Part shown: piece after piece, positions 1 through 64,000 of the stretch
Numbering within the stretch: the first letter of the stretch is position 1
Layout of the letters: the number at the start of each line of letters is the position of its first letter
DNA from: Flectonema sp. DT1601
Lineage: Eukaryota
NCBI GenBank assembly: GCA_964019425.1
Contig: OZ025783.1
Span: 558,001-622,000, forward strand
Length of the DNA: 64,000 bases
Direction: 5' to 3'
Position numbers and translations under genes: made by a program
The notes under the pieces: generated by a model
Database searches by the model: none
What the model was told of the DNA's origin: nothing
The model's input: the letters and a program-made list of their open reading frames with translations, nothing else

Positions 1-2
1 CT

Positions 3-272
3 GTTGATCCGAGCAACTGCTCTTGGAAAATAGAATCAACAATAAAGGTTGTAAATGAAACCTGTGTTAATGGTGTTCTGTTGTCCCATGTCACTAAGGG
101 TGCCAACACCTGCATTCAGAAATGCCCACAACCATCTAACACAACTTCAACTTGTTATTTGGATTGCTTTTTCGATTCTGTTTGGGAAACTCCAGCAACC
201 AAGTTTGAGGAAATATTCCTCAATGCTTTTGACAACTGCCCTGGCAGAAAGCCTTATGTGCCTTCTGAATGA
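3..272 (+). CDS. 3' end of a Cys-rich protein, truncated by the window start
   Basis: Frame open from base 3 to TGA at 270-272: VDPSNCSWKIESTIKVVNETCVNG...CIQKCPQPSNTTSTCYLDCFF...AFDNCPGRKPYVPSE; many Cys and N-x-S/T sequons; same strand as all other genes. Confidence 0.55.
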   Translation, partial: VDPSNCSWKIESTIKVVNETCVNGVLLSHVTKGANTCIQKCPQPSNTTSTCYLDCFFDSVWETPATKFEEIFLNAFDNCPGRKPYVPSE

Positions 273-789
273 TTTAAGTGTTGGACAGTCAGATACTTCT
301 TTTTTGAGGTGCATACCTGCAGCTCAACTTCTTATCCATTTGTTAGAATCAATGAGACGAACTTCTCAGCTATCTTTCTTTTACAAAACGAGGTTTGTGG
401 AGTGTAACGAAAATATTTTTACTAATTCTTTGATTCTTTCTGCATGATTGGATAAAGTTATCAGGTGATACCATTTTCTCGCACATGCTAAACCTGTCTA
501 TCGAAAAGATTGCATCTTCTGGCAACGAGAAATGTCTCTCTGTGCATTTAATGTGATCCTTCCCTTCCTCCATTTGTGCTTGCCGCCAGGTTAGCTGATC
601 TGATCTTGGTGGATTGTGGCACCAATCAATATTTCACTATGCGTGTTTCAAGGGGAAAAAAAAAAACGTGTGCCGTGTTTCTGACTTAGTGATGCAATGC
701 CTTTGTTTTCCTTTTTCACAACAATGTATTTTCCCTGAAATATCATTCTGTTAAGCGAAGACAGTCATTTAACCTTTCCAGGCATAAAG

Positions 790-1250
790 ATGGTGGCGCC
801 CAAAAAGCCTGCAGCAAAAGCAGTCACAAAGAAGAGACGAAAATCTTCTGCAGCTCAGCCGATGGTATGTAACTAAATTACTTCGAAGTTGTGTTTGTGG
901 AAAAGGACTATGCAAACAAACAGGGCGGGTGGCCTATCGAGGATTATGTTGAGAAAATAATTGACAATCTCAGTGATATTCCGAGTGATTTGCGAATTCA
1001 GTGGAAAAAGGATTATAAACGGATTCTTGAAGAGGAGGGCTACTTCACATTTGACTCCCTCCGCACCTCGATGACTCAGGGGCCTGTGCAGAGTACTTCG
1101 GCGGCTTCTAGTGCCAGTGACTGGGAACAATTTTGTGATCGCAAAGGCATCGCTGATGTTTTCATGAAAGCAGTTAAAGGCGATTTATATCAACAGGACA
1201 ACAGCTTTAAATTTTGTGGGATTTGTACAATGTCATGTCCTTTCATGTAA
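790..1250 (+). CDS. Small 2-exon protein (~139 aa): basic N-terminus, possible SAM-like domain, C-terminal CaaX-like motif (CPFM)
   Basis: ATG 790 just after TTTCCAG acceptor; exons 790-864 and 906-1250 joined in frame by a 41-nt GTATGT...AAG intron; MVAPKKPAAKAVTKKRRK|DYANK... Confidence 0.6.
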
Positions 1251-1415
1251 CCGCTTAATTGTTGAGACCGAAGGAAATAGATTGCTTTGTCACTTACACT
1301 TCTGTTTCATTTGTTGTTTGTTTGCTGTTGCCCCAACTTATTTCTATTTTGTTTCCAGGAATAGAAGAATACAAGATGGAATAAGGAAACATTTCTTCCA
1401 CGGGAACCTGGAGAC

Positions 1416-1420
1416 AAAAA
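1416..1420 (-). terminator. RNA polymerase III oligo-T terminator of the tRNA-Arg gene
   Basis: TTTTT on the minus strand 1 nt after the discriminator base. Confidence 0.8.
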
Positions 1421-1421
1421 T

Positions 1422-1493
1422 CAACCGTGGCAGGACTCGAACCTGCAACCGCCTGATCCGTAGTCAGGCGCTCTTCCATTGAGCCACACGGTC
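1422..1493 (-). tRNA. tRNA-Arg(ACG)
   Basis: Reverse complement GACCGTG-TGGCTCAATGGAAGAGC-G-CCTGA CT ACG GA TCAGG-CGGTT-GCAGG TTCGAGT CCTGC-CACGGTT-G folds as a 72-nt cloverleaf with A and B boxes. Confidence 0.97.
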
Positions 1494-1969
1494 TTGTTTT
1501 CAGAAAAAGTTTTTTACTTCTTTCTTCAGAAGAAGTCTAATATTTATTCTTTCTTCCTTATTTCCCTTTTTCTCTATAGGCGAAACCTACACTCTGCCGT
1601 ATTCCATTATACCTGGTTTTTGTTTCCGGCTCACAATTAATTCGTAATTGAATAACACGATTCCGTACTGCACTGAATGACAACACGGAAAAAGAGACAT
1701 GTATGCAGATAAGTTAGAAACATTGATTATAATGTAGAGCAAGTAAGTCATTTGCAGAGTGTTAGCCTGTAACATTTTAGTCACCGTGTCATGAGTTTTT
1801 GTAATTTTATTATTGAGTTCTGATACAATACAGAGATTTATATTCGTATGAACCTAATCAAACCGTCTTTTCCCCCTTACCCCTTTATTTAATAAAATCT
1901 TCCTTTTCCATTCTTTAGAAAAATACTGTTTGTGTCTGGGTGGCCTTGAATGCCTTACATTTTTACAGG

Positions 1970-4786
1970 ATGCTCATTCAGTCCGAGTCATATCTTGGGC
2001 CATGTACGGCTATTCACATTTCAAATGATGGGTGGGGGATTCTTGCTTGTTGCGGGGGCATCGTACATCAATTTAAAGATGACGAACATCGACAATGCCC
2101 GCTGCTGAAAACTGATAATATCTGTCGAATGCAGACAACAGCGACTGATGGTTATGCTCAAGGAAGATATGAAATAGTAAACTTTAGTGGGAAGGGAGGG
2201 GAAGTACTACGCATCAAGCATTCTATAAAGACTGGTGATCCTGTAGTTGGCTTTTTGCCGTTGTTAAACAACAAAATGTTAGTCGCGACGTTTAATGGAA
2301 GTATATTGGAATACTGCAACAGCACTTGTACAAGAATATATCAACACACGAGTGCGGCTATGTGTGTGGGCTTTTTAAATGTTAACAATGTGATTGTGGG
2401 AGGGATGTGTGGAGATCTGTCCAATGTCAGTCTAGACAAGCAGACTAGTTACAACTTATCAGGTCATGCATCAACAGGACACATAAGATCTATTTCTATT
2501 GATAATGAATACGTATTGTCAGGCTGTGATGACAGAACTGCCAAACTCTGGCATGGGAATTCACTACTCTGGACTTTAACGGGTCACTCTACTCGCATCT
2601 GGTCTACGGCTCTGCAATATCCCTACATTGTAACGGGGACTGAAGATGGATCGATCTTTCTTTCGAAGTACGATCCGAAAATACCTTCTCAAGGTTGGCA
2701 AATACGGTTACCTACCGACAGTACAACTCATGGAGATATCTGTTGCACTGCTTTGAATCGATTCAAAGATTGTGTTAAAGTTGCCTACGGAACCTCTTCT
2801 GGTGGAATGAATGTTTACGAACATCATATGAGTACCGAGTCGGGTGATATGTCGTCGGCTGTATTCAGTCCTACAAGTCGCTTATCAATTCAATCTGTTA
2901 AGGCAGCCTATCGCGTGGTACGGTTAATTACAGATAATACACTATGTGTTATAACTTCTTGTGGATCTCTTAGTTTAATTGTTGGTAGTGAAGAACACTT
3001 CATTACGTCATCTGTAAAGTTTCAGTCGGCAACAGAACTTGCTGGTTGTGAAGAAGAATTAATAATTGGAACCTCTACTGGTGTGATCCTCAATGTTTAT
3101 ATCAAGACTGCTGTTATTCAAGAAATCGATTTACCACAAGTTACGAGTAAGATAACAACCTTGTCGTATAATAAATACTGTTCTGCTTACGTAGTCACAG
3201 ATGCAAAGAATAACATTATTTTAGGACGAAGTCACGATGAAATCACTAGGTGCTTTCAACACGATGAAAAGTCTCTTCCAACTTCATCTGTGTGTTTTGA
3301 GAAAAATGGTAACTTGATCATCGCTGTCGGGTTTAAAAATGGAACCGTGCTTTGCGCAAACAGCAGTGATGTTACACTACAGAGAGTAGTCGTTAGCAGT
3401 AATCGAATAGTATCTTTAGTACAGTTGGATAAGCACACAATCTTGTCAGCTTCTGAAGACGGAATTATATCTAAAATAGTTCTTAGTGATAACATGAAAA
3501 CAATTGAAGGTGTTGATTCACATAAAACTTCACTCAAAGATTGTCTCTATGTATTAGATTTGTCCCCAACGGAGTCCAGCACTGGAAAAAGACACAAGCC
3601 TCAGGGCTGGTTACTTTTTCATATTTCCGAAAATACAATATTTGGTACAGAAATTCCTTCGGGAGAGCACTTGTTGTCAATTCCGTGTAAAGGTGTTTCC
3701 AGACGAACTATATCGATAAATCCGTGTGGGGTCTCGATGGTTAAAGGAGCGCGAGATATTATTGTAAAAAAACTTTCCCCAACACGAAACGATAATTACA
3801 TGACTGATATCCAAATATTATCAAATCGATTCTTTCTCAGTAGGGATGCTCAGGGCATTGGACGACCGAGAAATAATATTAAACAGCCTGATGGAAATAA
3901 TTACATCGTAGTAGGTGACCAGGGAGATGCGGTACTCGTTTCCAGCTCGAGTATTGGTATTACACAAAAACTGGTTCCTCATCATGCAGCAGGCTTCAAG
4001 TGTTGTTTTCAACAAAATAATTTGGTAATTGCTGGTGGTGGTGGAGATGCCTTATATGTTTGGGACATATCTTTCCAACCAGCTAGACTAGTTTCTCACG
4101 TTGTTCTCAGTGGAACTTCTGATGTGAGTCAGAGAGTCTTGTGTGTTTCAATGTGCGATAAAACGATGACAATATTCGCGGGAACTTCAGATGGAACTAT
4201 TCACTCTGTTAAACAACCATACAGTCAGGATGATGTTTTTAATAACACCGTCGTTGTTCCTCAAGATTTCGGTGCATGTCTTAGCATTGATATTGTTGAA
4301 GAATTGTTATGTGTTGGAGGTTCTTGTGGGAGGTTGTGTTTATCGTTGGTTGTTTCAAATGAAATATTATTACAGAAAGTACATCAAAGTGGAGTCAACT
4401 GCATCTCCGCTACTCGTAAGTCGGAAAATCTTTATCAAATAGCAACAGGTGGTGACGATCAGTCTATCTCTGTAATGAAAGTCTCAACTTCTGGAGGGAA
4501 TCTTACAGTCATAAAGTTATTCACGTTACCTAATCTTGTTACGGCTGCGTTCCGCTCTGTACAGTTCTTAAGTGATTGTCGATATCTCGTAGCTCTTGCT
4601 TCTGATCAAAGACTTTTAATATTTGTGAGAAGTAGTGATTCTGATTTCCAATTCTCTTTTCATTCTGGGATCGTGACGAGAGTTATCCGACCAACTGCTC
4701 TATCCCTTTGCGAGGATCAAATAGTTGTTGTTGGACAAGGGATTGAGTACCTGACTCTGAATGAGCAGCTCTCCCCAACAACGTGA
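1970..4786 (+). CDS. WDR6: WD40-repeat protein, WDR6/Trm734-like (tRNA 2'-O-methyltransferase partner)
   Basis: WD blades (VLSGCDDRTAKLW, GHSTRIW, IVTGTEDGS); C-terminal VHQSGVN...IATGGDDQSI...SDQRL...VVGQGIE resembles WDR6; ATG 1970 is 1 nt after a TTTTACAG acceptor. Confidence 0.7.
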   Translation: MLIQSESYLGPCTAIHISNDGWGILACCGGIVHQFKDDEHRQCPLLKTDNICRMQTTATDGYAQGRYEIVNFSGKGGEVLRIKHSIKTGDPVVGFLPLLNNKMLVATFNGSILEYCNSTCTRIYQHTSAAMCVGFLNVNNVIVGGMCGDLSNVSLDKQTSYNLSGHASTGHIRSISIDNEYVLSGCDDRTAKLWHGNSLLWTLTGHSTRIWSTALQYPYIVTGTEDGSIFLSKYDPKIPSQGWQIRLPTDSTTHGDICCTALNRFKDCVKVAYGTSSGGMNVYEHHMSTESGDMSSAVFSPTSRLSIQSVKAAYRVVRLITDNTLCVITSCGSLSLIVGSEEHFITSSVKFQSATELAGCEEELIIGTSTGVILNVYIKTAVIQEIDLPQVTSKITTLSYNKYCSAYVVTDAKNNIILGRSHDEITRCFQHDEKSLPTSSVCFEKNGNLIIAVGFKNGTVLCANSSDVTLQRVVVSSNRIVSLVQLDKHTILSASEDGIISKIVLSDNMKTIEGVDSHKTSLKDCLYVLDLSPTESSTGKRHKPQGWLLFHISENTIFGTEIPSGEHLLSIPCKGVSRRTISINPCGVSMVKGARDIIVKKLSPTRNDNYMTDIQILSNRFFLSRDAQGIGRPRNNIKQPDGNNYIVVGDQGDAVLVSSSSIGITQKLVPHHAAGFKCCFQQNNLVIAGGGGDALYVWDISFQPARLVSHVVLSGTSDVSQRVLCVSMCDKTMTIFAGTSDGTIHSVKQPYSQDDVFNNTVVVPQDFGACLSIDIVEELLCVGGSCGRLCLSLVVSNEILLQKVHQSGVNCISATRKSENLYQIATGGDDQSISVMKVSTSGGNLTVIKLFTLPNLVTAAFRSVQFLSDCRYLVALASDQRLLIFVRSSDSDFQFSFHSGIVTRVIRPTALSLCEDQIVVVGQGIEYLTLNEQLSPTT

Positions 4787-4925
4787 AGTTGTGGAAGTAA
4801 ACCTGTTGTAATCATTACGCTGTGGAATTGTTTTTCTTTTCTTCTTTCTTATCCCACAGAAGTCGCTGCGTAACAGTATTGTATATAAAACAGTTGATAT
4901 TTATTTTGTTATCCAGACATCCAAA

Positions 4926-7900
4926 ATGCCTGATCCGTCGTCAGTGGCGGCTGCCGCTGCGCGCAGGAAGTCAGCAAACACGGGAGAGCCGAGAAGAGAA
5001 TCGCAGGGAAAGCAGATTTCGCAACTAAGGTCGCCTAAGTCTCCAGGACTATCACCAGGATTTGATGCAGGAAGTCCTGGAGATGAGTTAACTCCTTCAG
5101 GAGCGCAACACAGAAGAAGTGTTGGGTTCAGTGGGACGATGCAGGGACCTGGAAGACAGTCACCAACATCACCAGCTGGATCACCGTCCACAGCAAGTCC
5201 GAAAAAAAGACGTATATCAGCAGCGAAAAAACGTGACGAAGATGGACAAGATGACGACTCAAGTAACAACGTCAAAGTATTTCTGAGAGTACGTCCATTC
5301 AACCAGAGAGAATTAAAGATTCACGAAGAACACTACGACTCTATGCTCAGATCAATTATTGATATGCCAGCAGGACAAGAGGGACCTATTAATTTCTTAG
5401 AAAAGATCGGAAGTGGTGACGACGAAGACTACGCCGTCTCTGAAGTTTTCGACTTCGATAAGGGTCTCTGGTCTATAACACCTGAACAGCAGCCTTATGA
5501 TTTCGAATACGCAACTCAACGTAATGTCTTTAACGAAATGGGTCAACCAGCTTTAGACAATGCCTGGAAAGGATTTAACACTTGTATATTTGCATACGGT
5601 CAAACCGGAGCTGGAAAGACCCATACTATGATGGGTCGATTCAGTTACTCCGACGGCGAACTTCTCGACGACCCTGGTGTCATCCCTCTCCTCTGCAGAG
5701 GTCTTTACGACTCTATTGAAGCCAAGAGGAAGGAAGACGAAGGAAAGGAAAATAAATTAAGTGTCATTACCTACGAGACTGAGTTGATGGCTTACGAAAT
5801 TTACAACGAGCGTGTGAGAGATTTGTTCTACTTTCACACTCCCGGAAGAAAGGCCAAGGATGAATTGAAGGTCAGAAAGCATCCAACAGAAGGTACCTTC
5901 GTTGATGGAATTACTAAACTGAAACCAGAAACATGGGAGACATGTATCTCTGATGTAGAAGCTGGAAACAGTGGGAGAACTGTTGGAGCTACAGCGATGA
6001 ACAGTGAGTCGAGTAGATCTCACTCTATCTTTCAAATTAAGTTTACACAAGTAGAGACGAGTATTCCACAGGCTCGATTTGAGAAGCCTGTCATCAACAG
6101 AAAGTATTCAATAATCAATTTAATCGATTTAGCAGGTAGTGAACGTAACAAGAAGTCACAGGCTGCTGGAGAACGTCTTGTTGAAGCGACAAACATCAAC
6201 TTGTCTTTAACAACATTAAAGAGAGTTATTGATGCTCTTGTTCATAATGGATTGAATGCTAAGCATCCAGTACAGATCCCATACCGTGACTCAGTTCTTA
6301 CTATGTTACTCTCTCACTCCCTTGGAGGTAACAGTAAGACTACTATGGTTGCATGTGTCTCTCCGCATTATGATAATTGTGAGGAGACTCTTAACACCCT
6401 CAGATACGCTTCTCAGGCCCGTCGTATTGTTAACATTGTTCGTGTTAATGAGGATTCTAAGGCAAGACAGAACCTGCTCCTTAAGTATGTTTATTATCTG
6501 TGGAATGGTTTTTTTATTTTAAACTTTTCGACTCAGACTGTCGATAGCAAGGAAAAAAACAAGCAAGCAACACCAACAACCACTAAACAGGGAACAACTC
6601 TCCAACTTACAACAAGAGCTTGAGGACCGAAGAAATGGAGATCTCAGTCCGCAGCAAATTATGGAACTGGAAGATGAGGTTTGTAACTTCTTTCGTATTT
6701 TGTGAGTAGAGCTATCAGTGGTACTGTTGTTGATAATACTTGCTATTGCGAAGCCAAACATAAAACAACACAAACCAGATTAAGGCCGGTCAAGAATCCC
6801 TCAGCGCATACGAAGCAGAAGCCAAGAAGCTCCGTCTTGAGAAACATGAAGAAGAACAGAAGAGATATCACCAGGCGTTCCAGCACTCGTTCCAGATGGT
6901 TGTTATGAAGAGACAGAAGGAAGAAGCTCAGAGGCTTGCAAAAGAAACTGCTAACCAATTGGTATGTCACTACTTGAGTGAGGGATATTCATTAAAGCAA
7001 TCATTGTATGTTTTGGGAGTACCAAAATAACAAACAGGTAAAAATGAATGAAGATCAAAAAACTGAAGTTAGAGAAGCCCGCAGAGAGCTCTCAACGGTT
7101 AAGCACGCCGCTGATGCTACCGCTGAGGAACTCCGTCAGGAGAAGGCAAAGAGAGAAATATTACAAACAAAGTCTATTGGTCTCCAATGGGTTGAGAAAC
7201 AGAGACGTGTCACTGCTGAAAAGAATGCTGCAAAGAGTCTTTCAGAAGCTACAGCAGCTCACAGGTATACAGATTTCCTTTTCTTTTTTCCTTCTAATTA
7301 TCATAAACCTAAACACTTCAATACCAAACAGGGAGGAAATCAATGCCATTATGGAAGAGGCCAACCTCCGCCACGATGAACTTATTTCAAAGATCAATGA
7401 GAAGGAGAATGAATACGAAGCACTTCGTGAAGATTTAGAATCCTTGAAAGGAACTAATAAGATGATCGAAGCGAAGGCAGAGGAGTACCGCGAGAGGACG
7501 ATTACGATCGAAAAGCAGGCCACTGGTAAGCTAAGTGACGAACAATACAAACACGAGAGAGAAGTGGAAACTCTTCGATCCAGGTTGACTGTCGAGAGAG
7601 AGGAAGTAAAGAGAGAACTTGAAAGTACCATCCAGCGCAGTAAGGTAAACGAAGAGGTTGTCAGACAAGAAGCTCAACAGAGAACTGAGACTATTGAATA
7701 CAACCTGAAGGCTGAGTTAGGTAGAATTCAAGAAAACACTGAATCACGAAGAATATCAGCAGTCGAAGAGTGGGAAGCTAAACTCTGCGCTGCTGAAGTT
7801 CGCAGAGATGAAGCTCTCAGAAAGCAACGTGAAAACTTTGAGGACGAACAACAACAACTAAAGGATTATTATGACAACAAACTTGCTGTCCATCTCGCAA

Positions 7901-8367
7901 AGATCGATGACCAGATTCAGGTGCTCAACGAAGTTTCGAGACGTGAAGTGAAGTATAGATCACTATCCCACCAACTTGACTCAGCTCTCGACCGTACTAA
8001 AGAACAAGACACAGAAGCAGGATGTAGTCAGGATTTGAGAGAGTTCTTAGAATTGGCGAGAAGTTACTCTGCGCAGTTGATCAGTAATCCGATTAACAGG
8101 TCAGCAGTTAGCAGAGCAGCACTACCAGTGTCTGCTATTGAATGTGGTGCTCCACCATGTGTTGGTGGATTCGAGGAACCAACCTGGACTGAGGGACCTG
8201 CTTCCGTTCAGGCCATCGGAAACGGAAGAATTAGAGCCACATCACGCTCGCCTTCGCGTCGCTCTGGCAGAAAGTCCGGAGGAAAGTCACCAGGATCCCC
8301 TGGGAAGGCATCACCTGGCAAGTCTTCTCCAGTAAGTTCTCCTCCTTTGTTAAAAAGAACTCGCTAG
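4926..8367 (+). CDS. Kinesin, kinesin-3/K39-like motor with long coiled-coil tail; 5 exons, ~1030 aa
   Basis: P-loop IFAYGQTGAGKT, switch I NSESSRSH, switch II LIDLAGSER, IPYRDSVLT. Exons 4926-6484, 6591-6678, 6779-6961, 7038-7264, 7332-8367 join in frame through GT-AG introns. Confidence 0.92.
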
Positions 8368-9534
8368 GCCACTGAGCTGCTGCATCAGTTGGACTTTGCA
8401 AAGCGCACCAACCATTCTTCAGAGTGGTGTGCGGTTCTTTCCCTTTATATTTTTATTCACGAAAGGTTTTCCGACAAGCCGGAGTACTTTCTTTTTTTTC
8501 TTCCTTTCTTTTATCCTTAAAGAACAACAATACAGCCGAAACGGGAATAGCTATTTATACCTTCGTAACACAAACAAGATTGTTACGTTTTAGTTCGTGC
8601 GTACGAGGGCTGTCTCTCGCATGTATGTTGGCTTTTTTTGTACTGTAATGTAAGTCAAATTCCATATAAATGGAAGAGTAATTTATTATCAAGCGTCTTG
8701 TTTTATTTTATTCTTCTTCGGTTTTAAAAAAAAGAAAAGAAAACGGCGTCTTCCTATCGTGATCTCTTTTTATGACCTCAACCTGTTGTTAAGAACGAAT
8801 TCTCGTTTTTGTTCACTGAGGATATACTCACAGAATCCGAAGGGCGCATACTGTAATTGTTATTTTTTATTTTTATTTTTTTTCCATACTTCCTCAATTA
8901 TTTTATCCTTTTTTTTTTTTTTTTTTTAATGTTCTTAGGAGAATCTGTGGTGAGAATTAGTCGATGTTTCGGTTGCTTTGCTAGCTTCCCACACACGTGT
9001 TAGCACAAAGCTTTTTTTTTTGGCTAGCCACTGCGAGTGGTCCAAGAAAATGTACCCCCAGGTGCATACTCTTTGGTAAGCAAAGTGAAAAAGTCTCTCC
9101 TGGCTTTCCCCACCCATGTGAGTGACAGTATTCACATCTTCTGCAGATTTCGGTGTCGTATTATTTATACTTGTATTAGTTGCTCGTCGAGGTATTGACT
9201 AGACAGAAAATCATTTTTCCCCTTTCCCCGATGCATGCAATTATATGTTTTCCACTCATCATGTTGTGCTCTCTTTTCCCCCCCCTCTTTTCCTCTCTTT
9301 AGTTTGCCTTGATTTTATGCCCTCTTAACACCAGCAAGAAAAGGGCGGGGGGGAAACAAGGAAAAGAAAATAAGGAAAAGCTTTCTTTTGCGGCTGACAT
9401 CTTCTTCTGCTTTTCCCCGACTGGAGCTTCTGCACTCAATCGGATGGCGTGATGGGGTTGTAAAACACTGTTCCCATGTCCCCTTTTAGTGAAGTCTGTT
9501 TATGAGAGTTACAACAGGTTCTGAGCACAAGGGC

Positions 9535-9571
<37 letters not shown>

Positions 9572-10222
9572 GAGAAAAATCGCTTCGCTTGTTTCCGTAG
9601 TGTACACTTCCCAGCCCTGAAAGAAAGCAGAAAAATAACGAGACGGCGTTGTGCAATTCAATGTAAAGAAATTATATTTGTGCGACAAACATATGGAATC
9701 AGCGGACACAGAATATCGCGAGGGTGGGAAAAGAAAAACAAAAAAAACAGAAAAACCAAAAACCCAAACGTGTACATAAAGTACATCATTCGACAAATTA
9801 ATAAATAGAGCACCGACACTCCGGTCTTGGGAAAAGCGAAGTGTTTATTTTCGAAGAGGCGGAAAGAAGAGCCATTAAGCACAGTTATATCCACTCAGAA
9901 ACTATGTTTATGACTCACACATACCCATTGTGTTCGCCCCCAAAGCTATCCGCAGTAGAGATCAAATATTAGTTGTATCCACGACTTATTGTTTTCTCGG
10001 GATTTTTTTTTTCTTTTCTTTTTTTCTTCTTCTTCGAGTTTTTTTTAATTGATATGAATAAAAAAAAAAAAAAAAAAAAGACCCTAAATAGGATCGTGCG
10101 AGCCAAATGAACGAAACGAACATGAAAGGTGAAAAAAGAAGGAAAAGAATATTTTTTTAGCGGGAAAAAAAAACAAAAAAAAAACGGTAATCACTTAAAC
10201 GTATAAAATACCAAATCAGGAG

Positions 10223-10258
<36 letters not shown>

Positions 10259-11445
10259 CAAAACAAAACAAAACAAAAAGAGAATTAATCTGCGTGCAAG
10301 CTGCGTTCTTGTGAATTGAATTTCAATCTGTGCTCTTCATGAGTTACGCTACCCCCGTTTCCTACCTCGGAAATGTGGGAGATCCATGGTCGAACTGCCG
10401 ATTTCTTTGTGGCGTTGTGTGTTTCAGCCCTCAGGGAGCTACTACTCACAGCGTTAATAGAATCACGGCTCACCAGAATTGTTATCACCAAGGAGAGAAT
10501 GAGAAAGATCGGTGTTTGCGTAACATCCTTTTCCGTATTTGCTACTCCCGCATCCCTTCCTCCCAAAAAAAAAAAAAAAAAAAAACGATTCTTTTTATCT
10601 TCTATGTTTTGCTTTATACTTGCGAGCCCTTCCTGTTCCCCATGAGAACAGTCAAAAGACATAATTTGCTCTCGTTTCCCGTGATGGTTGTGGTGGTTTT
10701 TTATATTTTGCACATTGCAGTAAGCTCTTGCAACAATTTTGGGATTTTTCTTTTTGTAATGTAAGAGATAATTACAGTCATGATCGACATTTTTTTTTCC
10801 CTTTTTTTTTTCTTTTTTTTCTTTCTATTTTTTTCTTCTCCCCCTTCCTTTCCCGTTGAAAAAAATTATCGTTGAAAAAAATAAAAAAACGTATTCTTCC
10901 GCGGATAGGCTGCTGTATTCGATTCTTTTCCTGATGTGTAGCGTAGTGAACAACAATTCATTCGCACTAAACAAATTGAGCTTCTCTTACGCTACCATTG
11001 GTCACCTCCTCACGTAGTTCGAAGGTGAAGTGGTTGTAAAAATGAGAGAACAGGATAGAGGGTTGAAGTTTCCCAACAGCGGGGGAGAGGAAGAACACAA
11101 CATTGAAAGATAAAATAATAAACCAGGCGGAACGGAAATAAGAGAAAAAAAAAAAAAAAAAAAAATCCGAGTGTTATCTTTTTTTTTATTTTTTTTGCTT
11201 TCACCCGCGCAATTTCCCCCCAAACCCAAGTTAGCACCCAGCCAGTAACCCCCAGACCCACCAACAAGGTTACATCCAATAGTAGGATAACGTTAACAGG
11301 TGCTATTGGTATTTACATTTCTTCCTCTTTGACTCTCCCGACAGATTGGTTTGACATACAAATAAGAACCACAAAGTTACAAATCATCCCTTGTAGTGTA
11401 CTCTAGTGTACTAAACTTCTCACACCAGGTACACAGTATTAAGAA

Positions 11446-14400
11446 ATGTATATCAAAAGCATTTCGTTCGGAGGGTTTAAGTCGTACCGAGAGGGTAGTT
11501 TAGGAGGAGAGGAATTCAGTCCCATGGTAAACGCAATTGTCGGAAAGAATGGAAGTGGAAAATCGAACTTCTTTACAATGGTTCAGTTCGTATTAGGACA
11601 AGGAAGGTATCGTCAAATCAACGCAGCTGATAGAAAAACCTTGCTTCACGAAGGAACGGGTAAAATTATCTTCTCAGCATACGTCGAACTCATCCTCGAC
11701 AACTCTGATGGACGTCTCGTAATTGACAGCGATGCCAAGGAAGTAGCAATCAGACGTACTTTGAGTAGTAAGAAGGATCTTTATTCAGTTAACAACAAAA
11801 ACACGTCCCCTGCTGAGGTACACGCCTTACTAGAGGCTGCTGGGTTTGCTCCTTCAAACCCTTATAATATTGTAGAGCAGGGTAGGATTGCTGCTTTTGC
11901 AACAATGCAAGATTACGAACGATTCAACCTTCTGAAAGAGATTGCAGGAACTAAAGTATGTCCGCTGTTCGAGGATTTTTAATTGTAGTAATTGTATTGT
12001 CAGCATCTCAAACAATAAAACAAAACAGGTTTACGAAGTCCGTCGTGAGCAAAGTATGAAAGTACTAAAGCAGGCGGAATCTGATATGGTTCAAATTGAT
12101 GCAAACATAGCTGACATTGTAGGCAGGCTTGACGAACTTGGTGAGCAACGTGAAGAATACAAACTTTACCAGCAGTTGGAAAGAACTCAACGGTTTGTTA
12201 TTATTTTGGTTTTTGCACCGACGAAGTCGGAGAAGAAACTATTCAGGTTAGGAGCCGTTATTTATTATGTCATGTTATCTATTTCCCTGTGCGCCAGTAA
12301 AACTAGTTGCGATCAACACATATAAGGCTGCTTATCTATCTGAATGGTTTATTACGGAAATATTTAACAAAAAGTAATAAATAATCCAAACAGCTGTCTC
12401 CAGTATGCGATGCATAAACAGGCTGCTGATCAATCCATGTTACAGTTCAATGAAGTTGATGCAGAACTTAGCAAAAAAGGTTCTGGAGCACAGAGTGCTC
12501 ATGAAGCCCTTCAACAGAAGATTGCTGCACTGAAAGCATACGAAAAACAAACTTCAGCATTGAACGCGACGTTAATCCAATTAAAAAGACAAAAAGATTT
12601 AGTTATTCAAGAGAGAACTGGTTGGGTGACGAGGTACGCTAAAATCCAAGTAACTCGAAGCAACGTGTCGTCAGATTTAAAGTCGGAAGAAACAGCTAAG
12701 AAAAACGCAGAAAAGGCCATTCAGAAATTAGAAATGGAAGTCACAACCAAAGAGGAAGAGCTCTTGACTCGTGAAAAGGAACTGACTGAAAAAGAAGGAC
12801 AAGTCCACACAGACTTAGAGTCTCTTAATGAAGTTCAACAGAGAGTTGACTTACTTATTACAAAGAGAGGACGACACAATCAATTCTCTTCCAGGGCGGA
12901 GCGTGACGCGTGGCTTAAGAAGGAAATCTCAAGTCTGGAGTCGAATTTGTCGAAAATGAAGTCGGAGCACAGCCGACTTGAAACGGAAGCCACTTTCGAT
13001 ATTCCGACAAAAATTACTGAAAAAGAGAAACAGATTAAGGAAAAGAGAACCGCGCTCGTTGAGCAAGAAAAGAAGAGCGGCTATTCAAAGCAAAAAGGTA
13101 AAATAGAAAAATTGACAAAGGCGAGAGACGCTCTGGCTGATGAGCGACGTACTCTCTTCAGAGAGCAGTCTAAAGTACAGCAGCAGATTGATACCCACGG
13201 TGGGAGATTCTCATCTGCACAGCAGAAGTTGAATAAAACTATTCCGAGAGATATTAGAGCAGGTATGGCATCTGTGGCTGAAATCTTAAAATCTGAATCC
13301 ATTGAAGGAGTTCACGGATACGTATGCGATCTATTCACAGTCGATAAGTCTCTCCACACTGCTTGTGATGTCATGGCAGGCACATCCCTTTTTCATATTG
13401 TCGTTGAAACAAATCAAGTTGCTTCAAAGATTCTGAACGCTTTGAATGCCAAAGGCCTTCCAGGTAGACCTTCCTTTTATCCTTTGAATAGACTTAATAG
13501 TACTGCTAAGGAACTTCCAACAACTGAAGACAGTTTCCCTCTTTACTCAAAGTTATCATTTGATGACGAGTATAAAGCAGTCTTAGCTGACTTGTTTGGT
13601 AGAGTTCTGGTTTGTACCAATCTACAAGCAGCAGGTGCACACAGTAAGACACATAGCTGTCACTGTGTGTTACCAAATGGTGACAAGGTTGATAGTCGAG
13701 GTGGTATTTCAGGTGGGTTTAGAGATATACAGATTTCTAGAATTGGTGCCGCTGTTGACGTTAGGAAGTTAAAAGACGAAGGGACTTCACTTAGACAAGA
13801 GCTGACAACTCTCGTTCAAAAGGCGTCAGAGTTAGATCAGCAGATCTTATCAAAGAGAAGTAACTTGCAAACAGCAGAAACTTCTGTTGAAGAATACAAT
13901 CAACTTCGTGAGGGTGAAAGTTATGGAATTCGTGCATTTGAAAATGACATCAGAGAGTTAAAAGACACACTTCGGTTAGCAACGAAATCACTTTCTCAAC
14001 AGCAGTCGTACATCACAGGAACACAAACAGCTATTGACGCTATGACTAACGAATTAAAAACTGACATGGCTGAAAAACTCACGTCACAAGAAGCGAGTGA
14101 ATTGTCTTCCAAACAAACCAATCTTGACGAGCTCAAGAAGAACTTTTCTCACAAGTCTGCTGAGGTTGAGACTCTTCGTTCTAATGTAACAATTCTTCGT
14201 CAGCTTCTCAGTGAGAATTTAAATAAAAGAAAGCGACAGCTTCAAGACAAGATTTCAAACCTCACCAACCAGAATGCTCGCGACGTTGTTGATGATAAAA
14301 AGACAGGTCACGAAGCTGAACTCATGAAAAACAGAATTGAAAGCCTTGATCAGGAACTCACTGACGTCGAAAAACAACTCTACCTTGCTATTGAGGAAAA

Positions 14401-15510
14401 ATCGAAACAAAACGAAAAATCAGGTTTGTGTTCATTACTGCTCTCTTGTACTATTTTATTATAATCAATTCATTCATTCATTACGTATACAGTAATATCA
14501 TTCTACACATAACTAAATTACATAAACCAGGAAAAGAACGAGCTGAAGTCTCTCGTCTGAGTAAGCAACTCGGCAATGACCGGTCTGAGATGGATCAAAA
14601 GAAACGTCAAAGAGTACTACTGAATAACTCGTATGAACTGGCGATGGAACAGATTAGCAAACTCGGACCGCTACCGACAGGAGTAGAAGAGTACGAAGGA
14701 AAGAAGTTAAAAACACTTGAGAAAGATTTTAAGGACAACAAGGGAAAGATGAAAGGTTTGACTCACGTTAATAAGAAATCATATGATCAATACTCTCTGC
14801 TGAGTGACTCGAGAGAAACTCTTTCAAAGCAACGGGAGTGTAGACAGGGTGAAAAAGACACCCTCAAGAATCTAATTGAAGATTTAGACTCAAAGAAAGA
14901 TGAGGCTGTTCTGAGAACATTCCGTCAAGTGAAGTCTGGTTTTGCATCAAACTTTAAAGACTTAGTTTGTCATGAGGGAGCTAATGCTGAACTCGTTCTC
15001 CAAAAGGCAGACGATCTCAATTCTCCATCAAAAAAGAAATCGAAATCAAAACAAGCAGCTCGTGTTGATGAGTTTGTAGGAGTCGCAGTTCGAGTAAACT
15101 TCGGAGTTGGAGGTGGTGTTGGAGGAAGTGGTGATAAAGACTTGAGTAGACTTTCAGGTGGTCAGAAAACACTTGTGTCCCTCGCTTTGATCTTCGCTAT
15201 TCAGGGATGCGACCCGGCACCATTTTATTTGTTCGACGAAATTGACGCCGCACTCGATGCTGAGTATCGAAACAACGTCGCCCGTAAGATTCAAGCACTC
15301 AGTAAACACGCACAGTTCCTAATGGTTTCATTCAAACCTGAGATGGTTGACATAGCTGATAAACACTTTGCTATCACAAGTAAGAATAGAGTTTCAAAGC
15401 TCTCTAAGTGCACAGCTCAAGAAGCACAGAATGTCCTGACGATGTCCGACCCTGGCAAAGCAAAGCGCCCACGTGATGAGGATGAAGGTGACCTCACACA
15501 GGAATTGTAG
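11446..15510 (+). CDS. SMC3: Cohesin subunit SMC3; 4 exons, ~1227 aa
   Basis: MYIKSISFGGFKSY, Walker A GKNGSGKSNF, SNPYNIVEQG, hinge GDKVDSRGGISGGF, signature LSGGQKTL, QGCDPAPFYLFDEIDAALD. Exons 11446-11955, 12029-12192, 12394-14423, 14531-15510. Confidence 0.95.
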
Positions 15511-16224
15511 ATCAAAAAAGAGAGAAAAAAAAGAAAAAAAATACAATATTGGTTGGGATGTAGAACAGGCTTTTTAGCTTATAGATTTCAAATACTATTT
15601 TTTTTTCCTTTTCTATTTTGTTGTCCTTTCCCCGTATGGCTACTGCGTCAGTATAACGCAGTGCAACCCCCCAACCCGTCTCCTGGGTGGGAGGATTAGA
15701 TTTCAGTTTAAAAAATACTTCCCCTCCTCACCATTCCATTTTTATTTTAGTGATGGCCTTATTAGATGTTTTCTTTATTCTTAATTATAGAGCAGCTGTT
15801 CTTGCTCGAAAGAGGAAAACTGAAATAATAAGACAAGGAAGACAGACTTTAATTTCTTTGCTATCTCGGTAGTGATGGTTACATAGACCATTGATTTTGA
15901 TGGGCAAAAAGGAATAATTTTTTTTTTTTTTTTTGCAGTTTTTATCCGCAAACACTGTTAGTTTGTGACTCGCATTGCGGAAAAACTGCTTTATCGAATT
16001 CGTTCTACTAGAGTCCTTTTTATTTTATTTTATTTTATTTACCTTTTTTTTTTTTTTTTGTTGATACCACCGGCTCTCCTTCACCTAAGAAGATATATTT
16101 TCTTATTGTGTGCTGGTGATTGATTGCTTGTGGTGTACTGTTGAGCCTAGTGAACAGTTAAGGTGATATACTTTTAAGTTATATTTTCATATCAGCCTCC
16201 ACCCCTCGCTAACCTGCACAAGAC

Positions 16225-17377
16225 ATGCCGCCCACCAGGTGGTCATGTGAGGCCTGTGGTACTGTCAATAGGCCTCATGCAAGTGTTTGTGAAAGATGTA
16301 GTTCTCACTGTCCAATGGATGACACAGGTGTTTGGACCTGTCCAGACTGCACAACGAGAGTAAACGCGAGAATTTGTCCCTCCTGTCAACACAGACAACC
16401 TTTATCAAGCGAAGGAGTAGCGCAGATATTCGAAGGAATGAAATTTGTCTTCACTGGCATCATCCCAAAATCATTACCTCATTCTAGTGAGTGGAAGGAG
16501 TGGCAGCAGGCACTTCAAAGAGGAGCGCAGCCAATGAATGATCTCAGCTCAGAGATGACTCATTTGATTTATAAAGAAGGTTTTGAAAAGTCAGACAAGG
16601 TGCGAAAGTCTCAAAAACTTGGTCACAATATAAAAATAGTAGCCTCTGAGTGGTTTTACCAATCTATTGCTGTAGACGTTAAGCTAGATGAGAATCCGTA
16701 CACGTTGCACGGACCTCAGAAGAAGTTAGTGGCTGCAGCTGTGCAGGGACCCAGCAGAGATATCGCAACCGCATTTGCTTCTCAACTTCAGGAGATTGCA
16801 GGAAGCACAGATACTTCACAACCAGGTAACGGCAGTGTTAGGGTATCAAAGGCACTCACTGAGGACGGTGACTTCATGTGGTTGGTGCCTCCAAATCCTC
16901 CGAAGCCGCTATTTCAAGATTTCATTATGGCTTACTCTTCAAGCGTCAATCAGAAAATTATCGATCTCGCTGCCGGTTATTCCGCCAAAAGTGGTTCCCT
17001 CGAAACCGAAGCCACCTACTTCGTTGTTGCAAAACAAGATGAGGGGTATGTTGACTACCTATATTATCCAATGTTGGAAAGCAATTCACACAACCTTTTA
17101 CACTAAAAAAATAAAACAGCTCTCCGCAGGTTGAAACAGCACGCGAAAAGAAGATTAAACTGGTCCCTGTTGAATGGGTAAAACATTGTGTTCAGGTTTG
17201 TTTCCCTTTCTTATGGAAAGCGTTAGTTTCATTGAGTGCACACAGAATCTAGTCAGAGTTTCTTTTCCGACGTAGTAAAAAAGCGAAAAAAAAATAAAAT
17301 AATAATAACAGCTCCACGAGATATTACCAACCGTTGGCTGCTACAGTCTGGAGAATGATGCGGCACCTTCGCGGTAG
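16225..17377 (+). CDS. Protein with two RanBP2-like zinc fingers and two BRCT domains; 3 exons, ~320 aa
   Basis: WSCEACGTVN...CERC and WTCPDC...CPSC; BRCT1 IFEGMKFVFTG...THLI...IVASEWFYQS; BRCT2 LFQDF...TYFVV...LVPVEWVKHCV completed by exons 16225-17045, 17120-17195, 17312-17377. Confidence 0.8.
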
Positions 17378-18414
17378 TACTTTTCGCTAAAAGAGACGAG
17401 TTAAAGTTTGAAGGAGGGAATCGAACTGTAGATTTTAGAGAATCCCACTTGAGTCTTTGCGATAGAAACAAGCTCGTTGTTACCAACTGTCGATGAAAAT
17501 GTTCGGAAATCGAACTTGGCAATTGGCGCTGATTTCTCGTGTTGTGGCTGAAGCAATAACATGATAACAAGCAATTGGTAAATTTATTATTCTGAATTAG
17601 GTTCTTCTGATGCACATCTCTTCGCTTTTATCTCACGTGGCAGGAAAATATGTTTTCTGCTAGTCTGTAATTAGTTATGTCCGCTTTCAGTCTCTAATAG
17701 TTGTAGTTGGTATTTCCTTTTAATACGATTTCAGATATTCCGAAATAAGGAGAAAAGGATGTTCAAAAAAAAAAAAAAAAATAATAATAATAAAAATAAT
17801 TGATTATTAGTTGAGAGTTCAGTCTGAGCGATTTGGTTTGCGATATTATGTAGGAAAAAAAAAGGAAAAAAAAAAAAAAAGTTTTTTTGCGCACCGAATA
17901 CGTGTATAATAGAACCTCTCTTCTTGTTGTATATGTCAATCTTTCAGGGGGTGGGAAACGGGAATGAAAATTGAAAACAAAATAAAAAAAGAAGGAAGAA
18001 TAACAAGAACATCTGAACCACTTCCGATTCCGTGTTTTACGATTTTGAAATAGAGAAGATAAATGTTAAAATAATAAAGAAAGGTTTTGAATTTAAGAGG
18101 GAATAGGGGAGGGACTGAGAGAAACATTTAGTCTCCCTTTCAACAACTTCAGCACAAAAGCTAAATTATGTATTAAAGCGTTGTATTACCACTAAAATAG
18201 AGACTGGTTGTGCCTATTTCCCGTTCCCTGCTGTTCTTTTTTCTTTTCCCCCCCTTTTTTCTTTTTTTTTTTGCCCACCCCTGCTGCTTGACATTAGTAT
18301 GTCTGTTTACCGAGAACTTGGCAGTCGATTTTTTAATTTTTTTAGAAACTTTACTTTTCTTCTTTTTCTCCCCTTAAAATTACATGATAGCAGCTGACGA
18401 AACTTTTAAAATAT

Positions 18415-18445
18415 AACCAGAGAGGAACCAGAGAGGAACCAGAGG
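18415..18445 (+). repeat. Short tandem repeat of an 11-bp unit AACCAGAGAGG (about 2.8 copies)
   Basis: aaccagagagg aaccagagagg aaccagagg read directly. Confidence 0.8.
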
Positions 18446-18531
18446 TCTTAAAGCCCAACGATCAGCTTTCTAGTCGACACTTTCTTTTTTTTAAAATATA
18501 TTTTTTCATCATCAGGTATCAGATTAAATTG

Positions 18532-20460
18532 ATGGACTCACTGCTACCCGTAAAGCTCTCTATGAATAATGTGACTGAGGGAACCTGTCGTTGGAGGTTC
18601 TCTGATAAATTCAACCTGCATAGTAATTTTGAAAATGACAACACCGACGCTCTTCAACATTGCAAGGAGGTAGCTCTCGCAGCAGAAAATTTTATTCAAA
18701 ATAATAAATCTGAATTAGAAATATATGTTACGTCTTGTGGAAATGTCACATTTGGAGATCCTCTCTGCAGAGGCATGAACGTCGTCTTCGGTTCTAAAAA
18801 GTCAGATACGACTTCTATGAATGCGTCAAAGGTACTCCAATTGCAATTAGCGTGCGCTTCAATTGAGCAAACAATCACAGCAGTGTTGGGATATAAAGAC
18901 GGGAAAGGTCCGATACTGAGAGAGATGTTGTTGTCTACTCGAATGGAGGAATTAATACCTGAACCTGTAATGAACCACTTGCGACAATTATTGTTTCCCG
19001 AAGGAATGAATTTGAGAAACTTAGTATCACATGGATTCATTAGTAATCCGGAGAAGGCGTATGTGGCATTTCTCACTATTCTTGCAATTCAAATTCCTGG
19101 TTGGTGCGGGTTGGAGAGGGATGAAGTTCCTGTTTTTAACTTTTTATTTTCTGAGAACTTTCGAAATGAGTATTCAATCTTATTGAAAGGCTCGTCATCG
19201 ATCCTTTTTAGTAATAAAAATAACCCAAACCTACCTGAACCATTAGAGTCTGAAGAACAGTATTTAATGAGAGCGATTCCTGTGTTAGAACATCGACTCC
19301 GAATATTATTTTGTCGTGAAAACAGCGATTTCCTATTAAAAGATCACTCAAAAGCCTGCCATGGTCAATATTTCGCAACCCTAGATGGATATGGTCAACG
19401 ATCAAAGCATATTTTATTACTTCAACACAACTATCAAGAGACTGATGATAGTCGGGTGTTACCCAACAGATTAGTTCAGAAATTAGGACCTGGACTGCAC
19501 TCTATGCTGTTAGACTTATTTATGCAAGATGCAGGTCCGGGGATTCGATCGTTGGTTGCGCATGGCAGATGTAATTTATCAACGTTGTTTAGATCAACGT
19601 CAGATCCACGTGATGATAATATATTTAGTGTCGCGGTTTCAATAGTACTCTCGCTTGTTGACGATATCGAAGTTAGAGAATCACTATTGTGGGAATGGAT
19701 TGATCGGTACAACTGTCCTGGTTACTATCATCCGATAACACTTCTCTCTCGATCATTAAAATGTGCTGGAGAAGAGTTACAATTATTTAGTGAATTTATA
19801 AAATCGAAGTTCATCACCGTAACAGACGATACGTTGACTGTAAAGATGGCGTGTGAATCTCAACAAGATCCTAACGCTGTTTATACAATTAGAGATCTCG
19901 ATATTGGTAGAGTTCAGCCTGTTCCTGAGAGTAGAGACTTTCTTCAAACATGGGAAGGTTGGAATTACAGTTCCTCGTCGTCGGTAGAAGTAAAAGATTC
20001 ACAAATGGAAGTCGTGGTGAGATTGATAAAAAGATTTGATGAAATTTTCAACAAACCACTCCGTGATAATACGACAGAAGAAGTTAAAGTTGGACAAACT
20101 CATTCATTATGTCATCGTGACATCTGTGATCAGATTTCGTTACTGGTCCCAACACTTAAGAATAATATTATCAGTTTAGAGGCTTCGCTTCTATCTGGGA
20201 AGTTGCGGACTAGTAAGCGACGTGCATTTGCGTCGTCGATTCTGTTCCTCATCCCGACAGTCTTTTCGGTTTCATCTTTAGCTCTGAGATACGTTGAGCA
20301 AGTGAGTCTTTCTCCTGCTTCGGGTAGCCCAGTCGTCTCTGAAAAATTATTAAAACTTCTCATTCAGATGAAGGCTGCTGCTGAGAGTTCACTTCCTACT
20401 GACAAGCTGCTGCTATCGCTCACCACGTTTAAGAATTCAAAGTTGTGCAGCGGGTTATGA
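18532..20460 (+). CDS. ERMARD/C6orf70-like (DUF4209) protein
   Basis: GMNLRNLVSHGF and DAGPGIRSLVAHG match the two R-x4-HG motifs of ERMARD; LEHRLR..F and FATLD also present; first ATG 18532. Confidence 0.7.
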   Translation: MDSLLPVKLSMNNVTEGTCRWRFSDKFNLHSNFENDNTDALQHCKEVALAAENFIQNNKSELEIYVTSCGNVTFGDPLCRGMNVVFGSKKSDTTSMNASKVLQLQLACASIEQTITAVLGYKDGKGPILREMLLSTRMEELIPEPVMNHLRQLLFPEGMNLRNLVSHGFISNPEKAYVAFLTILAIQIPGWCGLERDEVPVFNFLFSENFRNEYSILLKGSSSILFSNKNNPNLPEPLESEEQYLMRAIPVLEHRLRILFCRENSDFLLKDHSKACHGQYFATLDGYGQRSKHILLLQHNYQETDDSRVLPNRLVQKLGPGLHSMLLDLFMQDAGPGIRSLVAHGRCNLSTLFRSTSDPRDDNIFSVAVSIVLSLVDDIEVRESLLWEWIDRYNCPGYYHPITLLSRSLKCAGEELQLFSEFIKSKFITVTDDTLTVKMACESQQDPNAVYTIRDLDIGRVQPVPESRDFLQTWEGWNYSSSSSVEVKDSQMEVVVRLIKRFDEIFNKPLRDNTTEEVKVGQTHSLCHRDICDQISLLVPTLKNNIISLEASLLSGKLRTSKRRAFASSILFLIPTVFSVSSLALRYVEQVSLSPASGSPVVSEKLLKLLIQMKAAAESSLPTDKLLLSLTTFKNSKLCSGL

Positions 20461-20803
20461 AGAGTTCTCGGGCTACCTCATTGTTATGGTCCTCTACTAC
20501 TGTACGCGATTACTCTCTTTTCAATTACAGCTGCACTTTTTGTTAGTTTTTTTTTTATTTCTTGTTCTTGTCATCCATCCTAGCCTTTATACTCTAGCGA
20601 GGATATATTTAATTAATCCTGCCGCTGATTAGCTTCTCTTCGTATAAATTAGTTGTTTTGAAAGTGAGTAAAAGATCCTTAATAACAACACTCTCTCACT
20701 CTCCAACAGTGTTATATCGTATGGAGGGAAGGTTATTATTGTACTAAAAAAATATGTTTAAAAAATTATTTTCACTTCCTTCCGACAGTCAACCGACTAT
20801 CAA

Positions 20804-23800
20804 ATGGGAGGCGGGATCTCCATTGAAGGAAATGACCGACACCGTGGGGTGGATACCAAATTCAGAGTCTGCATTGCAATCGATTTTGATCGAAGAAAAC
20901 ACAACGTCCGCTTCAATATTAAAACCAGTGGGAGACCTGACATAGATTCTTTAATGCGATTGGCTGAATGGCATTACAGCAGAGAAATGATGGCAATCGG
21001 AGGAAGAGGAAGGTTTATATGCGACCAAATTCAAGTGTACTCAAACTACACTAAAAGATGGACAGACTTAACAGATGCTTCAATGATTCCAAATGGAGGG
21101 CAGTTGTTTGTATTTCAACCTGTAAGTGGTTCTTATGATTCAGATCCAACACCATCTGCTATTCCTGATGCTATTGGAGAGGCTTCAGTAACATCATTAC
21201 GTCCTATTCACGTCGAGTACTCGCTGGAGCACAAATTACGAGCGGTATTTACGTCTGTTGATAAAACTGATAAAAAATATATTCTTCTCGGTGAGGTTCA
21301 CGACTACCTATCAAAGTGTCGCTCTCCATCAACAACAGATTTCGATTACACTGCGGTAGAGCGCTGGTTCTCAAGGCTTAACACTCGCGGAAATGGTCGC
21401 GTTACATACCAGCAGTGGGCTCGTTTTGGAGCAGATCACCCTCAGCTTGTGGATCTCTTATTTGATAGACCTCGTTCATCTGTGAACTCTGTCCCATCAC
21501 AGGTTTGGAATCAACTTGCTAAACAACATCAAAATTACGTTCTCAGACGCGACATTAGAGATGCTTTCATCAAATCGAATATCGACTGGGATCCGCACTC
21601 CGTTGGGCACTTGTTCGATGCTATCGATTCTGATTACAGCGGACACATCACATTTGATGAGTGGATGCGATTCGCTGACAGGAATCCATCGATAGTCTCA
21701 CGACTTCACAACACTGCTGATGTCTGGTCACGACTAACTCACGGCAAGTCGTATGCTCTGCGAAGGGATATCCGTGATGCCTTTATCAGGGCTGGTTTAT
21801 CGTGGGACTCGACAACTGTCGAACATCTCTTCGATGCTATCGATTCTGACTACAGCGGACACATCACATATGATGAGTGGATGCGATTCGCTGACAGGAA
21901 TCCGAACATCGTCTCTCGATTAGAGAGAGGTGACAGAACTATTACTTCACACCAACGCAGCGATCTCTGGTCGCAGTTGTCTGGAGGGAAGTCATACGCT
22001 CTGAGACGTGACATTAGAGATGTCTTTATGAAGTTAAATATCAAATGGGATTATCAAAATGTTGGTCATCTCTTCGATGCTATCGATTCTGACTACAGCG
22101 GACACATCACATATGATGAGTGGATGCGATTCGCTGATGGCCACCCTTCGTTGGTGCGAAGACTTGAACAACAACAATTAAATAATTCATATTCGGTTCG
22201 TGATGTTGATAAAGCTTTAATTACATCTTCATGGGGTAACTTAACGAGAGGAAGAGGTAACTATATTAATACCTCTCAGCTACTAAACTTGATGGGTGGA
22301 GCTGAACGTGATTACGTGGTTCGAACTTACCCAAGCGGAAAGGTGTACTGGGAAGATTGGTGGACGTTGTGCCACCTTTATCCTCAAGTACCAAATCAGG
22401 TAAGTGGTCAACAGTCACTTGGTGGAGGGTACTCACAATCTCATCCTCGTGACAGGGATCACAGTCAACTATCAAGTTCAGAGATAGAATTGGGATGGAA
22501 GAAGTACTCTCGCAGTAATCTTCTTTATCCAACTGAAGTGCCTCTTGCGCTCGGTCTTTCTTCAGTTGGGTTTAACTTTCCATCATCTCCTTTAACGTGG
22601 ACTGACTGGTGGGATTTCGCCCACACGTATGTTCCCCGTTCTGATACCTGGTCTCAGTTGACTCACGGCAAGTCGTATGCTCTGCGAAGGGATATCCGTG
22701 ATGCCTTTATCAGGGCTGATCTGTCGTGGGACTCGATGACTGTTGGGCACCTGTTCGATGCTATCGATTCTGATTACAGCGGACACATCACATATGATGA
22801 GTGGATGCGATTCGCTGACAGGAATCCGAACATCGTCTCTCGATTAGAGCGGACTGCATCCAGTCCATCGAGAAGTTACTCGCGCACTGATTCTTCACTG
22901 TGGTCACAACTGACTCACGGCAAGTCGTATGCTCTGCGAAGGGACATCCGTGATGCCTTCATTAGGGCTAATCTGTCGTGGGACTCGATGACTGTTGGAC
23001 ACTTGTTCGATGCTATCGATTCTGATTACAGCGGACACATCACATATGATGAGTGGATGCGATTCGCTGACAGGAACCAATCAATAATATCCAGACTGGA
23101 AAGAGGTGACAGGGGACTAGATACAGGGAGGTACCACCACGACTCTTCCCGAACACAGATTCGAACTCCGGGTGACGTTTGGTCGCAGCTAACGAAAGGA
23201 AAGTCATACGCTCAGAGAAGAGATATCCGTGATGCCTTTATTAAGTCTGGGTTAGAATGGGATCAGCTTACTGTTGGGCACTTGTTCGATGCTATCGATT
23301 CTGACTACAGCGGACACATCACATATGATGAGTGGATGCGATTCGCTGACAGGAATCCGAACATCGTCTCTCGATTAGAGCGGACTGCATCCAGTCCATC
23401 GAGAAGTTACTCGCGCACTGATTCTTCACTGTGGTCACAACTGACTCACGGCAAGTCGTATGCTCTGCGAAGAGACATCCGTGATGCCTTCATTAGGGCT
23501 AATCTGTCGTGGGACTCGATGACTGTTGGACACTTGTTCGATGCTATCGATTCTGACTACAGCGGACGCATTACATATGATGAGTGGATGCGATTCGCTG
23601 ACAGGAACCCATCGTTAGTCTCACAGTTAGAGAGAGGAGCTGTTTCATCTCCGAGACGCTCTTTCGGGGAAAGTGTTTCCAGAGATGCGCACACAACACG
23701 GAGCTTGTGGTCACAGCTAACTCACGGCAAGTCGTATGCTCTGCGAAGAGACATCCGTGATGCCTTTATCAGGGCTGATCTGTCGTGGGACTCGATGACT

Positions 23801-26617
23801 GTTGGGCACTTGTTCGATGCTATCGATTCTGACTACAGCGGACACATCACATATGATGAGTGGATGCGATTCGCTGACAGGAACCAATCAATAATATCCA
23901 GACTGGAAAGAGGTGACAGGGGACTAGATACAGGGAAGTACCACCACGACTCTTCCCGAACACAGATTCGAACTCCGGGTGACGTTTGGTCGCAGCTAAC
24001 GAAAGGAAAGTCATACGCTCAGAGAAGAGATATCCGTGATGCCTTTATTAAGTCTGGGTTAGAATGGGATCAGCTTACTGTTGGGCACTTGTTCGATGCT
24101 ATCGATTCTGATTACAGCGGACACATCACATATGATGAGTGGATGCGATTCACTGACAGGAATCCGAACATCGTCTCTCGATTAGAGCGGACTGCATCCA
24201 GTCCATCGAGAAGTTACTCGCGCACTGATTCTTCACTGTGGTCACAACTGACTCACGGCAAGTCGTATGCTCTGCGAAGGGACATCCGTGATGCCTTCAT
24301 TAGGGCTAATCTGTCGTGGGACTCGATGACTGTTGGACACTTGTTCGATGCTATCGATTCTGACTACAGCGGGCGCATTACATATGATGAGTGGATGCGA
24401 TTCGCTGACAGGAACCCATCGTTAGTCTCACAATTAGAGAGAGGAGCTGTTTCACAAAGAAGTATACCCAGAGATCCGTACACCTCTGGTACCCTCTGGT
24501 CACAGCTAACTCACGGCAAGTCATATGCTTTACGTAGGGATATCCGTGATGTATTCATCAGAGCGAATATCGACTGGGATCAGCTTACTGTTGGGCATCT
24601 CTTCGATGCTATCGACTCCGATTTCAGCGGGCACATTACATATGATGAGTGGATGCGATTCGCTGACAGGAATCCGAACATCGTCTCTCGATTAGAAAGA
24701 GGTGACAGGGGACTAGATACAGGGAGGTACCACCACGACTCTTCCCGAACACAGATTCGAACTCCGGCTGACGTATCGCATTTGTGGTCGCAGCTAACGA
24801 AAGGAAAGTCATACGCTCAGAGAAGAGATATCCGTGATGCCTTTATTAAGTCTGGGTTAGAATGGGATCAGCTTACTGTTGGGCACTTGTTCGATGCTAT
24901 CGATTCTGATTACAGCGGACACATCACATATGATGAGTGGATGCGATTCGCTGACAGGAATCCATCAATCGTATCGACCCTTTGCAGAAGAGTGAACTCT
25001 CATTCAAATTCCCGTTTTGAACAATCCCTATGGTCACAGTTAACTAACGGCAAGTCGTATGCTCTGCGAAGAGATATCCGTGATGCCTTTATCAGGGCTG
25101 ATCTGTCGTGGGACTCGATGACTGTTGGACACTTGTTCGATGCTATCGATTCTGATTACAGCGGACGCATTACATATGATGAGTGGATGCGATTCGCTGA
25201 CAGGAACCCATCGTTAGTCTCACAGTTAGAGAGAGGAGCTGTTTCATCTCCGAGACGCTCTTTCGGGGAAAGTGTTTCCAGAGATGCGCACACAACACGG
25301 AGCTTGTGGTCACAGCTAACTCACGGCAAGTCGTATGCTCTGCGAAGGGATATCCGTGATGCCTTTATCAGGGCTGATCTGTCGTGGGACTCGATGACTG
25401 TTGGGCACCTGTTCGATGCTATCGATTCTGATTACAGCGGACACATCACATATGATGAGTGGATGCGATTCGCTGACAGGAATCCGAACATCGTCTCTCG
25501 ATTAGAGCGGACTGCATCCAGTCCATCGAGAAGTTACTCGCGCACTGATTCTTCACTGTGGTCACAACTGACTCACGGCAAGTCGTATGCTCTGCGAAGG
25601 GACATCCGTGATGCCTTCATTAGGGCTAATCTGTCGTGGGACTCGATGACTGTTGGACACTTGTTCGATGCTATCGATTCTGACTACAGCGGGCGCATCA
25701 CATATGATGAGTGGATGCGATTCGCTGACAGGAACCCATCGATAGTCTCACAATTAGAGAGAGGAACTGTTTCACAAAGAAGTATACCCAGAGATCCGTA
25801 CACCTCTGGTACCCTCTGGTCACAGCTAACTCACGGCAAGTCGTATGCTCTGCGAAGGGATATCCGTGATGCCTTTATCAGGGCTGATCTGTCGTGGGAC
25901 TCGATGACTGTTGGGCACCTGTTCGATGCTATCGATTCTGATTACAGCGGACACATCACATATGATGAGTGGATGCGATTCGCTGACAGGAATCCGAACA
26001 TCGTCTCTCGATTAGAGCGGACTGCATCCAGTCCATCGAGAAGTTACTCGCGCACTGATTCTTCACTGTGGTCACAACTGACTCACGGCAAGTCGTATGC
26101 TCTGCGAAGGGACATCCGTGATGCCTTCATTAGGGCTAATCTGTCGTGGGACTCGATGACTGTTGGACACTTGTTCGATGCTATCGATTCTGACTACAGC
26201 GGGCGCATCACATATGATGAGTGGATGCGATTCGCTGACAGGAATCCGTCGATAGTCTCACAATTAGAGAGAGGAACTGTTTCACAAAGAAGTATACCCA
26301 GAGATCCGTACACACGGATTGAAACGGAACAAATATCTTCATTCAGAGAAGGGAGTGAGAGGAATAATTATTTTGATATCGAGAGACAAGTCAACAACTT
26401 ATGGACTACAATGACTGGTACTGGTAGGAAGAGTGATGTCTGTAATATTGCTTCAATGATGAGAGTATTCTCACGAAGTGGTGAACCAGATTACATCATC
26501 AAATCTTACTTTCGCATTGCTGATGGAGATCTTGATCGTCGAGTTAACTACTCTGAGTGGGTTACATTTGCTCGTGATCATCCGCAAATAATAAAATCGT
26601 TATCACGACATTGGTGA
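20804..26617 (+). CDS. BILBO1-family protein: BILBO1-like N-terminal domain plus a large EF-hand repeat array (1937 aa)
   Basis: N-terminus FRVCIAID...KHNVRF...RPDIDSLMRLAE...IQVY...WTDL...QLFVFQP parallels the trypanosome BILBO1 N-terminal domain; followed by an EF-hand pair and 17 copies of LFDAIDSD(Y/F)SG(H/R)IT(Y/F)DEWMRF. Confidence 0.8.
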   Translation: MGGGISIEGNDRHRGVDTKFRVCIAIDFDRRKHNVRFNIKTSGRPDIDSLMRLAEWHYSREMMAIGGRGRFICDQIQVYSNYTKRWTDLTDASMIPNGGQLFVFQPVSGSYDSDPTPSAIPDAIGEASVTSLRPIHVEYSLEHKLRAVFTSVDKTDKKYILLGEVHDYLSKCRSPSTTDFDYTAVERWFSRLNTRGNGRVTYQQWARFGADHPQLVDLLFDRPRSSVNSVPSQVWNQLAKQHQNYVLRRDIRDAFIKSNIDWDPHSVGHLFDAIDSDYSGHITFDEWMRFADRNPSIVSRLHNTADVWSRLTHGKSYALRRDIRDAFIRAGLSWDSTTVEHLFDAIDSDYSGHITYDEWMRFADRNPNIVSRLERGDRTITSHQRSDLWSQLSGGKSYALRRDIRDVFMKLNIKWDYQNVGHLFDAIDSDYSGHITYDEWMRFADGHPSLVRRLEQQQLNNSYSVRDVDKALITSSWGNLTRGRGNYINTSQLLNLMGGAERDYVVRTYPSGKVYWEDWWTLCHLYPQVPNQVSGQQSLGGGYSQSHPRDRDHSQLSSSEIELGWKKYSRSNLLYPTEVPLALGLSSVGFNFPSSPLTWTDWWDFAHTYVPRSDTWSQLTHGKSYALRRDIRDAFIRADLSWDSMTVGHLFDAIDSDYSGHITYDEWMRFADRNPNIVSRLERTASSPSRSYSRTDSSLWSQLTHGKSYALRRDIRDAFIRANLSWDSMTVGHLFDAIDSDYSGHITYDEWMRFADRNQSIISRLERGDRGLDTGRYHHDSSRTQIRTPGDVWSQLTKGKSYAQRRDIRDAFIKSGLEWDQLTVGHLFDAIDSDYSGHITYDEWMRFADRNPNIVSRLERTASSPSRSYSRTDSSLWSQLTHGKSYALRRDIRDAFIRANLSWDSMTVGHLFDAIDSDYSGRITYDEWMRFADRNPSLVSQLERGAVSSPRRSFGESVSRDAHTTRSLWSQLTHGKSYALRRDIRDAFIRADLSWDSMTVGHLFDAIDSDYSGHITYDEWMRFADRNQSIISRLERGDRGLDTGKYHHDSSRTQIRTPGDVWSQLTKGKSYAQRRDIRDAFIKSGLEWDQLTVGHLFDAIDSDYSGHITYDEWMRFTDRNPNIVSRLERTASSPSRSYSRTDSSLWSQLTHGKSYALRRDIRDAFIRANLSWDSMTVGHLFDAIDSDYSGRITYDEWMRFADRNPSLVSQLERGAVSQRSIPRDPYTSGTLWSQLTHGKSYALRRDIRDVFIRANIDWDQLTVGHLFDAIDSDFSGHITYDEWMRFADRNPNIVSRLERGDRGLDTGRYHHDSSRTQIRTPADVSHLWSQLTKGKSYAQRRDIRDAFIKSGLEWDQLTVGHLFDAIDSDYSGHITYDEWMRFADRNPSIVSTLCRRVNSHSNSRFEQSLWSQLTNGKSYALRRDIRDAFIRADLSWDSMTVGHLFDAIDSDYSGRITYDEWMRFADRNPSLVSQLERGAVSSPRRSFGESVSRDAHTTRSLWSQLTHGKSYALRRDIRDAFIRADLSWDSMTVGHLFDAIDSDYSGHITYDEWMRFADRNPNIVSRLERTASSPSRSYSRTDSSLWSQLTHGKSYALRRDIRDAFIRANLSWDSMTVGHLFDAIDSDYSGRITYDEWMRFADRNPSIVSQLERGTVSQRSIPRDPYTSGTLWSQLTHGKSYALRRDIRDAFIRADLSWDSMTVGHLFDAIDSDYSGHITYDEWMRFADRNPNIVSRLERTASSPSRSYSRTDSSLWSQLTHGKSYALRRDIRDAFIRANLSWDSMTVGHLFDAIDSDYSGRITYDEWMRFADRNPSIVSQLERGTVSQRSIPRDPYTRIETEQISSFREGSERNNYFDIERQVNNLWTTMTGTGRKSDVCNIASMMRVFSRSGEPDYIIKSYFRIADGDLDRRVNYSEWVTFARDHPQIIKSLSRHW
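21503..26311 (+). repeat. Intragenic array of 17 EF-hand-pair units (~200-bp core plus variable linker)
   Basis: 17 occurrences of GAGTGGATGCGATTC counted; the last two unit pairs are a near-perfect 510-bp duplication (25316 vs 25826). Confidence 0.95.
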
Positions 26618-27418
26618 GCTTTAACTGTTTGAATGTGATTGCGTGAGTATTGAAGAAAAAAACTATGCAGTTTTATTCGTTTTGTTTTTTTTTTCTTTTT
26701 GCAGATTTCCTTTTTTTTTTTTTGCCCTCTTTTATTGTAAGTGATATTGTATTTGCTCCATTTTATTAATGATGTAGGCTTCATCCCCACTAAGTGAGTA
26801 AGGCAAGGGAAGAAAATCAATAAGTAACTTTCCTTCCTTGTGTTGATTTCTTAGTCGTTATTCCTCCTCAGTTGAGTAGGGTCATTTCGTGACTAAAGTT
26901 CTTTTTTATAATTTAAGTTTTGCGTCAAGTTTCGCATAGTGAGATATGTATTAGGAAAATACTGCGTGTGCACAGTAATATGTCCACGTGTGCACTTTCC
27001 GAACAAAACAAAAATAAAGAAAGTGAGACGTAACATCGATATTTCCTCCCGCGAAATCGGGTCAGTAGGTTTTTTTTTTTTTTTTTTTTGTTTTTAATTT
27101 GGTGAACAAACCTGCTTTTGAACTTGTTCCTTTTGTTTCATTCCATTTAACAAGTTTTAACAACTAATTAACTGCAAGCTGAATGATACCTTCCTGCAGT
27201 CACGCGGACAGCAGAGGGTGTTGTATTTGTTGGCGGAAGTCGTCAGGTTTTTCTTTTCTTGAATGTGGTTTCTGTACGCTACTGAACCTACCTATCAACA
27301 TCCCAAATCTACTCTTGTAAACCATCCCAACAGTACCCCCCCTCTCAGTTTGTAGTCGAGTTGTGTAATTAGTTTTCTTTTTGTTTTATTTCATTTCTAT
27401 CCAACAGCTTCTTTATAA

Positions 27419-27814
<396 letters not shown>

Positions 27815-28187
27815 GAATACGTCATCATGCGTTCCACAATTAGTTATATTTTTTATTTCTAATTTGAAAAAAAACTAAAAGAAAAGTTAAAAAAAAAAAT
27901 AACAAAAAAGATAAGAGTAATAAACAAAGTCCAACATCACTTTATAGCACATCACACCTCTGGGTGGCTGAAACTTTTCCACGCGACCATCCCATACGAC
28001 GACGTGGTAATGTTTTAAGTAAAGCCGACAGACAAATGGTCACCATGATGACGTTTGCTGTAGCAAAGTGCACAAACCATTCTTTGTGCTCCATTTAAAG
28101 TAGTGGATAGTGTCAGGGGTTTCACAAAGTATTGGGAGACTGTTTCTTATTTTATTAATTCTACAACAACCAAGACATCATTAATGA

Positions 28188-28727
<540 letters not shown>

Positions 28728-29056
28728 GGCTACAGCTTGTTAGTGTAAGAGAAAAAAAAAAATAGAGAAAACCAAGCAAAAAAAGCTCATCAAAAAAAAC
28801 AAAAAAAAAGCAACCCCACTGACCAGTAACCAGTAGTACGTCGGTTGGTACCGTCACCACGATATTCACTTGTTCTTATTTACTTTTATTTCGCATCAGG
28901 TTCTGGAATATGTTGCGACTGCGTATGCAGACAAATCATAATATCAATTACAAATTATAAAAGTATCCCCTCCTATTTATTTATTTAACAACAGGATTGT
29001 AACATTATTAATTATGTTAACTAGTTTATAAAGAAAATGTGATTATACTTTCTGAG

Positions 29057-30928
29057 ATGATTTATGTGGCGGGGACTCCGTGTTATCAACAGGTTTATGG
29101 AGTGACACCATCAATGTGTCCTAACTTTGAAGGAAGGGTGTGGAGATCACAGCCGCCACCGCCGTTACCTCCACCACCTCCTCGGGTAGACGAATTAGAT
29201 GCACTTGAGGAGCGGGTTGCTGAGCATACAAAGAACTTAACAAAACTAAAGTTCTCTTTATCAAATAATCAACATACTGAGGCTGGAGTCAACACAAGTC
29301 CGCTACCAACACCAACTGCAGTTCCGATGGAAGATAAATTGCTAACACTCGATAAAGAAACAATTCATGTTTTACTACTACAGAATCTTAGACTTCAGAA
29401 AATGATATTAAATGACGAGGGAGGTCAGAATAATTTTCAAAGAACCAACAGACATGACCAATTAAACTACTCTCAGGATGTCAATCACACCGGTCGTAGA
29501 GGTTCTGTTTACCAATCTGAAGTCATAGATCAACATCATATAAGTGAGAATCAAATGAGTAATAATACGAGTCTCAAATCACTTCATCATATCCCCAGTT
29601 CAAATACCACCACTCTATCTCTTACAGCAACTGTACACAACTCAACTCTTTCAAGCACTAAGTCGATCGGTTACTCCAAATTACAGCGACAGCTTCGATC
29701 GATACTTTTTGCTTATTTATTTCAACACTTTTTGAGGGGACAGTTGTCTGATGTGGAGGGACTGAAAAAAGATTTTTCGGAATCAGTGTCAGCAGTATTT
29801 GAGTCTAACCTATCATCAATGGAAGCGATAGTAAAAAGAGGGATTTACGTACCGCTATCTAGTTTTTATAGAGAGCCTAGAGTTGACCTGGACTACTCTC
29901 CATCTGTGAGGAAGGTTATTCCATTTTTGGGGATGACTGTTGGAAGAATTTCCAACACAGACATATCTGATAGACAGTTAAAAATGAAAATTCGAGTCAA
30001 GGCAATTATCAATACTGCGTTGTCGAGCTTTGCAGACGAAATTGACTCCGGAGTAGCTGCAAGAAAGAGAGGTTCAATAGCTCATTTTATTCAATCGTTT
30101 TTATATTCTGAAGGCTCGTCATTCCCATCTCAATATTTTACAAGATATGAGATGCAAATAATAGGAAGTAGCGGAGGGTACAAAGATCGTTTTGGACTGT
30201 GGCACCTTCCAGGGAGTGCTCGAAAGGAATTGTTAATAACCTTCTGTTTGGGAAAAGTCTTAATAGCTGGATCGATCCTTCGAGATCTCGAAACAGAAAG
30301 ACGACCAACACTACGTCGAAATGTAAGAATATGCGCCTTCTTAATAATTAAGTGTATTGATTCGTGTCTTAACAGCAACGGATTTTATTCTGACATATGT
30401 GATCACTATACCCACGTTAAAGACTTAATGTTTGAACAGGATGTTAGTTCAGTCTATGAGCAATGTCTTTCAGAAGACGACAAACGACAAGTATCACAAA
30501 AAGTATGGTCTTGGTGTAATGATATATTCAACAAGACACATCACACAATTACTTTCATAAGTACTCCGCAGGTGATATCATTGTCGTCAGCAGTTGGAGA
30601 TCAGTCTGTCGATGATGATCTTGAAGAAGGTGTTTTGATTTTAGAACACCCTGAGCACTTATTAATTAACCCTTTGTTTGTTACAAAAAATTGGTTTTCA
30701 TTTGTACACGATCTTCGCAGCATTCGCAAATTCCTCCGAGCACACTACCCAGACATGATAAGTTGCGAGAGACAAGTGTTTGGAACTTTTGTTCAAAAGT
30801 CTCAGGCTCAGCCATGCAAGGCTGGCTGGTTCACAGCAGCCCCCCCGGAAGAGGAGAAAAAGAGACTGCGAAGAAACACAGTTCTGCTACCCACCACTAA
30901 TCTATGGTTCGGTAATGGGGAAATCTGA
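29057..30928 (+). CDS. Hypothetical protein (~623 aa) with poly-Pro tract and short coiled coil
   Basis: Long uninterrupted ORF, first ATG 29057; no family recognised. Confidence 0.75.
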   Translation: MIYVAGTPCYQQVYGVTPSMCPNFEGRVWRSQPPPPLPPPPPRVDELDALEERVAEHTKNLTKLKFSLSNNQHTEAGVNTSPLPTPTAVPMEDKLLTLDKETIHVLLLQNLRLQKMILNDEGGQNNFQRTNRHDQLNYSQDVNHTGRRGSVYQSEVIDQHHISENQMSNNTSLKSLHHIPSSNTTTLSLTATVHNSTLSSTKSIGYSKLQRQLRSILFAYLFQHFLRGQLSDVEGLKKDFSESVSAVFESNLSSMEAIVKRGIYVPLSSFYREPRVDLDYSPSVRKVIPFLGMTVGRISNTDISDRQLKMKIRVKAIINTALSSFADEIDSGVAARKRGSIAHFIQSFLYSEGSSFPSQYFTRYEMQIIGSSGGYKDRFGLWHLPGSARKELLITFCLGKVLIAGSILRDLETERRPTLRRNVRICAFLIIKCIDSCLNSNGFYSDICDHYTHVKDLMFEQDVSSVYEQCLSEDDKRQVSQKVWSWCNDIFNKTHHTITFISTPQVISLSSAVGDQSVDDDLEEGVLILEHPEHLLINPLFVTKNWFSFVHDLRSIRKFLRAHYPDMISCERQVFGTFVQKSQAQPCKAGWFTAAPPEEEKKRLRRNTVLLPTTNLWFGNGEI

Positions 30929-31226
30929 GTTGTGTAAGGGTGTTAACTTTCTTCCCGCAAGCAAATTTTGGATGTTAACATCTGAGTTGTGTAAGTACTT
31001 TGTTAGTTGCTAATGTTTCTTCTTTGCATACTTCACCTTTCCAGGTGACAATTCTGTTTGCACTTTATCTCTGGTTTGAGTTTTTAACTAACAACCAAAT
31101 TATTCAATTATCAATATCCTTACAGGTGTATTACATCAGAGATAGCTGAAGTGAGAACGGATACAGCACAACCACTTAATAAAGTATAAAGCTAAACTCA
31201 TTTATATTCACAAACAGGTTGTATAC

Positions 31227-33724
31227 ATGTCGCGAAGACCTGCCGGTGGGGGTGGACGGCACGCAACACCAACATCAGCGGCTCGGAGGCTAGGAGGTCG
31301 AAATGTGAGCACACCGTCAGTTCAGAAAGCAGCAGTGAGTACACCCTCTGTGAGTAATGTAAGCGTGAATACTAATAATATAAATACTAATAACGATATT
31401 GACAACAGCATGAATCAACTGGCACGAAGAGGATCACACAGTCAAAGCCAAGCCGATGGCGAAGAAGAAGAGAGAGGACGACAGGAAGCAGAGCGATCGA
31501 AGATAGCGACAGCCTTCGGAGCGAGATTCCAATCGATTGGTGAAATACGAAGACAGATTGACTCTCTTCAAAATAAACATAAAGCTGAAGAACTCGCTCT
31601 AATAGATACAATGCAATCACTTCTTCAGCAAAATCGAACAGAGTCAGAGAGCAGCCTCAAGAAACTTCGAAGAGAAATGGAAGAAAAACAACAAGCTGTT
31701 GACCTTTACAATCAATTTAAAGATCAGGGAGGTGATATTATTCAACGACTGTCTACAACTTTAACTGATCTACAACATAAGTATGCTGAGGACGGAAAGC
31801 GTTGTGTTGATCTTCAAAAGGAAGTTATCGAATTAGAGCAGCGGCTGCGAGAAGAGAGGACACATCGTTTTGGTTTGGAACACCAGTTGGCGCAATTACG
31901 ACATTCAGAAGTAGCTCAACCACCTTTGTCACAATCAATATCGAATACAACAATCCCTGATCTCAATTCTGTTGAAACAGAGCGAGAGAGACGCATAACT
32001 GCAGAAAAACTCGTTGACGCTCTTTCTCAAAAAAATCAAAATCAACAAATTGCAAAACTACATCAACTCATTAGAGAAAAGGATGCCAAACTAGTCGTAC
32101 TGACGGAAACATCGAAATCAATCCCAACAACACCCCGACAGGAATCTGATTTAGAATGGGAAGGAAAGTATAAAGTTCTAGAAGCTAAATATTCCAAACA
32201 ACTTGGTGAGTATCAATCGATTTTATTACAACAAGAGAAATTAACTTCTCAAACAGAAGAACACAATAAAGTTCTGAGAGGACAAGTGAAAGAATTGGAA
32301 GCGAAGTTATGTTACGTTACCTCAGAAGGGGCATTTGATCAATTTGATGAAACATCAGCCACAGTCGATAATGTCTTGTCGGGATCACCAGATGAGGAGT
32401 CGATGTCGATGCTTGAGAATAAAGTTGTTCACATGCTGGTGCAGCAACTTAAAAGTGAAAAACGCCAGCGATTAGAAACAGAAGAACAATCGTCAAGGAT
32501 GCTTCAAGAGGCTTCAAAGACGGTGACAACACTTGAGCAGCGTGTAAAGCAGGCTGAAACACCGAGAGTTAGAAGGAAAAGTACTCCAACTATCCCTCAA
32601 TCATTTCCAATACAACCATCATCATCATCACCTGTTGACTATCCAGTTAAAGAGATTGTTGATCTTTCTGTTGAACAAACTCTTGAGAAGTGGGCTCGTC
32701 TTCGTCCTAATTCAGATTACGGTTCTTACTCTGATGTGTTGGATCCCCTGGCTGCTGAAACTTTAAGACCGACTGCTGCTCAAAAACCAAATGTCAATTC
32801 TTTTCACAGTAGTTTAATTGAAATATCACCTCCACGAAGTACTGACTTTGTGACACCTGTGACTACTACTGCTGCTCCTAACTTTGATTTTGAGAACATA
32901 AATGAAAGATCAAACAGTATCGGCAGCAACAACATCATTACCAACAGCAACAACAACACCGCCATCAGCAACAATAGTACTGCGAACCGACCGTCAGTAC
33001 CTGCTGCTGTTAAAGACATTTCCACTACACAAGCTGTGGAAACACGCGAACTATTCGTATGTATATTTCTATCTTTCTATTTCGACAGCTGCTAAAGTAG
33101 GTTTTGGTAGTTCGATAGCATGAGAATATGAAAAATAAAACAAAACCTTACACAGAATAAACCTTTTGCGGCACCCGTTGCTACTCCGCAAGCAGCAGCC
33201 TCTCAATCACCAAACCCGGTTGTTGTGCCTGCGGCTAAAAGTTCTGATAGCAAGGGACGAGGACTTCTTGAGGTTTGTAGTTGCGTTGATTTTCTTCCCT
33301 GCTATTCTAGAAAAAAAAAAAAAAAAAGGCAATGAATGAAATGAGTATTCTACCTTACTAAGTCTGTGTGAAGAATAAAATTAAATAAAAACAGCGACTC
33401 CGTCGTCACCTCAGTGAAACCTCCACCGTTGAGGAAGATGTTCCTCTTCAGCAAGAACAACAACAGCAATCATATCGACAAACTCATCAGAGACAGCCAG
33501 CTGATGTTGAGGTTCCGATTGTATCAAAACAACAACAACAACAACAGCAATCATTTCTATCATCACCAAAACCTGTTGCTCCTACTCCGGCAAAGTCACC
33601 ACCGAGTGCTCAACAACATCAAAGTATTACTTCGAACTCATCACCGGGTACGAGAGCGTGTAAAGATTCTATTCATGAGTTGGAAAAACAACTCGAAGAC
33701 CTGTTGAAAGATTTTAAATCATAA
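31227..33724 (+). CDS. Coiled-coil/low-complexity protein; 3 exons, ~758 aa
   Basis: E/Q/K/L-rich heptads; exons 31227-33056, 33156-33272, 33395-33724 join in frame through GT-AG introns. Confidence 0.8.
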
Positions 33725-34266
33725 ATAGTTCCTGTAGCCCGTTGGAGTATTTCAATATAATTCTAGTAGTAAGTAAACAACACATCCCTTGTAAGATACT
33801 TCTCGCATCGTGTAAACTGAAAAATTGCCAGCAGCAGTCTCTCAAAATCTTACCATTTTTTTGATTTTAACGAGTTTTACGTTTTGTAAACCTCCGTTGG
33901 TATCAAAAATTAAAAAAATAATTTAAAAAAATAGATATTAAAATAGTCAAAAAAAAAAAAAAAAAAAAAAAAACAAAGTAATGTATTTTACACCGTCCCC
34001 TTACCTCTCCCCCCAGCTGCTTTGGTTATTGTAGTTTAGAATTATTGTCCTGTTTTGGAGTAAAAATAATTATGTAGTTTTATGTAGCATAGCGTCACCA
34101 TATTTCTTTTATAACAGATACTCGCATTGTCGTAAATAATTGTTGGCATTCATTTTGTTCAAGTTTTTTTGTTTTTTGTTTCTTTTTTTTCTTCAAAAGA
34201 AAATATTTTATTACTTTTTTCAGAAAATTTACTGGTTTTGGGTGGTTCTCCACCCATCCAAATATA

Positions 34267-37200
34267 ATGGAATCGAGTACAGAATTAAGTGTCGGACAGA
34301 AGGAGAAACAGACAAGAGAAGAAGACGAGGCTGAATTCTTGGCACATACGTTGCCGTTATTTCCAATACTAGGAAGCCTTGGTGTACTGTGGCCATCGCT
34401 TGTCAGTACCACAGCAATACTCATCACTTGTATTCAACCGCTGTCGTATATTTTAAATGCCCATTGGTCATGGGGAACAAGCGTTGGTAGGCTATCTGAA
34501 GTTAGTTACTTTTTCTTACTTCCTTTTTGGGATACGAAGTACCCCTACCACTGGGGAGGGCTAGCTTCATTGGTGGCATTTTGGGTGTTGATTTTCTTTA
34601 CGACAACACTCACTGTTGTGATTGTGTTCTGTTTAAAAGTTGATCTTCTGAAGGGAAAACCTCTCGTAACATTCAGAGTTGCAGTTCATCTTGTCACATC
34701 AACAGCTTTAATGCCAAGTCTTTTAATTATCATGTCAGCTATGGTTTGCGATTCTGACAAGGTTAATGTGTACCTGACACCTGACGTTTCATGCGCCAGC
34801 CCAACTCATTATTTGGCAATATTCGCGGGGTCGATATCATACTGTCTTATTGCATTGTATGCATGCACTGTAAGGACACTGTTGTATGTCGATACTCCTT
34901 TTTCACAAGTTAGAACCGCAAGGTGTCATCATTATAATGAAGTAATATCTCTTTGTTATGAAATCATAACACCGATTCTGTACGTTAATTTGATAGCAAG
35001 CAACAAACACCAGCTATTTGCAAGTTTGCATAGTATCGCAACATTCTTGTTGGCGGTGTCTTATGCCTTTATCCTTCCATATTACAACGACACTTCGAAT
35101 GTGGTTAAGGTTTCATCATATTTCACTGCGAGCGTAACGTCTGCGATAGCCTCAGGTTTGGAATGGGAAGTGACTCAAAGAAATGCAGACATTTCGTTGT
35201 TGATTATTACTTTTATTCTATGCTGGTCGATAGGAATCTCGGTGGTACGTTTTGGGCGAATGAATGGACAGGCTCAAGCAGCATGTAGGAGTATTAGATT
35301 AAATCCGAGGGACTATGTTGAAGAAGTGTTAGAAAGTAATTTAAAATACCCAACCAGATTACCATGGCATGATTTATCGTTTGGGAATTTCTCAAAATAT
35401 GAAGAGGCATTGACTCCTAGCAAGGATACCGATAGCGTTACGGAAGTGGATGCTGTTTTGATTTCTAAAGTGAAACCTGTTCCAACAATGAGAGTCCCTG
35501 GCCTGACTTGTATATACCTACCTACTGATATAGAACTGTGTTGCAGACTCCTTCGTGAATATTGTCAATCTGTAGAAGAGATGCCGACACCGAAAATGCT
35601 TCTTTACTACGGTCGAATCTACAACAAGGGGATATGTAAGTATCCTGACTGTTTAATGTTACGCTATCACTTTGCTTTGTTCTTAGCAAATTATTGTGAG
35701 CAGTATCCCATGGCTTTGTCTGAAGTTCGGAAACTACAAAAAGAGGATCTCTCTATTCCCCTCATCTATCGACTTTATAAATTCAGTACCCTCCTGAAAA
35801 GTGTATTAAATATCAGAGATTGTACCCATCAAAAGGTTCTTCAAAGAGCAAGATCTCTTCACAAGCAAACTCTTGGGTATATGGTCAGCTTTTGGGTTAA
35901 ACTGCTCAGTGATAAATTTGACACGTTAGATATTGCACAGTTAGCCAACACGATAACTGAGAAGAGAGATGAAGGAATGCAAGTTTTCGAAGAAGCTGTT
36001 GCAACAAAATGCGACATAGCAACTGCTCTTGGATATGCAAAGTTCTTAGAACAAGTAATGTTAGACGTAACTGGTGCTCAACTTGTAAGAGAAAAGATTC
36101 TCGAACCCAATGATGACAAATCAGTAAAGTCTGGTTCACTACATTGTCAATCACAAACCGAAGAACTTCGCAATCATATTATCAAATCATTCGGTAATAA
36201 ACGTCTTCGTAAGACGAAGAGTAAAACAATAAACAGATTGTCAGCTGAGATGCACATCTTATTCGTTGTGTTTGCCATCATAATTGCTGGGGTTGGTGTT
36301 TTAAATACGATTCTTGGCACCCGCAGAAACGAATTAGTTAGCACCGCACACGAAGCAGGAGATCTTCGGGCACTCGTTGTTCACGGAGCATATATTTCCA
36401 GGAGAATTAGACATGCAGCAGAAATAGAGAAAATGGGCGATTCTGCCTGTAGGAAAGCAGTATGTAACCCTCTTGGGAAAGTTCAGGGAACGAATGATTG
36501 TTCAAAGCAGTCATTTTTAAAAACTACTGAGCTGAAAGCCGAGCTCCTCAAAATGACCAACGAGATAAGAGATATAACTGGTAAACTAACATACGGTGGA
36601 CATAGGACTTCTTATGGACCGTTGATTGCTCATTATGGAACACAGTCGACTGAAATAATAACAGTGGCTGGGAATGACACTGGTTCTGCTCGTCTTGCAG
36701 GTCTTTGGGAAGTAATATTATTAGCAATCGCTTCCTTTGAGTCGATCTTAGATTCTGATATGCCGTGCTTGACTGAAGGTGCTCCACAAGCCTTCTTAGA
36801 TGAGAACAGTCTGTTCGCTCTATCTCATTCTATGAACGTCTCTCTCAACTTATACGAAGAACAGTTTGAATTAGCAATGACTGAGGGTTTAGTTATAAAT
36901 ATCTTTTTGTTTTTTGGAGGACTGTTTGTGGTTATATGTGTATACTTCGTGTTGGAGATAAACTTCTTGAAGATCGGGATGGCGAAGATGGAAACGTTAA
37001 ACTTATTTGCACTGATACCAAAGAACACAGTAACAGACATTCACGCAGACAGTAGCGATCATTTATTGAATTTTGAAATTGCTGATACCCAGCCGAGTGG
37101 TGATAGTTCTGCGTCTGTTGTAAATGATGAAGACAACGAGCAGATCGCTGATGAAGATGGAGAAACTGCATTTGCGAAAATATTTAGTAAAAATACGGCA

Positions 37201-40200
37201 AAAGCTGATGGGGCGTACATCAAACATAAATCTGATACGGAAAAGTCTGTTCTTGGAAAAGAACGTCAAGTTGTACGCCAACGTTTTGATGACGATGAAA
37301 TGACTCAATTAGACGACGACGCCACTAACATCGAATCAAAAAGAAGCTACTGGTCACGCTACGGACATATCTTATTGTGGGGTGGTCGTGGACTGTCAGT
37401 AGCAGTCTGGTTGGTTACTTTTATTCTTTTCTTTATCGCGAGAGGTCTGATGCAGGATGACATTAATGGTTCCCTTGTCGAACTCGACTACGAGAACATC
37501 AGATCTCAACTGTTAAGAGACATCAGAACTTGGGAGAAGAATGCTCAATTTTATTCTTTAACTTGTGACTTGGATGCTTACGTGTCGTACAATGATATTT
37601 CTGACAAGAGGGTTTTGGAAAAAACTCTTTCAGCATTGCAGCTACTGGTGTCCACTCCTCATTATCATTTAGAAATTACGGAGGGTATGAAAAAACTAAG
37701 AGAAACTCACGATTATGTAATGCGAACCAATCGCTGTGACAATCCTCTGAAGGAATACTTTGTTGATGACTACTACGATGGGTCATTGGTTGGACTGTTT
37801 GAGAAGGAGGAACACGTCGTAGCAAAAAAGAAACTATTTGATGCAGTTTCAGCAATGAATCATATAATACCAAGACCTGCTGCAAGTCACGATGTGCTGC
37901 TGTTAGTTGCCGTTCTCGAAATCGTTCTCGCAGCGATGTTTCTTTTGCTCCCAAGTCATTCTTCTCACAGCACTGTAAGTAATATTTTATTTAAACTGTG
38001 TTCAGTTGTCACAGTTGTAAATATGTTGTTCACTTTTGCGTGTCTCAGGAATGTTGATATCGTGAATTCACTTCGAGTCAACATGTTGGACATTCAAACA
38101 GCAACTGATAAAATGGAAACAGTTTTATTCAGCAGTGAATCATCACTCTACGCTTACATATCTTATAGAGACCTCGAACACTACGAGGGTGTTGAAAACC
38201 ACCATGTCGGTGATGCTGTTGCAGAAGTAGTCCAGCTTCTGATTAAAGAAGGATACTCGTACGATTCTCTTTCTCAACTTCAAGATAAAATAGCAGAATA
38301 TTCAATGCAACATGGCCATGCTGTTGTCGCAGCAGCTTTATCGAATAACCATGAATTAGCAGAGATAATGACTGTTCATCTTCTTACAATGGACATACGA
38401 GGATTAAATAATAGCGAACTGTATGCAAAGGCACAGTACACTATTAGATCAAAGGAATACGTAAATTCGTTTAAGGAATTTCATACGGTCCTCGAGGAAC
38501 TAAACCTTTACAGCTATGATGTGTTTAAAGGAAAGGAAGCACTCGCTAACAGGGACACCAAGACTATTATGGTTATTGTCCTAGCTGCGCTTATTTTAGG
38601 CCATGGCATCTTATCGGGAGTTTCTGTGTCGAAATCATCTCAAGTAACAAATACAAAAGAAAGTGCAGCTTCACCGGCAGCGCTATTCGTAGACTTAACT
38701 AGTAAGATAAGAATGTCGTTGGTAATTGTCGCCTTGATTCTTATCGCAATCTCAATATTTGAGATAAAAGCAGTTCTTGTAAGCAGAGATCTCGCTCCCA
38801 GGATTAATCAAGCATCATCACGTGAATGGCTCGTATGTCGTGGAATCTTATCCAGTCAGCAATACCTCGAGAGGTCAGTTGGCTCAACCTTACCCGGACA
38901 TCTTAGATGGTCAAAAGAAATAGTTCACGAAGTCATAGGAGAACTCAGAGAAAGTAGCGATCGATTATATTTTGGACCAGGCAGTAAGAAAGACTTTACA
39001 GCATTGGAGGTGTTCGGGCCAACGAAGTCGAAGAATAGCAGGACGCAGTGCGCGAATGTTGACTACATTCCATTTATCGATGTTGACAGTGAATGCAGAA
39101 GATTTTCTTCTCGCATTCTGGAATTGCGATATGAAGACTCTCACGAACAGTTGTCTAATGACGATATGTTGACTTACGTTGAACATGTTCTCACTGCTCT
39201 TCGTGACAACACGAGGAAGTTTGAACAACGGGCAAAAAAGGAAATCAGCAAACAGCAACTATCGTTAACTATTTTATTATCAATAATGGTAGCAGTTCTG
39301 GTCCTCGAGTACGTAATCGTATTCGAGCCAGTCACAGCTCGTTTACAACGAGAAGAAGAAGCAACAAAACTCATGCTGCGAATGATTCCTGAAAAGGAAC
39401 GCCGTACCGTAGGTGCTATTGTTGAATATCTTGAAACAGGTAAGATCACAACGAATACTAAACTTCAGGAAGTATCAGAAGCTGTCAGTGAGATGAATAC
39501 GATTCCAACTATTGCTATTGATGGTTACGGCACGGTTTTAAAGTTCTCAAAATTAGCTGAAGAACTATTCGGATTCACTGACCGAGAAGTAATCGGATGT
39601 AATGTTAAAAAGATCATCCCTGAAGACATTGCTAAAAATCACGACTTCTACCTTGCTCGATACCGCAAAACAGGAGTACGACACATAGTCGGTTCGGATA
39701 GAAATGTTAAGGGACAGAAGAAGGATGGAACCCTCTTCCCAGCTAATATTTGTGTGAGAGAATCTCGGAGGGGTAGAAAATCAATTTTCATTGGATTTGT
39801 CACTGATATTACACTTGACCTCGAAAATGCCCGTGCCACTCAACTAAACGCCACAATTTCGAAAACCAGCTCCACCCCCTTTGTCTGCGCAAATCAAAAA
39901 GGAGGCATAATAAGATGGAATAAGGCTGCTGTAGACGTATTTGGTTTTACCGAAAAAGAAGCATTGCAATGTAATTTGAAAGTTTTGATGACGCCCGAGG
40001 TTGCTGAAAAACACGACTCCTACATTGAAACGTATCTCAGAACTAAAAAGAAAACTGTAATAGGAAATACTGTTCGCCAAGTTGCTGTTCGAAAGGGAGG
40101 TGAAACATTTCCAATAGAGCTACGCGTTGAGGAGTTGATGTGGACGGGATCAGAACGAATCTTTAATGCTTGCGTAAAAGATATAACAAGCGTATGTTTT

Positions 40201-43200
40201 ACTTCTCATTATTTTATTAATCAAAACAAATAATTTCATCAACACATTCAATCAGGTTGTTAGGGCTACTCGACTAGTAGCCATTCATGAGATTATGATG
40301 AGAATGTCACCAACTCCGATGGTAATGGCGGGTCAGACTGGTATCATAACTCAGGTAAATCCTCAGGCTGAACTGGAGTTGGGGTGGACATCTCGCGACG
40401 CCGTTGGCAAAAATGTTAAAATATTACAACCAGACAACGTGAAAGCAAAACATGACGGCTATCTATCCGCCTATGTCAAGACGGGAAAGAAGAAAATGAT
40501 TGGCAAGACTGCTGATGTGAAATTAATCAGAAAAGACGGAACGTCTTACGATGTGGCCTTGAGTGTGAGGTCAGTATCACCTCCTCCTGATAGTTCTTTT
40601 CAACACGTCTTTCTCGCATTCTTCAGAGATCTCACAACAGATAAGAGGAATGAAGCTGTCGCATTGACGACTGCAAAGTCCGCAGCACTATCACCTACAC
40701 CATACATCTGTATAGATGAGATAGGTACTATGATGGTTTTTAATAAAGCTGCAACTCAATTAATTGGATACACAGAACAAGAAGCAGTTGGTCAGAATGT
40801 AAAAATGATTCAACCTCCCGACGTGGCAGCCAAACACGACGGTTACTTAGCAACATACAAGTTGACAGGTGAAAAACGAGCTTTGGCGTCTGTGAGGATT
40901 ATGAAATGTAGGAAAAAGACCGGAGACGTGTTTTCTTGTGAATTGAAAATAGCTGAAACAATACTGCCGACGGGGGAAAAAAGATTTTCGGGATACATCA
41001 TGGATGTCACTGTGAGAGAAACAACAATTATAAACAACGAAATGTGCGATGCCGTTGTCAGTATCTGTCCGTACCCATTGATCGCTATAAATCCACAAGG
41101 CAGAATTCAAGTATTTTCAAAAGCTGCAGCCCAACAATTTGGTCACACAACAGAATCAGTTATGAACCGCAATGTTAAAATAATTATGCCGGAAGAGTAC
41201 GCCGCAGAACACGACCGATACCTTCAGAATTATTTAGACACCGGAAAGCCGAATATAATTGGAAAGATTGGAGTACCGGTGACTGCTATGCGAGCTAATG
41301 GGGGTGTTTTTCAGGCAGAAATATCAATTCAGGAAGTGAAAAAACAACAAGTCAGGGTATTTGCTGCAGTAATCATCGACGTTGAAGCCCTTCGTGGAAA
41401 AGACGACAAACTCCGAGTAGCAAACGTAATAATGATGAAAAGTCCATCTGCGACTATCGTTATCGGAGCTACGGGTCTTATTGATGTGTTTTCTTATGAG
41501 GCTTTGAAATTATTTGGATATTCAGATTTTGAGGAAGTCAGAGGAAAAAACATTAAAATGATGATGCCAGAAAAACGTGCCGAAATGCACGACCACTATC
41601 TTTCAATGTACGCAAAGAAGGGAATTAAAAATGTTATTGGAAGAGACTTCAGAGAACTTGGAAAGCGTTTAGACGGTACTGAAGTAGAACTCGCCTTCGC
41701 AATTAGAGAACACGCGATCACAGACATGTTTGGAGTTCGTTGGACTAAGTTTATAGCATACGCGACAGACACACGAGAGGCATATCTCGCGGAGCAGGCG
41801 AACGTTCTTAACGAAGTTGCTGTTGACATGGCTGACTTACCATTTGTCAGACTTTCCTTAACCGGAAAGATAGTGAGAATTAATAGAGAAGCTGAAGAGT
41901 GTTTTCAATACACTTCTAGAGAAGCAATTGGAATGAACATCAGAATGTTCATGCCTGAAGAGATCGCTTCAAAGCACGATGGCTATCTCGCAAAGTATCG
42001 AAAGACGGGTACGAAAACTGTGATTAATCAAACAACCCGACAAACTGGTATTAGGAAAAATGGAAAAACATTCCCCGTTGAGATATGTGTGAGAGAATTA
42101 GAAGAAGTAGATGGTCAGATGTGGTATTGCGGATCTATCAGAGATATTACGGCCAGAACTATTGAAGAACAAGAGCTAGACAGAGCAAAGAAGATAGTTT
42201 CACTGACATCAGAACCAATGGTCTGTATCGATGCTAAGGGTATCATGTTAGAAGCAAATGTTGCTTTATCAAATTTAACCGGTTTCGACGTTGGCACTCT
42301 TAAAGGTTCAAATATTAAAATACTAATGCCTGAAGAAATCTCTGTCAAACACGACCAGTACCTTAAAAGTTATCTTAAAACCCGAGAAAGAACAATCATC
42401 GGAGGTGAACCTCGTAATATTGTATTCAAAACACGTCGCGGAGAATTAAACGAAACCTCCATTAGAGTTCAAGAATTAGAGGGTGAAGGCATCTATGTTG
42501 GATTCTTTTCAGTTGATTTTCAAGAAAATCTTTTATCAGAAACAAATCAAAAGACTCACGAGGCGTTATTTAAACTTCTAATCAACCCAACACTTATGAT
42601 GACCCACTTGGGGATAATAAAAGAAGCCAGTGTCTCTTGTGAATCATTTGGCTTTGCAAGAAGTGATCTGGTTGGGTCAAACATAACTATGATACAGCCT
42701 CCTGAAGTGGCGTCGGTTCACGATGATATTTTAGCAACTTATACCAAAACAAGAATACCACACGTTATTGGTTCTGAAAGGAGAATTAAAGTTCAGAAGA
42801 AGGATGGAGTTCTCGTTGAGCATAGAATCATAGTAAAGGAAGTTACTCCACCAGACCATCCTGAACCACTTTTTCTCGGCGAACTCACCGACACTTCTGG
42901 TGAAGACTTAGCGACAAAGACCTTTTCAAAAATGAATTCTCTTTTACAACAAGCTCCGTTTGGTATTTTTAAAGTCTCTGAAATTGGTACTGTTGAGTTA
43001 GTAAACAAATATACAGAAATATTCGGCTATGAAGAAAAAGAATACCTCGGCCAAAATATAAAAATGATTACGGGAGTACACAAAGAAAGACACGATATGT
43101 ACTTACAAAAATATAAAGAAACTCGAGTGAAACACATCATTGATACTTCGCAGAGATTAAAAGCAGAAACTAAAGACGGAACACAACTTGACGTTAATGT

Positions 43201-44401
43201 TACAGTCAGAGAAATTGAAGGAAAGAATGGAATGTTTCCTCCAGTATTTGTCGCATGTGTCTCTGACGCCTCACAAGAAATTAAGATGGAAGCAGCTCAC
43301 TGTCAATCAAAATTTATGCTGGACAATATACCATTGCCACTTGTTGTGACTGATACTGAAGGTGTCATTAGCAAGTTCTCGTTATCATTTGAAAGGACCT
43401 TTGGATGGAAATCATCGCCAGTCGGTAGCAATATCACCTCCATCCAACCTCGTAAAGTAGCTGAAAAACATGGTGGTTATCTGAAGGCGTACTTACAAAG
43501 TGGAGTGAAAACCGTGATGGATACGAAAACAGTAGTTACAGCATCGAGTATTCAAGGTGAGCGAATTAAAGTTGAATTATGGATCAAAGAGTTTGCAATT
43601 AGAAATCAAAAACACTACGTTGGGTTCATTAGGGATCTTCGATACACTACCGCAGCTGAAGATTCAAAGCGAACTGGTGAAATTATTGCAACCAATTGCT
43701 CTGCTTCGATAGTTTGCATTACTGAAAAGGGAATTATAAAACAGGTAAATCCTGCGTTCTTATCTTTGACAAAGTATGCAGAGGAAGATCTGATAGACAA
43801 CAACATTCGTCATATTATGCCGGAGCCGCACCGTACCAACCATGACAGCTACCTCGCAAATTACATGGAAACTAAAATAACAAAAGTTATAAACGCTACT
43901 ACTGCAGTAAGCATCATCTCACGAAGTAATACGGAAATAGCAGTTCAACTAACTGTCAAACAATTAGATAGGATTGGTGAGCCTCCAATGTTTTTGGGTA
44001 GTATCAAAGATGCGAGGGAAGAGTTAATCTTAGAAAGGGTTTCAAAGCAATCTCAGATCCTACAAGAACTCTGTCCAGAGACGGTTATTACTTTAACAAA
44101 CAAGGGAATAATTCATAATGTAAATCTCGCATGCAGTGTTATTGGTTACACTCCTGAAGAATTAATTAACAACAACATTACAATGATTATGGACCCAGCC
44201 ATTGCTCCTGAACATCCAGGGTATCTCAAACGTTACGAAGACACTGGAGAGAAACGAGCTATCGGTAAGCAAACTGCAGTTAAAGTCTTAAATAAGGATG
44301 GCATCCTTAGAGCGGGTATACTGCTTCTGCGAGAATGTGGCACCCAAAGTTCGAAAGGTGAAAATAAACAAACTTTTTTTGTTGGTTTTATCACCTTTTA
44401 A
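34267..44401 (+). CDS. TmcB-like polytopic membrane protein with TPR-like region, TM-flanked extracytoplasmic helical modules and 13 tandem FixL-like PAS domains; 2 exons, ~3356 aa
   Basis: Exons 34267-40191 and 40256-44401 joined in frame by a 64-nt GTATGT...CAG intron; N-terminal hydrophobic cluster; 13 repeats of N(V/I)x2-3(M/Q)P...H(D/G/P)xYL..Y..(T/S)(G/R/K). Confidence 0.88.
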
Positions 44402-45255
44402 TTTATTTTTACGTTCTATTCATCTCCCGAAGTCTCCATTGTATGCTTTACAGCGTCTTTGAGTTGGGGAGTTTTTTTTTTTTTTTTTTCCATTCATTCT
44501 TCTGGTGAGGGTTTGCTTCTGGACTTAAGCAGTTGGTGATTGTTCTTTACTGATGGAAAAGGAAATGAAATGAAAAAAAAATAAATAAAAAAAAATAGGA
44601 TCTTTTTGTTGTTTGTCATGTTTCTTTTTAAACGACATTGTTGTTGGGCTTTAAAAGTTACCTCTTGCCTATATATCCCTTATGATGTATTCTGAAGTTT
44701 TTTTTTTTTTTTTTTTTTTAAATTTATAACTACACTTATTCATTTTGACGTTGTTTGTGTCTTTTCGCTGACTGTTTCCACAGCCAGAGATCGGATCAAA
44801 CAAGAGATATTTTTTAATTACCTCTCTAGTTTCTTTTTTTTTCTTGTTCATTTTTTATGTGCTGTCACGGTGTTGCTTATAAATAGTAACCATCAAAAAC
44901 ACATTCATTCCAAGCACATGTTAGTTCCTCAAAGAGCCTGATGAAGCGGTGAAGTAAGTAAAAAAAAGGTAAAGAAGAAAAAAACAAAATAAATAAAAAT
45001 ACCCAAGCATGCTCGCTCCCCCTACAATCTTAACATTATTTTATAGGTGGTAGGTTAGAGTTTTTGGTGAGGTTTTTATTTATTTTTTTTTTTTTCTGAA
45101 CCTAACAGGAAAAACACACTAAACATGAGGAAGAGGTTTTGTCATTTATTTTCCTCCCCCTCGTTTATTATTGTTTTGTACATTGTCATTCACTGAGATT
45201 ATTATCTCTGTTTTAAATAATTTTTTATTCTTAAAAAGCATTCCCATCCACTACA

Positions 45256-45777
45256 ATGGGAGGAATACACACTCGACTTACTGAGTCTCAAGGAATTGAA
45301 GAGCTTACAATAAATAAACGACCTGACTGGGTACCTGATGAAGCAACCACCGTATGCCGTAAATGTGATAAACATTTTAATGGACTTAGAAGAAGACATC
45401 ATTGCAGAGCTTGTGGACAGTTGTTTTGTAGTCATTGTGTAGGTCTTGGAATGTTAGGTAGTTTGGGGTATAAAGGACCTGTATTACAGTGTCATGTTTG
45501 TATGGAACAACTACTACATCAATTCAAACATCAAATATCAACGTTAGTCCTCCCTCGTACTGCTGATACGGAATCTGATGATGAAACTGAAGACGCATTG
45601 ATACCAATTCAACTGAATTACTCTCCCAGTTTAAAAGTAACAGTACCTCAGTCACCTAATCTAGGACCACCGATACTGTCTCTTTGTAGATTAGTTTCTT
45701 CTTCGTTGTCTTCGGTGAGTCCTTCTCCTGAAAGTAGATCTGATTCATCAACACCGTATTGGGAAGGAATAAATTGA
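45256..45777 (+). CDS. FYVE zinc-finger protein (PI3P-binding)
   Basis: WVPDE...CRKC...RRHHCRACG.LFC..C...C..C; N-terminal MGGIHT could be myristoylated. Confidence 0.9.
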   Translation: MGGIHTRLTESQGIEELTINKRPDWVPDEATTVCRKCDKHFNGLRRRHHCRACGQLFCSHCVGLGMLGSLGYKGPVLQCHVCMEQLLHQFKHQISTLVLPRTADTESDDETEDALIPIQLNYSPSLKVTVPQSPNLGPPILSLCRLVSSSLSSVSPSPESRSDSSTPYWEGIN

Positions 45778-47792
45778 TTCTTCTTAAATATAAGATACGA
45801 ATCCTTCTTATGCCAGTGCTAATCTGGAGACTCAATACATTCGAGTTATTCAAGTCACTCATCATGTTGACAGATCTCAACAAAATGGTGACTCCATTAC
45901 TGTTTGAGATATTTAACATTCCTATTTGGATTTGTTTCTTAAATCTTATCAAACAAAGTAGTTTATCTTTCGAATGAGATGATTTCCTTGGATGGAACAA
46001 TAGGCTATCCTGGTGAACACGTTATGTAAGTGAGAAATAAAATAAAATAAAAAATGACATAATACAAAAAAGTTTATTTGATGTTATTCAAATGCAGCCT
46101 TTGCGGTAATTTTTTTTTTTTTTTTTTTTTGGTGTGGACAAAAAAAAAAAAAAAGAATGCTGTAACAGGAAAAGAAGTGCGCCTGTCATGTGGAATAGAA
46201 TATGTCTTGGGGGTTGTAGGTCACGCGTTTTTTTTTACCCCTGTGTGTTTTCTTCTCGACAAGGAAAATAACAATAATAATAATAATAAAACGGAGTAGG
46301 AATAGATCGTCAAAGTAGGCATTACGTCCCACCCATTGCGGTTGATGTTTATCTCTGAAACATTCTTTTTATTATGCGTCTTTGGTCGCTGACCGTTACA
46401 AGTGTTGTTTGGTGTTTGTGGTGTTCTTTTCTGCTTTAGTTGGAACATCGAGGATGCAACTTCTTGTTCTTTTTTTTTTTTTTTTTAAATACTTGCGAGT
46501 AAAAAAGTTATATACAATTTTACACTATTCTACCTGATGAAAAGTCACAACAAAATATCCTTCGCATTTCCCCCCTCTTATTTTTCCTTATTATTGTATT
46601 TTGCTAATTAATTGTTGGGATTTAGATCTTTTTTTTTTTTTATTTTGTTTTCTTATTTCTAAAGTGATTAGAAAAGGGAACCCAATTCAGTAAAACATTT
46701 TTTGGGCGTCGTGAAAAAAAAAATAGTTTTTGTTCATTTTGGTCATCTTTTTTTTTGTAGTTTAATATTGTTGGCTTTGAGTATGAAGCTGTAAGAAATA
46801 AAAAAAACAGTTCTGTTTCCCGTAGTTTTTAAAATTTCTCGTTTTTTTTTTTCTTTTTTTTTTTTTTGCCCCCCTTTCCCCTTTCAGTTTAGCCTTATTA
46901 CTTATTTTAGTATTAAAAAGTTATTACTGTTTTCTACATTGTCAAACAATCACTCTGCTGTCTTTCCTTCACTATAACACTTTTTTCTGTGGCTCACACT
47001 ATCGTGTTTTTGAGTTCACCTTTTGAGACTAATTTAAAAAAAGAAAAAAGAAAAAAAAAAACAGTTGTAGTTGATTTTTTTTTGTTCTACTGCCTTACCT
47101 TTTCCACTCAAATCACGAGAACGTAATTAGTATTGATGAGCTACTCACGCTTTGCATAATTTAATTTTTATTTTTTTTTGGAAGAGAGCATCTTTTGTGG
47201 TTACTTCTGTTCATTTTTTTTTCTTCTGTTTTTAAGAAATGTTTAAACACTTCAAATACATTTCTTCTGGTTGGGTTTGCTTCATGGTTCATGGTTGAAA
47301 GTTAAAGAGTCGAAGGAACTGAGAGATTGTTGTTAGTATCTGAAACAACATCGATCTTCATTAGGATGATATTTTATCCTTTTTTTGTTTTCTTTTTGAA
47401 GTGGAGGATCGATGTGGTGTGGTGTAGGCTAACTTTTTTTTTTTGCAAACACATTTTGTATGTGCTTTCTGGTGACATTCCTCAATCAAAATGTCAAGTT
47501 AGTGTTGTTACTGTCTTTGACTCCGTGTGGTGATTTGTTGGAATTTAATTTTTTTTAATTTTTTTTTTTTTGGCTTTAAAAGCCATTAGGAATGTTCCTG
47601 CAAAAACGTGTCTCAGTTTCATCGGCTCGTCACAACTCACGAGAGTTACGTGAAGCAAAACTACTCCCTTTTTTTTATTGTTATTATTTTATTAAAAAAA
47701 AAAAAGAAATCAAATTGTGACCGACATATGGCATTGTTATTGTTATTTATTATTATTTTTTTTTTGTTATTTAAATCTGTTTAGTTATTATT

Positions 47793-48933
47793 TCTTGCAT
47801 CCTGATCCCTTTAAAAAGAAAAAAAAAATAATAAAGAGATCGATGCAGGGCTACATTTGTTATGTCGAACTCTCTAACACGGCAAACACGTTGTTGTGAA
47901 TGATGTGCTAACCTGAGCTGCGTGGATGTATTTTTAAAAAAGAATTTATACGGAGTTAGGCTTTTTATAATTCCCCAGCAGGTGGTGCAGTCGTTGAGTG
48001 GTTTTGGAGTGAACTGTTTGTTCTTGCGTATACTCTTCACCGCAGGCAAAGAAAAAAAAAAAAAAAAAAAAAAACTGTTTACTTAATAATCTACATCCTG
48101 ATCCCTTAAAGTACAACGGGATCGATGTAGGACCGCATTGATAACCTAATTGTCTTTTTGAGGGCAAATTTTTGACAAAGTATTTGGTTGATTCAGAATG
48201 TAAAATTTTTAATTGTTGCTTAGTCACTTCTTGTTGGTTTAATAGTAGTTAAATAAATCTCCCTTTTTTTTTTTTTGCTCAAATAATTTTTTTTTTTTAA
48301 ATTTTTTATTTCGTCTTAAATAACAATATGCATCCCGATCCCTTCGAACACAGAAGGATCGATGCCATCTTTCATTTTTTTTTTTTTTTTTTTTTTTTTA
48401 CATCCACACTTTCGTATAGAAGGAAATATAACTGAGCTGGTTGATCAAAAGGTTCGCAACTCCGTTTTGATCTCCTTGTTTTTCACCCCTCTGTTCGTTA
48501 GGAAAAGTTCATTATCTCAGCAACTAATGTTAAATTATTATTATGTTGTTTATGATACAATACATTTGTATTTTACGTACAAAATCGAACAGTTAACCCC
48601 CCCGTTCGTGAGCAAAAAAACGCTTTGGGTGTTCGTTTTGGGGGGTTTTCTGATTTCTAACTTGCAGCGCCAAGCCCAATGCAAATTGATTCTACAACCC
48701 CAGTGTACTTCACCTCCAAAGGAATTTATGGAACAAGGTCAAAAGCTCAATTTTATATGTTCTTTTCTTTTTTTTTTTTTTTTGAATGAAAAAAAATAAT
48801 GTTCACTGGTTAATCTTCTCCCACGAGAGTTGTTACCAACCTTCCAGTGTGATGTAAATTATGTGTTTTCTTGCATTTGTTTGATAGTGTTGTCCTCATC
48901 CTGATCCCTTGACACAAATAAAGGATAAGATGA
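47793..48933. repeat. Dispersed family of four hairpin elements sharing CATCCYGATCCCTT...GAT(C/AA)GATG
   Basis: Copies at 47793-47850, 48090-48131, 48328-48368 and 48896-48933; outer stems differ in sequence but remain complementary. Confidence 0.75.
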
Positions 48934-49854
48934 ATAGCATATTATTAAAAAGAAATTCATCAACAGTTAGTTGACACGTACAATTATCTGTTAGCTTAGT
49001 TTCATAAAACGACCAGAGTTTAAGTAAGTAGTTGTTCTACTTTTTTTGCTTTCTCTTCGTAGCAGCCTTATTGGGCGTTTACTTTCTTTTTATGAAGCAA
49101 GGTTTTTGTGCTAAAAGGACACTCGTTTAACCTCCTTTAGCCTTCAGCCAAATTCCCTGCCCTTCCTTCTTCCTGTTTTTGATAAAACGGTTCATCAAAT
49201 GGAAAGTTTCTCCCTTCCCCCCTTTTTTTTATTCACAACAAACGACCTTAGCGATTAATTTATTTGTTTGATAGCTCTTGCTAAAATAGCATAATCAATA
49301 ACCCTAGTATATTGATCTTAGGCGGAGGGAGACTGTAAACTGGTGAGCGGCTTAGCCGTGTTAATGGTGTTTTGCTGTGGTCTTGTAAGGTAAGAGTTAA
49401 GTGACTGTGTTCAATTTTATCGTTTTTATTTATCTCCTTCATTCCCCTTCTATCCCTATTATTTGCCTACCCTTTAATTTTTTTTATTATGCGCTATTTT
49501 AGCTTATTATTACGTTATTTATTTATTTATGTTTTTTTTTTTCTTCTTTTTTTTTTCCCCCTCCGTTGAGCAGAGTGTTTGGGAAGTCAGCGCTATCGCT
49601 TTAGGCTGTCCCACAATCGTGTAAGGCTTTAGTACATCTGGCCTAGTGTATGAAAGAAAGAAATACTTCATTGAACTCTTGTAGAAGTCAAATCATAATA
49701 GAGAGGGTTTCACGTTGACTGAATAATCTTCAGTGACTAGGTGACCCAACTCCTTCTAACTGACTTCCTCGATTTAGTATGCATGATTGAGATCACGGTT
49801 TCCGTTATTTTTCTTTTTTTTACTTTCCTCTACTTGCGTTGGATTGTAGTTAGC

Positions 49855-49891
<37 letters not shown>

Positions 49892-50568
49892 CCCCTCTTT
49901 TTTTAAAAAAATCCAATTTCTATTTTATTATTTTTTATTGAACTAATTATTTATTTTATTCTATTTTTTTTTTTTTTTATCAGTTTTTTCTGGTTTGATT
50001 TACCACTACTGACGAGAGAAACGAAACGATAAAAACCCCAAAAAAAGGTTTAAAAAAAAAAAACAAAACCCACCACATAACGTTAGATAATCACGGTAGC
50101 ACAACTACCTTGTTGTCTGCAGGGCTAAATCGCTAACCGGTATGTAATCCATTAACGGATTTGTTCCAGGCAGTAGTTATTCTGGAAGGCACGATGGTGA
50201 AAACCATCATAAGTTCTATTGAGAAGCTGCTTCTGACCGAATGGTTTTGGTGGTGGGTTGTGACCAACGGAATTCATATTTTAACTGAGCACCGTCTACT
50301 ATTGATCTATTGTAACACCAAAAAGAAATGATTTTTAAAAAAAAAAAAAAAAAAACATTTCTTTCCGATCGTTTAAACGAAAAACTGTCTCGAATCAACG
50401 ATGAACAAGAAGACTGTTCAGTATCCGCACGGCACACTGTTCTGTTGGTAGATAATGTTTTCTATGAGAGTTGATTATGAGTAAAACTTGACTTATGTTG
50501 AATGTCTTTGTTTTATTATTTTTTTTTCACTTCGCTTTTACAGGAATACGATGTAACACAAAAAAAAG

Positions 50569-51756
50569 ATGATAATAATATTTAAAATAATACTCACACT
50601 CTCTCTGTGTATCTCTGTAAGATCTGATATACCAAAAGGAGAGATAGCCAATATCACAAATGGCGCACAAGCATTGATAACGGCAGGTAGATTTCACTGC
50701 CCAGATTGTAACAGCTCAACAGACTGTGGAAAGTATGCATCTGTTGGGAAGAGACAAGCAGACACTGAATGGAGACTTTGGAAGAGTGATTATCACTACA
50801 AGGACGAACAACTATCGGGAATGAAATTATGCCTCCGCCAGTGGATGATTGGATGTAATTGTCCAACAGCACCTTGTCTTTGCAACTCATTTTCGGAAGT
50901 CTGCATCGCTTCGTCAGCTCTCTTTGATGAGGAACACCGTCTTCATCCTTATGAAATATGCAGTACTGAAGCATTTATGAATCCTGGTTCTGTAACTTTA
51001 GTAATTACAATCCCATTGTTTCTTACTATTGCTTCTCTTTGTCTTGTTGTTATAGCAGTTCATTATTCATTTGTTCATGGTTTCGCTACATGTCCTCCTG
51101 CCCTCAGTAGGCTGCCTATAATGTTGTTGTCGGCATTGCTTATTGCGTATTCGTTTCTGACGTTTTTCTCGCCGTATTTTACAACTGGAATCGCTGGTGT
51201 GTTCGTTGCTATCCTGGCGTTGTTTTCGCATACAATCGCACATGCTGCTGAGATTGGCAATAAAATTGATAAAGGACACAGATGGCTATCCTTTGCAGCC
51301 TTCACAACTATTGTAGTAGTGTACACAATATGGGGGGCTGGATATCCAAACAGAGCTGGCTTGTCGGCAGACGAGTTAGGAGCGGATTGCAGTAAGTTCT
51401 ACGGATTCTTTGTTATAGATCAAAAGTTAACACCTCCGGGTTTTAATAAAGAGGTAAAATATTGGGGTTACTGTGAACGCGAATTTATTGCTGACACACT
51501 ATGGAATGTTACAGCTGTTATATGGGTTGGTCTACTCATTAGTGCCCTTCACTTATACACACTTGCTGCGCAGACAACAGCTACTCGGATTGCTGAACAA
51601 GAAGACTTAGAAGGAAAGGTTGCTGGTGGTCCAGGAACATTCCTCGTATCTCGTAGCGCTCCTGGAATGAGAAGAGGTAAGGAACCAATTTCAGGAAGTG
51701 GTACCAGCATTCCTTCAGTACAGAGTTACAGTGATGTTCATGTTATGTTGACATAA
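50569..51756 (+). CDS. Membrane protein with signal peptide, Cys-rich ectodomain and about five TM helices
   Basis: Signal-like MIIIFKIILTLSLCISVRS; ~10 Cys in the ectodomain; five hydrophobic stretches; Cys pair in the last loop (CSKFYG...YWGYC). Confidence 0.8.
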   Translation: MIIIFKIILTLSLCISVRSDIPKGEIANITNGAQALITAGRFHCPDCNSSTDCGKYASVGKRQADTEWRLWKSDYHYKDEQLSGMKLCLRQWMIGCNCPTAPCLCNSFSEVCIASSALFDEEHRLHPYEICSTEAFMNPGSVTLVITIPLFLTIASLCLVVIAVHYSFVHGFATCPPALSRLPIMLLSALLIAYSFLTFFSPYFTTGIAGVFVAILALFSHTIAHAAEIGNKIDKGHRWLSFAAFTTIVVVYTIWGAGYPNRAGLSADELGADCSKFYGFFVIDQKLTPPGFNKEVKYWGYCEREFIADTLWNVTAVIWVGLLISALHLYTLAAQTTATRIAEQEDLEGKVAGGPGTFLVSRSAPGMRRGKEPISGSGTSIPSVQSYSDVHVMLT

Positions 51757-52839
51757 AGTCTGATGTGTAGTGGATTTCATTCTAACTGATGGCCGACCAA
51801 AACGACGATTATAAAATAATAAAAAGAGTCTCTCCAGTTTTGTGTTGCGATAGTACCAAAGCTCGATTTCTTTTTGTTAAATATTTCGATAATCTTATTG
51901 TACATGGATTCTAATATGTATTTTTTTTTCTTTTTCCCTTTTTTTCCTGCGGTGCAAGGATTTGTGATTTTTTTTCTTTTTCGTATTTTTAATTAAGTTC
52001 CCTTTCTCTTTTTTTCATTAGTCTTATTGCGTTCCTTTTTTTTACTTGTGCACTTCATTTTAGTTGTCACAAAAATATTAAGGAGTTTCGAGTTGGTTAT
52101 TCGTAAGATCATTTATTTTCTTCTTTTTGTTGTGCGCCGCCCCCCCTGTGCTAACTTCGTGATGGTATGATGGACTGCTTTCCGTTTTTTTTAGTTTTTT
52201 TTTTTTTTTTTTGTTGTTGTTTTTTCCCCATGAAGTGGTATACGATCCACTAACAAATATAAAAAAGAAGCTCATTATGAATTGTTTTCAGTTAACCTTC
52301 TAAAAGTATGTAATGTTGTGGCTGACTTCGTTTTTTTAAATTACAGCTTTTGTTGGTATCGTGTATGTCGTTGGTACACAAGAAGACAAAAACAAATACA
52401 AAGCACTTGGTTATTCTCACCAATGAGAAACCGATAGCACAAAAGAATAATATTGACGATGCTTGGTGGTGGAATTCGATTCTATTGCAAAATCCGGATG
52501 AAAGAGAAAAAAATAAAAAAGAACAAATTTAAAATAAAAAAAAAAACAAGAAAAGGAAATTTAAAAAGAGCAATGAGGATAAGGAATTATTTTCTCTTCA
52601 GGCATCTGATGACCACCAGAAGAACAAAATAGGAAAAAAAAAAAAAAAAAACATACACACTATTTTCCATCTAAGCAGTCTAGTATTAAACATGTCGTTT
52701 TTGTTGTTTTTATTTCAAAGGTCGAACACCTGTTTTTTTTGTAAAAAAAAGTTTATTAACTGATTGTGATTGTTGTAATTTATATCATTCTCAGCTATCA
52801 AGAGAAAACAAAAAAAAAAAGAAAGAAAAAAAGAAAAAA

Positions 52840-54485
52840 ATGGCAGGAGCTTTCGCACAAGCGAATGACGATAGTTTCTATGTTATGCTGTTTGGATTTG
52901 TAGCATTTGCCTGTTGTATGTTAGCGATTGAGCCTTTTGTACGCGGGAAGGCATACTACGATGAGACAGTCGAAGGAATGAAGTACAGCACAAAAGTGAT
53001 GAAGGTTATGTGCAGCCCATCAAAGTTGAAAATCGGATTTGGTTTCCTAACATCAAACATGTTATATACGAAACAGTTTATACTCCCATTAGCCAAGAAT
53101 GTATTTAAGAAATGGAGATTGATGTTGTGGACATCATTTGTTGTCTTATTTTCTATCGTAGCATACCAAACCTTGTCGTTTGACCCTCACTCCATTTTAG
53201 GATTAAAGACTGATGCTGCTCCAGGACAGATTAAGAAAGCTTACCGAAAGCTTTCCATGAAGCTTCACCCTGACGTGAACGCTACTAGAGAAGCAGCTGT
53301 TCAATACGGCAGAGTTAAGAAAGCATACCACATGCTAACTAAACCTGATGAACGTCTTCAAAATGAAGCCGATACTGATGCTCAAGGACCTGGAGTTGGT
53401 CTTCCGTCGTTTTTAACAAATCCAGAGTATGCTGTTTTTAGTATGACCTTGTTGTTGGGATTATTGTTTTCTGCTCCATTTTACATGTTGTTCGCACTAA
53501 AGCAAAAGAAAACTGACGAAACGAGCATACCTTACATGATTAGGTGTGTAAAGTTCGCAAAGATGGCTGAGAAGATGTTTCATGATATTGGTTTACCGCA
53601 ATACCCAGAAAACACTTATGAAATTGATCAAAACGTGAAGTTGGTATCGTTGCTGCAGAAGTTTGAACTTGCTGGTTGCTTTGAAACACCAGAAGAAGAA
53701 ATTCCTATGAAGCCATCTGAAGCAGCTCTATTCTTCCCAGACCTCTGCTCAGAGACTGAAGTAAAACAGCTTCTTGCAGAAGCAATAAACGGTAACCGCT
53801 CAGCTGAAGGGCAGCTTACTAAACATTTATTAATTTATATTAACACCGATGAGATCGATGAAATTCAAAAGATTCTCGACGCTCATCCAATCTCAGAGGC
53901 TGACAAAGAAGCCCTATCAACATACAAAGAGTTAAAGAAAGGAGATAAGAGTGACGATAAGAAAATGATGGATAATCTCGTATTTAATCTATATTCTGAT
54001 GAGCAGGAGGAGACAGCTAAGTACTTTTTAGAACCTCTGTTGGGAGAGATATTAATGCAGGCTGACGTGGCTCTGCCATGCCTCAATCCTCAACAAAGAG
54101 GTCTTGAAATCTGTAATAAATTAAGGCAGGCATACATTACTCGTTTCGATAATCTTGCTCAGCTTAAGAAACATGCTGTCGAGCGAGGTGATGCAAGCGA
54201 GCTTCCTCGCAGTCACAAAGAAAAGCTTCTCAACACCGTCAAGCAGCACACAACATCTCTCAAAATCTTCTCAGAAATGATAACGGAGGTATGTTAAACA
54301 TTTTCTTTTTATTGTATTTCATAACCGTTGGTAAAAAAGAACTGTTCACTCTTAAACTACAATATTCTATAACACACTAAACAACACAGCTTAAAAGTCG
54401 CTGTAAAATGTTCCAGAAGCGTCAGGAATCAGCCTTACGATCCCGCAACAAGAAGATTCTAAGCGGTAAGGGAAAGTTGAGTTAA
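52840..54485 (+). CDS. SEC63: Sec63-like membrane J-domain protein; 2 exons, ~514 aa
   Basis: Two TMs, then FDPHSILGL...IKKAYRKLSMKLHPD, then GVGLPSFL and a third TM (Sec63 topology). Exons 52840-54288 and 54390-54485; the spliced C-terminus KGKLS is a KxKxx ER-retrieval motif. Confidence 0.7.
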
Positions 54486-55976
54486 ACTTAACGCTAAGCA
54501 ACCACACTACTACTTTCTGCTTCTATTGTAATTATTTACCCTTTCTGTTCTGATATGAAATAGTACTTTCAGAGGATCCTGTGGCAGATAGAGAGCAGCA
54601 CCTTCATGTTACCTTGGTAGTTGACAATTGTAAATTGTCAGCAAATTCGCTCACCTATACTCGAAGGATCTTCTCATGTTGTGAAGAAGTGATGAGAAAG
54701 TGCTGCCTTTATCTGACTTCCCATCCCCTCCCAGTCCCCCGTTTCCCTCACCCCGTTAGTTTCGCTATCATGCGGTAAATACAGTGGAAAAAAAAAAAAG
54801 ATCAAAAAAAATAATAATAATCATACTTTCTGTGTGGTCTTCGGTCTCTTAGCCCCCACTGATTTTTCTTTTTTTTATTTTCACAACGTTTCGCCTGTAT
54901 GACTATCGACCTATGACACTTGCCTATATAAGAAACATTTGTGAGGGCTGAGTAATATTTTTACTTGGCAAAACTGTGTTGGGTTCGACACTTTATACTT
55001 TAATAGTTGTTGAGTCTATCTCTGTATGGCACTGCAAGAAACTGCCCTCAGAGATATTTAAGGGGGGAGGTAAAATCTACCTATTTAAGACAGGCCATGC
55101 AGCATCCGATTAAAAAAAATAATAAATTATTGCTTCAAACTGCAATATTTGTTGTGTAATTTTTTTTTTTTATATTGACAACTCGTTTTCTTCCTTCTCA
55201 CAAGCCTATCTTGTTTTGTTTGTTTGGTAGTCAAAATCAACGAACAGTTCGCATTCATTCTTTGCGCGTGTGGAAAGTGTAGTCATAAAATTTACTTGTT
55301 TCTCTCACTCACGTGTCTTGTGTTGGTTTCCAATATATTTCAAAGCCACGGATGAATAAGTAATTTTACGCGCAGCCGAAAAGATATCCATTATAACTCC
55401 GTCAGGTTTCTCTGTACCCCCCTTCCGTGTTGTTCTTGGTTTTATTTTATTTTTTATTTCTCTCTTTTGAGATTCGTGTTGAAACCTTCTTTTATTATTA
55501 TTTTCTTTTATACCATAGCGGCCTTTTTATATAAGGTATTGATTGGCAGCGCGGAATAGTTTTCTATGTCTCAGTCTGACTGGCTTACTGTTTTCGTGCA
55601 CACAAAATTTAATTGATAAGTTATACCTTACTCATAAGCCAATTCTTTGTTAAAGCTGTTTTAAAATTTCATTCAGAGCTACCCTTTTTGTGTGAGATTC
55701 ATTGCTGTCATAAGTATGCATATTTCCAAGAAAGCACAAGAAACGAGAGGAAAAAAAAGAGGAGAAAAAAAAAATTGTGTCAAATCATCGGCAAAATGTA
55801 TTGTGGAAAAAAAAAAAAAAAAAAGTGTCGGTCGAATAAAAAGTAATTATTTTCTGCTTCACTTAAACAGGATGGCTGCCCAGATGTAAGAGACTCTTTC
55901 GTGATGTAATTACATTTGATTAATTAGCAGTCTTCGTTTGAAAGCAATTACCTTATTTTGTATTAGAAAAAAGAAA

Positions 55977-58900
55977 ATGAAGGAAGTAGAAATGCGAAAA
56001 ATTCATAACTTGAAAGAAGAGTTACTACAACACGAGGGAGGACCTGCTGAGCAATCTGTTAGGGCTAGTGATTACGTAAAGACTTTAAATGCCGCAGCAT
56101 CTGGGATAATAAAATCAAAAGGAGACATCGATCAAGCTGCCCGCCTTCTAAATGAAGCAGAGTTTATAACCAGAAGGGAGGAGGAATATTTTCCTGGTTC
56201 TAGTGGTGAGCTACTCCGAGAGGAGTACCGAGCAGCAACATATGCAAGTTTAGCGTGTTTGTCGAGGCATAATGGTAGCTGTGATGACGCTGTTTTATAT
56301 CTGTTGGAGACCGCTTCTCTTGAAGGAGAACCTTCACCACACACTAACTTATCTCTAGCGATGTTACTTATCGACATGCAACGATATGATGCTGCTATAA
56401 CTTGTGCTGGGCAAGCAGTACGAGAAATGTCAATCCGTCATAAAGTTGCTACCACACGAGGAGAAGTATTACCTCGTTCTGAACAGTCTCTATTAGCCGC
56501 ATCATATCACATACTTGGTAAGGCACAGTTACAGAGTTCGGTGTCAGATCGTAGAGAGGAATCTCACAGTACCTTATCTTGTGGATTAATGCATGCAAAG
56601 TCTCTTGGTATTCAGTCAGAAACATACATTGAAATATCAAACACTATAAAACACTGTGTAAACCCCCGTCGTGATAGCACTGATCAAAGTAGTCATATAT
56701 TTCCACTTGAAGCGACTCCACAAAAAAGAAGATTCACACCTCCTGCTAGGGAAACTCAGAAGTGGGGAGATAGTTCTCTTCCGCAACTTCCTCGTAATGG
56801 GAGTGGTAGTGGAGACAGTGGAAAATTCTTTTATAAACGAAACGTGGTAGACATTCTCCCAGCATTGCCGCAACAACCACAACCTCCACATGATAAGTTT
56901 AACGCTACAGCACCAGCTCGGATGTCAGTTCACAGGACTTCCCTTTCTAAAAAAGCCTTGCCAAGTCCCAAACTTGGAGCGACATACCCGTCGTGTATTC
57001 CACCAGCTGACCCATCGTCTGGTAATTTTGTAAGGAAAAAGATTTGCAACACATTTTCACACCTGGATTTCGGCACCGACCCAACGGTAGTTGCTGCGCG
57101 GCTCTGCAATGCAAGTAATGAAAATGAGTTTATAAATCTTGTTGCGGGCATTACTTTCTTTGGAAGTTCACAAATAAAGCATACTTTAAACGGAAATGAC
57201 ACCGTCCATACAACTTGGAGATCGTTTTCAGGATTGAAAGCAACTCATTTACTCATCGCATGTGATGAGCGAAAAGAACTTTGGGTTGCAGCGCAGTCAA
57301 AGAATGCGCCGATCAGAAAAAATGGACTGAAGATAGAAACGGTGGCTGACAATATGGTAATCGGGGATCGATTGTTATTAGGAAGTAAGAACGTTGCATG
57401 TGTAGTTCGATCACCATTACCTGCATTAATTCCAAGAAAACCATCAGTAGCGCCACTTAGCAATGCAGTAGCGAGACCAATTAGTGGAGGTTCTCAAAGA
57501 AAGGTTTCCCTACCAAGACAATCTCCTATCATTACTGATAGTTACACATCTACTCCGGAGTGGGAGAAGTTAAATCATTCAAACATCAGACAATATATTG
57601 ATTTCTTACAACGTGAAGTTGAAATAGAAGAAGCAGCGCTAGCATCACCTTGTTCGAAAGCTTATATTTATCCAACTCCCCCACCAGTTTCTCCTCCGTC
57701 AAGACCGAGAGTACTCCAGCAAAATGAACCAGACGACTATCAAAGAGAACAACCATCTGAAGAAGGTTTGAGATCTGCTCTTGAGCTTTGTGCTGAAGGA
57801 TGTATGTGGACTACTGGTCTAGTCAGATTCGAGAAAGAGAGGGAACCTCATGACAGTGATGCCGAGTCTAATGTCTCTACAGACACTGATGATTTGTTTC
57901 CTTCACTGTCGAAATGTCATAAAGTTTCACAAACTGATAATTCAAAAACATGCATCTGGCTTGCTGGTGTTATTAAATTAGACTACGATATTGACTCTTT
58001 AGCATCTGAGATATCCCAGGAGGACAACACTTTACCATTTCTGAATGTGGTACTACAACAGGGTACTGAATCTTCTTTAGTATGGCTTCGTGGTGTTGTT
58101 AATTTAGTTCCGGATTTATTTTTAGGAGACGATGACACTGCGAGTTACTCCAGTGACTCTTGTAGTACTACTGAATTAGATGAAAGGGTTCTGGTGAATG
58201 ATAGCTTCCCAGCATTGCAATGCACAGCGAGAGGTCATGAGCTGGACCTCATGTGGTTGGCAGGAGTTTCGAATTATAAGAAATATCCTCTTGTAACCTC
58301 ACATGATAATCATAAGGTTCCAGCGCTGACAATGTTAATGTCTTTAGGAAGCTTCGATCAATTAGAATGGATACACAGACTTTGTCATATCATTAATGAT
58401 GATGATGATGATGATGATGATGACACTGATAGCAGTAGTGATGAATCTAATTTCTCATTTTGTGGAGTAGAACAGAATCATCAAATACCAAACAAGTTCT
58501 CAGCACTTAAGTGTGCAGTAGGTTCTGATATCAAATCGTTAATATGGTTATCAGGTGTCGCACGTTATGAATATTATCCATTACCTCAACCAATCTCTGA
58601 TGATGAAAGTTGTTCATCTGAATACTCTTTTTGTAGTACACTAAATGATCATGAAATTCCAGAAAAATTTCCAGCTTTGAAATGTACTGCTGGAGGGATG
58701 ACGTCTTCTCTAATGTGGTTAACGGGAGTCACTCGATATGAAAAGTATCCGACTCCTCCAATTGTGAAGTCAGTTATCAATAATCCGGAACCGACCTCTA
58801 ATTTAGTAATGAATGATAGGAGTGATCGTTTCTCATATTCCAAACTAGTGTTCTTGTTAGATTGTGTTGATCGATCAGAAGTGAAATCGTTATCTCTTTT

Positions 58901-59165
58901 GTATGACATACACGATGGGATCTTTGATGAAGAAAATTTAAATGAAAGCGCTGCAACAGTCCAGCGATGCTTTCGATGTTATGCAGCTCGAAAACACTAC
59001 CGACAGCGTTACTTCTTTAGACACCTTTCAGATGAGGATCGCGAAGAAGCTGCTGCGTTCATTCAATTCCACGTTCGAAGTTTCCGCCTTATTCGCTCTG
59101 CTAAAAAGGAACTCGCCATGCGAAAGACTCTAATTCAGAATTACTTATCATCAGTTTTTGATTAA
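55977..59165 (+). CDS. Large protein (~1062 aa) with N-terminal TPR-like helices, internal Trp-containing repeats and two C-terminal IQ-like motifs
   Basis: TPR-like TYASLACL...DAVLYL and NLSLAMLL...YDAAITCA; IQ-like ATVQRCFRCYAARK and AFIQFHVRSFRLIR; first ATG 55977. Confidence 0.8.
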   Translation: MKEVEMRKIHNLKEELLQHEGGPAEQSVRASDYVKTLNAAASGIIKSKGDIDQAARLLNEAEFITRREEEYFPGSSGELLREEYRAATYASLACLSRHNGSCDDAVLYLLETASLEGEPSPHTNLSLAMLLIDMQRYDAAITCAGQAVREMSIRHKVATTRGEVLPRSEQSLLAASYHILGKAQLQSSVSDRREESHSTLSCGLMHAKSLGIQSETYIEISNTIKHCVNPRRDSTDQSSHIFPLEATPQKRRFTPPARETQKWGDSSLPQLPRNGSGSGDSGKFFYKRNVVDILPALPQQPQPPHDKFNATAPARMSVHRTSLSKKALPSPKLGATYPSCIPPADPSSGNFVRKKICNTFSHLDFGTDPTVVAARLCNASNENEFINLVAGITFFGSSQIKHTLNGNDTVHTTWRSFSGLKATHLLIACDERKELWVAAQSKNAPIRKNGLKIETVADNMVIGDRLLLGSKNVACVVRSPLPALIPRKPSVAPLSNAVARPISGGSQRKVSLPRQSPIITDSYTSTPEWEKLNHSNIRQYIDFLQREVEIEEAALASPCSKAYIYPTPPPVSPPSRPRVLQQNEPDDYQREQPSEEGLRSALELCAEGCMWTTGLVRFEKEREPHDSDAESNVSTDTDDLFPSLSKCHKVSQTDNSKTCIWLAGVIKLDYDIDSLASEISQEDNTLPFLNVVLQQGTESSLVWLRGVVNLVPDLFLGDDDTASYSSDSCSTTELDERVLVNDSFPALQCTARGHELDLMWLAGVSNYKKYPLVTSHDNHKVPALTMLMSLGSFDQLEWIHRLCHIINDDDDDDDDDTDSSSDESNFSFCGVEQNHQIPNKFSALKCAVGSDIKSLIWLSGVARYEYYPLPQPISDDESCSSEYSFCSTLNDHEIPEKFPALKCTAGGMTSSLMWLTGVTRYEKYPTPPIVKSVINNPEPTSNLVMNDRSDRFSYSKLVFLLDCVDRSEVKSLSLLYDIHDGIFDEENLNESAATVQRCFRCYAARKHYRQRYFFRHLSDEDREEAAAFIQFHVRSFRLIRSAKKELAMRKTLIQNYLSSVFD
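58398..58421 (+). repeat. (GAT)8 microsatellite encoding poly-Asp
   Basis: Read directly. Confidence 0.9.
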
Positions 59166-59786
59166 TTCTTCGGTGAAATGAATATACTGCCGAAGTTCTT
59201 TTTATTTATCTTTTTGTTTTAGCCATTCACTTGGTTGTTGAGAAGTTCGTCGTTCGTTTTCTTTTTTTTTTCTTTTAAAAGAAAGAAAAGTTGTGGTGGA
59301 CATATCTCGCCAACATTGTACACGTTATCCCTACCGCTGGCTTTAGAAGTCGTCATTATTGACTTTGGTCTCCAACACGATTGATCAAAGTGAGTAGCCG
59401 ATACTTATATAATATTGGTTTCTGTAATAGCCTTCTGATGTGTCATCAAATGTACGATGTGTGTTATGTTTTCCAACATAGCACCATCTAATGTAATTCA
59501 AAAGAACAGCGTCGAAAAATAAAGAAAAAAGGGGTTCTGATTACCACCCGCCATATTGCCGTACTCTTTATGCATTTCTCCAATTGTTATTATCACAGAG
59601 ACCATGGTTACAGTTAACACTTGTCCAGTCTGTGTTTTGGTTAGTTGTAGTCGTTATTATTTAACCTTTAACATCATCTGTCTTACAGGTTGTTTTTGTG
59701 TCAATCGTGTGGTTTGTGTGGTGTTATCTTGTCCTCGTATCACACGGAATTTTATTATTTATTTCAACAGTTGGGTGGCTGACAAG

Positions 59787-62700
59787 ATGCAGGGCTACCA
59801 GACTGCCTGGTCCCTGGCAATTGTTATGATGTTTGTATCTGTGCAGGGACTTCCTGGGCCACCGTCAAATGTTGAAATGCATTTTTGGGACACCCGTTGT
59901 AATAGTTTAATGTATAGAAGCTGGTCATACCTAACTGAGGGCCAAGTGAGCTTACAAAGTGTTGCTTTCTCTGAAGAAGGACTTTACAGCTGGGATGATC
60001 ATACTAGCCGGGTATCCAACGACAATGTAATTAGACAATCAGAGTTAGTGGCTGCTGGCTTTGGAGCTGCGTGGTTTGTTAATGCGAACTCTTCATTTAC
60101 AACAAATAAACAATTATGGTTATCTACTATTGATAGCTACGAAGATCAATTTCTTACTAGCAGTGACTTAGTTAGGATTTATGGTTTTCCTTGGTACCGT
60201 TTTGAAGCGTTTGAGTTGTTTTCATTTTACAGACGGCCAGTTGAAGAAGTTGTTCGTCCATTGTTACTAAATTTGGACTCACCTGCTGACTTACATTCTG
60301 ATGCACGGCAAGTGATATTTTCACATGTCGATCCTGACTCTAAGCTGATCAGAACGATATCACTTTTTGAAGTATTTAGGAAGTCGAGAGTCTTATTGAA
60401 TGTCGGTAGTACTCAAAGTGATTTAACGAATATCATAATTACGTCTCCGTTTGTTAGTTCTGATTGGGTCGTCTACACGGAGTTTGATGTGAATTCTAAA
60501 AAATCTCAAGTCTGGATTGAAGACACCAGCATTGAAACAAGAGAACTCGCACTTCATCCTGATCTACAAACATTTTGGGGATCTGTGTGGAATACTAGTT
60601 CACCTCTTGTTGTTGATGGTGGTGATTACGCGGCAGTTGCATTTTGTTCTTTTCTTTTATCAGAAATTGATTCCTTGCAACTTATTAATGATGAAGACAC
60701 TTACAGGGTTGTCCCGTTACAAAAGAATAGCAAACTACACGTCACAGTAATGCTATTCCCTTCTCGATTTAGATGTGAAATCACATACGACATGTGGAGC
60801 AGTATTATTCTATCTACTGTTAGTACTATCACTCTTGTTGATTACCTTGGAGGAGGAGGTTTTCTATTTCTTTCAATCTCTTACAACGAAGATGGTCAAC
60901 AACGTTACGGAATTATCGCTTATCCGATTAAAACATGTATTGGGGAAGAAGGAGAAAAACCATTTCTAGTTCCTAACTCAGTCTCACTCACACCTATCAA
61001 GTTAGTTACGTCATCATACGATGGTGTAATATTCGCAACAGCAAACGTGTTATTCACTATTAAAGTTTATGCAAAGGGTGCATTCGGAGAATACAATACA
61101 CTAATTTGTAGGTCCTTTGACGAAGACTTTCCAACCATCGGAGCGGTGTCGTTATTAAATGATCAGTTGATCTATCAAAAAAAGAATTTGGAAGCTGAGG
61201 CGAGCTATCAATTTGCTCTAAGTCAAGGCAGTTCTGCTAAAGAGCTTCAAGCTTTGAAATCAACTATAAATGAAATGCTTAGAATGGATCTTGATAAAGA
61301 TAATGATCGACATTGGGATGCCGTGGATCGATTCCCTCTGCGATCAGCTTTTTTCAATGACAGTGACAACGATGGAATTGGTATGTACATCATCCTACTA
61401 CAACATAATAAAATACAACCCACGCAACCACTCAACTAAAACAGGTGACCAAGGAGACATAGTAGCCAATGACGATAGCTGTGCTAACGATCTGAGAACA
61501 AACCCTGCTGGGTGTTGGGATGACATTAGAGTTCTTTATATAACTTGGTCAGTTGTAACTCTTTGTGTTATCTTAATTGCTGGATCCATCGGATATTACA
61601 ATAAAAAAAGTAGAGAGAAACTCTACACCAAAAAGAAAGCAACAGCAGACGAATGGATCAATAGACAATGGAGAGAAACAACAAGACATGACGTGACTGA
61701 AGAAGAGTTGTTTACATTGATGGCTGATCTTGACGACAGAATTCAGCATGAACAGGGCATGTCTAATTACACTCTTCATACGTTTGCAATATCAAAACGA
61801 AAACAAAACAAAAAAAACAATACAGGAATGCTAAAGTCTGGTGAAACTGTTGTACAAGCATTCTTATTCCTTTTGACAATGGCATCTGTGGTTCTTTGGA
61901 TTTCTTCAATGTGGTCACTCAATGGTTTTAATTTAGCTGAAGAGCACGCTCTAGCTTGGGTTGACTTTTATACCTCAACAGTGTTCTTGATTGATTTAAC
62001 CTACAGGTGGGTCTTCAGAGATGAAGGAGAATATTTAAACTTCAGAGACTACTGCCTTAAGAATTGGTACGACTTCCCTTCTCTCATATCTGACGTTCCC
62101 GGAGTCACTACTGCTGGACCTCTTAATATTTTAGTAGTTGCGAGACTTATTCGTGTTTTGAGAGTATTTAAAATGTTTCGAGTCGTTAGATTATATCACA
62201 AACTAACTCAACAACAAGCAGTCTTGGGATTAATTCTAAGATACGACACAATCTGGCAAGCTGTATTCGTCTGTGGTCTTATATTGTCATTGGGAGTCGT
62301 CATAAAACTATTTGAACAGCAAGAGGATCCTGAATTTGAACCGTATGCAAATGTTCTGTGGTTTTGTGTTGTCACAGTTACGACTATTGGATATGGTGAC
62401 ATGGTACCGGTGAATCCTGTTGCGAGAATTCTCGCAGTATTTTTGATGGTTTCGGGTATTGGGATCATCGGAGTTTTAACTGCTTCCATGGGAGACGCCG
62501 TTCGCTACTCCGGTGTCGACAAAGGAATGATGATGGAACGTGTTAAAAAATTACAACAAGGCAAATGGCGACTCGCACTCGAATACTTGCGTGTTTCTGT
62601 TTTATACAACCCGATCTTTAATGTTATTAAACCTTTCGCAAGAGGGAAGTGTGCCCATCCGAGTTGCACATGTCCATTAATTACTTCAGTGATTGGTTGC

Positions 62701-64000
62701 ATTAAAATATCATACGGCTACTACAAGTACCATGCTAATTGCTTTCGTTGCCATGGTTGTGGTCGTTCTCCATGGCATGGAGGATCTCTTAACAACACTG
62801 GTGAGTGTTGGGTTGTTACAGATGCGACACGCAGTCCTAGGCAACGTGGTCATCGTGGTTCGATTCCAGGAAAGTATAGCAGGAAAGGTGATGAAGAAAC
62901 AATTGAGTTTCGCTGTAAAGCAAACATATACCTTCATAGATCATGTCTTCTTCGTGATCGAGGAGGGAAGGACGATCTAGCAGGGACCGCTAGATCAGAA
63001 TCTTCAAGACTCTCTCGTGGTTCTGGTGGTGGCACAACAACATATGGTGCTTCTGGTGGAGAAGTTGTTGTTGAGGAATTACTCGTTAAAGGTTTAACTG
63101 GTGCAGCATATCAATTTAATGGAACGTACATAAGAAAACCAGCCATAGATGATGACAGTCCTGTACTCTTTGATCATAAGAAGAGTAATGCTGTCGTTAC
63201 TACAGGTGATAGTCGTAAACATTGGATTCTTGTAAACCGTTCAGGGACACAAGAAACGTGTTATGCGACTGCGCATTCTCTTTTGGGGGAATGGACTGGT
63301 AGTAATCCAAAGTTTGGACAGCCTTCAGTTGATGATGGTTGTGCTCAACACCATTCATGGTGGAAGATGTACGACACGTTAGATATTCCTCCTCGAAATT
63401 TAATTCAACACTACGCTTCTCATCGAACAAAGAATCAATTCTTAACTCTTATCGGTTGTCTTGACGAATCTGCTGAAACTTCTGGCGGAAAGTTCTCAGC
63501 CGGAGGTGCAAAAAAACGCACCGACTACTCCACAACAATTGAAAAAGTGAGAACTCAAATAAAGGTTGTTACAGATTTTGGTGAGAGGAGAGTGTTATTG
63601 AGGGCTCCATGCCTTTTACAAGACCGCCTTCAACTTATTTTAAAAACACATAAATTACAAGAGAATGAAAAGGTTAAAAACTATGAATTACTAAGAGACC
63701 ACTTGGAGTACTTAATATACCAGAAGTGTGGAAAAAAACTGCAAGGAACAATGTTGGCAAAGGTTTTTTCTATTAGAGCTTCGTTAGAACTTAGCGCAGA
63801 AATTCAACAACAAAAAGCGAAACACCAACACATGTCTGATAATGCATCTCAGACTCCATCTGGGGTATCAAGTTGGGGTGAATGGGATGATGAAGATATT
63901 GATTGGAGTGACCCAGTAGAGTGGACACTTCATGAATTAGACAGATGCCTTATTGATCATGATGTGGATAAGTTAGATGCTTATCCTTCAATAAAAACAG
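59787..64000 (+). CDS. Voltage-gated K+ channel with signal peptide, large ectodomain, extra TM and LIM-like cytoplasmic domain; runs off the window end
   Basis: Exon 59787-61380, intron 61381-61444, then a frame open to 64000 (absent from the ORF track because it has no stop): S4 RLIRVLRVFKMFRVVRL (~62143-62193), filter TTIGYGD (62380-62400), S6 ARILAVFLMVSGIGIIGVLTAS. Confidence 0.88.
61757..61825 (+). other. Putative GC-AG intron, 69 nt, in frame and stop-free
   Basis: GCATGT donor (one change from the local GTATGT consensus) and A/C-rich 3' end AAAACAAAACAAAAAAAACAATACAG typical of introns in this window. Confidence 0.7.

Follow-up and report, generated by a model that had tools for sequence, protein, structure and literature searches.

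Adenine-rich intron ends and uracil-rich CAG sites upstream of start codons in a genomic region of the diplonemid Flectonema

Results and Discussion

Gene content and intron structure

The window, i.e. the whole 64 kb stretch of DNA that was analysed and from which every statistic reported here was drawn, belongs to a diplonemid protist close to Flectonema neradi. It contains 17 genes, and all modelled protein genes lie on the plus strand in a one-strand cluster (Table 1). Six start codons are supported by homologues, and the other 11 were placed by open reading frame logic alone. Cluster look-ups of ten further open reading frames in the window returned no relatives (seven singletons, three absent). 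Related loci in genomic DNA were sought in two metagenome scans; the first gave none and the second 29, among them two encoding kinesin orthologues, both without introns and without useful upstream DNA, and one encoding a distant SMC.

Table 1. Introns and CAG sites preceding start codons (pre-ATG CAGs) in the window.
Feature	Position	Strand	Remarks	Evidence
Intron, GT-AG	865..923	+	likely acceptor 923 (A-rich CAG); in-frame alternative 905 (AAG)	frame only
Kinesin intron 1	6485..6590	+	A-rich acceptor; U-rich in-frame CAG 6536 skipped	gap-free vs F. neradi transcript protein P0001
Kinesin intron 2	6679..6778	+	A-rich acceptor	homologue-confirmed
Kinesin intron 3	6962..7037	+	A-rich acceptor	homologue-confirmed
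Kinesin intron 4	7265..7331	+	A-rich acceptor	homologue-confirmed
SMC3 intron 1	11956..12028	+	A-rich acceptor	human residue 166 ends exon 1, 167 opens exon 2
SMC3 intron 2	12193..12393	+	A-rich acceptor	colinear with human and fission-yeast-type SMC3 chains
SMC3 intron 3	14424..14530	+	A-rich acceptor; U-rich out-of-frame CAG 14492 skipped	colinear with human SMC3
BRCT-gene intron 1	17046..17119	+	A-rich acceptor	colinear with P0142, P0145
BRCT-gene intron 2	17196..17311	+	A-rich acceptor; 5 upstream YAGs skipped	colinear with P0142, P0145
Intron 1, gene starting 31227	33057..33155	+	A-rich acceptor; U-rich CAG 33088 skipped	frame only
Intron 2, gene starting 31227	33273..33394	+	A-rich acceptor	frame only
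PAS-domain gene intron	40192..40255	+	weakest cis tract, A 0.40, U 0.35	frame only
DnaJ-domain gene intron	54289..54389	+	A-rich acceptor	frame only
Ion-channel gene intron 1	61381..61444	+	A-rich acceptor	gap-free vs F. neradi P0133
Ion-channel gene intron 2, GC-AG	61757..61825	+	A-rich acceptor	gap-free vs P0133
Pre-ATG CAG, ATG 790	759..781	+	intermediate tract, U 0.35, A 0.30	composition
Pre-ATG U-rich CAG, WD40 gene	1946..1968	+	likely leader acceptor	composition
Pre-ATG U-rich CAG, kinesin	4894..4916	+	further U-rich CAG at 4859	composition
Pre-ATG CAG, SMC3	11414..11436	+	exception, A 0.35, U 0.20; alternative CAGs 11428, 11344	composition
Pre-ATG U-rich CAG, BRCT gene	16173..16195	+		composition
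Pre-ATG U-rich CAG, DUF4209 gene	18500..18522	+	also 18515	composition
Pre-ATG U-rich CAG, EF-hand gene	20766..20788	+		composition
Pre-ATG U-rich CAG, ubiquitin-L40 copy 1	27385..27407	+		composition
Pre-ATG pyrimidine-rich CAG, ubiquitin-L40 copy 2	28300..28322	+		composition
Pre-ATG U-rich CAG, gene starting 29057	28972..28994	+	upstream ATG in between	composition
Pre-ATG CAG, gene starting 31227	31195..31217	+	exception, A 0.45, U 0.35; U-rich CAGs 31125, 31044	
Pre-ATG U-rich CAG, PAS-domain gene	34201..34223	+		composition
Nearest CAG before FYVE gene	45086..45108	+	U-rich, 147 nt upstream, uncertain	composition
Pre-ATG U-rich CAG, gene starting 50569	50521..50543	+	upstream ATG in between	composition
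Pre-ATG U-rich CAG, DnaJ-domain gene	52772..52794	+		composition
Pre-ATG CAG, gene starting 55977	55908..55930	+	intermediate tract, U 0.45, A 0.40	composition
Pre-ATG U-rich CAG, ion-channel gene	59748..59770	+	start 59787 backed by P0133	composition

Sixteen introns of 59–201 nt (median 87.5 nt) were modelled in eight of the 17 genes. Homologues that aligned gap-free over the junction confirmed 11 of them (four in the kinesin, three in the SMC3, and two each in the ion-channel and BRCT genes), and the remaining five are supported by the reading frame only. For these 11 introns the junction evidence consists of colinearity with proteins of other species, which indirectly indicates that they are probably removed from the mRNA. 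Fifteen introns have GT-AG ends and one has GC-AG ends, and all 16 close with CAG, provided that position 923 is taken for the first intron. The donor is near-invariant, with GTATGT (n = 9) or GTTTGT (n = 5) in 14 introns and GTATAC and GCATGT in one each. In their ends and GTATG-type donor the introns conform to the U2-type spliceosomal class, which is the canonical class of the Diplonemidae; an assignment to the non-canonical class of euglenids and hemistasiids was rejected because of the GT-AG or GC-AG ends.

All 14 acceptor sequences quoted in a preliminary description of this DNA were recovered at their positions, and two of its intron models were revised. The first intron, described there as an atypical one of 865–905, has an alternative acceptor at 923 that ends in CAG, is in frame and, with A 0.60 in its tract, fits the other introns. 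Position 905 is also in frame, a homologue search on the two alternatives matched only the window's own protein, and the compositional contrast reported below holds whichever is taken. The last ion-channel intron was corrected to a GC-AG intron of 61757–61825; the GT donor at 61782 was rejected as it yields a stop, and the P0133 alignment supports 61757.

Composition of the two acceptor classes

Tract composition was measured at positions −23 to −4 relative to the acceptor, and the intron (cis) acceptors were compared with the nearest CAG upstream of each of the 17 ATGs, picked blind to composition. The cis tracts (n = 16) contain A 0.62, C 0.19, G 0.03 and U 0.16, whereas the pre-ATG tracts (n = 17) contain A 0.26, C 0.17, G 0.06 and U 0.51; background intergenic CAGs (n = 137) have A 0.29, U 0.33 and G 0.17. 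The two acceptor classes proposed previously are thus real and nearly completely separated (AUC 0.98–0.99; 0.99 for A and 0.02 for U; p = 1e-6 to 3e-6). The contrast had the same direction across three measuring-window sizes, appeared in all eight genes in a within-gene paired comparison (p = 0.008), and persisted between nine homologue-confirmed introns and the six homologue-supported starts, and a leave-one-out classifier on U minus A assigned 31 of 33 sites correctly. Both classes also depart from the intergenic background, the pre-ATG CAGs by their U (p = 9e-6) and G content (p = 1.5e-7) and the intron ends by a U content below both the intergenic value and that of coding sequence (0.27). 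Two G-poor CAG acceptor classes exist in the window, one A-rich at intron ends and the other U-rich before ATGs.

The cis tracts had been characterized as A/C-rich, of which only the A-richness holds: C equals background, an enrichment of CA repeats was tested and rejected, and the axis of the contrast is A versus U. The tract is almost devoid of G (1 of 192 bases at −15 to −4). The absence of a polypyrimidine run, also claimed earlier, was borne out, with U + C (0.35 at −23 to −4) below background and a longest pyrimidine run of at most 4 in 15 of the 16 introns; the cis acceptors thus lack the textbook U2-type polypyrimidine tract before the AG. A branch-point consensus was rejected, as YTRAY occurred in five of the 16 introns versus 6.9 expected, and ACTRA (six of 16 versus 2.9 expected, p = 0.051) is a hint at most.

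As for the U or pyrimidine tracts previously noted before ATGs, the U-richness stands, but long pyrimidine runs do not, the tracts being U/A-rich with a median longest run of 6 versus 3.5. The seven sites cited then were a favourable subset of the 17, of which 14 pass a simple U-rich rule. In two of the 17 (11436, 31217) A exceeds U; another two (781, 55930) are near even. When the nearest AG of any kind was used instead of CAG, the U excess over intergenic AGs was not significant (p = 0.077), so the result presupposes CAG/YAG acceptors. The intron ending at 40255 is intermediate in composition and, like the two pre-ATG sites with A > U, speaks against a strict code.

Pre-ATG CAGs as putative spliced-leader acceptors

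The pre-ATG CAGs are close to their ATGs: the distance is no more than 30 nt for twelve of the 17, where 24% would be expected (p = 8e-5), and its median is 16 nt versus 76. A consensus donor 55–205 nt upstream was found for only two of the 17, versus 14 of the 16 true introns, at a background frequency of 8–10% (11 of 137 and 81 of 824 sites). These data support a behaviour of the pre-ATG CAGs as donor-less acceptors and, since upstream donors are lacking, they are likely spliced-leader acceptors. The putative assignment agrees with three features of euglenozoan leader acceptors, namely a U-rich tract, the absence of a donor and a short distance to an ATG on the one coding strand. Trypanosomatid leader acceptors likewise have a U-rich tract and an AG near the start codon, and one-strand gene clusters and the lack of a branch-point consensus are further common traits (PMC9639853, PMC6597758, PMC12592628).

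The pre-ATG CAGs could instead be 5′-UTR intron ends or unused sites in intergenic DNA, which is itself U-rich (U 0.365) and in which 25 of 165 other CAGs pass the U-rich rule; moreover, four of the 17 nearest CAGs are more than 44 nt from the ATG, and at three sites an upstream ATG lies between CAG and start. This reading is improbable given the U and G contents unlike those of intergenic CAGs and the proximity to the ATG. 5′-UTR introns, an objection raised by the preliminary description itself, were rejected as a general explanation because donors occur upstream of the pre-ATG CAGs at about background level.

Acceptor choice and intron layout

Where several YAGs compete, the one that is used ranks first in A content in 12 of 13 introns, against an expectation of 3.8, and first in pyrimidine content in just two of the 13. 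Eight introns carry an upstream YAG 30 nt or more from the donor, and in all eight a skipped one is more pyrimidine-rich than the acceptor used; six of the eight are homologue-confirmed. The choice of the cis acceptor does not follow pyrimidine content. At the opposite end of the intron, U content at +7 to +26 exceeded that at −23 to −4 in all 16 introns, and the U content of the donor-side tract (0.47) is above that of tiles of intergenic DNA (p = 0.005) and also above that of donor-like sites that are not used (p = 0.037 and 0.001). The introns are thus laid out with a U-rich stretch right after the donor and an A-rich tract at the 3′ end.

This complementary gradient (U 0.46–0.49 after the donor, A 0.58–0.65 before the acceptor) would allow the two parts to pair and join the intron ends, as in the non-canonical introns of euglenids and hemistasiids. 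Such fold-back pairing is very unlikely and largely refuted by folding energies equal to those of shuffles (mean z −0.05 globally and +0.11 locally, 16 introns), and the acceptor tract is mostly predicted to be unpaired. It is similarly hard to credit that the A-rich ends are no signal at all but an inherited trace of one mobile element or of poly(A) tails. Long A and T runs are indeed frequent in the non-coding DNA of the window; however, no junction repeats are apparent in the 16 introns, the nearly G-free tract stops exactly at the used CAG, and a common mobile origin was rejected as an all-against-all comparison gave only low-complexity matches of 16–22 nt.

Comparison with known introns and leader acceptors

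A-rich 3′ ends have already been published for canonical introns of D. japonicum (Thakur et al., 2025; PMC12621601). As described there, A leads the 3′ tract in D. japonicum and weakly in L. lanifica and R. humris, and canonical introns of the Diplonemidae share with those of the window the GT-AG ends, GTATG donor, CAG acceptor and rarity of YTRAY. In contrast, D. japonicum introns are shorter (median 41 nt), and the five GTTTGT donors and the lack of CA-repeat enrichment distinguish the window. That work interprets the A tract as spliceosome flexibility and reports U2AF1/2 in Diplonemidae; its main text holds no comparison of intron and leader acceptors, nor the term "spliced leader". A cis/trans acceptor contrast in diplonemids was not found in print, two supplements being unreadable.

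Trypanosomes have three introns, guarded by DRBD3 (PMC12592628), with pyrimidine tracts at no fixed position (PMC11613528), unlike the intron-bearing genes and distinct intron acceptor observed here. Euglena gracilis combines frequent cis-splicing and leader trans-splicing in one nucleus, both at CAG, but its introns and outrons share one C-rich tract (PMC11170887), whereas the classes here are nearly disjoint; a euglenozoan can thus do without two codes. In Schistosoma mansoni the acceptors that take the leader are also richer in U, with longer pyrimidine tracts, but there the two classes differ in degree, and intron acceptors make up 43% of the leader sites (PMC5832876), whereas the intron acceptors of the window are wholly without a U tract.

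A possible role in keeping the leader out of genes

Diplonemid introns occur in about 41% of genes, and essentially all mRNAs of P. papillatum carry the leader (PMC10161547). How intron ends are guarded from the leader in such a cell is a question that the near-disjoint A-versus-U signal makes directly testable. In trypanosomes, cis and trans reactions compete (PMC12592628); in T. brucei, one element, the pyrimidine tract, drives trans-splicing as well as the polyadenylation upstream of it (PMC9639853, PMC6597758), and DRBD3 depletion leads to leader on exon 2 and intronic polyadenylation (PMC12592628).

The A/U split likely helps to exclude leader attachment from gene interiors. Whether it works as a code, with U-rich CAGs taking the leader and A-rich CAGs needing a nearby donor, is evenly balanced. 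By analogy with trypanosomes, a U-rich donor-less CAG would be recognised alone by U2AF65/SF1, receive the leader and trigger polyadenylation upstream. An intron acceptor without a U tract would bind U2AF65 poorly, and its recognition would therefore proceed from donor-bound U1 across the intron, which would shield the acceptor from leader addition and premature cleavage. The A tract itself may be read by a protein, a candidate being a second U2AF65-like factor, or may act as an unstructured field of branch adenosines.

The avoidance of U-rich CAGs inside genes that such a code predicts was not measurable: coding sequence contains 12 of them where 17.2 would be expected (P = 0.12), introns contain three, and internal AG and CAG counts equal those of shuffles; 25 more lie in intergenic DNA. 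As U-rich CAGs are not measurably avoided inside genes, a U tract is insufficient for leader addition. This tolerance agrees with another explanation, in which cis versus trans is set solely by whether a donor lies upstream, and the A-rich end would belong to the way in which this lineage defines its introns, as an open, AG-poor spacer or branch field, without a role in leader exclusion. Consistent with it are also the distribution of donors (14 of 16 introns versus 2 of 17 pre-ATG sites), the lower predicted pairing of cis tracts (0.26 versus 0.52–0.54 in background), the variation of the diplonemid 3′ tract from A-rich in D. japonicum to C-rich in others (PMC12621601), and the premise that donors interfere with trans-splicing when they lie in the outron (PMC5832876). 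However, a donor-only rule leaves unexplained why U is depleted at intron ends and enriched at donor-less sites of the same transcripts, and leader-taking intron acceptors of S. mansoni are more U-rich despite their donors (PMC5832876). It is a possible reading but less probable than the two-code one.

A more specific form of the two-code reading is decidedly tentative: 3′ recognition may be split between the ancestral, U-binding U2AF65 for leader addition and the polyadenylation coupled to it and an A-binding factor for introns, possibly a diplonemid-gained U2AF65-like protein. Next to the universal U2AF large subunit, the supplement of PMC10161547 lists a second family with this annotation, OG0019132, which was gained in diplonemids; its annotation is automatic, and the family is missing from the R. 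humris data set. If true, one spliceosome would employ two dedicated acceptor readers, and this would account for the survival of intron-rich genes in transcripts that are polycistronic and universally trans-spliced. Two codes would also assign a role to the A-rich ends of D. japonicum introns, which are so far unexplained, and in diplonemid genome annotation a simple A-versus-U rule would separate introns from gene starts.

Gene models and introns

All counts were drawn from the 64-kb window alone. The modelled protein genes all lie on the plus strand and, according to Pfam, code for a WD40 protein, a kinesin, SMC3, a BRCT protein, a DUF4209 protein, an EF-hand repeat protein, two ubiquitin-L40 copies, PAS-repeat, FYVE and DnaJ-domain proteins, an ion channel, and several unknowns. 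The kinesin came closest to diplonemid proteins derived from transcripts, at 90% to that of Flectonema neradi (931 aligned residues) and at 57% to those of D. ambulator and D. japonicum, and the sole match of the ion channel was again F. neradi (75% over 1355 residues). The window therefore derives from a diplonemid close to F. neradi. Two loci from a metagenome scan (L014 and L028) carry intron-free diplonemid-type kinesin orthologues on contigs of 3.4–3.5 kb that are transcript-like in appearance.

Sixteen introns of 59–201 nt (median 87.5) were modelled. Eleven were confirmed by homologues aligning gap-free over the junction (kinesin 4, SMC3 3, ion channel 2, BRCT gene 2), and the remaining five follow from the reading frame alone. 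The spliced SMC3 product is colinear with human SMC3 to the residue. The donors were GTATGT (n = 9), GTTTGT (n = 5), GTATAC (n = 1), and the donor of a single GC-AG intron (see table). The long stretch of non-coding DNA that follows the FYVE gene contains four hairpins with a common stem and variable loops, whose outer base pairs vary by copy with pairing kept; an Rfam search gave no convincing match, and they are possibly a repeated 3′-UTR or small-RNA processing element.

Positions of individual features in the window
Feature	Position	Strand	Observation
tRNA-Arg(ACG)	1422–1493	minus	opposite strand to gene cluster, between two protein genes
EF-hand repeat protein	20804–26617	plus	1937 aa, no introns, mostly near-identical repeat units
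Ubiquitin-L40, first copy	27425–27814	plus	tandem with second copy and near-identical; upstream DNA unrelated; pyrimidine-rich CAG 17 nt upstream of ATG
Ubiquitin-L40, second copy	28338–28727	plus	pyrimidine-rich CAG 15 nt upstream of ATG
3356-aa model	34267–44401	plus	membrane-like segments, TmcB-type TPR match, many PAS domains, one intron
Hairpin 1	47795–47845
Hairpin 2	48091–48130
Hairpin 3	48328–48368
Hairpin 4	48894–48935
Final intron	61757–61825	plus	GC-AG, donor GCATGT; confirmed against F. neradi protein

Composition of the two acceptor classes

The preliminary description had distinguished A/C-rich intron ends from U-rich AGs before start codons, and this two-class observation was confirmed and sharpened. 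To avoid favourable picking, the pre-ATG site was defined, for each of 17 start codons, as the closest CAG on its upstream side; this rule recovered all seven sites described previously and added 10. At positions −23 to −4 the intron acceptors had a composition of A 0.62, C 0.19, G 0.03, and U 0.16, and the pre-ATG CAGs of A 0.26, C 0.17, G 0.06, and U 0.51. The two classes were separated with an AUC of 0.99 for A and 0.02 for U (p = 1e-6 to 3e-6, uncorrected), with three window sizes agreeing in direction. In A content, intron acceptors also stood apart from CAGs in intergenic DNA (n = 137; p = 5e-9) and in coding sequence (n = 826; p = 1e-10). Measured against the intergenic set, the pre-ATG CAGs differed in U (p = 9e-6) and in G (p = 1.5e-7), with no difference in A. 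The contrast was found within all eight genes having both kinds of site, and between nine confirmed introns and six homologue-supported starts.

The claimed A-richness of intron ends thus stood, but their C-richness did not: neither C nor CA repeats were found to be enriched at the intron acceptors, so the contrast lies between A and U, with G scarce in both classes. Exceptions to the U-richness of pre-ATG sites were the CAGs at 11436 (for which 11428 and 11344 are alternatives) and 31217 (A exceeding U in both), with those at 781 and 55930 near even; the intron acceptor at 40255 has an intermediate tract. When the nearest AG of any kind was used instead of CAG, the U excess over background was not significant (p = 0.077). 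For the first intron, previously placed at 865–905 and regarded as atypical, an alternative in-frame acceptor at 923 matches the A-rich class; no homologue found decides between the two. Acceptor 923 was used here, and swapping in 905 leaves the cis versus pre-ATG result unchanged.

Selection of intron acceptors

Competing YAGs were sought in a stretch starting 30 nt behind the donor and reaching 40 nt into the downstream exon; three introns had none. In the remaining 13 introns the used acceptor ranked first for A content 12 times (3.8 expected) and first for pyrimidine content twice. All eight introns with an upstream YAG pass over one that is more pyrimidine-rich than the used site. A U-rich CAG at 6536 in a kinesin intron is in frame, and the 18 residues that its use would add are absent from the F. 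neradi protein; use of the CAG at 14492 in an SMC3 intron would frameshift SMC3. It follows from these skipped sites that a pyrimidine tract is not what selects the intron acceptor. Directly behind the donor of most introns lies a U-rich tract (U 0.47 at +7 to +26), which exceeds the intron 3′ end in U in all 16 introns and is stronger than behind unused donor-like sites (intergenic, n = 17, p = 0.037; coding, n = 19, p = 0.001). It would fit intron definition that reaches across from the donor, and is a possible donor enhancer.

Comparison with known systems

A mainly A-containing intron 3′ tract, together with U2AF1/2, has been reported for D. japonicum (Thakur et al., 2025; PMC12621601), so the intron half of the contrast is already known; the main text of that paper, as far as covered, makes no comparison with leader acceptors. 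In contrast to the present split, the consulted sections describe one C-rich tract common to introns and outrons in Euglena (PMC11170887), a difference of degree in Schistosoma, where intron ends taking the leader are more U-rich (PMC5832876), and pyrimidine tracts without fixed position in kinetoplastid introns (PMC11613528). The portion of PMC6221363 consulted held nothing further on the subject. A literature search with subscription papers and theses outside its scope found no diplonemid cis-versus-leader comparison, and Additional file 1 of PMC10161547 and the supplements of PMC12621601 may hold leader-acceptor logos. Among known splice-site systems the acceptor split is a new variant, one that RNA data already available for diplonemids could test directly.

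Putative leader acceptors and proposed mechanism

Of the 17 pre-ATG CAGs, 12 are no more than 30 nt from the ATG, a proportion that exceeds the expected 24% (p = 8e-5); for non-start ATGs the figure is 24% (n = 180). A consensus donor 55–205 nt upstream was present for 14 of 16 introns and for 2 of 17 pre-ATG CAGs, the latter resembling background (11/137 and 81/824). These features suggest that the pre-ATG CAGs are candidate leader acceptors, with leader addition predicted for example at 4916, 27407, 28322 and 59770. In P. papillatum, according to the parts of PMC10161547 consulted, essentially all mRNAs carry the leader and 5′-UTRs measure ~70 nt.

The earlier proposal that composition tells cis from trans is partly supported: the two classes separate and cis choice is not pyrimidine-led, but the purging of U-rich CAGs from genes that such a model would predict was not measurable. 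When 15 genes were shuffled synonymously (omitting, as repeats, the EF-hand gene and the second copy of ubiquitin), 17.2 U-rich CAGs were expected in coding sequence, versus 12 seen (P = 0.12). Three more lie within introns (at 6536, 14492 and 33088), whose internal AG and CAG counts match expectation without depletion, and a further 25 in intergenic DNA. U-rich CAGs are tolerated within genes, so a U tract by itself cannot suffice for leader addition. The donor may do most of the deciding between cis and trans, an alternative that we consider less likely but plausible.

The most likely reading, held with moderate confidence, is that U-rich CAGs lacking a donor would be stand-alone U2AF65 sites taking the leader, and that A-rich CAGs would be poor U2AF65 sites, reachable solely from a donor. 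The pyrimidine tract of T. brucei is described as directing both leader addition and polyadenylation ~100 nt upstream, without a branch consensus (PMC9639853, PMC6597758, in part), and the effects described for DRBD3 depletion are leader addition to RBP20 exon 2 and polyadenylation of PAP1 within its intron (PMC12592628, in part). An intron acceptor resembling a leader site would thus put its own gene at risk of being cut. As a lead only, a candidate protein reader of the A tract, if there is one, is a diplonemid-gained family annotated as U2AF large subunit, one of two U2AF65-like families (DIPPA_10128, DIPPA_35898), which the portion of PMC10161547 supplement file 5 consulted lists for P. 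papillatum, S. specki, and H. phaeocysticola and not for R. humris.

Follow-up and report, generated by a model that had tools for sequence, protein, structure and literature searches.

A single spliced gene of Flectonema sp. DT1601 is predicted to encode a TmcB-family membrane protein that carries 13 predicted heme-PAS domains in tandem and probably serves, at roughly 60% by our estimate, as a gas (O2, NO, or CO) or redox sensor without an enzyme of its own. The gene lies on the forward strand of the window, the whole 64,000-nucleotide stretch of contig OZ025783.1 that was analyzed, and all coordinates refer to that stretch. Roughly the first 1,700 residues, a polytopic membrane part of the TmcB family, contain some 16 transmembrane (TM) segments and the TPR_TmcB domain, and 13 diverged PAS repeats fill the C-terminal 1,627.

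Gene structure

Two open reading frames (ORFs) on the forward strand, 34093..40233 and 40187..44401, lie in different frames and form one gene of 3,356 amino acids after splicing. Its parts are as follows.

34267..40191, forward strand: exon 1, 1,975 codons; start ATG, TmcB-like membrane part, and PAS repeats 1 and 2 (open ORF; Pfam TPR_TmcB and PAS).
40192..40255, forward strand: putative intron, 64 nt, GTATGT...CAG, frame shift +1 (gap-free alignment of relatives at the junction).
40256..44401, forward strand: exon 2, 1,381 codons plus TAA; PAS repeats 3–13 (11 FixL-type stretches by Pfam and NCBIfam).

The preliminary description of this DNA had joined the two ORF fragments into one gene across an intron at 40192–40255 and had placed the end of the protein at the last PAS strand, and these assignments were borne out. 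The intron begins with GTATGT at 40192 and ends with CAG at 40255; its GC content is 0.22, versus 0.40 in the exons, and its removal fuses ...KDITS in frame to VVRATRL.... The spliced protein aligns with eight full-length relatives, of which six are eukprot records derived from transcripts, with no gap at the exon junction, and its N-terminus can be aligned with relatives from residue ~12 onward. The stop codon, TAA at 44399–44401, directly follows the C-terminal ...FFVGFITF.

Public gene calls divide the locus into P0003 (1,988 aa) and P0005 (1,368 aa), and might be taken to mean that there are two separate genes here, or a frameshifted pseudogene. Either is highly unlikely. The split severs the array behind repeat 2, so that the second protein would begin within the N-terminal helix of repeat 3, whereas full-length relatives, mRNA-derived ones included, have the N-terminal part and 13 repeats in a single ORF. 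It is the deletion of exactly 64 nt, from GTATGT to CAG, that yields the gap-free alignment, and a second 64-nt GTATGT..CAG intron, at 61381–61444 of the window, likewise connects two ORFs. Apart from this, no stop interrupts either exon over the 3,356 codons. The public calls at the locus need merging into one gene.

The PAS repeats and the predicted heme site

Our own HMM finds 13 domains in the array and leaves one residue past the last envelope; the NCBIfam FixL model gives two matching stretches in exon 1 and 11 in exon 2. The motif His recurs from protein position 1792 to 3295 at a spacing of about 125 aa. Thirteen repeats, each with its His, had been claimed before, and both counts held. 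In the list, the distal residue is the one at the position of Arg220 in BjFixL.

39454..39825, forward strand: PAS repeat 1, motif HDFY, His codon 39640, distal Arg retained; AF2 pLDDT 91.3, FixL 8js5 TM 0.93.
39826..40191, forward strand: PAS repeat 2, motif HDSY, His codon 40012, distal Val.
40265..40636, forward strand: PAS repeat 3, motif HDGY, His codon 40451, distal Ala.
40649..41020, forward strand: PAS repeat 4, motif HDGY, His codon 40835, distal Arg retained.
41024..41395, forward strand: PAS repeat 5, motif HDRY, His codon 41210, distal Val.
41402..41773, forward strand: PAS repeat 6, motif HDHY, His codon 41588, distal Phe.
41789..42160, forward strand: PAS repeat 7, motif HDGY, His codon 41975, distal Thr.
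42164..42535, forward strand: PAS repeat 8, motif HDQY, His codon 42350, distal Arg retained.
42533..42904, forward strand: PAS repeat 9, motif HDDI, His codon 42719, distal Arg retained.
42905..43276, forward strand: PAS repeat 10, motif HDMY, His codon 43091, distal Gln.
43283..43654, forward strand: PAS repeat 11, motif HGGY, His codon 43469, distal Thr.
43655..44026, forward strand: PAS repeat 12, motif HDSY, His codon 43841, distal Thr.
44027..44398, forward strand: PAS repeat 13, motif HPGY, His codon 44213, distal Thr; its last β strand is the protein end.

No tandem repeats were found at the DNA level in 39400–44450; the PAS repeats are old.

The FixL-like character of the repeats, also part of the preliminary description, is upheld by both profile and structural comparisons. 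A profile built from the 13 repeats matches RmFixL with an E-value of 1.1e-34 (1d06) and BjFixL with 3.4e-32 (1dp6), covering positions 9–122 of 124; with such scores the likeness is not due to chance. The same profile matches DosP at 5e-20, and the best PAS domain without heme-binding annotation at only 4.9e-6. A PDB search at E<=1e-5 yields 13 sequences, each of them a heme domain of FixL or DosP/EcDOS. Repeat 1, the sole repeat modelled, superimposes in its AF2 model on FixL with an rmsd of 1.2 Å, and DosP is the next best; roughly the top 30 Foldseek matches of this model consist of FixL, DosP, and one further heme-PAS domain. Sequence identity between repeat 1 and FixL is 37–45%.

The His that is invariant in the 13 repeats aligns, in the profile and PDB comparisons, with the His of the FixL HD(G/S)Y motif on helix Fα; the offset of the PDB chain was checked against R206, H214, I215, R220, L236, and I238 and against the mutant entries R206A and R220A. 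The available part of one account gives this residue, His194 in SmFixL and His200 in BjFixL, as the proximal heme ligand (PMC10765370). Pocket residues are conserved as well: Tyr203, Tyr207, Ile/Val215, Leu/Ile236, and Ile/Val238. Three features of heme-PAS domains of the FixL/DosP type are present, namely the PAS fold (in the repeat 1 model), similarity over the full length, and the Fα His, and we infer that each repeat holds a b-type heme on that His.

PAS domains often mediate dimerization and protein contacts. It is conceivable that the array is a heme-free rod, a structural or protein-binding scaffold whose His is kept for another reason; the protein has no output domain, and heme binding is only predicted. 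Such a scaffold seems improbable in view of the conserved pocket and of the nearest structures, all of which are heme-bound PAS domains. Moreover, all 416 repeats from 32 relatives with 13-repeat arrays retain the His, which about 40% of bacterial PAS domains in the FixL/DosP cluster have lost (PMC10468136).

The membrane part and linker

The following features precede the array.

34399..35247, forward strand: first membrane bundle, residues 45–327, about 8 hydrophobic segments (hydropathy, own and 30-member average).
35830..36087, forward strand: TPR_TmcB domain, residues 522–607 (PF25474, 30.8 bits versus a cut-off of 27).
36256..39324, forward strand: second membrane region, residues 664–1686, 8 TM segments around four loops of 150–195 aa (hydropathy).
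39352..39441, forward strand: juxtamembrane linker, residues 1696–1725, consensus EE.GT.L.LRMIP..VR..VP.I.E.L..G.

Hydropathy yields 15 TM segments for the single protein and 16 for a profile averaged over 30 family members. The topology was drawn solely from hydropathy and K/R counts, and two of the four loops that it assigns to the outside have K/R-rich flanks. It places the TPR_TmcB domain in a 336-aa loop that is predicted to be cytosolic, with K/R-rich loop flanks, and the loops of the second membrane region (683–877, 1060–1210, 1259–1433, and 1502–1667) are predicted to be non-cytosolic. An even number of TM segments and the positive-inside rule would put the PAS array in the cytosol.

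The nearest Atlas clusters are TmcB/TmcC, with a score of 0.97. The first bundle of the membrane part shares 34% identity with the D. papillatum fragment P0004, and the last module (1480–1690) is homologous to the module that precedes the PAS array in P0006, P0007, and P0147. A search with residues 1480–1740 for paralogues with another output returned one match, P0147, itself a family member. The four TM-loop-TM modules, compared among themselves by BLAST, display no internal similarity, and the large loops and N-terminal segments gave chance-level matches only against Pfam at E up to 5. An AF2 model of residues 1–660, from a two-sequence alignment, has a pLDDT of 39.5, too low for use.

The juxtamembrane linker is the most conserved stretch within the N-terminal part. 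A profile of 13 family linkers found no match in the PDB (best E 1.5, to an unrelated protein), and the idea that the linker is a remnant of a class III cyclase transducer was dropped on this result.

A euglenozoan family

Judged by its sequence, the gene is no singular oddity; it belongs, as an ordinary member, to a large and conserved family of euglenozoans. The same architecture was sought in other proteins and was found in diplonemids and free-living kinetoplastids, the groups to which the named members belong. At least 51 representative proteins combine a TmcB-like N-terminal part with a PAS array (51 of the 149 other best-listed representatives, with the match within the first 700 residues); phmmer E-values for the N-terminal part range from 1e-208 (P0129) to 1e-13. 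By our own HMM, 24 of the 51 have exactly 13 repeats. TPR_TmcB was found in 7 of 11 further members scanned. Members share with this protein the TmcB-like N-terminal part, the juxtamembrane linker, the 13 heme-PAS domains, and a C-terminus at the last PAS, although the named full-length members are just 25–33% identical to it.

Named members include KAJ9471628.1 (3,418 aa) and KAJ9448465.1 (3,183 aa) of Diplonema papillatum, both labelled "Sensor protein FixL," and a Bodo saltans protein labelled "methyl-accepting chemotaxis protein, putative." These automatic names mislead, because the proteins lack both a kinase and a chemoreceptor signalling domain. Member transcripts come from Artemidia, Lacrimia, Hemistasia (which we take to be the source of the prefix "Hpha"), Namystynia, Sulcionema, Rhynchopus, Papus, and Apiculatamorpha. 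P0167 of Paulinella micropora was considered and rejected as a member; its 31–32 PAS domains are joined to a histidine kinase and a receiver, a different architecture.

Individual repeats are orthologous by position: 337 of 429 find their best match in a repeat of the same index, versus about 33 by chance. Of the 13 repeats here, 8 have as their best match outside the protein a repeat with the same index. Simple identity to P0006–P0008 leaves the positional relationship unclear, and it becomes clear with the larger family. The euglenozoan repeats split from 104 other heme-PAS domains with a support of 0.98. A literature search, with subscription journals and supplements outside its coverage, found nothing on this family, or on arrays of FixL-type PAS domains in either kinetoplastids or diplonemids.

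Distal pockets and ligand specificity

The distal Arg is present in only four of the 13 repeats (1, 4, 8, and 9), and the propionate partners Arg206 and His214 are mostly substituted. Four is the fewest among the relatives, joint lowest with P0153; in 12 relatives the Arg is present in 96 of 122 repeats, and some members have it in all 13. The nearest relatives have the same position-specific distal substitutions. In BjFixL, Arg220 hydrogen-bonds bound O2, as stated in the part of the source available (PMC10765370). Since nine repeats lack this Arg, FixL-like O2 sensing is not to be assumed for every one of them. Its absence, together with the replacement of most Arg206 and His214 equivalents, suggests that several repeats may bind O2 weakly, bind other ligands, or contain six-coordinate heme. 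The positions at which the O2-contacting Arg gives way to other residues are fixed, from which we infer that ligand affinity varies among the repeats, and the spread may broaden the range of signals or O2 concentrations that the array reads.

The same substitutions bear on another explanation, in which heme is the cargo or the signal, and gas is not sensed: the 13 sites would be a heme store, buffer, chaperone, or heme-level sensor at the membrane. Kinetoplastids are heme auxotrophs, each chain has 13 predicted heme sites without an output enzyme, and what is mostly lost here (Arg220, Arg206, and His214) tunes O2 binding in FixL, in contrast to the His and the hydrophobic pocket, which remain. 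We regard this role as unlikely, though it deserves more weight than a heme-free scaffold. Retention of the distal Arg in so many repeats of the relatives is hard to square with mere storage, although in deoxy FixL this Arg also touches a heme propionate. That 13 distinct repeats keep strict orthology by position suggests differentiated roles over bulk capacity.

Absence of an output enzyme

The preliminary description had also claimed that the protein lacks a kinase, cyclase, or other catalytic domain, and we reach the same conclusion. Pfam searches of this gene, of 12 relatives with PAS arrays, and of 11 further members returned only PAS-type families and TPR_TmcB; the N-terminal fragment P0004 has TPR_TmcB only. 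Neither Pfam nor NCBIfam matched HisKA or HATPase_c in this protein, and its NCBIfam FixL scores of 152.6 and 576.9 bits fall far below the equivalog cut-off of 850. It follows that the protein is no FixL orthologue, whatever names the databases give its relatives.

The last repeat stops abruptly, without the usual D-x-T motif, and the 3′ end was placed from sequence only; an unseen downstream exon might add a kinase, cyclase, or other enzyme domain. We consider this very improbable. There is no GT donor directly before the TAA at 44399. The downstream region (44402–50556) is AT-rich, and in it just one other ORF bears a domain, that of a separate FYVE gene starting at its own ATG. Among 79 other ORFs of >=40 aa in 44300–50600, whose translations were read by eye (Pfam was run on the FYVE ORF only), none is enzyme-like, and no exon with a kinase or cyclase is visible there. 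In addition, the tail beyond the last PAS is no longer than 40 aa in 41 of the 51 family members, and transcript-derived relatives stop 0–14 aa past this domain.

Relation to known systems

Rhizobial FixL (BjFixL, Sm/RmFixL) resembles the repeats in its type of heme-PAS domain, in the aligned His194/His200, and in the hydrophobic distal residues. FixL, however, is an O2-sensing histidine kinase with one heme-PAS domain; here there are 13 and no HisKA or HATPase, in a eukaryotic host, fused to a TmcB-type membrane protein, with Arg220 lost in nine of the 13. E. coli DosP (EcDOS) is the second-best match group by both sequence and structure. It is a heme-PAS c-di-GMP phosphodiesterase whose GGDEF/EAL output is absent here, and by our alignment no repeat has Met at what we take to be the position of the DosP distal ligand. 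Among eukaryotes, the FXL proteins of Chlamydomonas reinhardtii are FixL-like heme-PAS proteins that reportedly bind heme and O2; they are said to have far fewer PAS domains and another protein context.

Aer2 of Vibrio vulnificus, a "tri-PAS-heme oxygen sensor" (PMC10107281), likewise has several heme-PAS domains within one receptor chain; according to the accessible part of that source they number three, versus 13 here, and the output is a chemoreceptor signalling domain. Its heme-PAS class also differs, with the His on Eη (PMC10468136). Within the literature found, and as far as the available part of its source describes it, this three-domain protein has the largest published heme-PAS array.

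Kinship with the Dictyostelium tiny-macrocyst proteins TmcB and TmcC is indicated by the TPR_TmcB match above the Pfam cut-off and by the nearest Atlas clusters. The accessible part of one report links these proteins to cAMP signalling in sexual development (bioRxiv 10.1101/2021.03.14.435266). Proteins of the Atlas TmcB/TmcC clusters are 1,100–1,700 aa long and have TPR_TmcB as their sole common Pfam family, whereas here a 1,627-aa heme-PAS array is added.

Proposed function and implications

If the protein is a gas or redox sensor, as we favor, a change in heme ligand or redox state would be relayed along the helix-linked PAS chain to the strongly conserved juxtamembrane linker, which would hand it on to the membrane part of the same protein or to bound partners. 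The membrane part would then be the output, instead of a kinase or cyclase. In a more specific and speculative form, which we think unlikely, the family would constitute a novel kind of gas sensor in eukaryotes, a dimerizable rod of 13 individually tuned hemes that detects O2, perhaps also NO, CO, or redox state, across a broad range and regulates a TmcB-type membrane part without an enzyme. Different distal pockets at fixed array positions would confer different affinities, and the summed heme state, transmitted through the linker, would gate the membrane part.

Heme-PAS sensors are a textbook bacterial device, with one heme domain per enzyme. Here the domain occurs 13 times in tandem on a eukaryotic membrane protein, without an enzyme. 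The copy number is fixed, the repeats are orthologous by position, and none of those examined from diplonemids and free-living kinetoplastids has lost the His. Diplonemids rank among the most abundant and diverse heterotrophs of the sea. Should the predicted hemes prove real, these protists would possess a means of sensing O2 or redox state that has no fused enzyme as its output, and the TmcB family would gain a defined input.

A single spliced gene

Two long open reading frames, 34093..40233 and 40187..44401, lie head to tail on the plus strand in different frames. The preliminary description had read them as fragments of one gene interrupted by an intron, and the composition, frame and alignment of the junction bear this out. 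The sequence runs ...GAT ATA ACA AGC, GTATGTTTTAC...TTCAATCAG, then GTT GTT AGG..., and excision of 40192-40255 shifts the frame of the first ORF into that of the second. The GC content of the removed stretch is 0.22, versus 0.40 in either exon. Among all frame-open GT..AG pairs at the junction, it is the sole candidate with a GTATGT donor and a length below 80 nt. In an alignment of the spliced protein with eight full-length relatives, six of which are eukprot transcriptome ORFs, the junction is free of gaps. The gene and two comparable introns in the window are listed here.

34267..44401, plus strand: PAS gene, a single ORF of 3,356 codons once spliced (ATG at 34267, TAA at 44399-44401)
40192-40255, plus strand: predicted intron of the PAS gene, 64 nt
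61381-61444, plus strand: intron of an ion-channel gene, 64 nt, GTATGT..AACAG, joining ORFs 59541-61439 and 61270-63999 in frame
14424-14530, plus strand: probable intron of an SMC-like gene, 107 nt, GTTTGT..ACCAG, between ORFs 12368-14464 (SMC hinge) and 14395-15510 (SMC_N)

The ion-channel intron, whose downstream ORF encodes Ion_trans and Ion_trans_2 domains, has the same length and ends as that of the PAS gene. The exact 3′ end of the SMC-gene intron is uncertain because several acceptor sites leave the frame open. Public gene calls divide the PAS locus into P0003 (1,988 aa, its C-terminal end being intron read-through) and P0005 (1,368 aa), a split that we consider an annotation error. 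That the locus comprises two genes, as so called, or a pseudogene, is very improbable.

The source organism is probably a diplonemid. Diplonemid proteins are the closest matches to the N-terminal part of the protein, every ORF of 200 aa or more in the window (17 in total) is on the plus strand, and there are short introns. The window resembles the one-directional gene clusters of euglenozoans, and its intergenic stretches contain extended runs of T and A. Its sole GC-rich part (0.48-0.49 versus about 0.40) contains the ORF at 20762-26617, whose 1,951 residues are full of EF-hand motifs (EF-hand_5, E 1.9e-89, many weak overlapping matches). About 4.5 kb at 46000-50500 are AT-rich (GC 0.31-0.33), with many homopolymer runs and no ORF longer than about 160 aa.

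Thirteen FixL-like repeats

A motif scan of the spliced protein finds 13 H-x-x-[YI]-[LI] motifs spaced by about 125 residues (positions 1792, 1916, 2041, 2169, 2294, 2420, 2549, 2674, 2797, 2921, 3047, 3171 and 3295), and all 13 histidine motifs of the preliminary description were recovered as given. Identity of the repeats to repeat 1 is just 21-34%, only four columns are invariant (G26, N50, H63 and Y70), and no DNA-level tandem repeat remains within the array. In most repeats a D-[ILV]-T-like motif is retained behind the last strand and leads into the following repeat's N-terminal helix.

Comparisons of sequence and structure place these domains with FixL. The NCBIfam model of rhizobial FixL matches 2+11 stretches, each within the heme-PAS part of the model, with a total score below the equivalog cut-off. 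When exon 2 is compared with the PDB sequences, all 13 distinct sequences matched at E<=1e-5 are heme domains of FixL or DosP/EcDOS. The profile built from the 13 repeats reaches E 1.1e-34 with RmFixL, 3.4e-32 with BjFixL and 5e-20 with DosP, against 4.9e-6 for the top PAS domain that lacks a heme-binding description. An AlphaFold2 model of repeat 1, built from the 13-row alignment (pLDDT 91.3), matches FixL 8js5 best (TM 0.93, rmsd 1.2 Å, 37% identity), followed by further FixL entries and DosP.

The putative heme pocket

The invariant histidine pairs in alignments with that of the FixL HDGY/HDSY motif. Counting with an offset of 139 in chain 1dp6_A (BjFixLH141-270) makes the aligned residue His200; the same offset recovers R206, H214, I215, R220, L236 and I238, together with the mutant entries R206A (2cmn) and R220A (1y28). 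PMC10765370 identifies the proximal heme ligand on F-alpha as His194 (SmFixL) or His200 (BjFixL) and describes a hydrogen bond from Arg220 to the bound ligand, with Arg206 and His214 holding the propionates. By position, then, the histidine of the repeats corresponds to the FixL proximal histidine, as had been proposed.

Besides this histidine (13/13), the repeats keep Tyr207 (13/13) and Tyr203 (12/13), and positions 215, 236 and 238 are aliphatic except for Ala215 in repeats 4 and 13 and Phe236 in repeat 6. The residues with which FixL tunes O2 binding and signalling have been lost from most repeats: Arg220, the distal arginine, is kept in four (1, 4, 8 and 9), Arg206 in two and His214 in three. 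It is distinctly unlikely that the array is a heme-free scaffold. The Arg220 replacements are not random decay. The residues at this position read RVARVFTRRQTTT, and the strings of the nearest relatives are similar: RIRIQFRRSQTT- in P0153, RLRRLFRRRQTK- in P0147 (whose cluster contains a Rhynchopus humris transcript), and those of P0146 (Diplonema japonicum) and P0149 (Lacrimia). The family divides into types, among them one with Arg220 in all 13 repeats (P0127, P0131, P0137 and P0144) and one, including this protein, P0153 and P0147, in which it is lost at fixed array positions (2, 5, 6, 10 and 11).

The membrane part

Residues 1-1,728 adjoin TmcB/TmcC clusters in the ESM Atlas (score 0.97), and Pfam places TPR_TmcB at residues 522-607 (30.8 bits, cut-off 27). 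By hydropathy this protein has 15 segments; averaging the profile over 30 family members brings the number to 16, arranged as follows.

Residues 45-327: hydrophobic segments 1-8
After the first eight segments: 336-aa loop with TPR_TmcB
After the TPR loop: eight further segments, enclosing four loops of 150-195 aa

The even number of TM segments and the K/R-rich flanks of the TPR loop predict a cytosolic array with the four large loops outside, yet two of those loops also have K/R-rich flanks. The four loops match no Pfam family and have no detectable similarity to one another. Within the N-terminal part, conservation is highest in the linker (residues 1696-1725) that comes directly behind the last TM segment; a similar ...L.LIP... 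motif also follows TM segment 878-896.

Absence of an output domain and a possible mechanism

The claim that the gene encodes no catalytic output has held up within the gene, downstream of it and among the relatives examined. Pfam and NCBIfam reveal no domains other than PAS and TPR_TmcB in the gene. A downstream exon hidden beyond the stop codon is hardly to be expected: there is no GT donor directly ahead of the stop, and the C-termini of relatives are consistent with the end of the array being the end of the protein. Downstream lie 6 kb of AT-rich sequence in which T and A form long runs. Of the ORFs of at least 40 aa there, viewed by eye, only one looked domain-bearing, and Pfam was run on that ORF.

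45256-45777: separate FYVE zinc-finger gene, own ATG at 45256, 173 aa (Pfam E 2e-17), starting 0.85 kb past the end of the PAS gene

We favor, with a probability of roughly 0.6 and on the basis of sequence, a heme-PAS chain that passes ligand or redox changes via the juxtamembrane linker to the membrane part or to partners. Each repeat would bind one b-type heme, and the array would sit in the cytosol. Ligand or redox changes would travel along the helix-linked PAS chain as far as the conserved linker and from there reach the membrane part or partners of it. Ligand affinity would differ between repeats that have the distal arginine and those lacking it. The same thirteen putative heme sites might instead make the array a heme store, a buffer or a sensor of heme levels; this seems rather unlikely.

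The heme-PAS domain type is itself already known, and family members are already deposited in public databases under automatic names. In open-access papers and bioRxiv we found no eukaryotic enzyme-free membrane protein of TmcB type with 13 positionally fixed heme-PAS domains. The closest item that these sources yielded is the "tri-PAS-heme" receptor Aer2 (PMC10107281). The FXL proteins of Chlamydomonas are reportedly FixL-like heme-PAS proteins as well.

A euglenozoan family

Run over 1.84 billion representative proteins, the repeat profile had 166,472 matches at E<=0.001; the first ranks are filled with proteins about 3,000-3,650 aa long in which 13 stretches match. The best 150 include 149 proteins besides this one, and in 51 of these the N-terminal part is homologous to this protein's first 700 residues. 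Exactly 13 repeats were counted in 24 of these 51 by our own HMM, which derives from this diverged copy and undercounts some members scored 13 by the search tool. The C-terminus lies within 40 aa of the last PAS domain in 41 of the 51. Pfam finds only PAS-type families and TPR_TmcB (7/11) in 11 of them, the long tails of two being further PAS. The same is true of 12 relatives with a PAS array that an initial search had found, and P0004, an N-terminal fragment, has TPR_TmcB only.

Every named member is euglenozoan.

Diplonemids: Artemidia motanka, Lacrimia lanifica, "Hpha" records (presumably Hemistasia), Namystynia karyoxenos, Sulcionema specki, Rhynchopus humris, Diplonema japonicum, D. papillatum (KAJ9448465.1 and KAJ9471628.1, both labeled "Sensor protein FixL")
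Free-living kinetoplastids: Papus ankaliazontas, Apiculatamorpha spiralis, Bodo saltans (labeled "methyl-accepting chemotaxis protein, putative")

In several of these species the family is represented by two or three paralogues, and named full-length members are 25-33% identical to this protein. In some 13-repeat members, P0006 (eukprot transcript, 2,299 aa), P0126 and P0132, the TmcB-like first ~1,000 residues are missing and just one or two TM-loop-TM modules stand ahead of the array; these may be paralogues of smaller size or models that were cut short. P0167 (Paulinella micropora, 4,799 aa), unrelated to this family, has another type of PAS array, in which 31-32 very similar PAS domains precede a kinase output of HisKA, HATPase_c and a receiver domain.

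Across the 32 relatives that have exactly 13 repeats, none of the 416 repeats has lost the histidine. In 337 of 429 cases a repeat has its best counterpart in another protein at its own array index, versus about 33 expected by chance, although kinship among the proteins inflates the count of 337; this protein's own repeats do so in 8 of 13 cases. When 90 euglenozoan repeats were placed in a FastTree with the 104 best domains of other proteins, mainly bacterial histidine kinases plus two chytrid proteins, one split (support 0.98) divided the two sets, with sampling that leans towards relatives of this query. The pattern fits a single acquisition of a bacterial-type heme-PAS domain, its amplification to 13 copies and their fixation before diplonemids and kinetoplastids diverged, a direction and timing that we infer.

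Follow-up and report, generated by a model that had tools for sequence, protein, structure and literature searches.

The transferrin-receptor mRNA carries five iron-responsive elements (IREs) within about 1 kb of its AU-rich 3' UTR, in each of which a CAGUGN loop sits five pairs above a C bulge. 7SK is transcribed abundantly by Pol III, is about 330 nt long, and has HEXIM and LARP7 as partners; in its HEXIM site, a GAUC/GAUC helix has single-stranded uridines on either side. We know of no report of 7SK or HEXIM in diplonemids, which belong to the most abundant heterotrophic protists in the sea. The REP/BIME units of bacteria are found genome-wide and are tied to RAYT transposases. Because transcription in Euglenozoa is polycistronic, control rests largely with RNA-binding proteins, and the procyclin 16-mer stem-loop is a structured 3' UTR element of this group. 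Diplonemids appear to transcribe their genes in long one-strand arrays, as trypanosomes do, and control must thus fall on RNA. Stem-loop motifs bound by TcUBP1 and TcRBP3 are described in the mRNAs of Trypanosoma cruzi (PMC2637893). For Diplonema papillatum, the genome paper describes genes in unidirectional clusters, SL trans-spliced mRNAs, and 3' UTRs with a median of about 800 bp that reach up to several kbp; its authors propose these long 3' UTRs as platforms for regulatory RNA-binding proteins and ask which proteins bind the exceptionally long ones (PMC10161547). Our literature search did not turn up any paper describing the nuclear genome of a Flectonema.

The window, by which we mean the whole 64-kb stretch of DNA that was analysed, is diplonemid nuclear DNA, and the nearest relatives of the membrane protein encoded downstream of the hairpins described below are diplonemids. 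This 395-aa protein is 80% identical over 99% of the length to a 397-aa protein of Flectonema neradi, in comparison to 51% and 46% identity for Diplonema japonicum and Rhynchopus humris, respectively, while the FYVE protein encoded upstream aligns at 61% identity, with 100% of the query covered, to a 170-aa EukProt transcript protein marked as complete. All 20 ORFs of at least 150 aa in the window lie on the plus strand, and the 4.8-kb gap between these two genes is therefore probably located inside a polycistronic unit. The gap has a G+C content of 31% to 33% and many homopolymer runs of T and A, and about ten T-rich tracts split it. The sequence-only reading had called this gap non-coding, which is borne out by the complete genes on both sides and by the codon-usage score, which was at most 5 in 47300-49000, with nothing coding-like, in comparison to 7 to 9 for an SMC mini-exon used as a control. 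No protein-like ORF of at least 40 aa was found in the spacer, and a hidden exon or gene is ruled out as the identity of the locus by the ORF map and the codon score.

The spacer holds five separate hairpins of 36 to 68 nt (hp0 to hp4, Table 1), which span 1.6 kb (47348-48933), lie at least 1.6 kb from either flanking gene, and follow one another at irregular spacings of 449, 296, 237, and 566 nt. They share a core of about 22 nt, CATC(CY)GATC ... GATCGATG, and in each of them the bulged arm is the 5' one when read on the plus strand.

Table 1. Features of the spacer and its flanking genes, with RNAfold energies in kcal/mol (z-scores in brackets) and core pair probabilities in a 1.8-kb context.
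Feature	Positions	Strand	Energy, plus strand (z)	Energy, minus strand (z)	Core pair probability	Basis
Upstream gene, 173-aa FYVE zinc-finger protein, complete	45256..45777	+				Pfam FYVE, E 2e-17
Non-coding spacer with hairpin cluster, 4791 nt	45778..50568	+				ORF map, G+C, codon-usage profile
hp0, bulge-less, ACATCGATCTTC ... GGAGGATCGATGT	47348..47415	+	-23.8 (-4.5)		0.99 on either strand	sequence, RNAfold
hp1, TGCATC-CT-GATCCCTTT ... AAAGAGATC-GATGCA	47796..47847	+	-16.7 (-4.5)	-17.6	0.00 (plus strand)	sequence, RNAfold, covariance model
hp2, CTACATC-CT-GATCCC ... GGGATC-GATGTAG, 12-nt loop	48091..48130	+	-17.1 (-3.9)	-18.0	0.89	sequence, RNAfold
hp3, GCATC-CC-GATCC(C)TTC ... GAAGGATC-GATGC	48330..48365	+	-14.1 (-3.9)	-15.0	0.88	sequence, RNAfold
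hp4, degraded copy, TCATC-CTG-ATCC(C)TT ... AAGGAT-AA-GATGA	48896..48933	+	-7.0 (-1.05)	-13.5 (-2.0)		sequence, RNAfold
Downstream gene, 395-aa membrane protein, complete	50569..51756	+				relatives in diplonemids only

On the plus strand, RNAfold folded hp1 to hp3 into an outer stem, a 2-nt CY bulge, a GAUC/GAUC helix, and a short upper stem, which is the fold that the sequence-only reading had assigned to them, and the bulge-less fifth variant that it had listed is present in the sequence as hp0, with a 12-bp stem and a 44-nt loop that contains a small hairpin and a T-rich tract. The copy hp4 has an exact 5' arm and an altered 3' arm, and its plus-strand fold is no better than that of shuffled sequences, 29 out of 200 of which folded equally well. 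The core pair probabilities were 0.84 to 0.99 for four of the five hairpins; the exception is hp1, where the core pairs are lost because its A-rich 26-nt loop pairs with a T-rich upstream tract. A T29 tract lies 12 nt downstream of hp3. The minus-strand energies of hp1 to hp4 were equal or better. Read on the minus strand, the two C.A mismatches of the plus strand (one each in hp1 and hp4) would become G.U pairs; three G.U pairs (hp0 inner, hp1 outer) are found only on the plus strand, and the wobble pairs thus leave the strand undecided.

The pattern search and the sequence itself confirmed the four 14-mer copies and their partners that had been noticed before. Searched at up to two mismatches, the 14-mer CATCCYGATCCCTT has four matches in the 64 kb (47798, 48094, 48331, and 48897), all of them exact and on the plus strand, in comparison to a mean of 0.64 in shuffled sequences, and none of 100 shuffles reached four. 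No match with one or two mismatches was found elsewhere in the window, and a search at up to four mismatches gained nothing between zero and three, so that no intermediate decayed copies were seen. The partner GATCGATG accompanies three of the four 14-mer copies, the fourth having a degraded one, and is exact in four of the five hairpins; it has nine matches in the window in comparison to 1.66 expected, and five of the nine fall within the cluster, including a reverse-strand match at 47349. The CATCCYGATCCCTT family is the sole complex 12-mer with at least three copies in the 20.9 kb of non-ORF DNA, and its core is the only local cluster of its kind among 8-mers and 9-mers, bar one unrelated 8-mer. 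A relaxed descriptor, CATC-N0-3-GATC...GATC-N0-3-GATG, matched only hp0 to hp3 in the 64 kb.

Conservation is much higher in the core than in the loops and flanks. The 5' arm is kept at 14/14 positions in three copies and at 13/14 in hp3, and 14 + 8 core positions are identical in three copies, while the loops vary from 12 to 44 nt and are unrelated in sequence. The flanks had been described as equally unrelated, and this holds for 19 of the 20 comparisons of 25-nt flanks (not significant at p<0.03) but not for the upstream flanks of hp1 and hp2, the one of ten upstream pairs (none of ten downstream) below this threshold (p=0.002; blastn 81% over 42 columns including the 14-mer). A self-blastn of the locus returned the cores and homopolymer runs only. 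Since MAFFT alignments of all five hairpins mis-set the 3' arms, the pair counts were made by script. The claim that the outer stems covary stood for the -1 pair, the first outside the core, which is Watson-Crick in 5/5 hairpins with three pair types (A-T, G-C, A-T, G-C, and T-A; P=0.0015 from composition, matched by 4 of 120 partner permutations), but not for positions -2 and -3, which gave no signal (84 of 120 permutations each). The outer-stem covariation is thus real but thin, resting essentially on one column. Pairing beyond the invariant core is also kept after CCCTT, where the pair is T-A in hp1 in comparison to C-G in hp3, and the remaining helix says nothing on structure because it is invariant.

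In comparison to the known systems, the array resembles the transferrin-receptor IREs in being made of clustered copies of a small bulged hairpin whose stems vary while the recognition features are fixed, and the multivalent binding known there is proposed here as well. The difference is that the loops here are free (unrelated, and of very different lengths) and the conserved part is the stem with its bulge. The HEXIM site in hairpin 1 of metazoan 7SK, the subject of two reports (PMC2995076, PMC5389472), likewise has a GAUC/GAUC helix beside unpaired pyrimidines in a longer hairpin, and as in that site, sequence and shape together would give a predicted protein-recognition site. The GAUC/GAUC helix is found in hp0 to hp3, but the unpaired CU or CC stands on the 5' strand only, hp0 has no bulge, and the spacer has five separate short hairpins whereas the 7SK site belongs to one domain of an snRNA. 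The TcUBP1/TcRBP3 and procyclin motifs are also structured elements of Euglenozoa, there in 3' UTRs, but they occur as single copies across many mRNAs, in contrast to a five-copy array at one known locus, and the hairpin sequence is unrelated to theirs. Locally repeated non-coding units between the genes of gene clusters are likewise described for D. papillatum, but as units of about 400 bp with 47% to 96% identity along their length in the genome paper's account (PMC10161547), whereas here only the core is common and the spacing is irregular. An array of this Diplonema type, with whole-length head-to-tail likeness, was rejected, since flank likeness is confined to the upstream side of hp1 and hp2. 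The REP/BIME units of transcribed intergenic regions are similar as short, imperfect, clustered palindromes with a conserved arm and bulge, and differ in that the host here is a eukaryote and one locus is known.

The sequence-only reading had regarded the element as undescribed and 7SK as an analogy only, and both views agree with the family searches. At the gathering score, Rfam returned only a tRNA at 1422-1493 in the whole window; at E up to 5, ten weak matches were obtained in the spacer, mostly homopolymer-run hairpins, and all were rejected, including the only one that touches any of the five hairpins, a snoR11 match at 48004-48118 with 24 bits in comparison to a gathering score of 80. 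Neither 7SK (RF00100; window at the gathering score, 45700-50700 at E up to 5) nor the IRE models (window at the gathering score, spacer at E up to 5) gave a match. For box C/D snoRNAs we required RUGAUGA and CUGA boxes 60 to 130 nt apart with a terminal stem, and a cluster of them was rejected, since the spacer has a single box pair, 56 nt apart, with a 3-of-5 terminal stem. A K-turn (CUGA/GAUG), defined by tandem sheared G.A pairs adjoining a 3-nt bulge, was rejected on register, the hairpins having a 2-nt bulge and then a Watson-Crick GAUC/GAUC helix, and hp0 having no CUGA. A likeness of GGATCGATGCC to a Pol III B box was dropped as post hoc, and a literature search for the 12-mer returned unrelated primer sequences only. 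The covariance-model scan suggested earlier was carried out with a model built from hp2 and hp3 in an unfiltered run over the window; it recovered hp1 (27.4 bits, E 1.3e-4), but hp4 was at noise level (10.9 bits, E 3.1), hp0 was missed, and the remaining 62 kb, of which about 16 kb is further non-ORF DNA, gave no additional copy, all other matches having E of at least 3.5.

We tentatively favour the reading that the five hairpins are an array of cis-acting RNA sites for a putative RNA-binding protein. A diplonemid could plausibly carry a structured cis-element in a spacer or long 3' UTR, and such an element fits the locus because the region is non-coding, the core is kept, the hairpins have one orientation, and the genes form a one-strand array. 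The region would be transcribed within a polycistronic precursor or as a long 3' UTR of the FYVE gene, and RNA rather than DNA would be the functional form. The sense-strand sites would be read by a protein specific for both sequence and shape, with the invariant 5' arm and the CY bulge as the probable recognition surface and the 3' arm only pairing; several copies may lead to multivalent binding, and the protein would determine how stable the transcript is or how it is translated or processed. It seems rather unlikely, going further, that the array is the first structured cis-regulatory RNA motif of diplonemids, an IRE-like multivalent array in which a dedicated protein would read the CAUC-CY-GAUCCCUU strand on the helix and switch either what becomes of a long 3' UTR or which trans-splicing and polyadenylation sites are chosen within the polycistronic spacer, with the same motif marking a regulon elsewhere in the genome. 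The lack of a further copy in the other 62 kb means that a regulon is not indicated and that a purely local duplication history is possible.

Such a history would make the hairpins a functionless relic of local duplications of one hairpin-bearing ancestral segment, with arms alike through recency, arm-to-arm correction, or template switching in DNA. We hold this improbable. The confinement of all copies to 1.6 kb in one orientation agrees with it, as do the similar upstream flanks of hp1 and hp2 and the degenerate gene-adjacent tandem arrays described in the D. papillatum genome paper (PMC10161547), but the spacings are irregular and the flank likeness is limited to that one pair. The covarying -1 pair argues for kept pairing, and with loops and flanks randomised, neutral decay should not leave the 14 + 8 core positions identical in three copies.

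Equally improbable in our view is a family of short palindromic DNA repeats (mobile, foldback-like, or spread via a hairpin-recognising enzyme) that landed repeatedly in the AT-rich spacer, the hairpin then mattering as single-stranded or cruciform DNA and not as RNA. The imperfect palindromes do fold equally on both strands, and near-identical arms without intermediate decay are what recent spread predicts; the genome paper also depicts D. papillatum nuclear DNA as rich in transposons and repeats (PMC10161547). Against this, the loops are wholly different in length and sequence, unlike copies of one mobile unit, the orientation is the same in all five, and no copy lies in the window outside 47348-48933. 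A MITE with target-site duplications had been named as an outcome that would speak against selection on RNA structure, and neither target-site duplications nor terminal inverted repeats were found: the arm-flanking bases are complementary and not direct repeats, with no consistent TA or other duplication, and no high-complexity inverted repeat of at least 10 nt brackets the cluster, for which reason a transposon with such ends was rejected as well. The 14-mer and partner pattern had no match in viral contigs, nine loci in metagenome contigs (48% to 70% G+C; five of the nine in one bacterial gene family), and 12 loci in a 596-Gb collection of prokaryote genomes. Each of these was a single match, two at one locus never being observed in the prokaryote genomes or metagenome contigs, and they were rejected as chance.

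The least probable alternative is an independent non-coding transcript (a spacer lncRNA or hairpin-cut small RNAs, possibly antisense) instead of the FYVE 3' UTR, which the distance to either gene, the T-rich tracts as potential trans-splice signals, and the good minus-strand folding would allow, but which finds no small-RNA family match in Rfam, no C/D boxes with a terminal stem beyond the 3-of-5 candidate, and stems of 10 to 16 bp that are short for Dicer-type substrates.

If the RNA hairpin array is functional, it would provide a first sequence handle on which proteins bind the long 3' UTRs of diplonemids, and the repeated hairpin of about 40 nt with its invariant strand and bulge would be a concrete pull-down bait and a compact reporter cassette; if the genome instead holds it as a dispersed palindromic repeat, it would be an ordinary repeat family. 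Stable hairpins as such are frequent in the non-coding DNA of the window.

The analysis confirmed hp0 to hp4, the five hairpin-forming elements listed in the table below, as a genuine and locally unique cluster of structured repeats. The 14-mer CATCCYGATCCCTT, the 5'-arm sequence common to hp1-hp4, has four exact matches in the window, all on the plus strand, against 0.64 expected, and none of 100 shuffles contained four; since loosening the search to four mismatches gained no match between zero and three mismatches, the window holds no half-decayed copies. The closing 3' arm, or partner, is GATCGATG in hp0-hp3 and GATAAGATG in hp4, and the elements are spaced by 449, 296, 237, and 566 nt. The core 12-mer was the sole complex 12-mer present at least three times in the 20.9 kb of window DNA not covered by long ORFs, and the hairpin core was the sole local 8- or 9-mer cluster except for one unrelated 8-mer. 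Scanning the window with a covariance model of hp2 and hp3 yielded no further copy. Elsewhere, the 14-mer plus partner pattern was matched singly 12 times in the prokaryote genome collection and 9 times, chance-like, in metagenome contigs, all in unrelated and mostly G+C-rich bacterial DNA; viral contigs gave none, and two matches at one locus were never found in these three collections.

Positions in the window and arm features of the five hairpin-forming elements
Element	Position	Strand	Feature
hp0	47348-47415	+	arms ACATCGATCTTC ... GGAGGATCGATGT, without bulge
hp1	47796-47847	+	hairpin-forming sequence
hp2	48091-48130	+	hairpin-forming sequence
hp3	48330-48365	+	hairpin-forming sequence
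hp4	48896-48933	+	5' arm exact; 3' arm changed

Plus-strand folding with RNAfold gave for hp1, hp2, and hp3 the same structure that the sequence-only reading had drawn (outer stem, 2-nt CY bulge, GAUC/GAUC helix, and short upper stem), with energies of -16.7, -17.1, and -14.1 kcal/mol and z scores of -4.5, -3.9, and -3.9, respectively. A 12-bp stem was obtained for hp0 (-23.8 kcal/mol, z -4.5), and hp4 was weak (-7.0 kcal/mol, z -1.05). The core pair probability in 1.8-kb context was 0.99, 0.89, 0.88, and 0.84 for hp0, hp2, hp3, and hp4, and 0.00 for hp1, because the A-rich loop of hp1 pairs with the T-rich tract directly upstream. Minus-strand folds were equal or better (-17.6, -18.0, -15.0, and -13.5 kcal/mol for hp1-hp4), and the wobble pairs leave the strand choice undecided: two plus-strand C.A mismatches would be minus-strand G.U pairs, and three G.U pairs form on the plus strand only. 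Stable hairpins per se are common in the non-coding DNA of the window, and the distinctive feature of the cluster is its common core, not hairpin stability as such. The elements are not consistent with a K-turn, the bulge being 2 nt, the next four pairs Watson-Crick, and hp0 without CUGA.

The earlier claim of outer-stem covariation proved correct on a very thin basis. Directly outside the invariant CATC/GATG, all five copies have a Watson-Crick pair, and three types of pair occur (A-T, G-C, A-T, G-C, and T-A across hp0-hp4; P=0.0015 from base composition, equalled by 4 of 120 partner permutations), but over the five copies positions -2 and -3 showed no covariation (84 of 120 permutations each). 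The outer stem is longer by further pairs in hp1 and hp2, one inner position changes from T-A in hp1 to C-G in hp3, and the remaining helix is uninformative on structure because it is invariant. The 5' arm is kept at 14 of 14 positions in three copies and at 13 of 14 in hp3, the 3'-arm differences are just sufficient for the differing upper stems, and the loops (12-44 nt) are mutually unrelated. Some 22 core positions intact amid randomised surroundings are not expected from simple neutral decay, and call for selection, a very recent spread of the copies, or some mechanism of correction at the DNA level.

All 20 ORFs of at least 150 aa in the window lie on the plus strand, and the sole minus-strand feature found was a tRNA gene (1422-1493, 66.8 bits), which lies upstream of the first long plus-strand ORF, a position resembling the border of a transcription unit. 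The cluster falls in a 4791-nt gap between a FYVE gene and the gene for a 395-aa membrane protein, which has 80% identity to a Flectonema neradi protein, 51% to Diplonema japonicum, and 46% to Rhynchopus humris; the window therefore comes from the nuclear genome of a diplonemid close to Flectonema. The FYVE ORF (173 aa) was matched along its whole length by a complete transcript protein of 170 aa and the downstream ORF matched a 397-aa protein at 99% coverage, thus both genes are whole and the gap holds none of their exons. No protein-like ORF was found in the gap and no coding-like codon score in 47300-49000; as a control, the mini-exon of an intron-bearing SMC gene was detected by the score. 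The published account of the Diplonema papillatum genome (PMC10161547) describes genes in unidirectional clusters, which are taken as polycistronic units; trans-splicing of a spliced leader to essentially all mRNAs; gene-adjacent degenerate tandem repeats; and 3' UTRs with a median of ~800 bp and up to several kbp, for which a role as platforms for regulatory proteins was proposed.

We tentatively favour, with somewhat less than even confidence, an array of cis-acting hairpins carried by the sense transcript; this would fit the uneven pattern of conservation, the retained closing pair, the orientation common to all copies, and the group's biology. The hairpins may lie in the FYVE mRNA, as part of a long 3' UTR, or in the spacer of a polycistronic precursor; a putative protein would read the invariant CAUC-CY-GAUCCCUU strand presented on a helix, and the 3' arm could vary freely provided pairing is kept. 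For this array we infer transcription, the relevant strand, and protein binding. The cluster, a single locus, may reasonably be considered a candidate new cis-regulatory RNA hairpin of a lineage that has been little studied.

A palindromic repeat family acting at the DNA level, which folding on either strand would suit, is unlikely: the elements share one orientation, and neither terminal inverted repeats bracketing the cluster nor direct target-site duplications at the hairpins were found. It is likewise improbable that the copies are a functionless duplication relic, alike through recency or arm-to-arm correction. Among 25-nt flank comparisons (n=20), only the upstream flanks of hp1 and hp2 were clearly alike (p=0.002; 81% over 42 columns, 14-mer included), so the description of loops and flanks as unrelated held for the loops and most flanks but not for this pair; this likeness and the conservation pattern suggest that the copies may have arisen by local duplication, and the intact core is what such a relic would have to explain. 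Still less probable is an independent non-coding or antisense RNA, which the minus-strand folds would allow; the hairpins matched no Rfam family, including 7SK, IRE, and ribozymes, and gave no box C/D candidates.

Several minor features were observed around the cluster. Shortly before hp4, at 48875-48887, lies the 13-mer ATTTGTTTGATAG; it has an exact second copy 387 nt downstream (49262-49274) with no hairpin after it, which may be a sixth unit minus its hairpin, or chance. An A-rich tract followed by CAGTT(GT)AGTTGA occurs at 47045-47074, ~275 nt before hp0, and at 48947-48974, 14 nt after hp4 (77% over 30 columns, not significant at E 1.2 in self-comparison), and may bracket the cluster as a weak direct repeat. 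A long T-run/A-run foldback (T22...A15) at 46098-46167 gave spurious weak miRNA and leader matches in Rfam, and the perfect small palindrome TGGCTTTAAAAGCCA (47571-47585) gave a weak minus-strand Histone3 stem-loop match (17.1 bits vs a gathering score of 34).

Elsewhere in the window, the SMC gene (11446-15510) is split over three ORFs (N-terminal head, hinge, and C-terminal head), with a ~165-nt coiled-coil mini-exon between the first two; its GT...AG introns (for example around 11957-12029, 12196-12394, and 14427-14531), which start with GTATGT or GTTTGT and end with ACAG or CCAG, are therefore ordinary spliceosomal introns in this diplonemid. A 1937-aa protein of many EF-hand pairs (20804-26617) is encoded by DNA with up to 18 near-identical repeat units at ~216-279 nt spacing and G+C up to 0.45-0.50. 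Two large adjoining PAS-domain proteins of 1988 and 1368 aa occupy 34267-44401, the second with at least eight PAS stretches and a recurring KHDGYL-like motif. Two ion-transport-domain ORFs (59556-61439 and 61270-63999) overlap by 170 nt in different frames, which could reflect an intron or frameshift in one gene.

What the first reader, a model, noticed from the sequence alone, without database searches (positions are those of the whole stretch)
59787..64000. Receptor-like voltage-gated K+ channel hidden from the ORF track
Seen: signal peptide MQGYQTAWSLAIVMMFVSVQG, ~500-aa beta-rich ectodomain, acidic repeats DKDNDRHWDAVDRFP...DSDNDGIGDQGD spanning the intron, an extra TM (ILYITWSVVTLCVILIAGSIGYY), then a full S1-S6 channel with 6 basic S4 residues and TTIGYGD, then a long cytoplasmic tail. 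Known: ordinary Kv channels have cytoplasmic N-termini; BK channels have an S0 helix but only a short external N-terminus; DxDxDG...DxFP repeats are thrombospondin-type-3-like Ca-binding motifs common in prokaryotic surface proteins. Inference: a ligand-, Ca- or contact-modulated K+ channel with an architecture I do not recognise from described families.
Basis: partly seen in the sequence, partly recalled or inferred. Interest (0 to 1): 0.8.

Follow-up and report, generated by a model that had tools for sequence, protein, structure and literature searches.

The report
Potassium channel with fused outer propeller
Once short introns are removed, as in a close relative's transcript, this protist gene is predicted to encode a voltage-gated-type potassium channel that carries on the same chain a signal peptide, a predicted seven-bladed propeller likely facing outside, and an extra membrane helix; this design is conserved in several protists and green algae, is not described in the papers searched, and would let outside cues tune the channel.

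Summary
Exon 1 (59787-61380) encodes a signal-peptide-like N-terminus and a 500-residue domain. A 64-nt GT-AG intron (61381-61444) joins it in frame to an extra helix (S0), an S1-S6 K+ channel core (six basic S4 residues, TTIGYGD) and a long tail that runs off the window.

The fusion is real:
- An 81%-identical transcript ORF (1480 aa) has exactly the predicted junction.
- Diplonema papillatum "putative potassium channel protein 2" (1486 aa) has the same layout.
- One metagenome contig encodes the same layout in a single uninterrupted 1274-aa ORF.

New points:
- A likely second intron, GC-AG and in frame (61757-61825).
- The ectodomain folds as a generic seven-bladed beta-propeller (VIA Z 19.4).
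- Ectodomains of the diplonemid clade and of the other members (green algae included) are homologous (hhalign E 1.9e-26).
- The acidic repeats are DxDxDG-type loops; Pfam TSP_3 membership is not met.
- The diplonemid clade adds a sub-threshold LIM-like zinc finger to the tail.
- The family forms its own clade (SH-aLRT 99).

Function is inferred: a tetrameric voltage-gated K+ channel tuned from outside through the propeller and S0. The design is present in databases as hypothetical proteins but absent from the papers searched. I rate it a new variant of a known kind.

The parts
59751..59770 (+). T-rich tract ending in ACAG, 16 nt before the start codon. This is the likely mRNA 5' processing (spliced-leader) acceptor.
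   Evidence: Read from the sequence. The same ...ACAG lies shortly upstream of several other long-ORF start codons. Inferred, with no RNA data.
59787..59849 (+). Start codon and 21-residue signal-peptide-like N-terminus, with small residues at positions -3 and -1 (V-Q-G).
   Evidence: P0002 starts at the equivalent Met and P0004 starts at an aligned N-terminal position; both also start with a hydrophobic segment. No signal-peptide predictor was available. A 19-residue hydropathy window at threshold 1.4 did not flag this short h-region.
59889..61286 (+). Ectodomain, predicted to be a seven-bladed beta-propeller (residues about 35-500). It has two invariant cysteines (C38, C441) and three N-x-S/T sequons (101, 269, 524).
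   Evidence: AF2 model: pLDDT 64.8, pTM 0.72, about 28 strands. VIA Z 19.4 to 15.5 against seven-bladed propellers over model residues about 35-510. Foldseek E 1.6e-6. Invariant columns; sequons. No Pfam family.
61287..61380 (+). First DxDxD..D..D.FP acidic loop and the start of the second (D.DNDGIG); end of exon 1.
   Evidence: The module is conserved in 12 of 13 relatives by regex. The 13th (P0019) has an R-for-K variant.
61381..61444 (+). Intron 1: 64 nt, GTATGT...AACAG, phase 1.
   Evidence: it holds an in-frame stop. The junction is identical to the contiguous sequence in the transcript ORF P0002 and in P0003 and P0004. The same GTATGT / A-rich ACAG pattern is seen at other sites in the window.
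61445..61530 (+). End of the second acidic loop, plus the stalk with a conserved Cys-x10-Cys pair.
   Evidence: The Cys pair is present in 11 of the 12 rows printed (absent in P0018). It is also present in P0019, P0027 and L081.
61531..61599 (+). Extra transmembrane helix S0.
   Evidence: Hydropathy peak 2.19 at residues 559-577. It has an acidic flank before it and a basic flank after it. A hydrophobic helix sits at the same place in all relatives that cover it.
61600..61756 (+). Basic, probably cytoplasmic S0-S1 linker (first part).
   Evidence: conserved in the diplonemid clade.
61757..61825 (+). Candidate intron 2: 69 nt, GCATGT...ATACAG, phase 1, in frame and free of stops.
   Evidence: The 23 residues are absent from P0002, P0003 and P0004. 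Two genomic ORF calls from relatives (P0013, P0014) run into unrelated sequence at exactly this point. The 3' end is 68% A and ends in ACAG like intron 1. Not tested with RNA.
61849..62496 (+). S1-S6 channel core. S4 is about 62134-62202 and the TTIGYGD filter is 62380-62400.
   Evidence: Pfam Ion_trans and Ion_trans_2 above cut-off. PDB phmmer hits KvAP and KCNQ2 at about 4e-12 to 1e-11. Invariant filter and S4 residues in 15 rows.
62650..62946 (+). Cys/His-rich, LIM-like segment of the tail (core motif at 62728-62760).
   Evidence: Pfam LIM is sub-threshold: 12.1 to 19.7 bits against 22.9. 5 of 10 weak PDB rows are LIM proteins, the best at E 0.24. By the regex (plus the alignment), the motif is present in 8 rows (P0001-P0007, P0019), which include all 6 rows of the diplonemid-type clade of the tree; it is absent in the other family rows in that call.
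63076..63336 (+). Small beta-rich tail domain, specific to the diplonemid clade.
   Evidence: AF2 model of P0001, strands at 567-653 with block pLDDT 64-79. Alignment. No family or fold was assigned.
63475..63999 (+). Start of the family-wide conserved helical C-terminal region (GGKF ... YDRV). It continues beyond the window.
   Evidence: Nearly invariant columns F706, L751, D845, L858, R885, V886 and P908 of P0001. Helices with block pLDDT up to 89. P0001 shows about 121 further residues beyond the window end.

Best explanation
The gene at 59787-64000 (+) is predicted to encode a single polypeptide of about 1,480 residues once two short introns are removed; in it a signal peptide, a predicted seven-bladed beta-propeller, two DxDxDG-type acidic loops that likely bind Ca2+, a Cys-pair stalk and an extra helix (S0) precede a canonical S1-S6 K+ channel core and a long tail, and it likely works as a tetrameric, depolarisation-gated K+ channel whose voltage sensor would be tuned from outside through S0.

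Shown by the sequence and the calls:
- The reading frames, intron 1 and the exact junction in a relative's transcript.
- The K+ filter, six in-register S4 charges, and the S2 (W-x-D, F-x-x-D) and S3 (N-W-x-D) countercharge motifs.
- The hydrophobic S0, with acidic residues before it and basic residues after it.
- Homology of the whole ectodomain across the family.
- The same architecture in one uninterrupted ORF elsewhere.

Predicted:
- The propeller fold (AF2 plus structure search).
- Signal-peptide cleavage.
- Intron 2.

Inferred:
- The signal peptide puts the propeller in the extracellular or lumenal space, where the invariant Cys pairs would form disulfides.
- S0 returns the chain to the cytoplasm, so that S1-S6 adopt the usual Kv topology.
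- Four subunits would form the pore and four propellers would form an outer crown.
- S0 would pack on S1/S2 of the voltage sensor, as the single helix of DPP6 does on Kv4.2.
- Ca2+ occupancy of the acidic loops, or a ligand or contact on the propeller, would then shift voltage dependence or kinetics.
- The family-wide helical C-terminal region would serve assembly or gating. The LIM-like finger of the diplonemid clade would dock a cytoplasmic partner.
For: One protein:
- P0002 (transcript ORF, 1480 aa, 81% identical over the channel part, 61% over the ectodomain) reads straight through the predicted junction.
- D. papillatum P0004 (1486 aa) has the same layout.
- L081 2516-6340 is one 1274-aa ORF with ectodomain, acidic module, Cys pair, S0, S1-S6 (TTVGYGD) and a YDRV tail.
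- In all, 12 sequences carry ectodomain + module + S0 + core on one chain: P0002, P0004, P0008, P0015-P0021, P0027 and the L081 ORF.

Channel:
- Pfam Ion_trans 61.7 bits and Ion_trans_2 60.6 bits.
- PDB phmmer: KvAP 3.6e-12 to 7.9e-12, KCNQ2 6.2e-12.
- Filter and S4 residues are invariant in 15 of 15 rows.
- The S2 W-x-D and F-x-x-D motifs and the S3 N-W-x-D motif are present in 13 of 13 rows that cover them (read from the printout).

Ectodomain:
- AF2 pTM 0.72.
- VIA Z 19.4 (8wt1_A, rmsd 3.8, 296 aligned), 18.4 (2gop_B) and 18.4 (6gxs_A).
- hhalign of 6 diplonemid-clade ectodomains against 9 others, acidic module removed: probability 99.7, E 1.9e-26, 349 columns.

Outside location:
- C38 and C441 are invariant in 7 of 7 rows.
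- The stalk Cys pair is present in 11 of 12 rows.
- Three sequons in the ectodomain.
- Basic residues directly follow S0.

Distinct family: 14 family rows form a clade with SH-aLRT 99 against 6 other Kv, KCNQ and CNBD rows.

Analogy: the DPP6S single helix contacts S1 and S2 of Kv4.2 and changes gating (PMC8566240, abstract and passages).
Against: - No RNA from this organism. No run was listed, so both introns and the 5' end are unverified here.
- The internal acceptors end in ACAG, like the sites just upstream of gene starts. An in-frame ATG follows 61825 directly, and P0007 (853 aa, transcript ORF) begins at S1. An ectodomain-less isoform is therefore possible.
- The signal peptide was judged by eye only. 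The 19-residue hydropathy scan did not flag it, and only 6 of 11 relatives scanned had an N-terminal peak above 1.6.
- Propeller matches are generic: 618 chains reach Z>=8 and Foldseek TM is 0.4 or below. No ligand can be inferred. Residues 1-56, 120-151 and 504-531 of the model are below pLDDT 50.
- Ca2+ binding rests on motif spacing only. On the L081 module: TSP_3 E 0.63, EF-hand_1 E 3.7, lanmodulin-type PDB hits E 0.003.
- The whole-chain model of P0001 is poor (pLDDT 52.3, pTM 0.34), so S0-sensor packing is not modelled.
- The S4 of L081 has irregular charge spacing, so voltage sensing may not be uniform in the family.
Confidence: 0.6

Rival explanations
1. The propeller is a passive module for anchoring, sorting or assembly. 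It might tether the channel to a cell coat, the flagellar pocket or another cell, or be needed only for export. The channel would then gate like any Kv channel, independent of what the propeller binds.
For: The propeller matches only generic seven-bladed folds, including lectins and integrin alpha propellers that mediate adhesion. No ligand site can be named. The S0-sensor contact is not modelled.
Against: The acidic module, Cys-pair stalk and S0 are the most conserved part outside the pore across distant lineages. That suggests a constrained mechanical link rather than a loose tether. Known single-helix partners of Kv, BK and Nav sensors do alter gating (PMC8566240 passages).
Confidence: 0.2
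2. The protein resides in an internal membrane such as a food vacuole, lysosome or contractile vacuole. The propeller would face the lumen and sense lumenal content, and the channel would set organelle membrane potential.
For: A signal peptide and disulfide-type cysteines fit a lumenal location as well as a surface one. The named members are a diplonemid and three green algae, one of which (Cymbomonas) is described as particle-feeding (abstract of PMC5741210). The long tail could carry sorting signals.
Against: Nothing in the calls speaks for an organelle. No targeting motif was tested. A canonical charge-rich S4 is more typical of plasma-membrane Kv channels (established knowledge, recalled).
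Confidence: 0.15
3. Ectodomain and channel are separate products in this organism. A spliced leader would be added at 61445 or 61826, giving a secreted propeller and an ordinary Kv channel.
For: Both acceptors end in ACAG, like sites upstream of gene starts. An in-frame ATG lies at 61828. P0007 begins at S1. The protein database holds the window's own ORFs only as two separate calls (P0012, P0001).
Against: A consensus GTATGT donor sits at 61381. The closest relative's transcript is cis-spliced exactly there. Use of 61445 would leave S0 without an in-frame start codon nearby. The fused layout occurs in 12 sequences, including one uninterrupted ORF. A propeller product alone would end in half an acidic module.
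Confidence: 0.05

Closest known systems
Diplonema papillatum 'putative potassium channel protein 2' (P0004) and unnamed relatives (P0002, P0003, P0013, P0014, P0019)
   Same: Orthologue-level match: 50% identity over the channel and tail and 34-36% over the ectodomain. It shares the signal peptide, propeller region, acidic module, Cys pair, S0, S1-S6, LIM-like motif and YDRV tail.
   Different: It is only a database name. I found no paper that describes its architecture or function. The window's copy has a 23-residue in-frame insert that is probably an intron.
Green-algal hypothetical proteins: CYMTET_49532 (Cymbomonas), PPROV_000675300 (Pycnococcus) and Pedinophyceae sp. YPF-701 (P0008, P0016, P0017)
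   Same: Same order of parts. The ectodomain is homologous (hhalign E 1.9e-26), and the acidic module, Cys pair, S0, core, YNP and YDRV motifs match.
   Different: 24-25% identity to the window protein. They have a longer S4 with more charges, a longer acidic S0-S1 linker, and no LIM-like finger or beta tail domain. They form a separate clade.
Prokaryotic KvAP-type and animal KCNQ (Kv7) channels
   Same: These are the best sequence and fold matches to S1-S6: KvAP 6uwm/1orq/2a0l at 3.6e-12 to 7.9e-12, KCNQ2 at 6.2e-12, and KCNQ2/4/5/1 at the top of Foldseek. They share a charge-rich S4 and a T-x-G-Y-G-D filter.
   Different: They have no signal peptide, ectodomain or S0. The KCNQ C-terminal calmodulin-binding domain (PF03520) is absent here. 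The family falls outside them in the tree.
BK (Slo1) channels
   Same: An extra N-terminal helix (S0) places the N-terminus outside and sits next to the voltage sensor (recalled knowledge).
   Different: The BK external N-terminus is short and lacks a signal peptide and a folded domain (recalled). BK has an RCK gating ring in the tail, and no such family was found here.
Kv4 with DPP6/DPP10 auxiliary subunits
   Same: A large extracellular domain containing a beta-propeller is held on a single helix that contacts S1/S2 of a Kv voltage sensor and changes gating (PMC8566240, abstract and passages; propeller noted in the PMC9409431 listing). Propellers of the DPP4/8/9 peptidase family, to which DPP6 belongs (recalled), are among the Foldseek hits of the ectodomain.
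   Different: DPP6 is a separate polypeptide of type II orientation with an added hydrolase-fold domain (recalled). Here the propeller is on the channel chain itself, in type I orientation, with an acidic loop module. No sequence relationship was shown.
TRPW1 of choanoflagellates (bioRxiv 10.64898/2026.06.15.732144)
   Same: A seven-bladed propeller is fused N-terminally to a channel of the voltage-gated superfamily in a protist (passages seen).
   Different: That propeller is a cytoplasmic WD40 domain on a TRP channel. Here it follows a signal peptide, needs an extra helix to cross the membrane, and sits on a K+-selective core.

Membership tests
Voltage-gated-type K+ channel (Pfam Ion_trans PF00520 / Ion_trans_2 PF07885) | Profile match above the curated cut-off | tested here: met
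   61.7 bits (cut-off 25) and 60.6 bits (cut-off 22.5).
Voltage-gated-type K+ channel (Pfam Ion_trans PF00520 / Ion_trans_2 PF07885) | K+ selectivity filter T-x-G-Y-G-D | tested here: met
   TTIGYGD at 62380-62400. G, Y, G and D are invariant in 15 of 15 rows.
Voltage-gated-type K+ channel (Pfam Ion_trans PF00520 / Ion_trans_2 PF07885) | S4 with at least four basic residues at every third position, plus acidic partners in S2 and S3 (definition recalled) | tested here: met
   R,R,R,K,R,R in register. The S2 W-x-D and F-x-x-D motifs and the S3 N-W-x-D motif are in 13 of 13 rows covering them, read from the printout.
Voltage-gated-type K+ channel (Pfam Ion_trans PF00520 / Ion_trans_2 PF07885) | Voltage-dependent, K+-selective current | not testable with these tools
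   Needs electrophysiology.
BK / Slo1 | S0 helix with an external N-terminus | tested here: met
   Hydropathy peak 2.19 at residues 559-577, with an acidic flank before and a basic flank after. Topology is inferred.
BK / Slo1 | RCK gating-ring domains in the tail | tested here: not met
   No such Pfam family at E<=10 in P0001, P0002, P0003 or P0004, or in the window tail.
KCNQ (Kv7) | C-terminal KCNQ_channel domain (PF03520) | tested here: not met
   Absent. It is present in the true KCNQ1-like hits P0009 and P0011.
Shaker-type Kv1-4 | N-terminal T1 / BTB_2 domain (PF02214) | tested here: not met
   Absent. The N-terminus is a signal peptide plus propeller instead.
Thrombospondin type 3 repeat (PF02412) | Profile match above the cut-off (25 bits) | tested here: not met
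   No hit at E<=10 in P0002, P0003 or P0004. 10.2 bits, E 0.63, on the uninterrupted module of L081.
Thrombospondin type 3 repeat (PF02412) | D-x-D-x-D-G-x-x-D-x-x-D spacing (motif recalled) | tested here: met
   Two loops with this spacing. The first has R in place of G, and F in place of the Cys before Pro. EF-hand_1, Excalibur and TSP3_bac score equally weakly, so only the generic DxDxDG class is supported.
LIM zinc finger (PF00412) | Profile match above the cut-off (22.9 bits) | tested here: inconclusive
   12.1 bits (P0001), 17.8 (P0004) and 19.7 (P0003). 5 of 10 weak PDB rows are LIM proteins, the best at E 0.24.
Seven-bladed beta-propeller (S9-peptidase / PD40-like) | Fold match over most of the domain | tested here: met
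   VIA Z 19.4, 18.4 and 18.4 with 279-300 residues aligned over model residues 65-513. About 28 strands.
Seven-bladed beta-propeller (S9-peptidase / PD40-like) | Sequence membership in a known repeat family (PD40, WD40, FG-GAP) | tested here: not met
   0 Pfam families at E<=0.1. Atlas gives only leads under 0.9.
Propeller-S0-Kv family (unnamed; typified here by P0004 and P0008) | Homologous ectodomain, acidic module, Cys pair, S0, Kv core, and YNP and YDRV tail motifs, in that order | tested here: met
   The window groups inside the family clade (SH-aLRT 99).

The most novel reading that the evidence does not exclude
The propeller is a true extracellular receptor. Binding of a ligand, a prey or particle surface, or Ca2+ at the crown is transmitted through the rigid acidic-loop and disulfide stalk and through S0 to the voltage sensor. 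On this reading, a single polypeptide converts an outside chemical or contact cue directly into a K+ conductance change. That would be a receptor-operated 6TM Kv channel, a coupling for which I found no precedent. A further layer is possible: spliced-leader use of the intron-2 acceptor (ATG at 61828) would yield an ordinary propeller-less channel from the same gene, so cis- versus trans-splicing would switch the receptor on or off.
Probability: 0.2. Interest if true: 0.85.

Novelty: new variant of a known kind. Interest (0 to 1): 0.6.

Why it matters
Voltage-gated K+ channels are textbook proteins with cytoplasmic N-termini. Where they have large outside domains, these come from separate auxiliary subunits (DPP6/10, BK beta/gamma).

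Here the outside domain, a likely Ca2+-binding hinge and the sensor-adjacent helix are built into the channel chain itself. The design is old enough to be shared by diplonemids, three green-algal lineages and other protists.

If the propeller tunes gating, the family gives a simple single-gene system for studying how an extracellular domain talks to a voltage sensor. It would also point to an unrecognised sensory or excitability pathway in abundant marine protists. D. papillatum has an orthologue and can be grown in the lab (recalled), so the question is testable.

Tried and rejected
- **Own genome:** none is held, so paralogues and the missing 3' end could not be read. The end is known only from the database ORF P0001.
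- **RNA evidence:** no RNA holder was listed.
- **Earlier findings:** nothing was returned.
- **A GT-AG version of intron 2:** the only nearby GT (61761) with AG at 61825 or 61836 gives 65 or 76 nt and breaks the frame (read). The GC-AG reading (69 nt) was kept.
- **Whole-chain fold of P0001:** poor (pLDDT 52.3). Its Foldseek search returned only Kv-type cores and nothing for the tail.
- **Tail searches:**
  - PDB phmmer gave only weak LIM rows.
  - Atlas gave no usable hit.
  - A four-copy complex prediction of P0001 residues 700-915 gave no verdict.
- **Ectodomain by Atlas:** leads under 0.9 only (unnamed cluster at 0.86; a cluster with TSP_3 on 57% of members and WD40/PD40 clusters at 0.80).
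- **Viral origin:** the scan of viral contigs found 331 relatives. All 80 loci kept match only core residues 139-408 of P0001, none the S0, module or tail.
- **Metagenome scan:** 601 pattern matches, of which only 1 was confirmed (L081).
- **PDB hits of the acidic module to designed leucine-rich-repeat proteins (E 2e-8):** rejected as a repeat-composition artefact of the LD-x-N/D-G-I-x-D pattern.
- **Splice acceptors:** sequence could not separate cis- from trans-splice acceptors, because both end in ACAG.
- **Conservation counts:** per-column counts for S2 and S3 were read by eye from the printout rather than computed.
- **Literature searches:** no paper describes this architecture.
  - The Cymbomonas genome paper (PMC5741210) mentions 'voltage-gated' only in its reference list.
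  - The D. papillatum genome paper is recalled but was not seen. Its supplements might list this gene.

Full report
**Setting**

The window is eukaryotic nuclear DNA.
- All 17 ORFs of 250 aa or more lie on the + strand.
- GC content is about 0.40.
- The nearest named homologue of the gene in question is from Diplonema papillatum.

I infer a diplonemid-type euglenozoan. No whole genome is held for it.

**Checking the observation**

The ORF list shows two overlapping frames, 59556-61439 and 61270-63999, the second open at the window end. Reading the DNA gives the following.
- The start codon is at 59787. It follows a T-rich tract that ends in ACAG at 59767-59770.
- The start is signal-peptide-like, about 21 residues.
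- Exon 1 ends at 61380.
- Intron 1 is 61381-61444 (64 nt), running from GTATGT to AACAG.
- The split Gly codon restores the frame, so the two halves of the acidic repeat join.

With this intron removed the frame is open for 1383 residues to the window end. The hydropathy scan finds the extra helix (peak 2.19 at residues 559-577) and the S1, S5 and S6 peaks. The channel half scores Ion_trans 61.7 bits and Ion_trans_2 60.6 bits. The ectodomain matches no Pfam family. S4 has R,R,R,K,R,R at every third position and the filter is TTIGYGD. The only slip is the first residue of the extra helix, which is V, not I.

**Is it one protein?**

A search with the channel half found 11 proteins at E<=0.001. 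Eight belong to this family:
- the window's own ORF call (P0001, 1031 aa, which shows about 121 residues beyond the window);
- a transcript-derived complete ORF of 1480 aa at 81% identity (P0002);
- D. papillatum 'putative potassium channel protein 2' of 1486 aa (P0004);
- five others.

P0002 and P0004 carry signal peptide, ectodomain, acidic module, extra helix, channel and tail on one chain. P0002 reads straight through the predicted splice junction.

A metagenome scan seeded with the module returned one locus, L081. Its ORF 2516-6340 encodes the whole architecture in 1274 uninterrupted codons. The fusion therefore does not depend on any splicing model. In all, 12 sequences show ectodomain, module, S0 and core on one chain.

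**A second intron**

The window has 23 in-frame residues between the S0-S1 linker and S1 that P0002, P0003 and P0004 lack. Several points suggest an intron.
- The stretch 61757-61825 is 69 nt and begins GCATGT, against GTATGT for intron 1.
- It ends in an A-rich tract plus ATACAG, like other GTATGT...ACAG candidate introns in the window.
- Its removal gives a junction that matches P0002 residue for residue, apart from one L/V change.
- Two genomic ORF calls from relatives (P0013, P0014) run into unrelated sequence at exactly this point, so an intron at this position looks conserved.

I rate a GC-AG intron here as likely, about 0.75. It is untested, because no RNA run could be listed.

**The ectodomain**

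phmmer against 1.84 billion representatives gave only five hits at E<=0.001:
- the window's own ORF;
- P0004 (1.2e-49);
- P0013 (2.9e-38);
- P0014 (9.0e-37);
- P0015 (1.3e-4), which matches through the acidic module only.

AF2 on a seven-row alignment gave pLDDT 64.8 and pTM 0.72, with about 28 strands. Residues 1-56, 120-151 and 504-531 are low.

Foldseek's best hits are the propellers of prolyl oligopeptidases, DPP8/9, DPP4, sortilin and tricorn (E from 1.6e-6, TM 0.4 or below). VIA-align over 48,161 chains gave these top scores:
- Z 19.4 (8wt1_A, rmsd 3.8, 296 aligned);
- Z 18.4 (2gop_B);
- Z 18.4 (6gxs_A);
- integrin alpha propellers near Z 16-17.

618 chains reach Z>=8. This is a seven-bladed propeller of no assignable subfamily.

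A profile-profile comparison set six diplonemid-clade ectodomains against nine from the other members, with the acidic module cut off. It gave probability 99.7, E 1.9e-26 and 349 aligned columns. The propeller is therefore ancestral to the whole family. Two cysteines (C38, C441) are invariant in 7 of 7 rows.

**The hinge**

Between propeller and membrane lies the best conserved non-pore element. It consists of two acidic loops with D-x-D-x-D-(G)-x-x-D-x-x-D spacing, the first ending in FP, followed by a Cys-x(7-11)-Cys pair and then the helix.
- A regex found it in 12 of 13 relatives. The 13th has an R-for-K change.
- Pfam TSP_3 is not met. There was no hit.
- On the uninterrupted L081 module, TSP_3 reaches 10.2 bits (E 0.63). 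EF-hand_1, Excalibur and TSP3_bac score equally weakly.
- PDB phmmer gives lanmodulin-type EF-hand proteins at E 0.003. It also gives stronger hits to designed leucine-rich repeats, which I regard as an artefact.

I therefore call these DxDxDG-type loops that likely bind Ca2+. This is an inference from motif spacing.

**The channel core and its relatives**

The best PDB sequence matches are:
- a bacterial pore (4h33, 4.8e-14);
- KvAP (3.6e-12 to 7.9e-12);
- KCNQ2 (6.2e-12);
- Kv1.2 (2.1e-9).

In the 15-row family alignment, the filter, the pore-helix W-F and the last S4 arginines are invariant. The S2 W-x-D and F-x-x-D motifs and the S3 N-W-x-D motif are present in all 13 rows that cover them (read from the printout).

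No T1, KCNQ or RCK domain is found.

A quick maximum-likelihood tree (20 rows, 650 columns, LG+G4) places the 14 family rows in one clade. That clade has SH-aLRT 99 against six Kv, KCNQ and CNBD outgroup rows. Inside it there is a diplonemid-type clade of six (100) and a green-algal clade of three (99).

**Distribution**

A second search, from the Cymbomonas member, found members in Pycnococcus provasolii and Pedinophyceae sp. YPF-701, plus five unnamed entries. A third search added P0027. All of these are named only 'hypothetical', 'unnamed protein product' or 'Ion transport domain-containing protein', or have no name. Viral contigs hold only generic K+ channel cores.

**The tail**

After S6 comes a nearly invariant N-P motif. 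In the diplonemid-type clade it is followed by a Cys/His-rich segment.
- Its core matches LIM fingers below threshold (12.1-19.7 bits against 22.9).
- 5 of 10 weak PDB rows are LIM proteins.

Next comes a small beta domain, then a helical region conserved across the whole family (GGKF ... YDRV). Three attempts gave no fold or assembly information for the tail:
- the whole-chain model (pLDDT 52.3);
- its fold search;
- the Atlas search.

A four-copy complex job also gave no verdict.

**How it most likely works**

Shown:
- one reading frame after splicing;
- an N-terminal hydrophobic start;
- disulfide-type invariant cysteines and sequons in the N-terminal 550 residues;
- a hydrophobic helix flanked by acidic residues before it and basic residues after it;
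- a complete Kv-type sensor and K+ filter.

Inferred:
- The signal peptide sends the propeller outside (or into a lumen).
- S0 brings the chain back in, so that S1-S6 sit in the usual orientation.
- Four subunits form a K+ pore opened by depolarisation.
- The four propellers form an outer crown, held by Ca2+-stiffened loops and a disulfide stalk.
- S0 lies against S1/S2 of the sensor.

The closest worked example is Kv4.2 with DPP6S. There, a single helix carrying a large extracellular domain contacts S1 and S2 and alters activation, inactivation and recovery (PMC8566240, abstract and passages). Here the same kind of partner is built into the channel chain, in the opposite membrane orientation. 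I put 0.85 on the architecture and channel identity, and about 0.4 on the tuning step.

**Rivals**
- The propeller is a passive anchoring or sorting module (0.2).
- The protein is organellar, with a lumenal propeller (0.15).
- The two halves are separate products made by spliced-leader addition at the internal acceptors (0.05 as the only form).

An additional short isoform is not excluded. The acceptors look like those before gene starts, an in-frame ATG follows 61825, and P0007 starts at S1.

**Novelty**

The sequences are in public databases, and one bears a potassium-channel name. Six literature searches found no description of a Kv-type channel with a signal peptide, a propeller ectodomain and S0. 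The nearest concept in print is TRPW1, where a cytoplasmic WD40 propeller sits on a TRP channel (passages).

I rate this a new variant of a known kind. It is conserved across distant protist lineages, and I give it moderate to high interest (0.6). The D. papillatum genome paper is recalled but was not seen, and its supplements could mention the gene.

Noticed in passing
window 1-64000: All 17 ORFs of 250 aa or more are on the + strand. The only feature found on the - strand is a tRNA at 1422-1493 (Rfam 66.8 bits). This fits one long unidirectional gene cluster, as in Euglenozoa.
   Followed up: partly
window 865, 6962, 11956, 17046, 40192, 61381: Candidate short introns share a GTATGT donor and an A-rich tract ending in ACAG. 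The same ACAG lies just upstream of many start codons (4926, 12410, 20804, 31227, 50569, 59787). Cis- and trans-splice acceptors therefore look alike by sequence.
   Followed up: partly
window 34267-44401: ORFs 34267-40233 (1988 aa) and 40295-44401 (1368 aa) are separated by a GTATGT...AATCAG stretch starting at 40192. They may be one gene for a protein of about 3,300 residues.
   Followed up: no
window 12410-15510: ORFs 12410-14464 and 14428-15510 overlap in different frames. This is possibly one gene with a short intron, or a frameshift.
   Followed up: no
window 44400-50570: A stretch of about 6 kb has no ORF of 250 aa or more. GC falls to 0.31-0.35, AT skew reaches -0.24, and there are T homopolymers of 25 and 33 nt (48375, 49859). 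It could be a large intergenic region or a transcription boundary.
   Followed up: no
window 55938-59165: The upstream neighbour (about 1,060 aa) has about six copies of a repeat containing (I/M/V/E)W(L/T/I)xG(V/L) followed by Y..YP in the later copies. It also has a poly-Asp run and a weak C-terminal IQ motif (14.8 bits, below cut-off). No other Pfam family was found.
   Followed up: partly
window 20804-26617: A 1937-aa ORF whose middle part (22-26 kb) has GC 0.48, clearly above the window mean of about 0.40.
   Followed up: no
P0001 C-terminus (beyond the window end): The window's own database ORF diverges from P0002 after ...DRI(H/Q)RSV and ends in a hydrophobic, Cys-rich stretch. A further intron probably lies just past the window.
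   Followed up: no
L081 2516-6340: The family member on this metagenome contig has an S4 with irregular charge spacing and a much longer S0-S1 linker. The neighbouring genes on that contig are on both strands.
   Followed up: no
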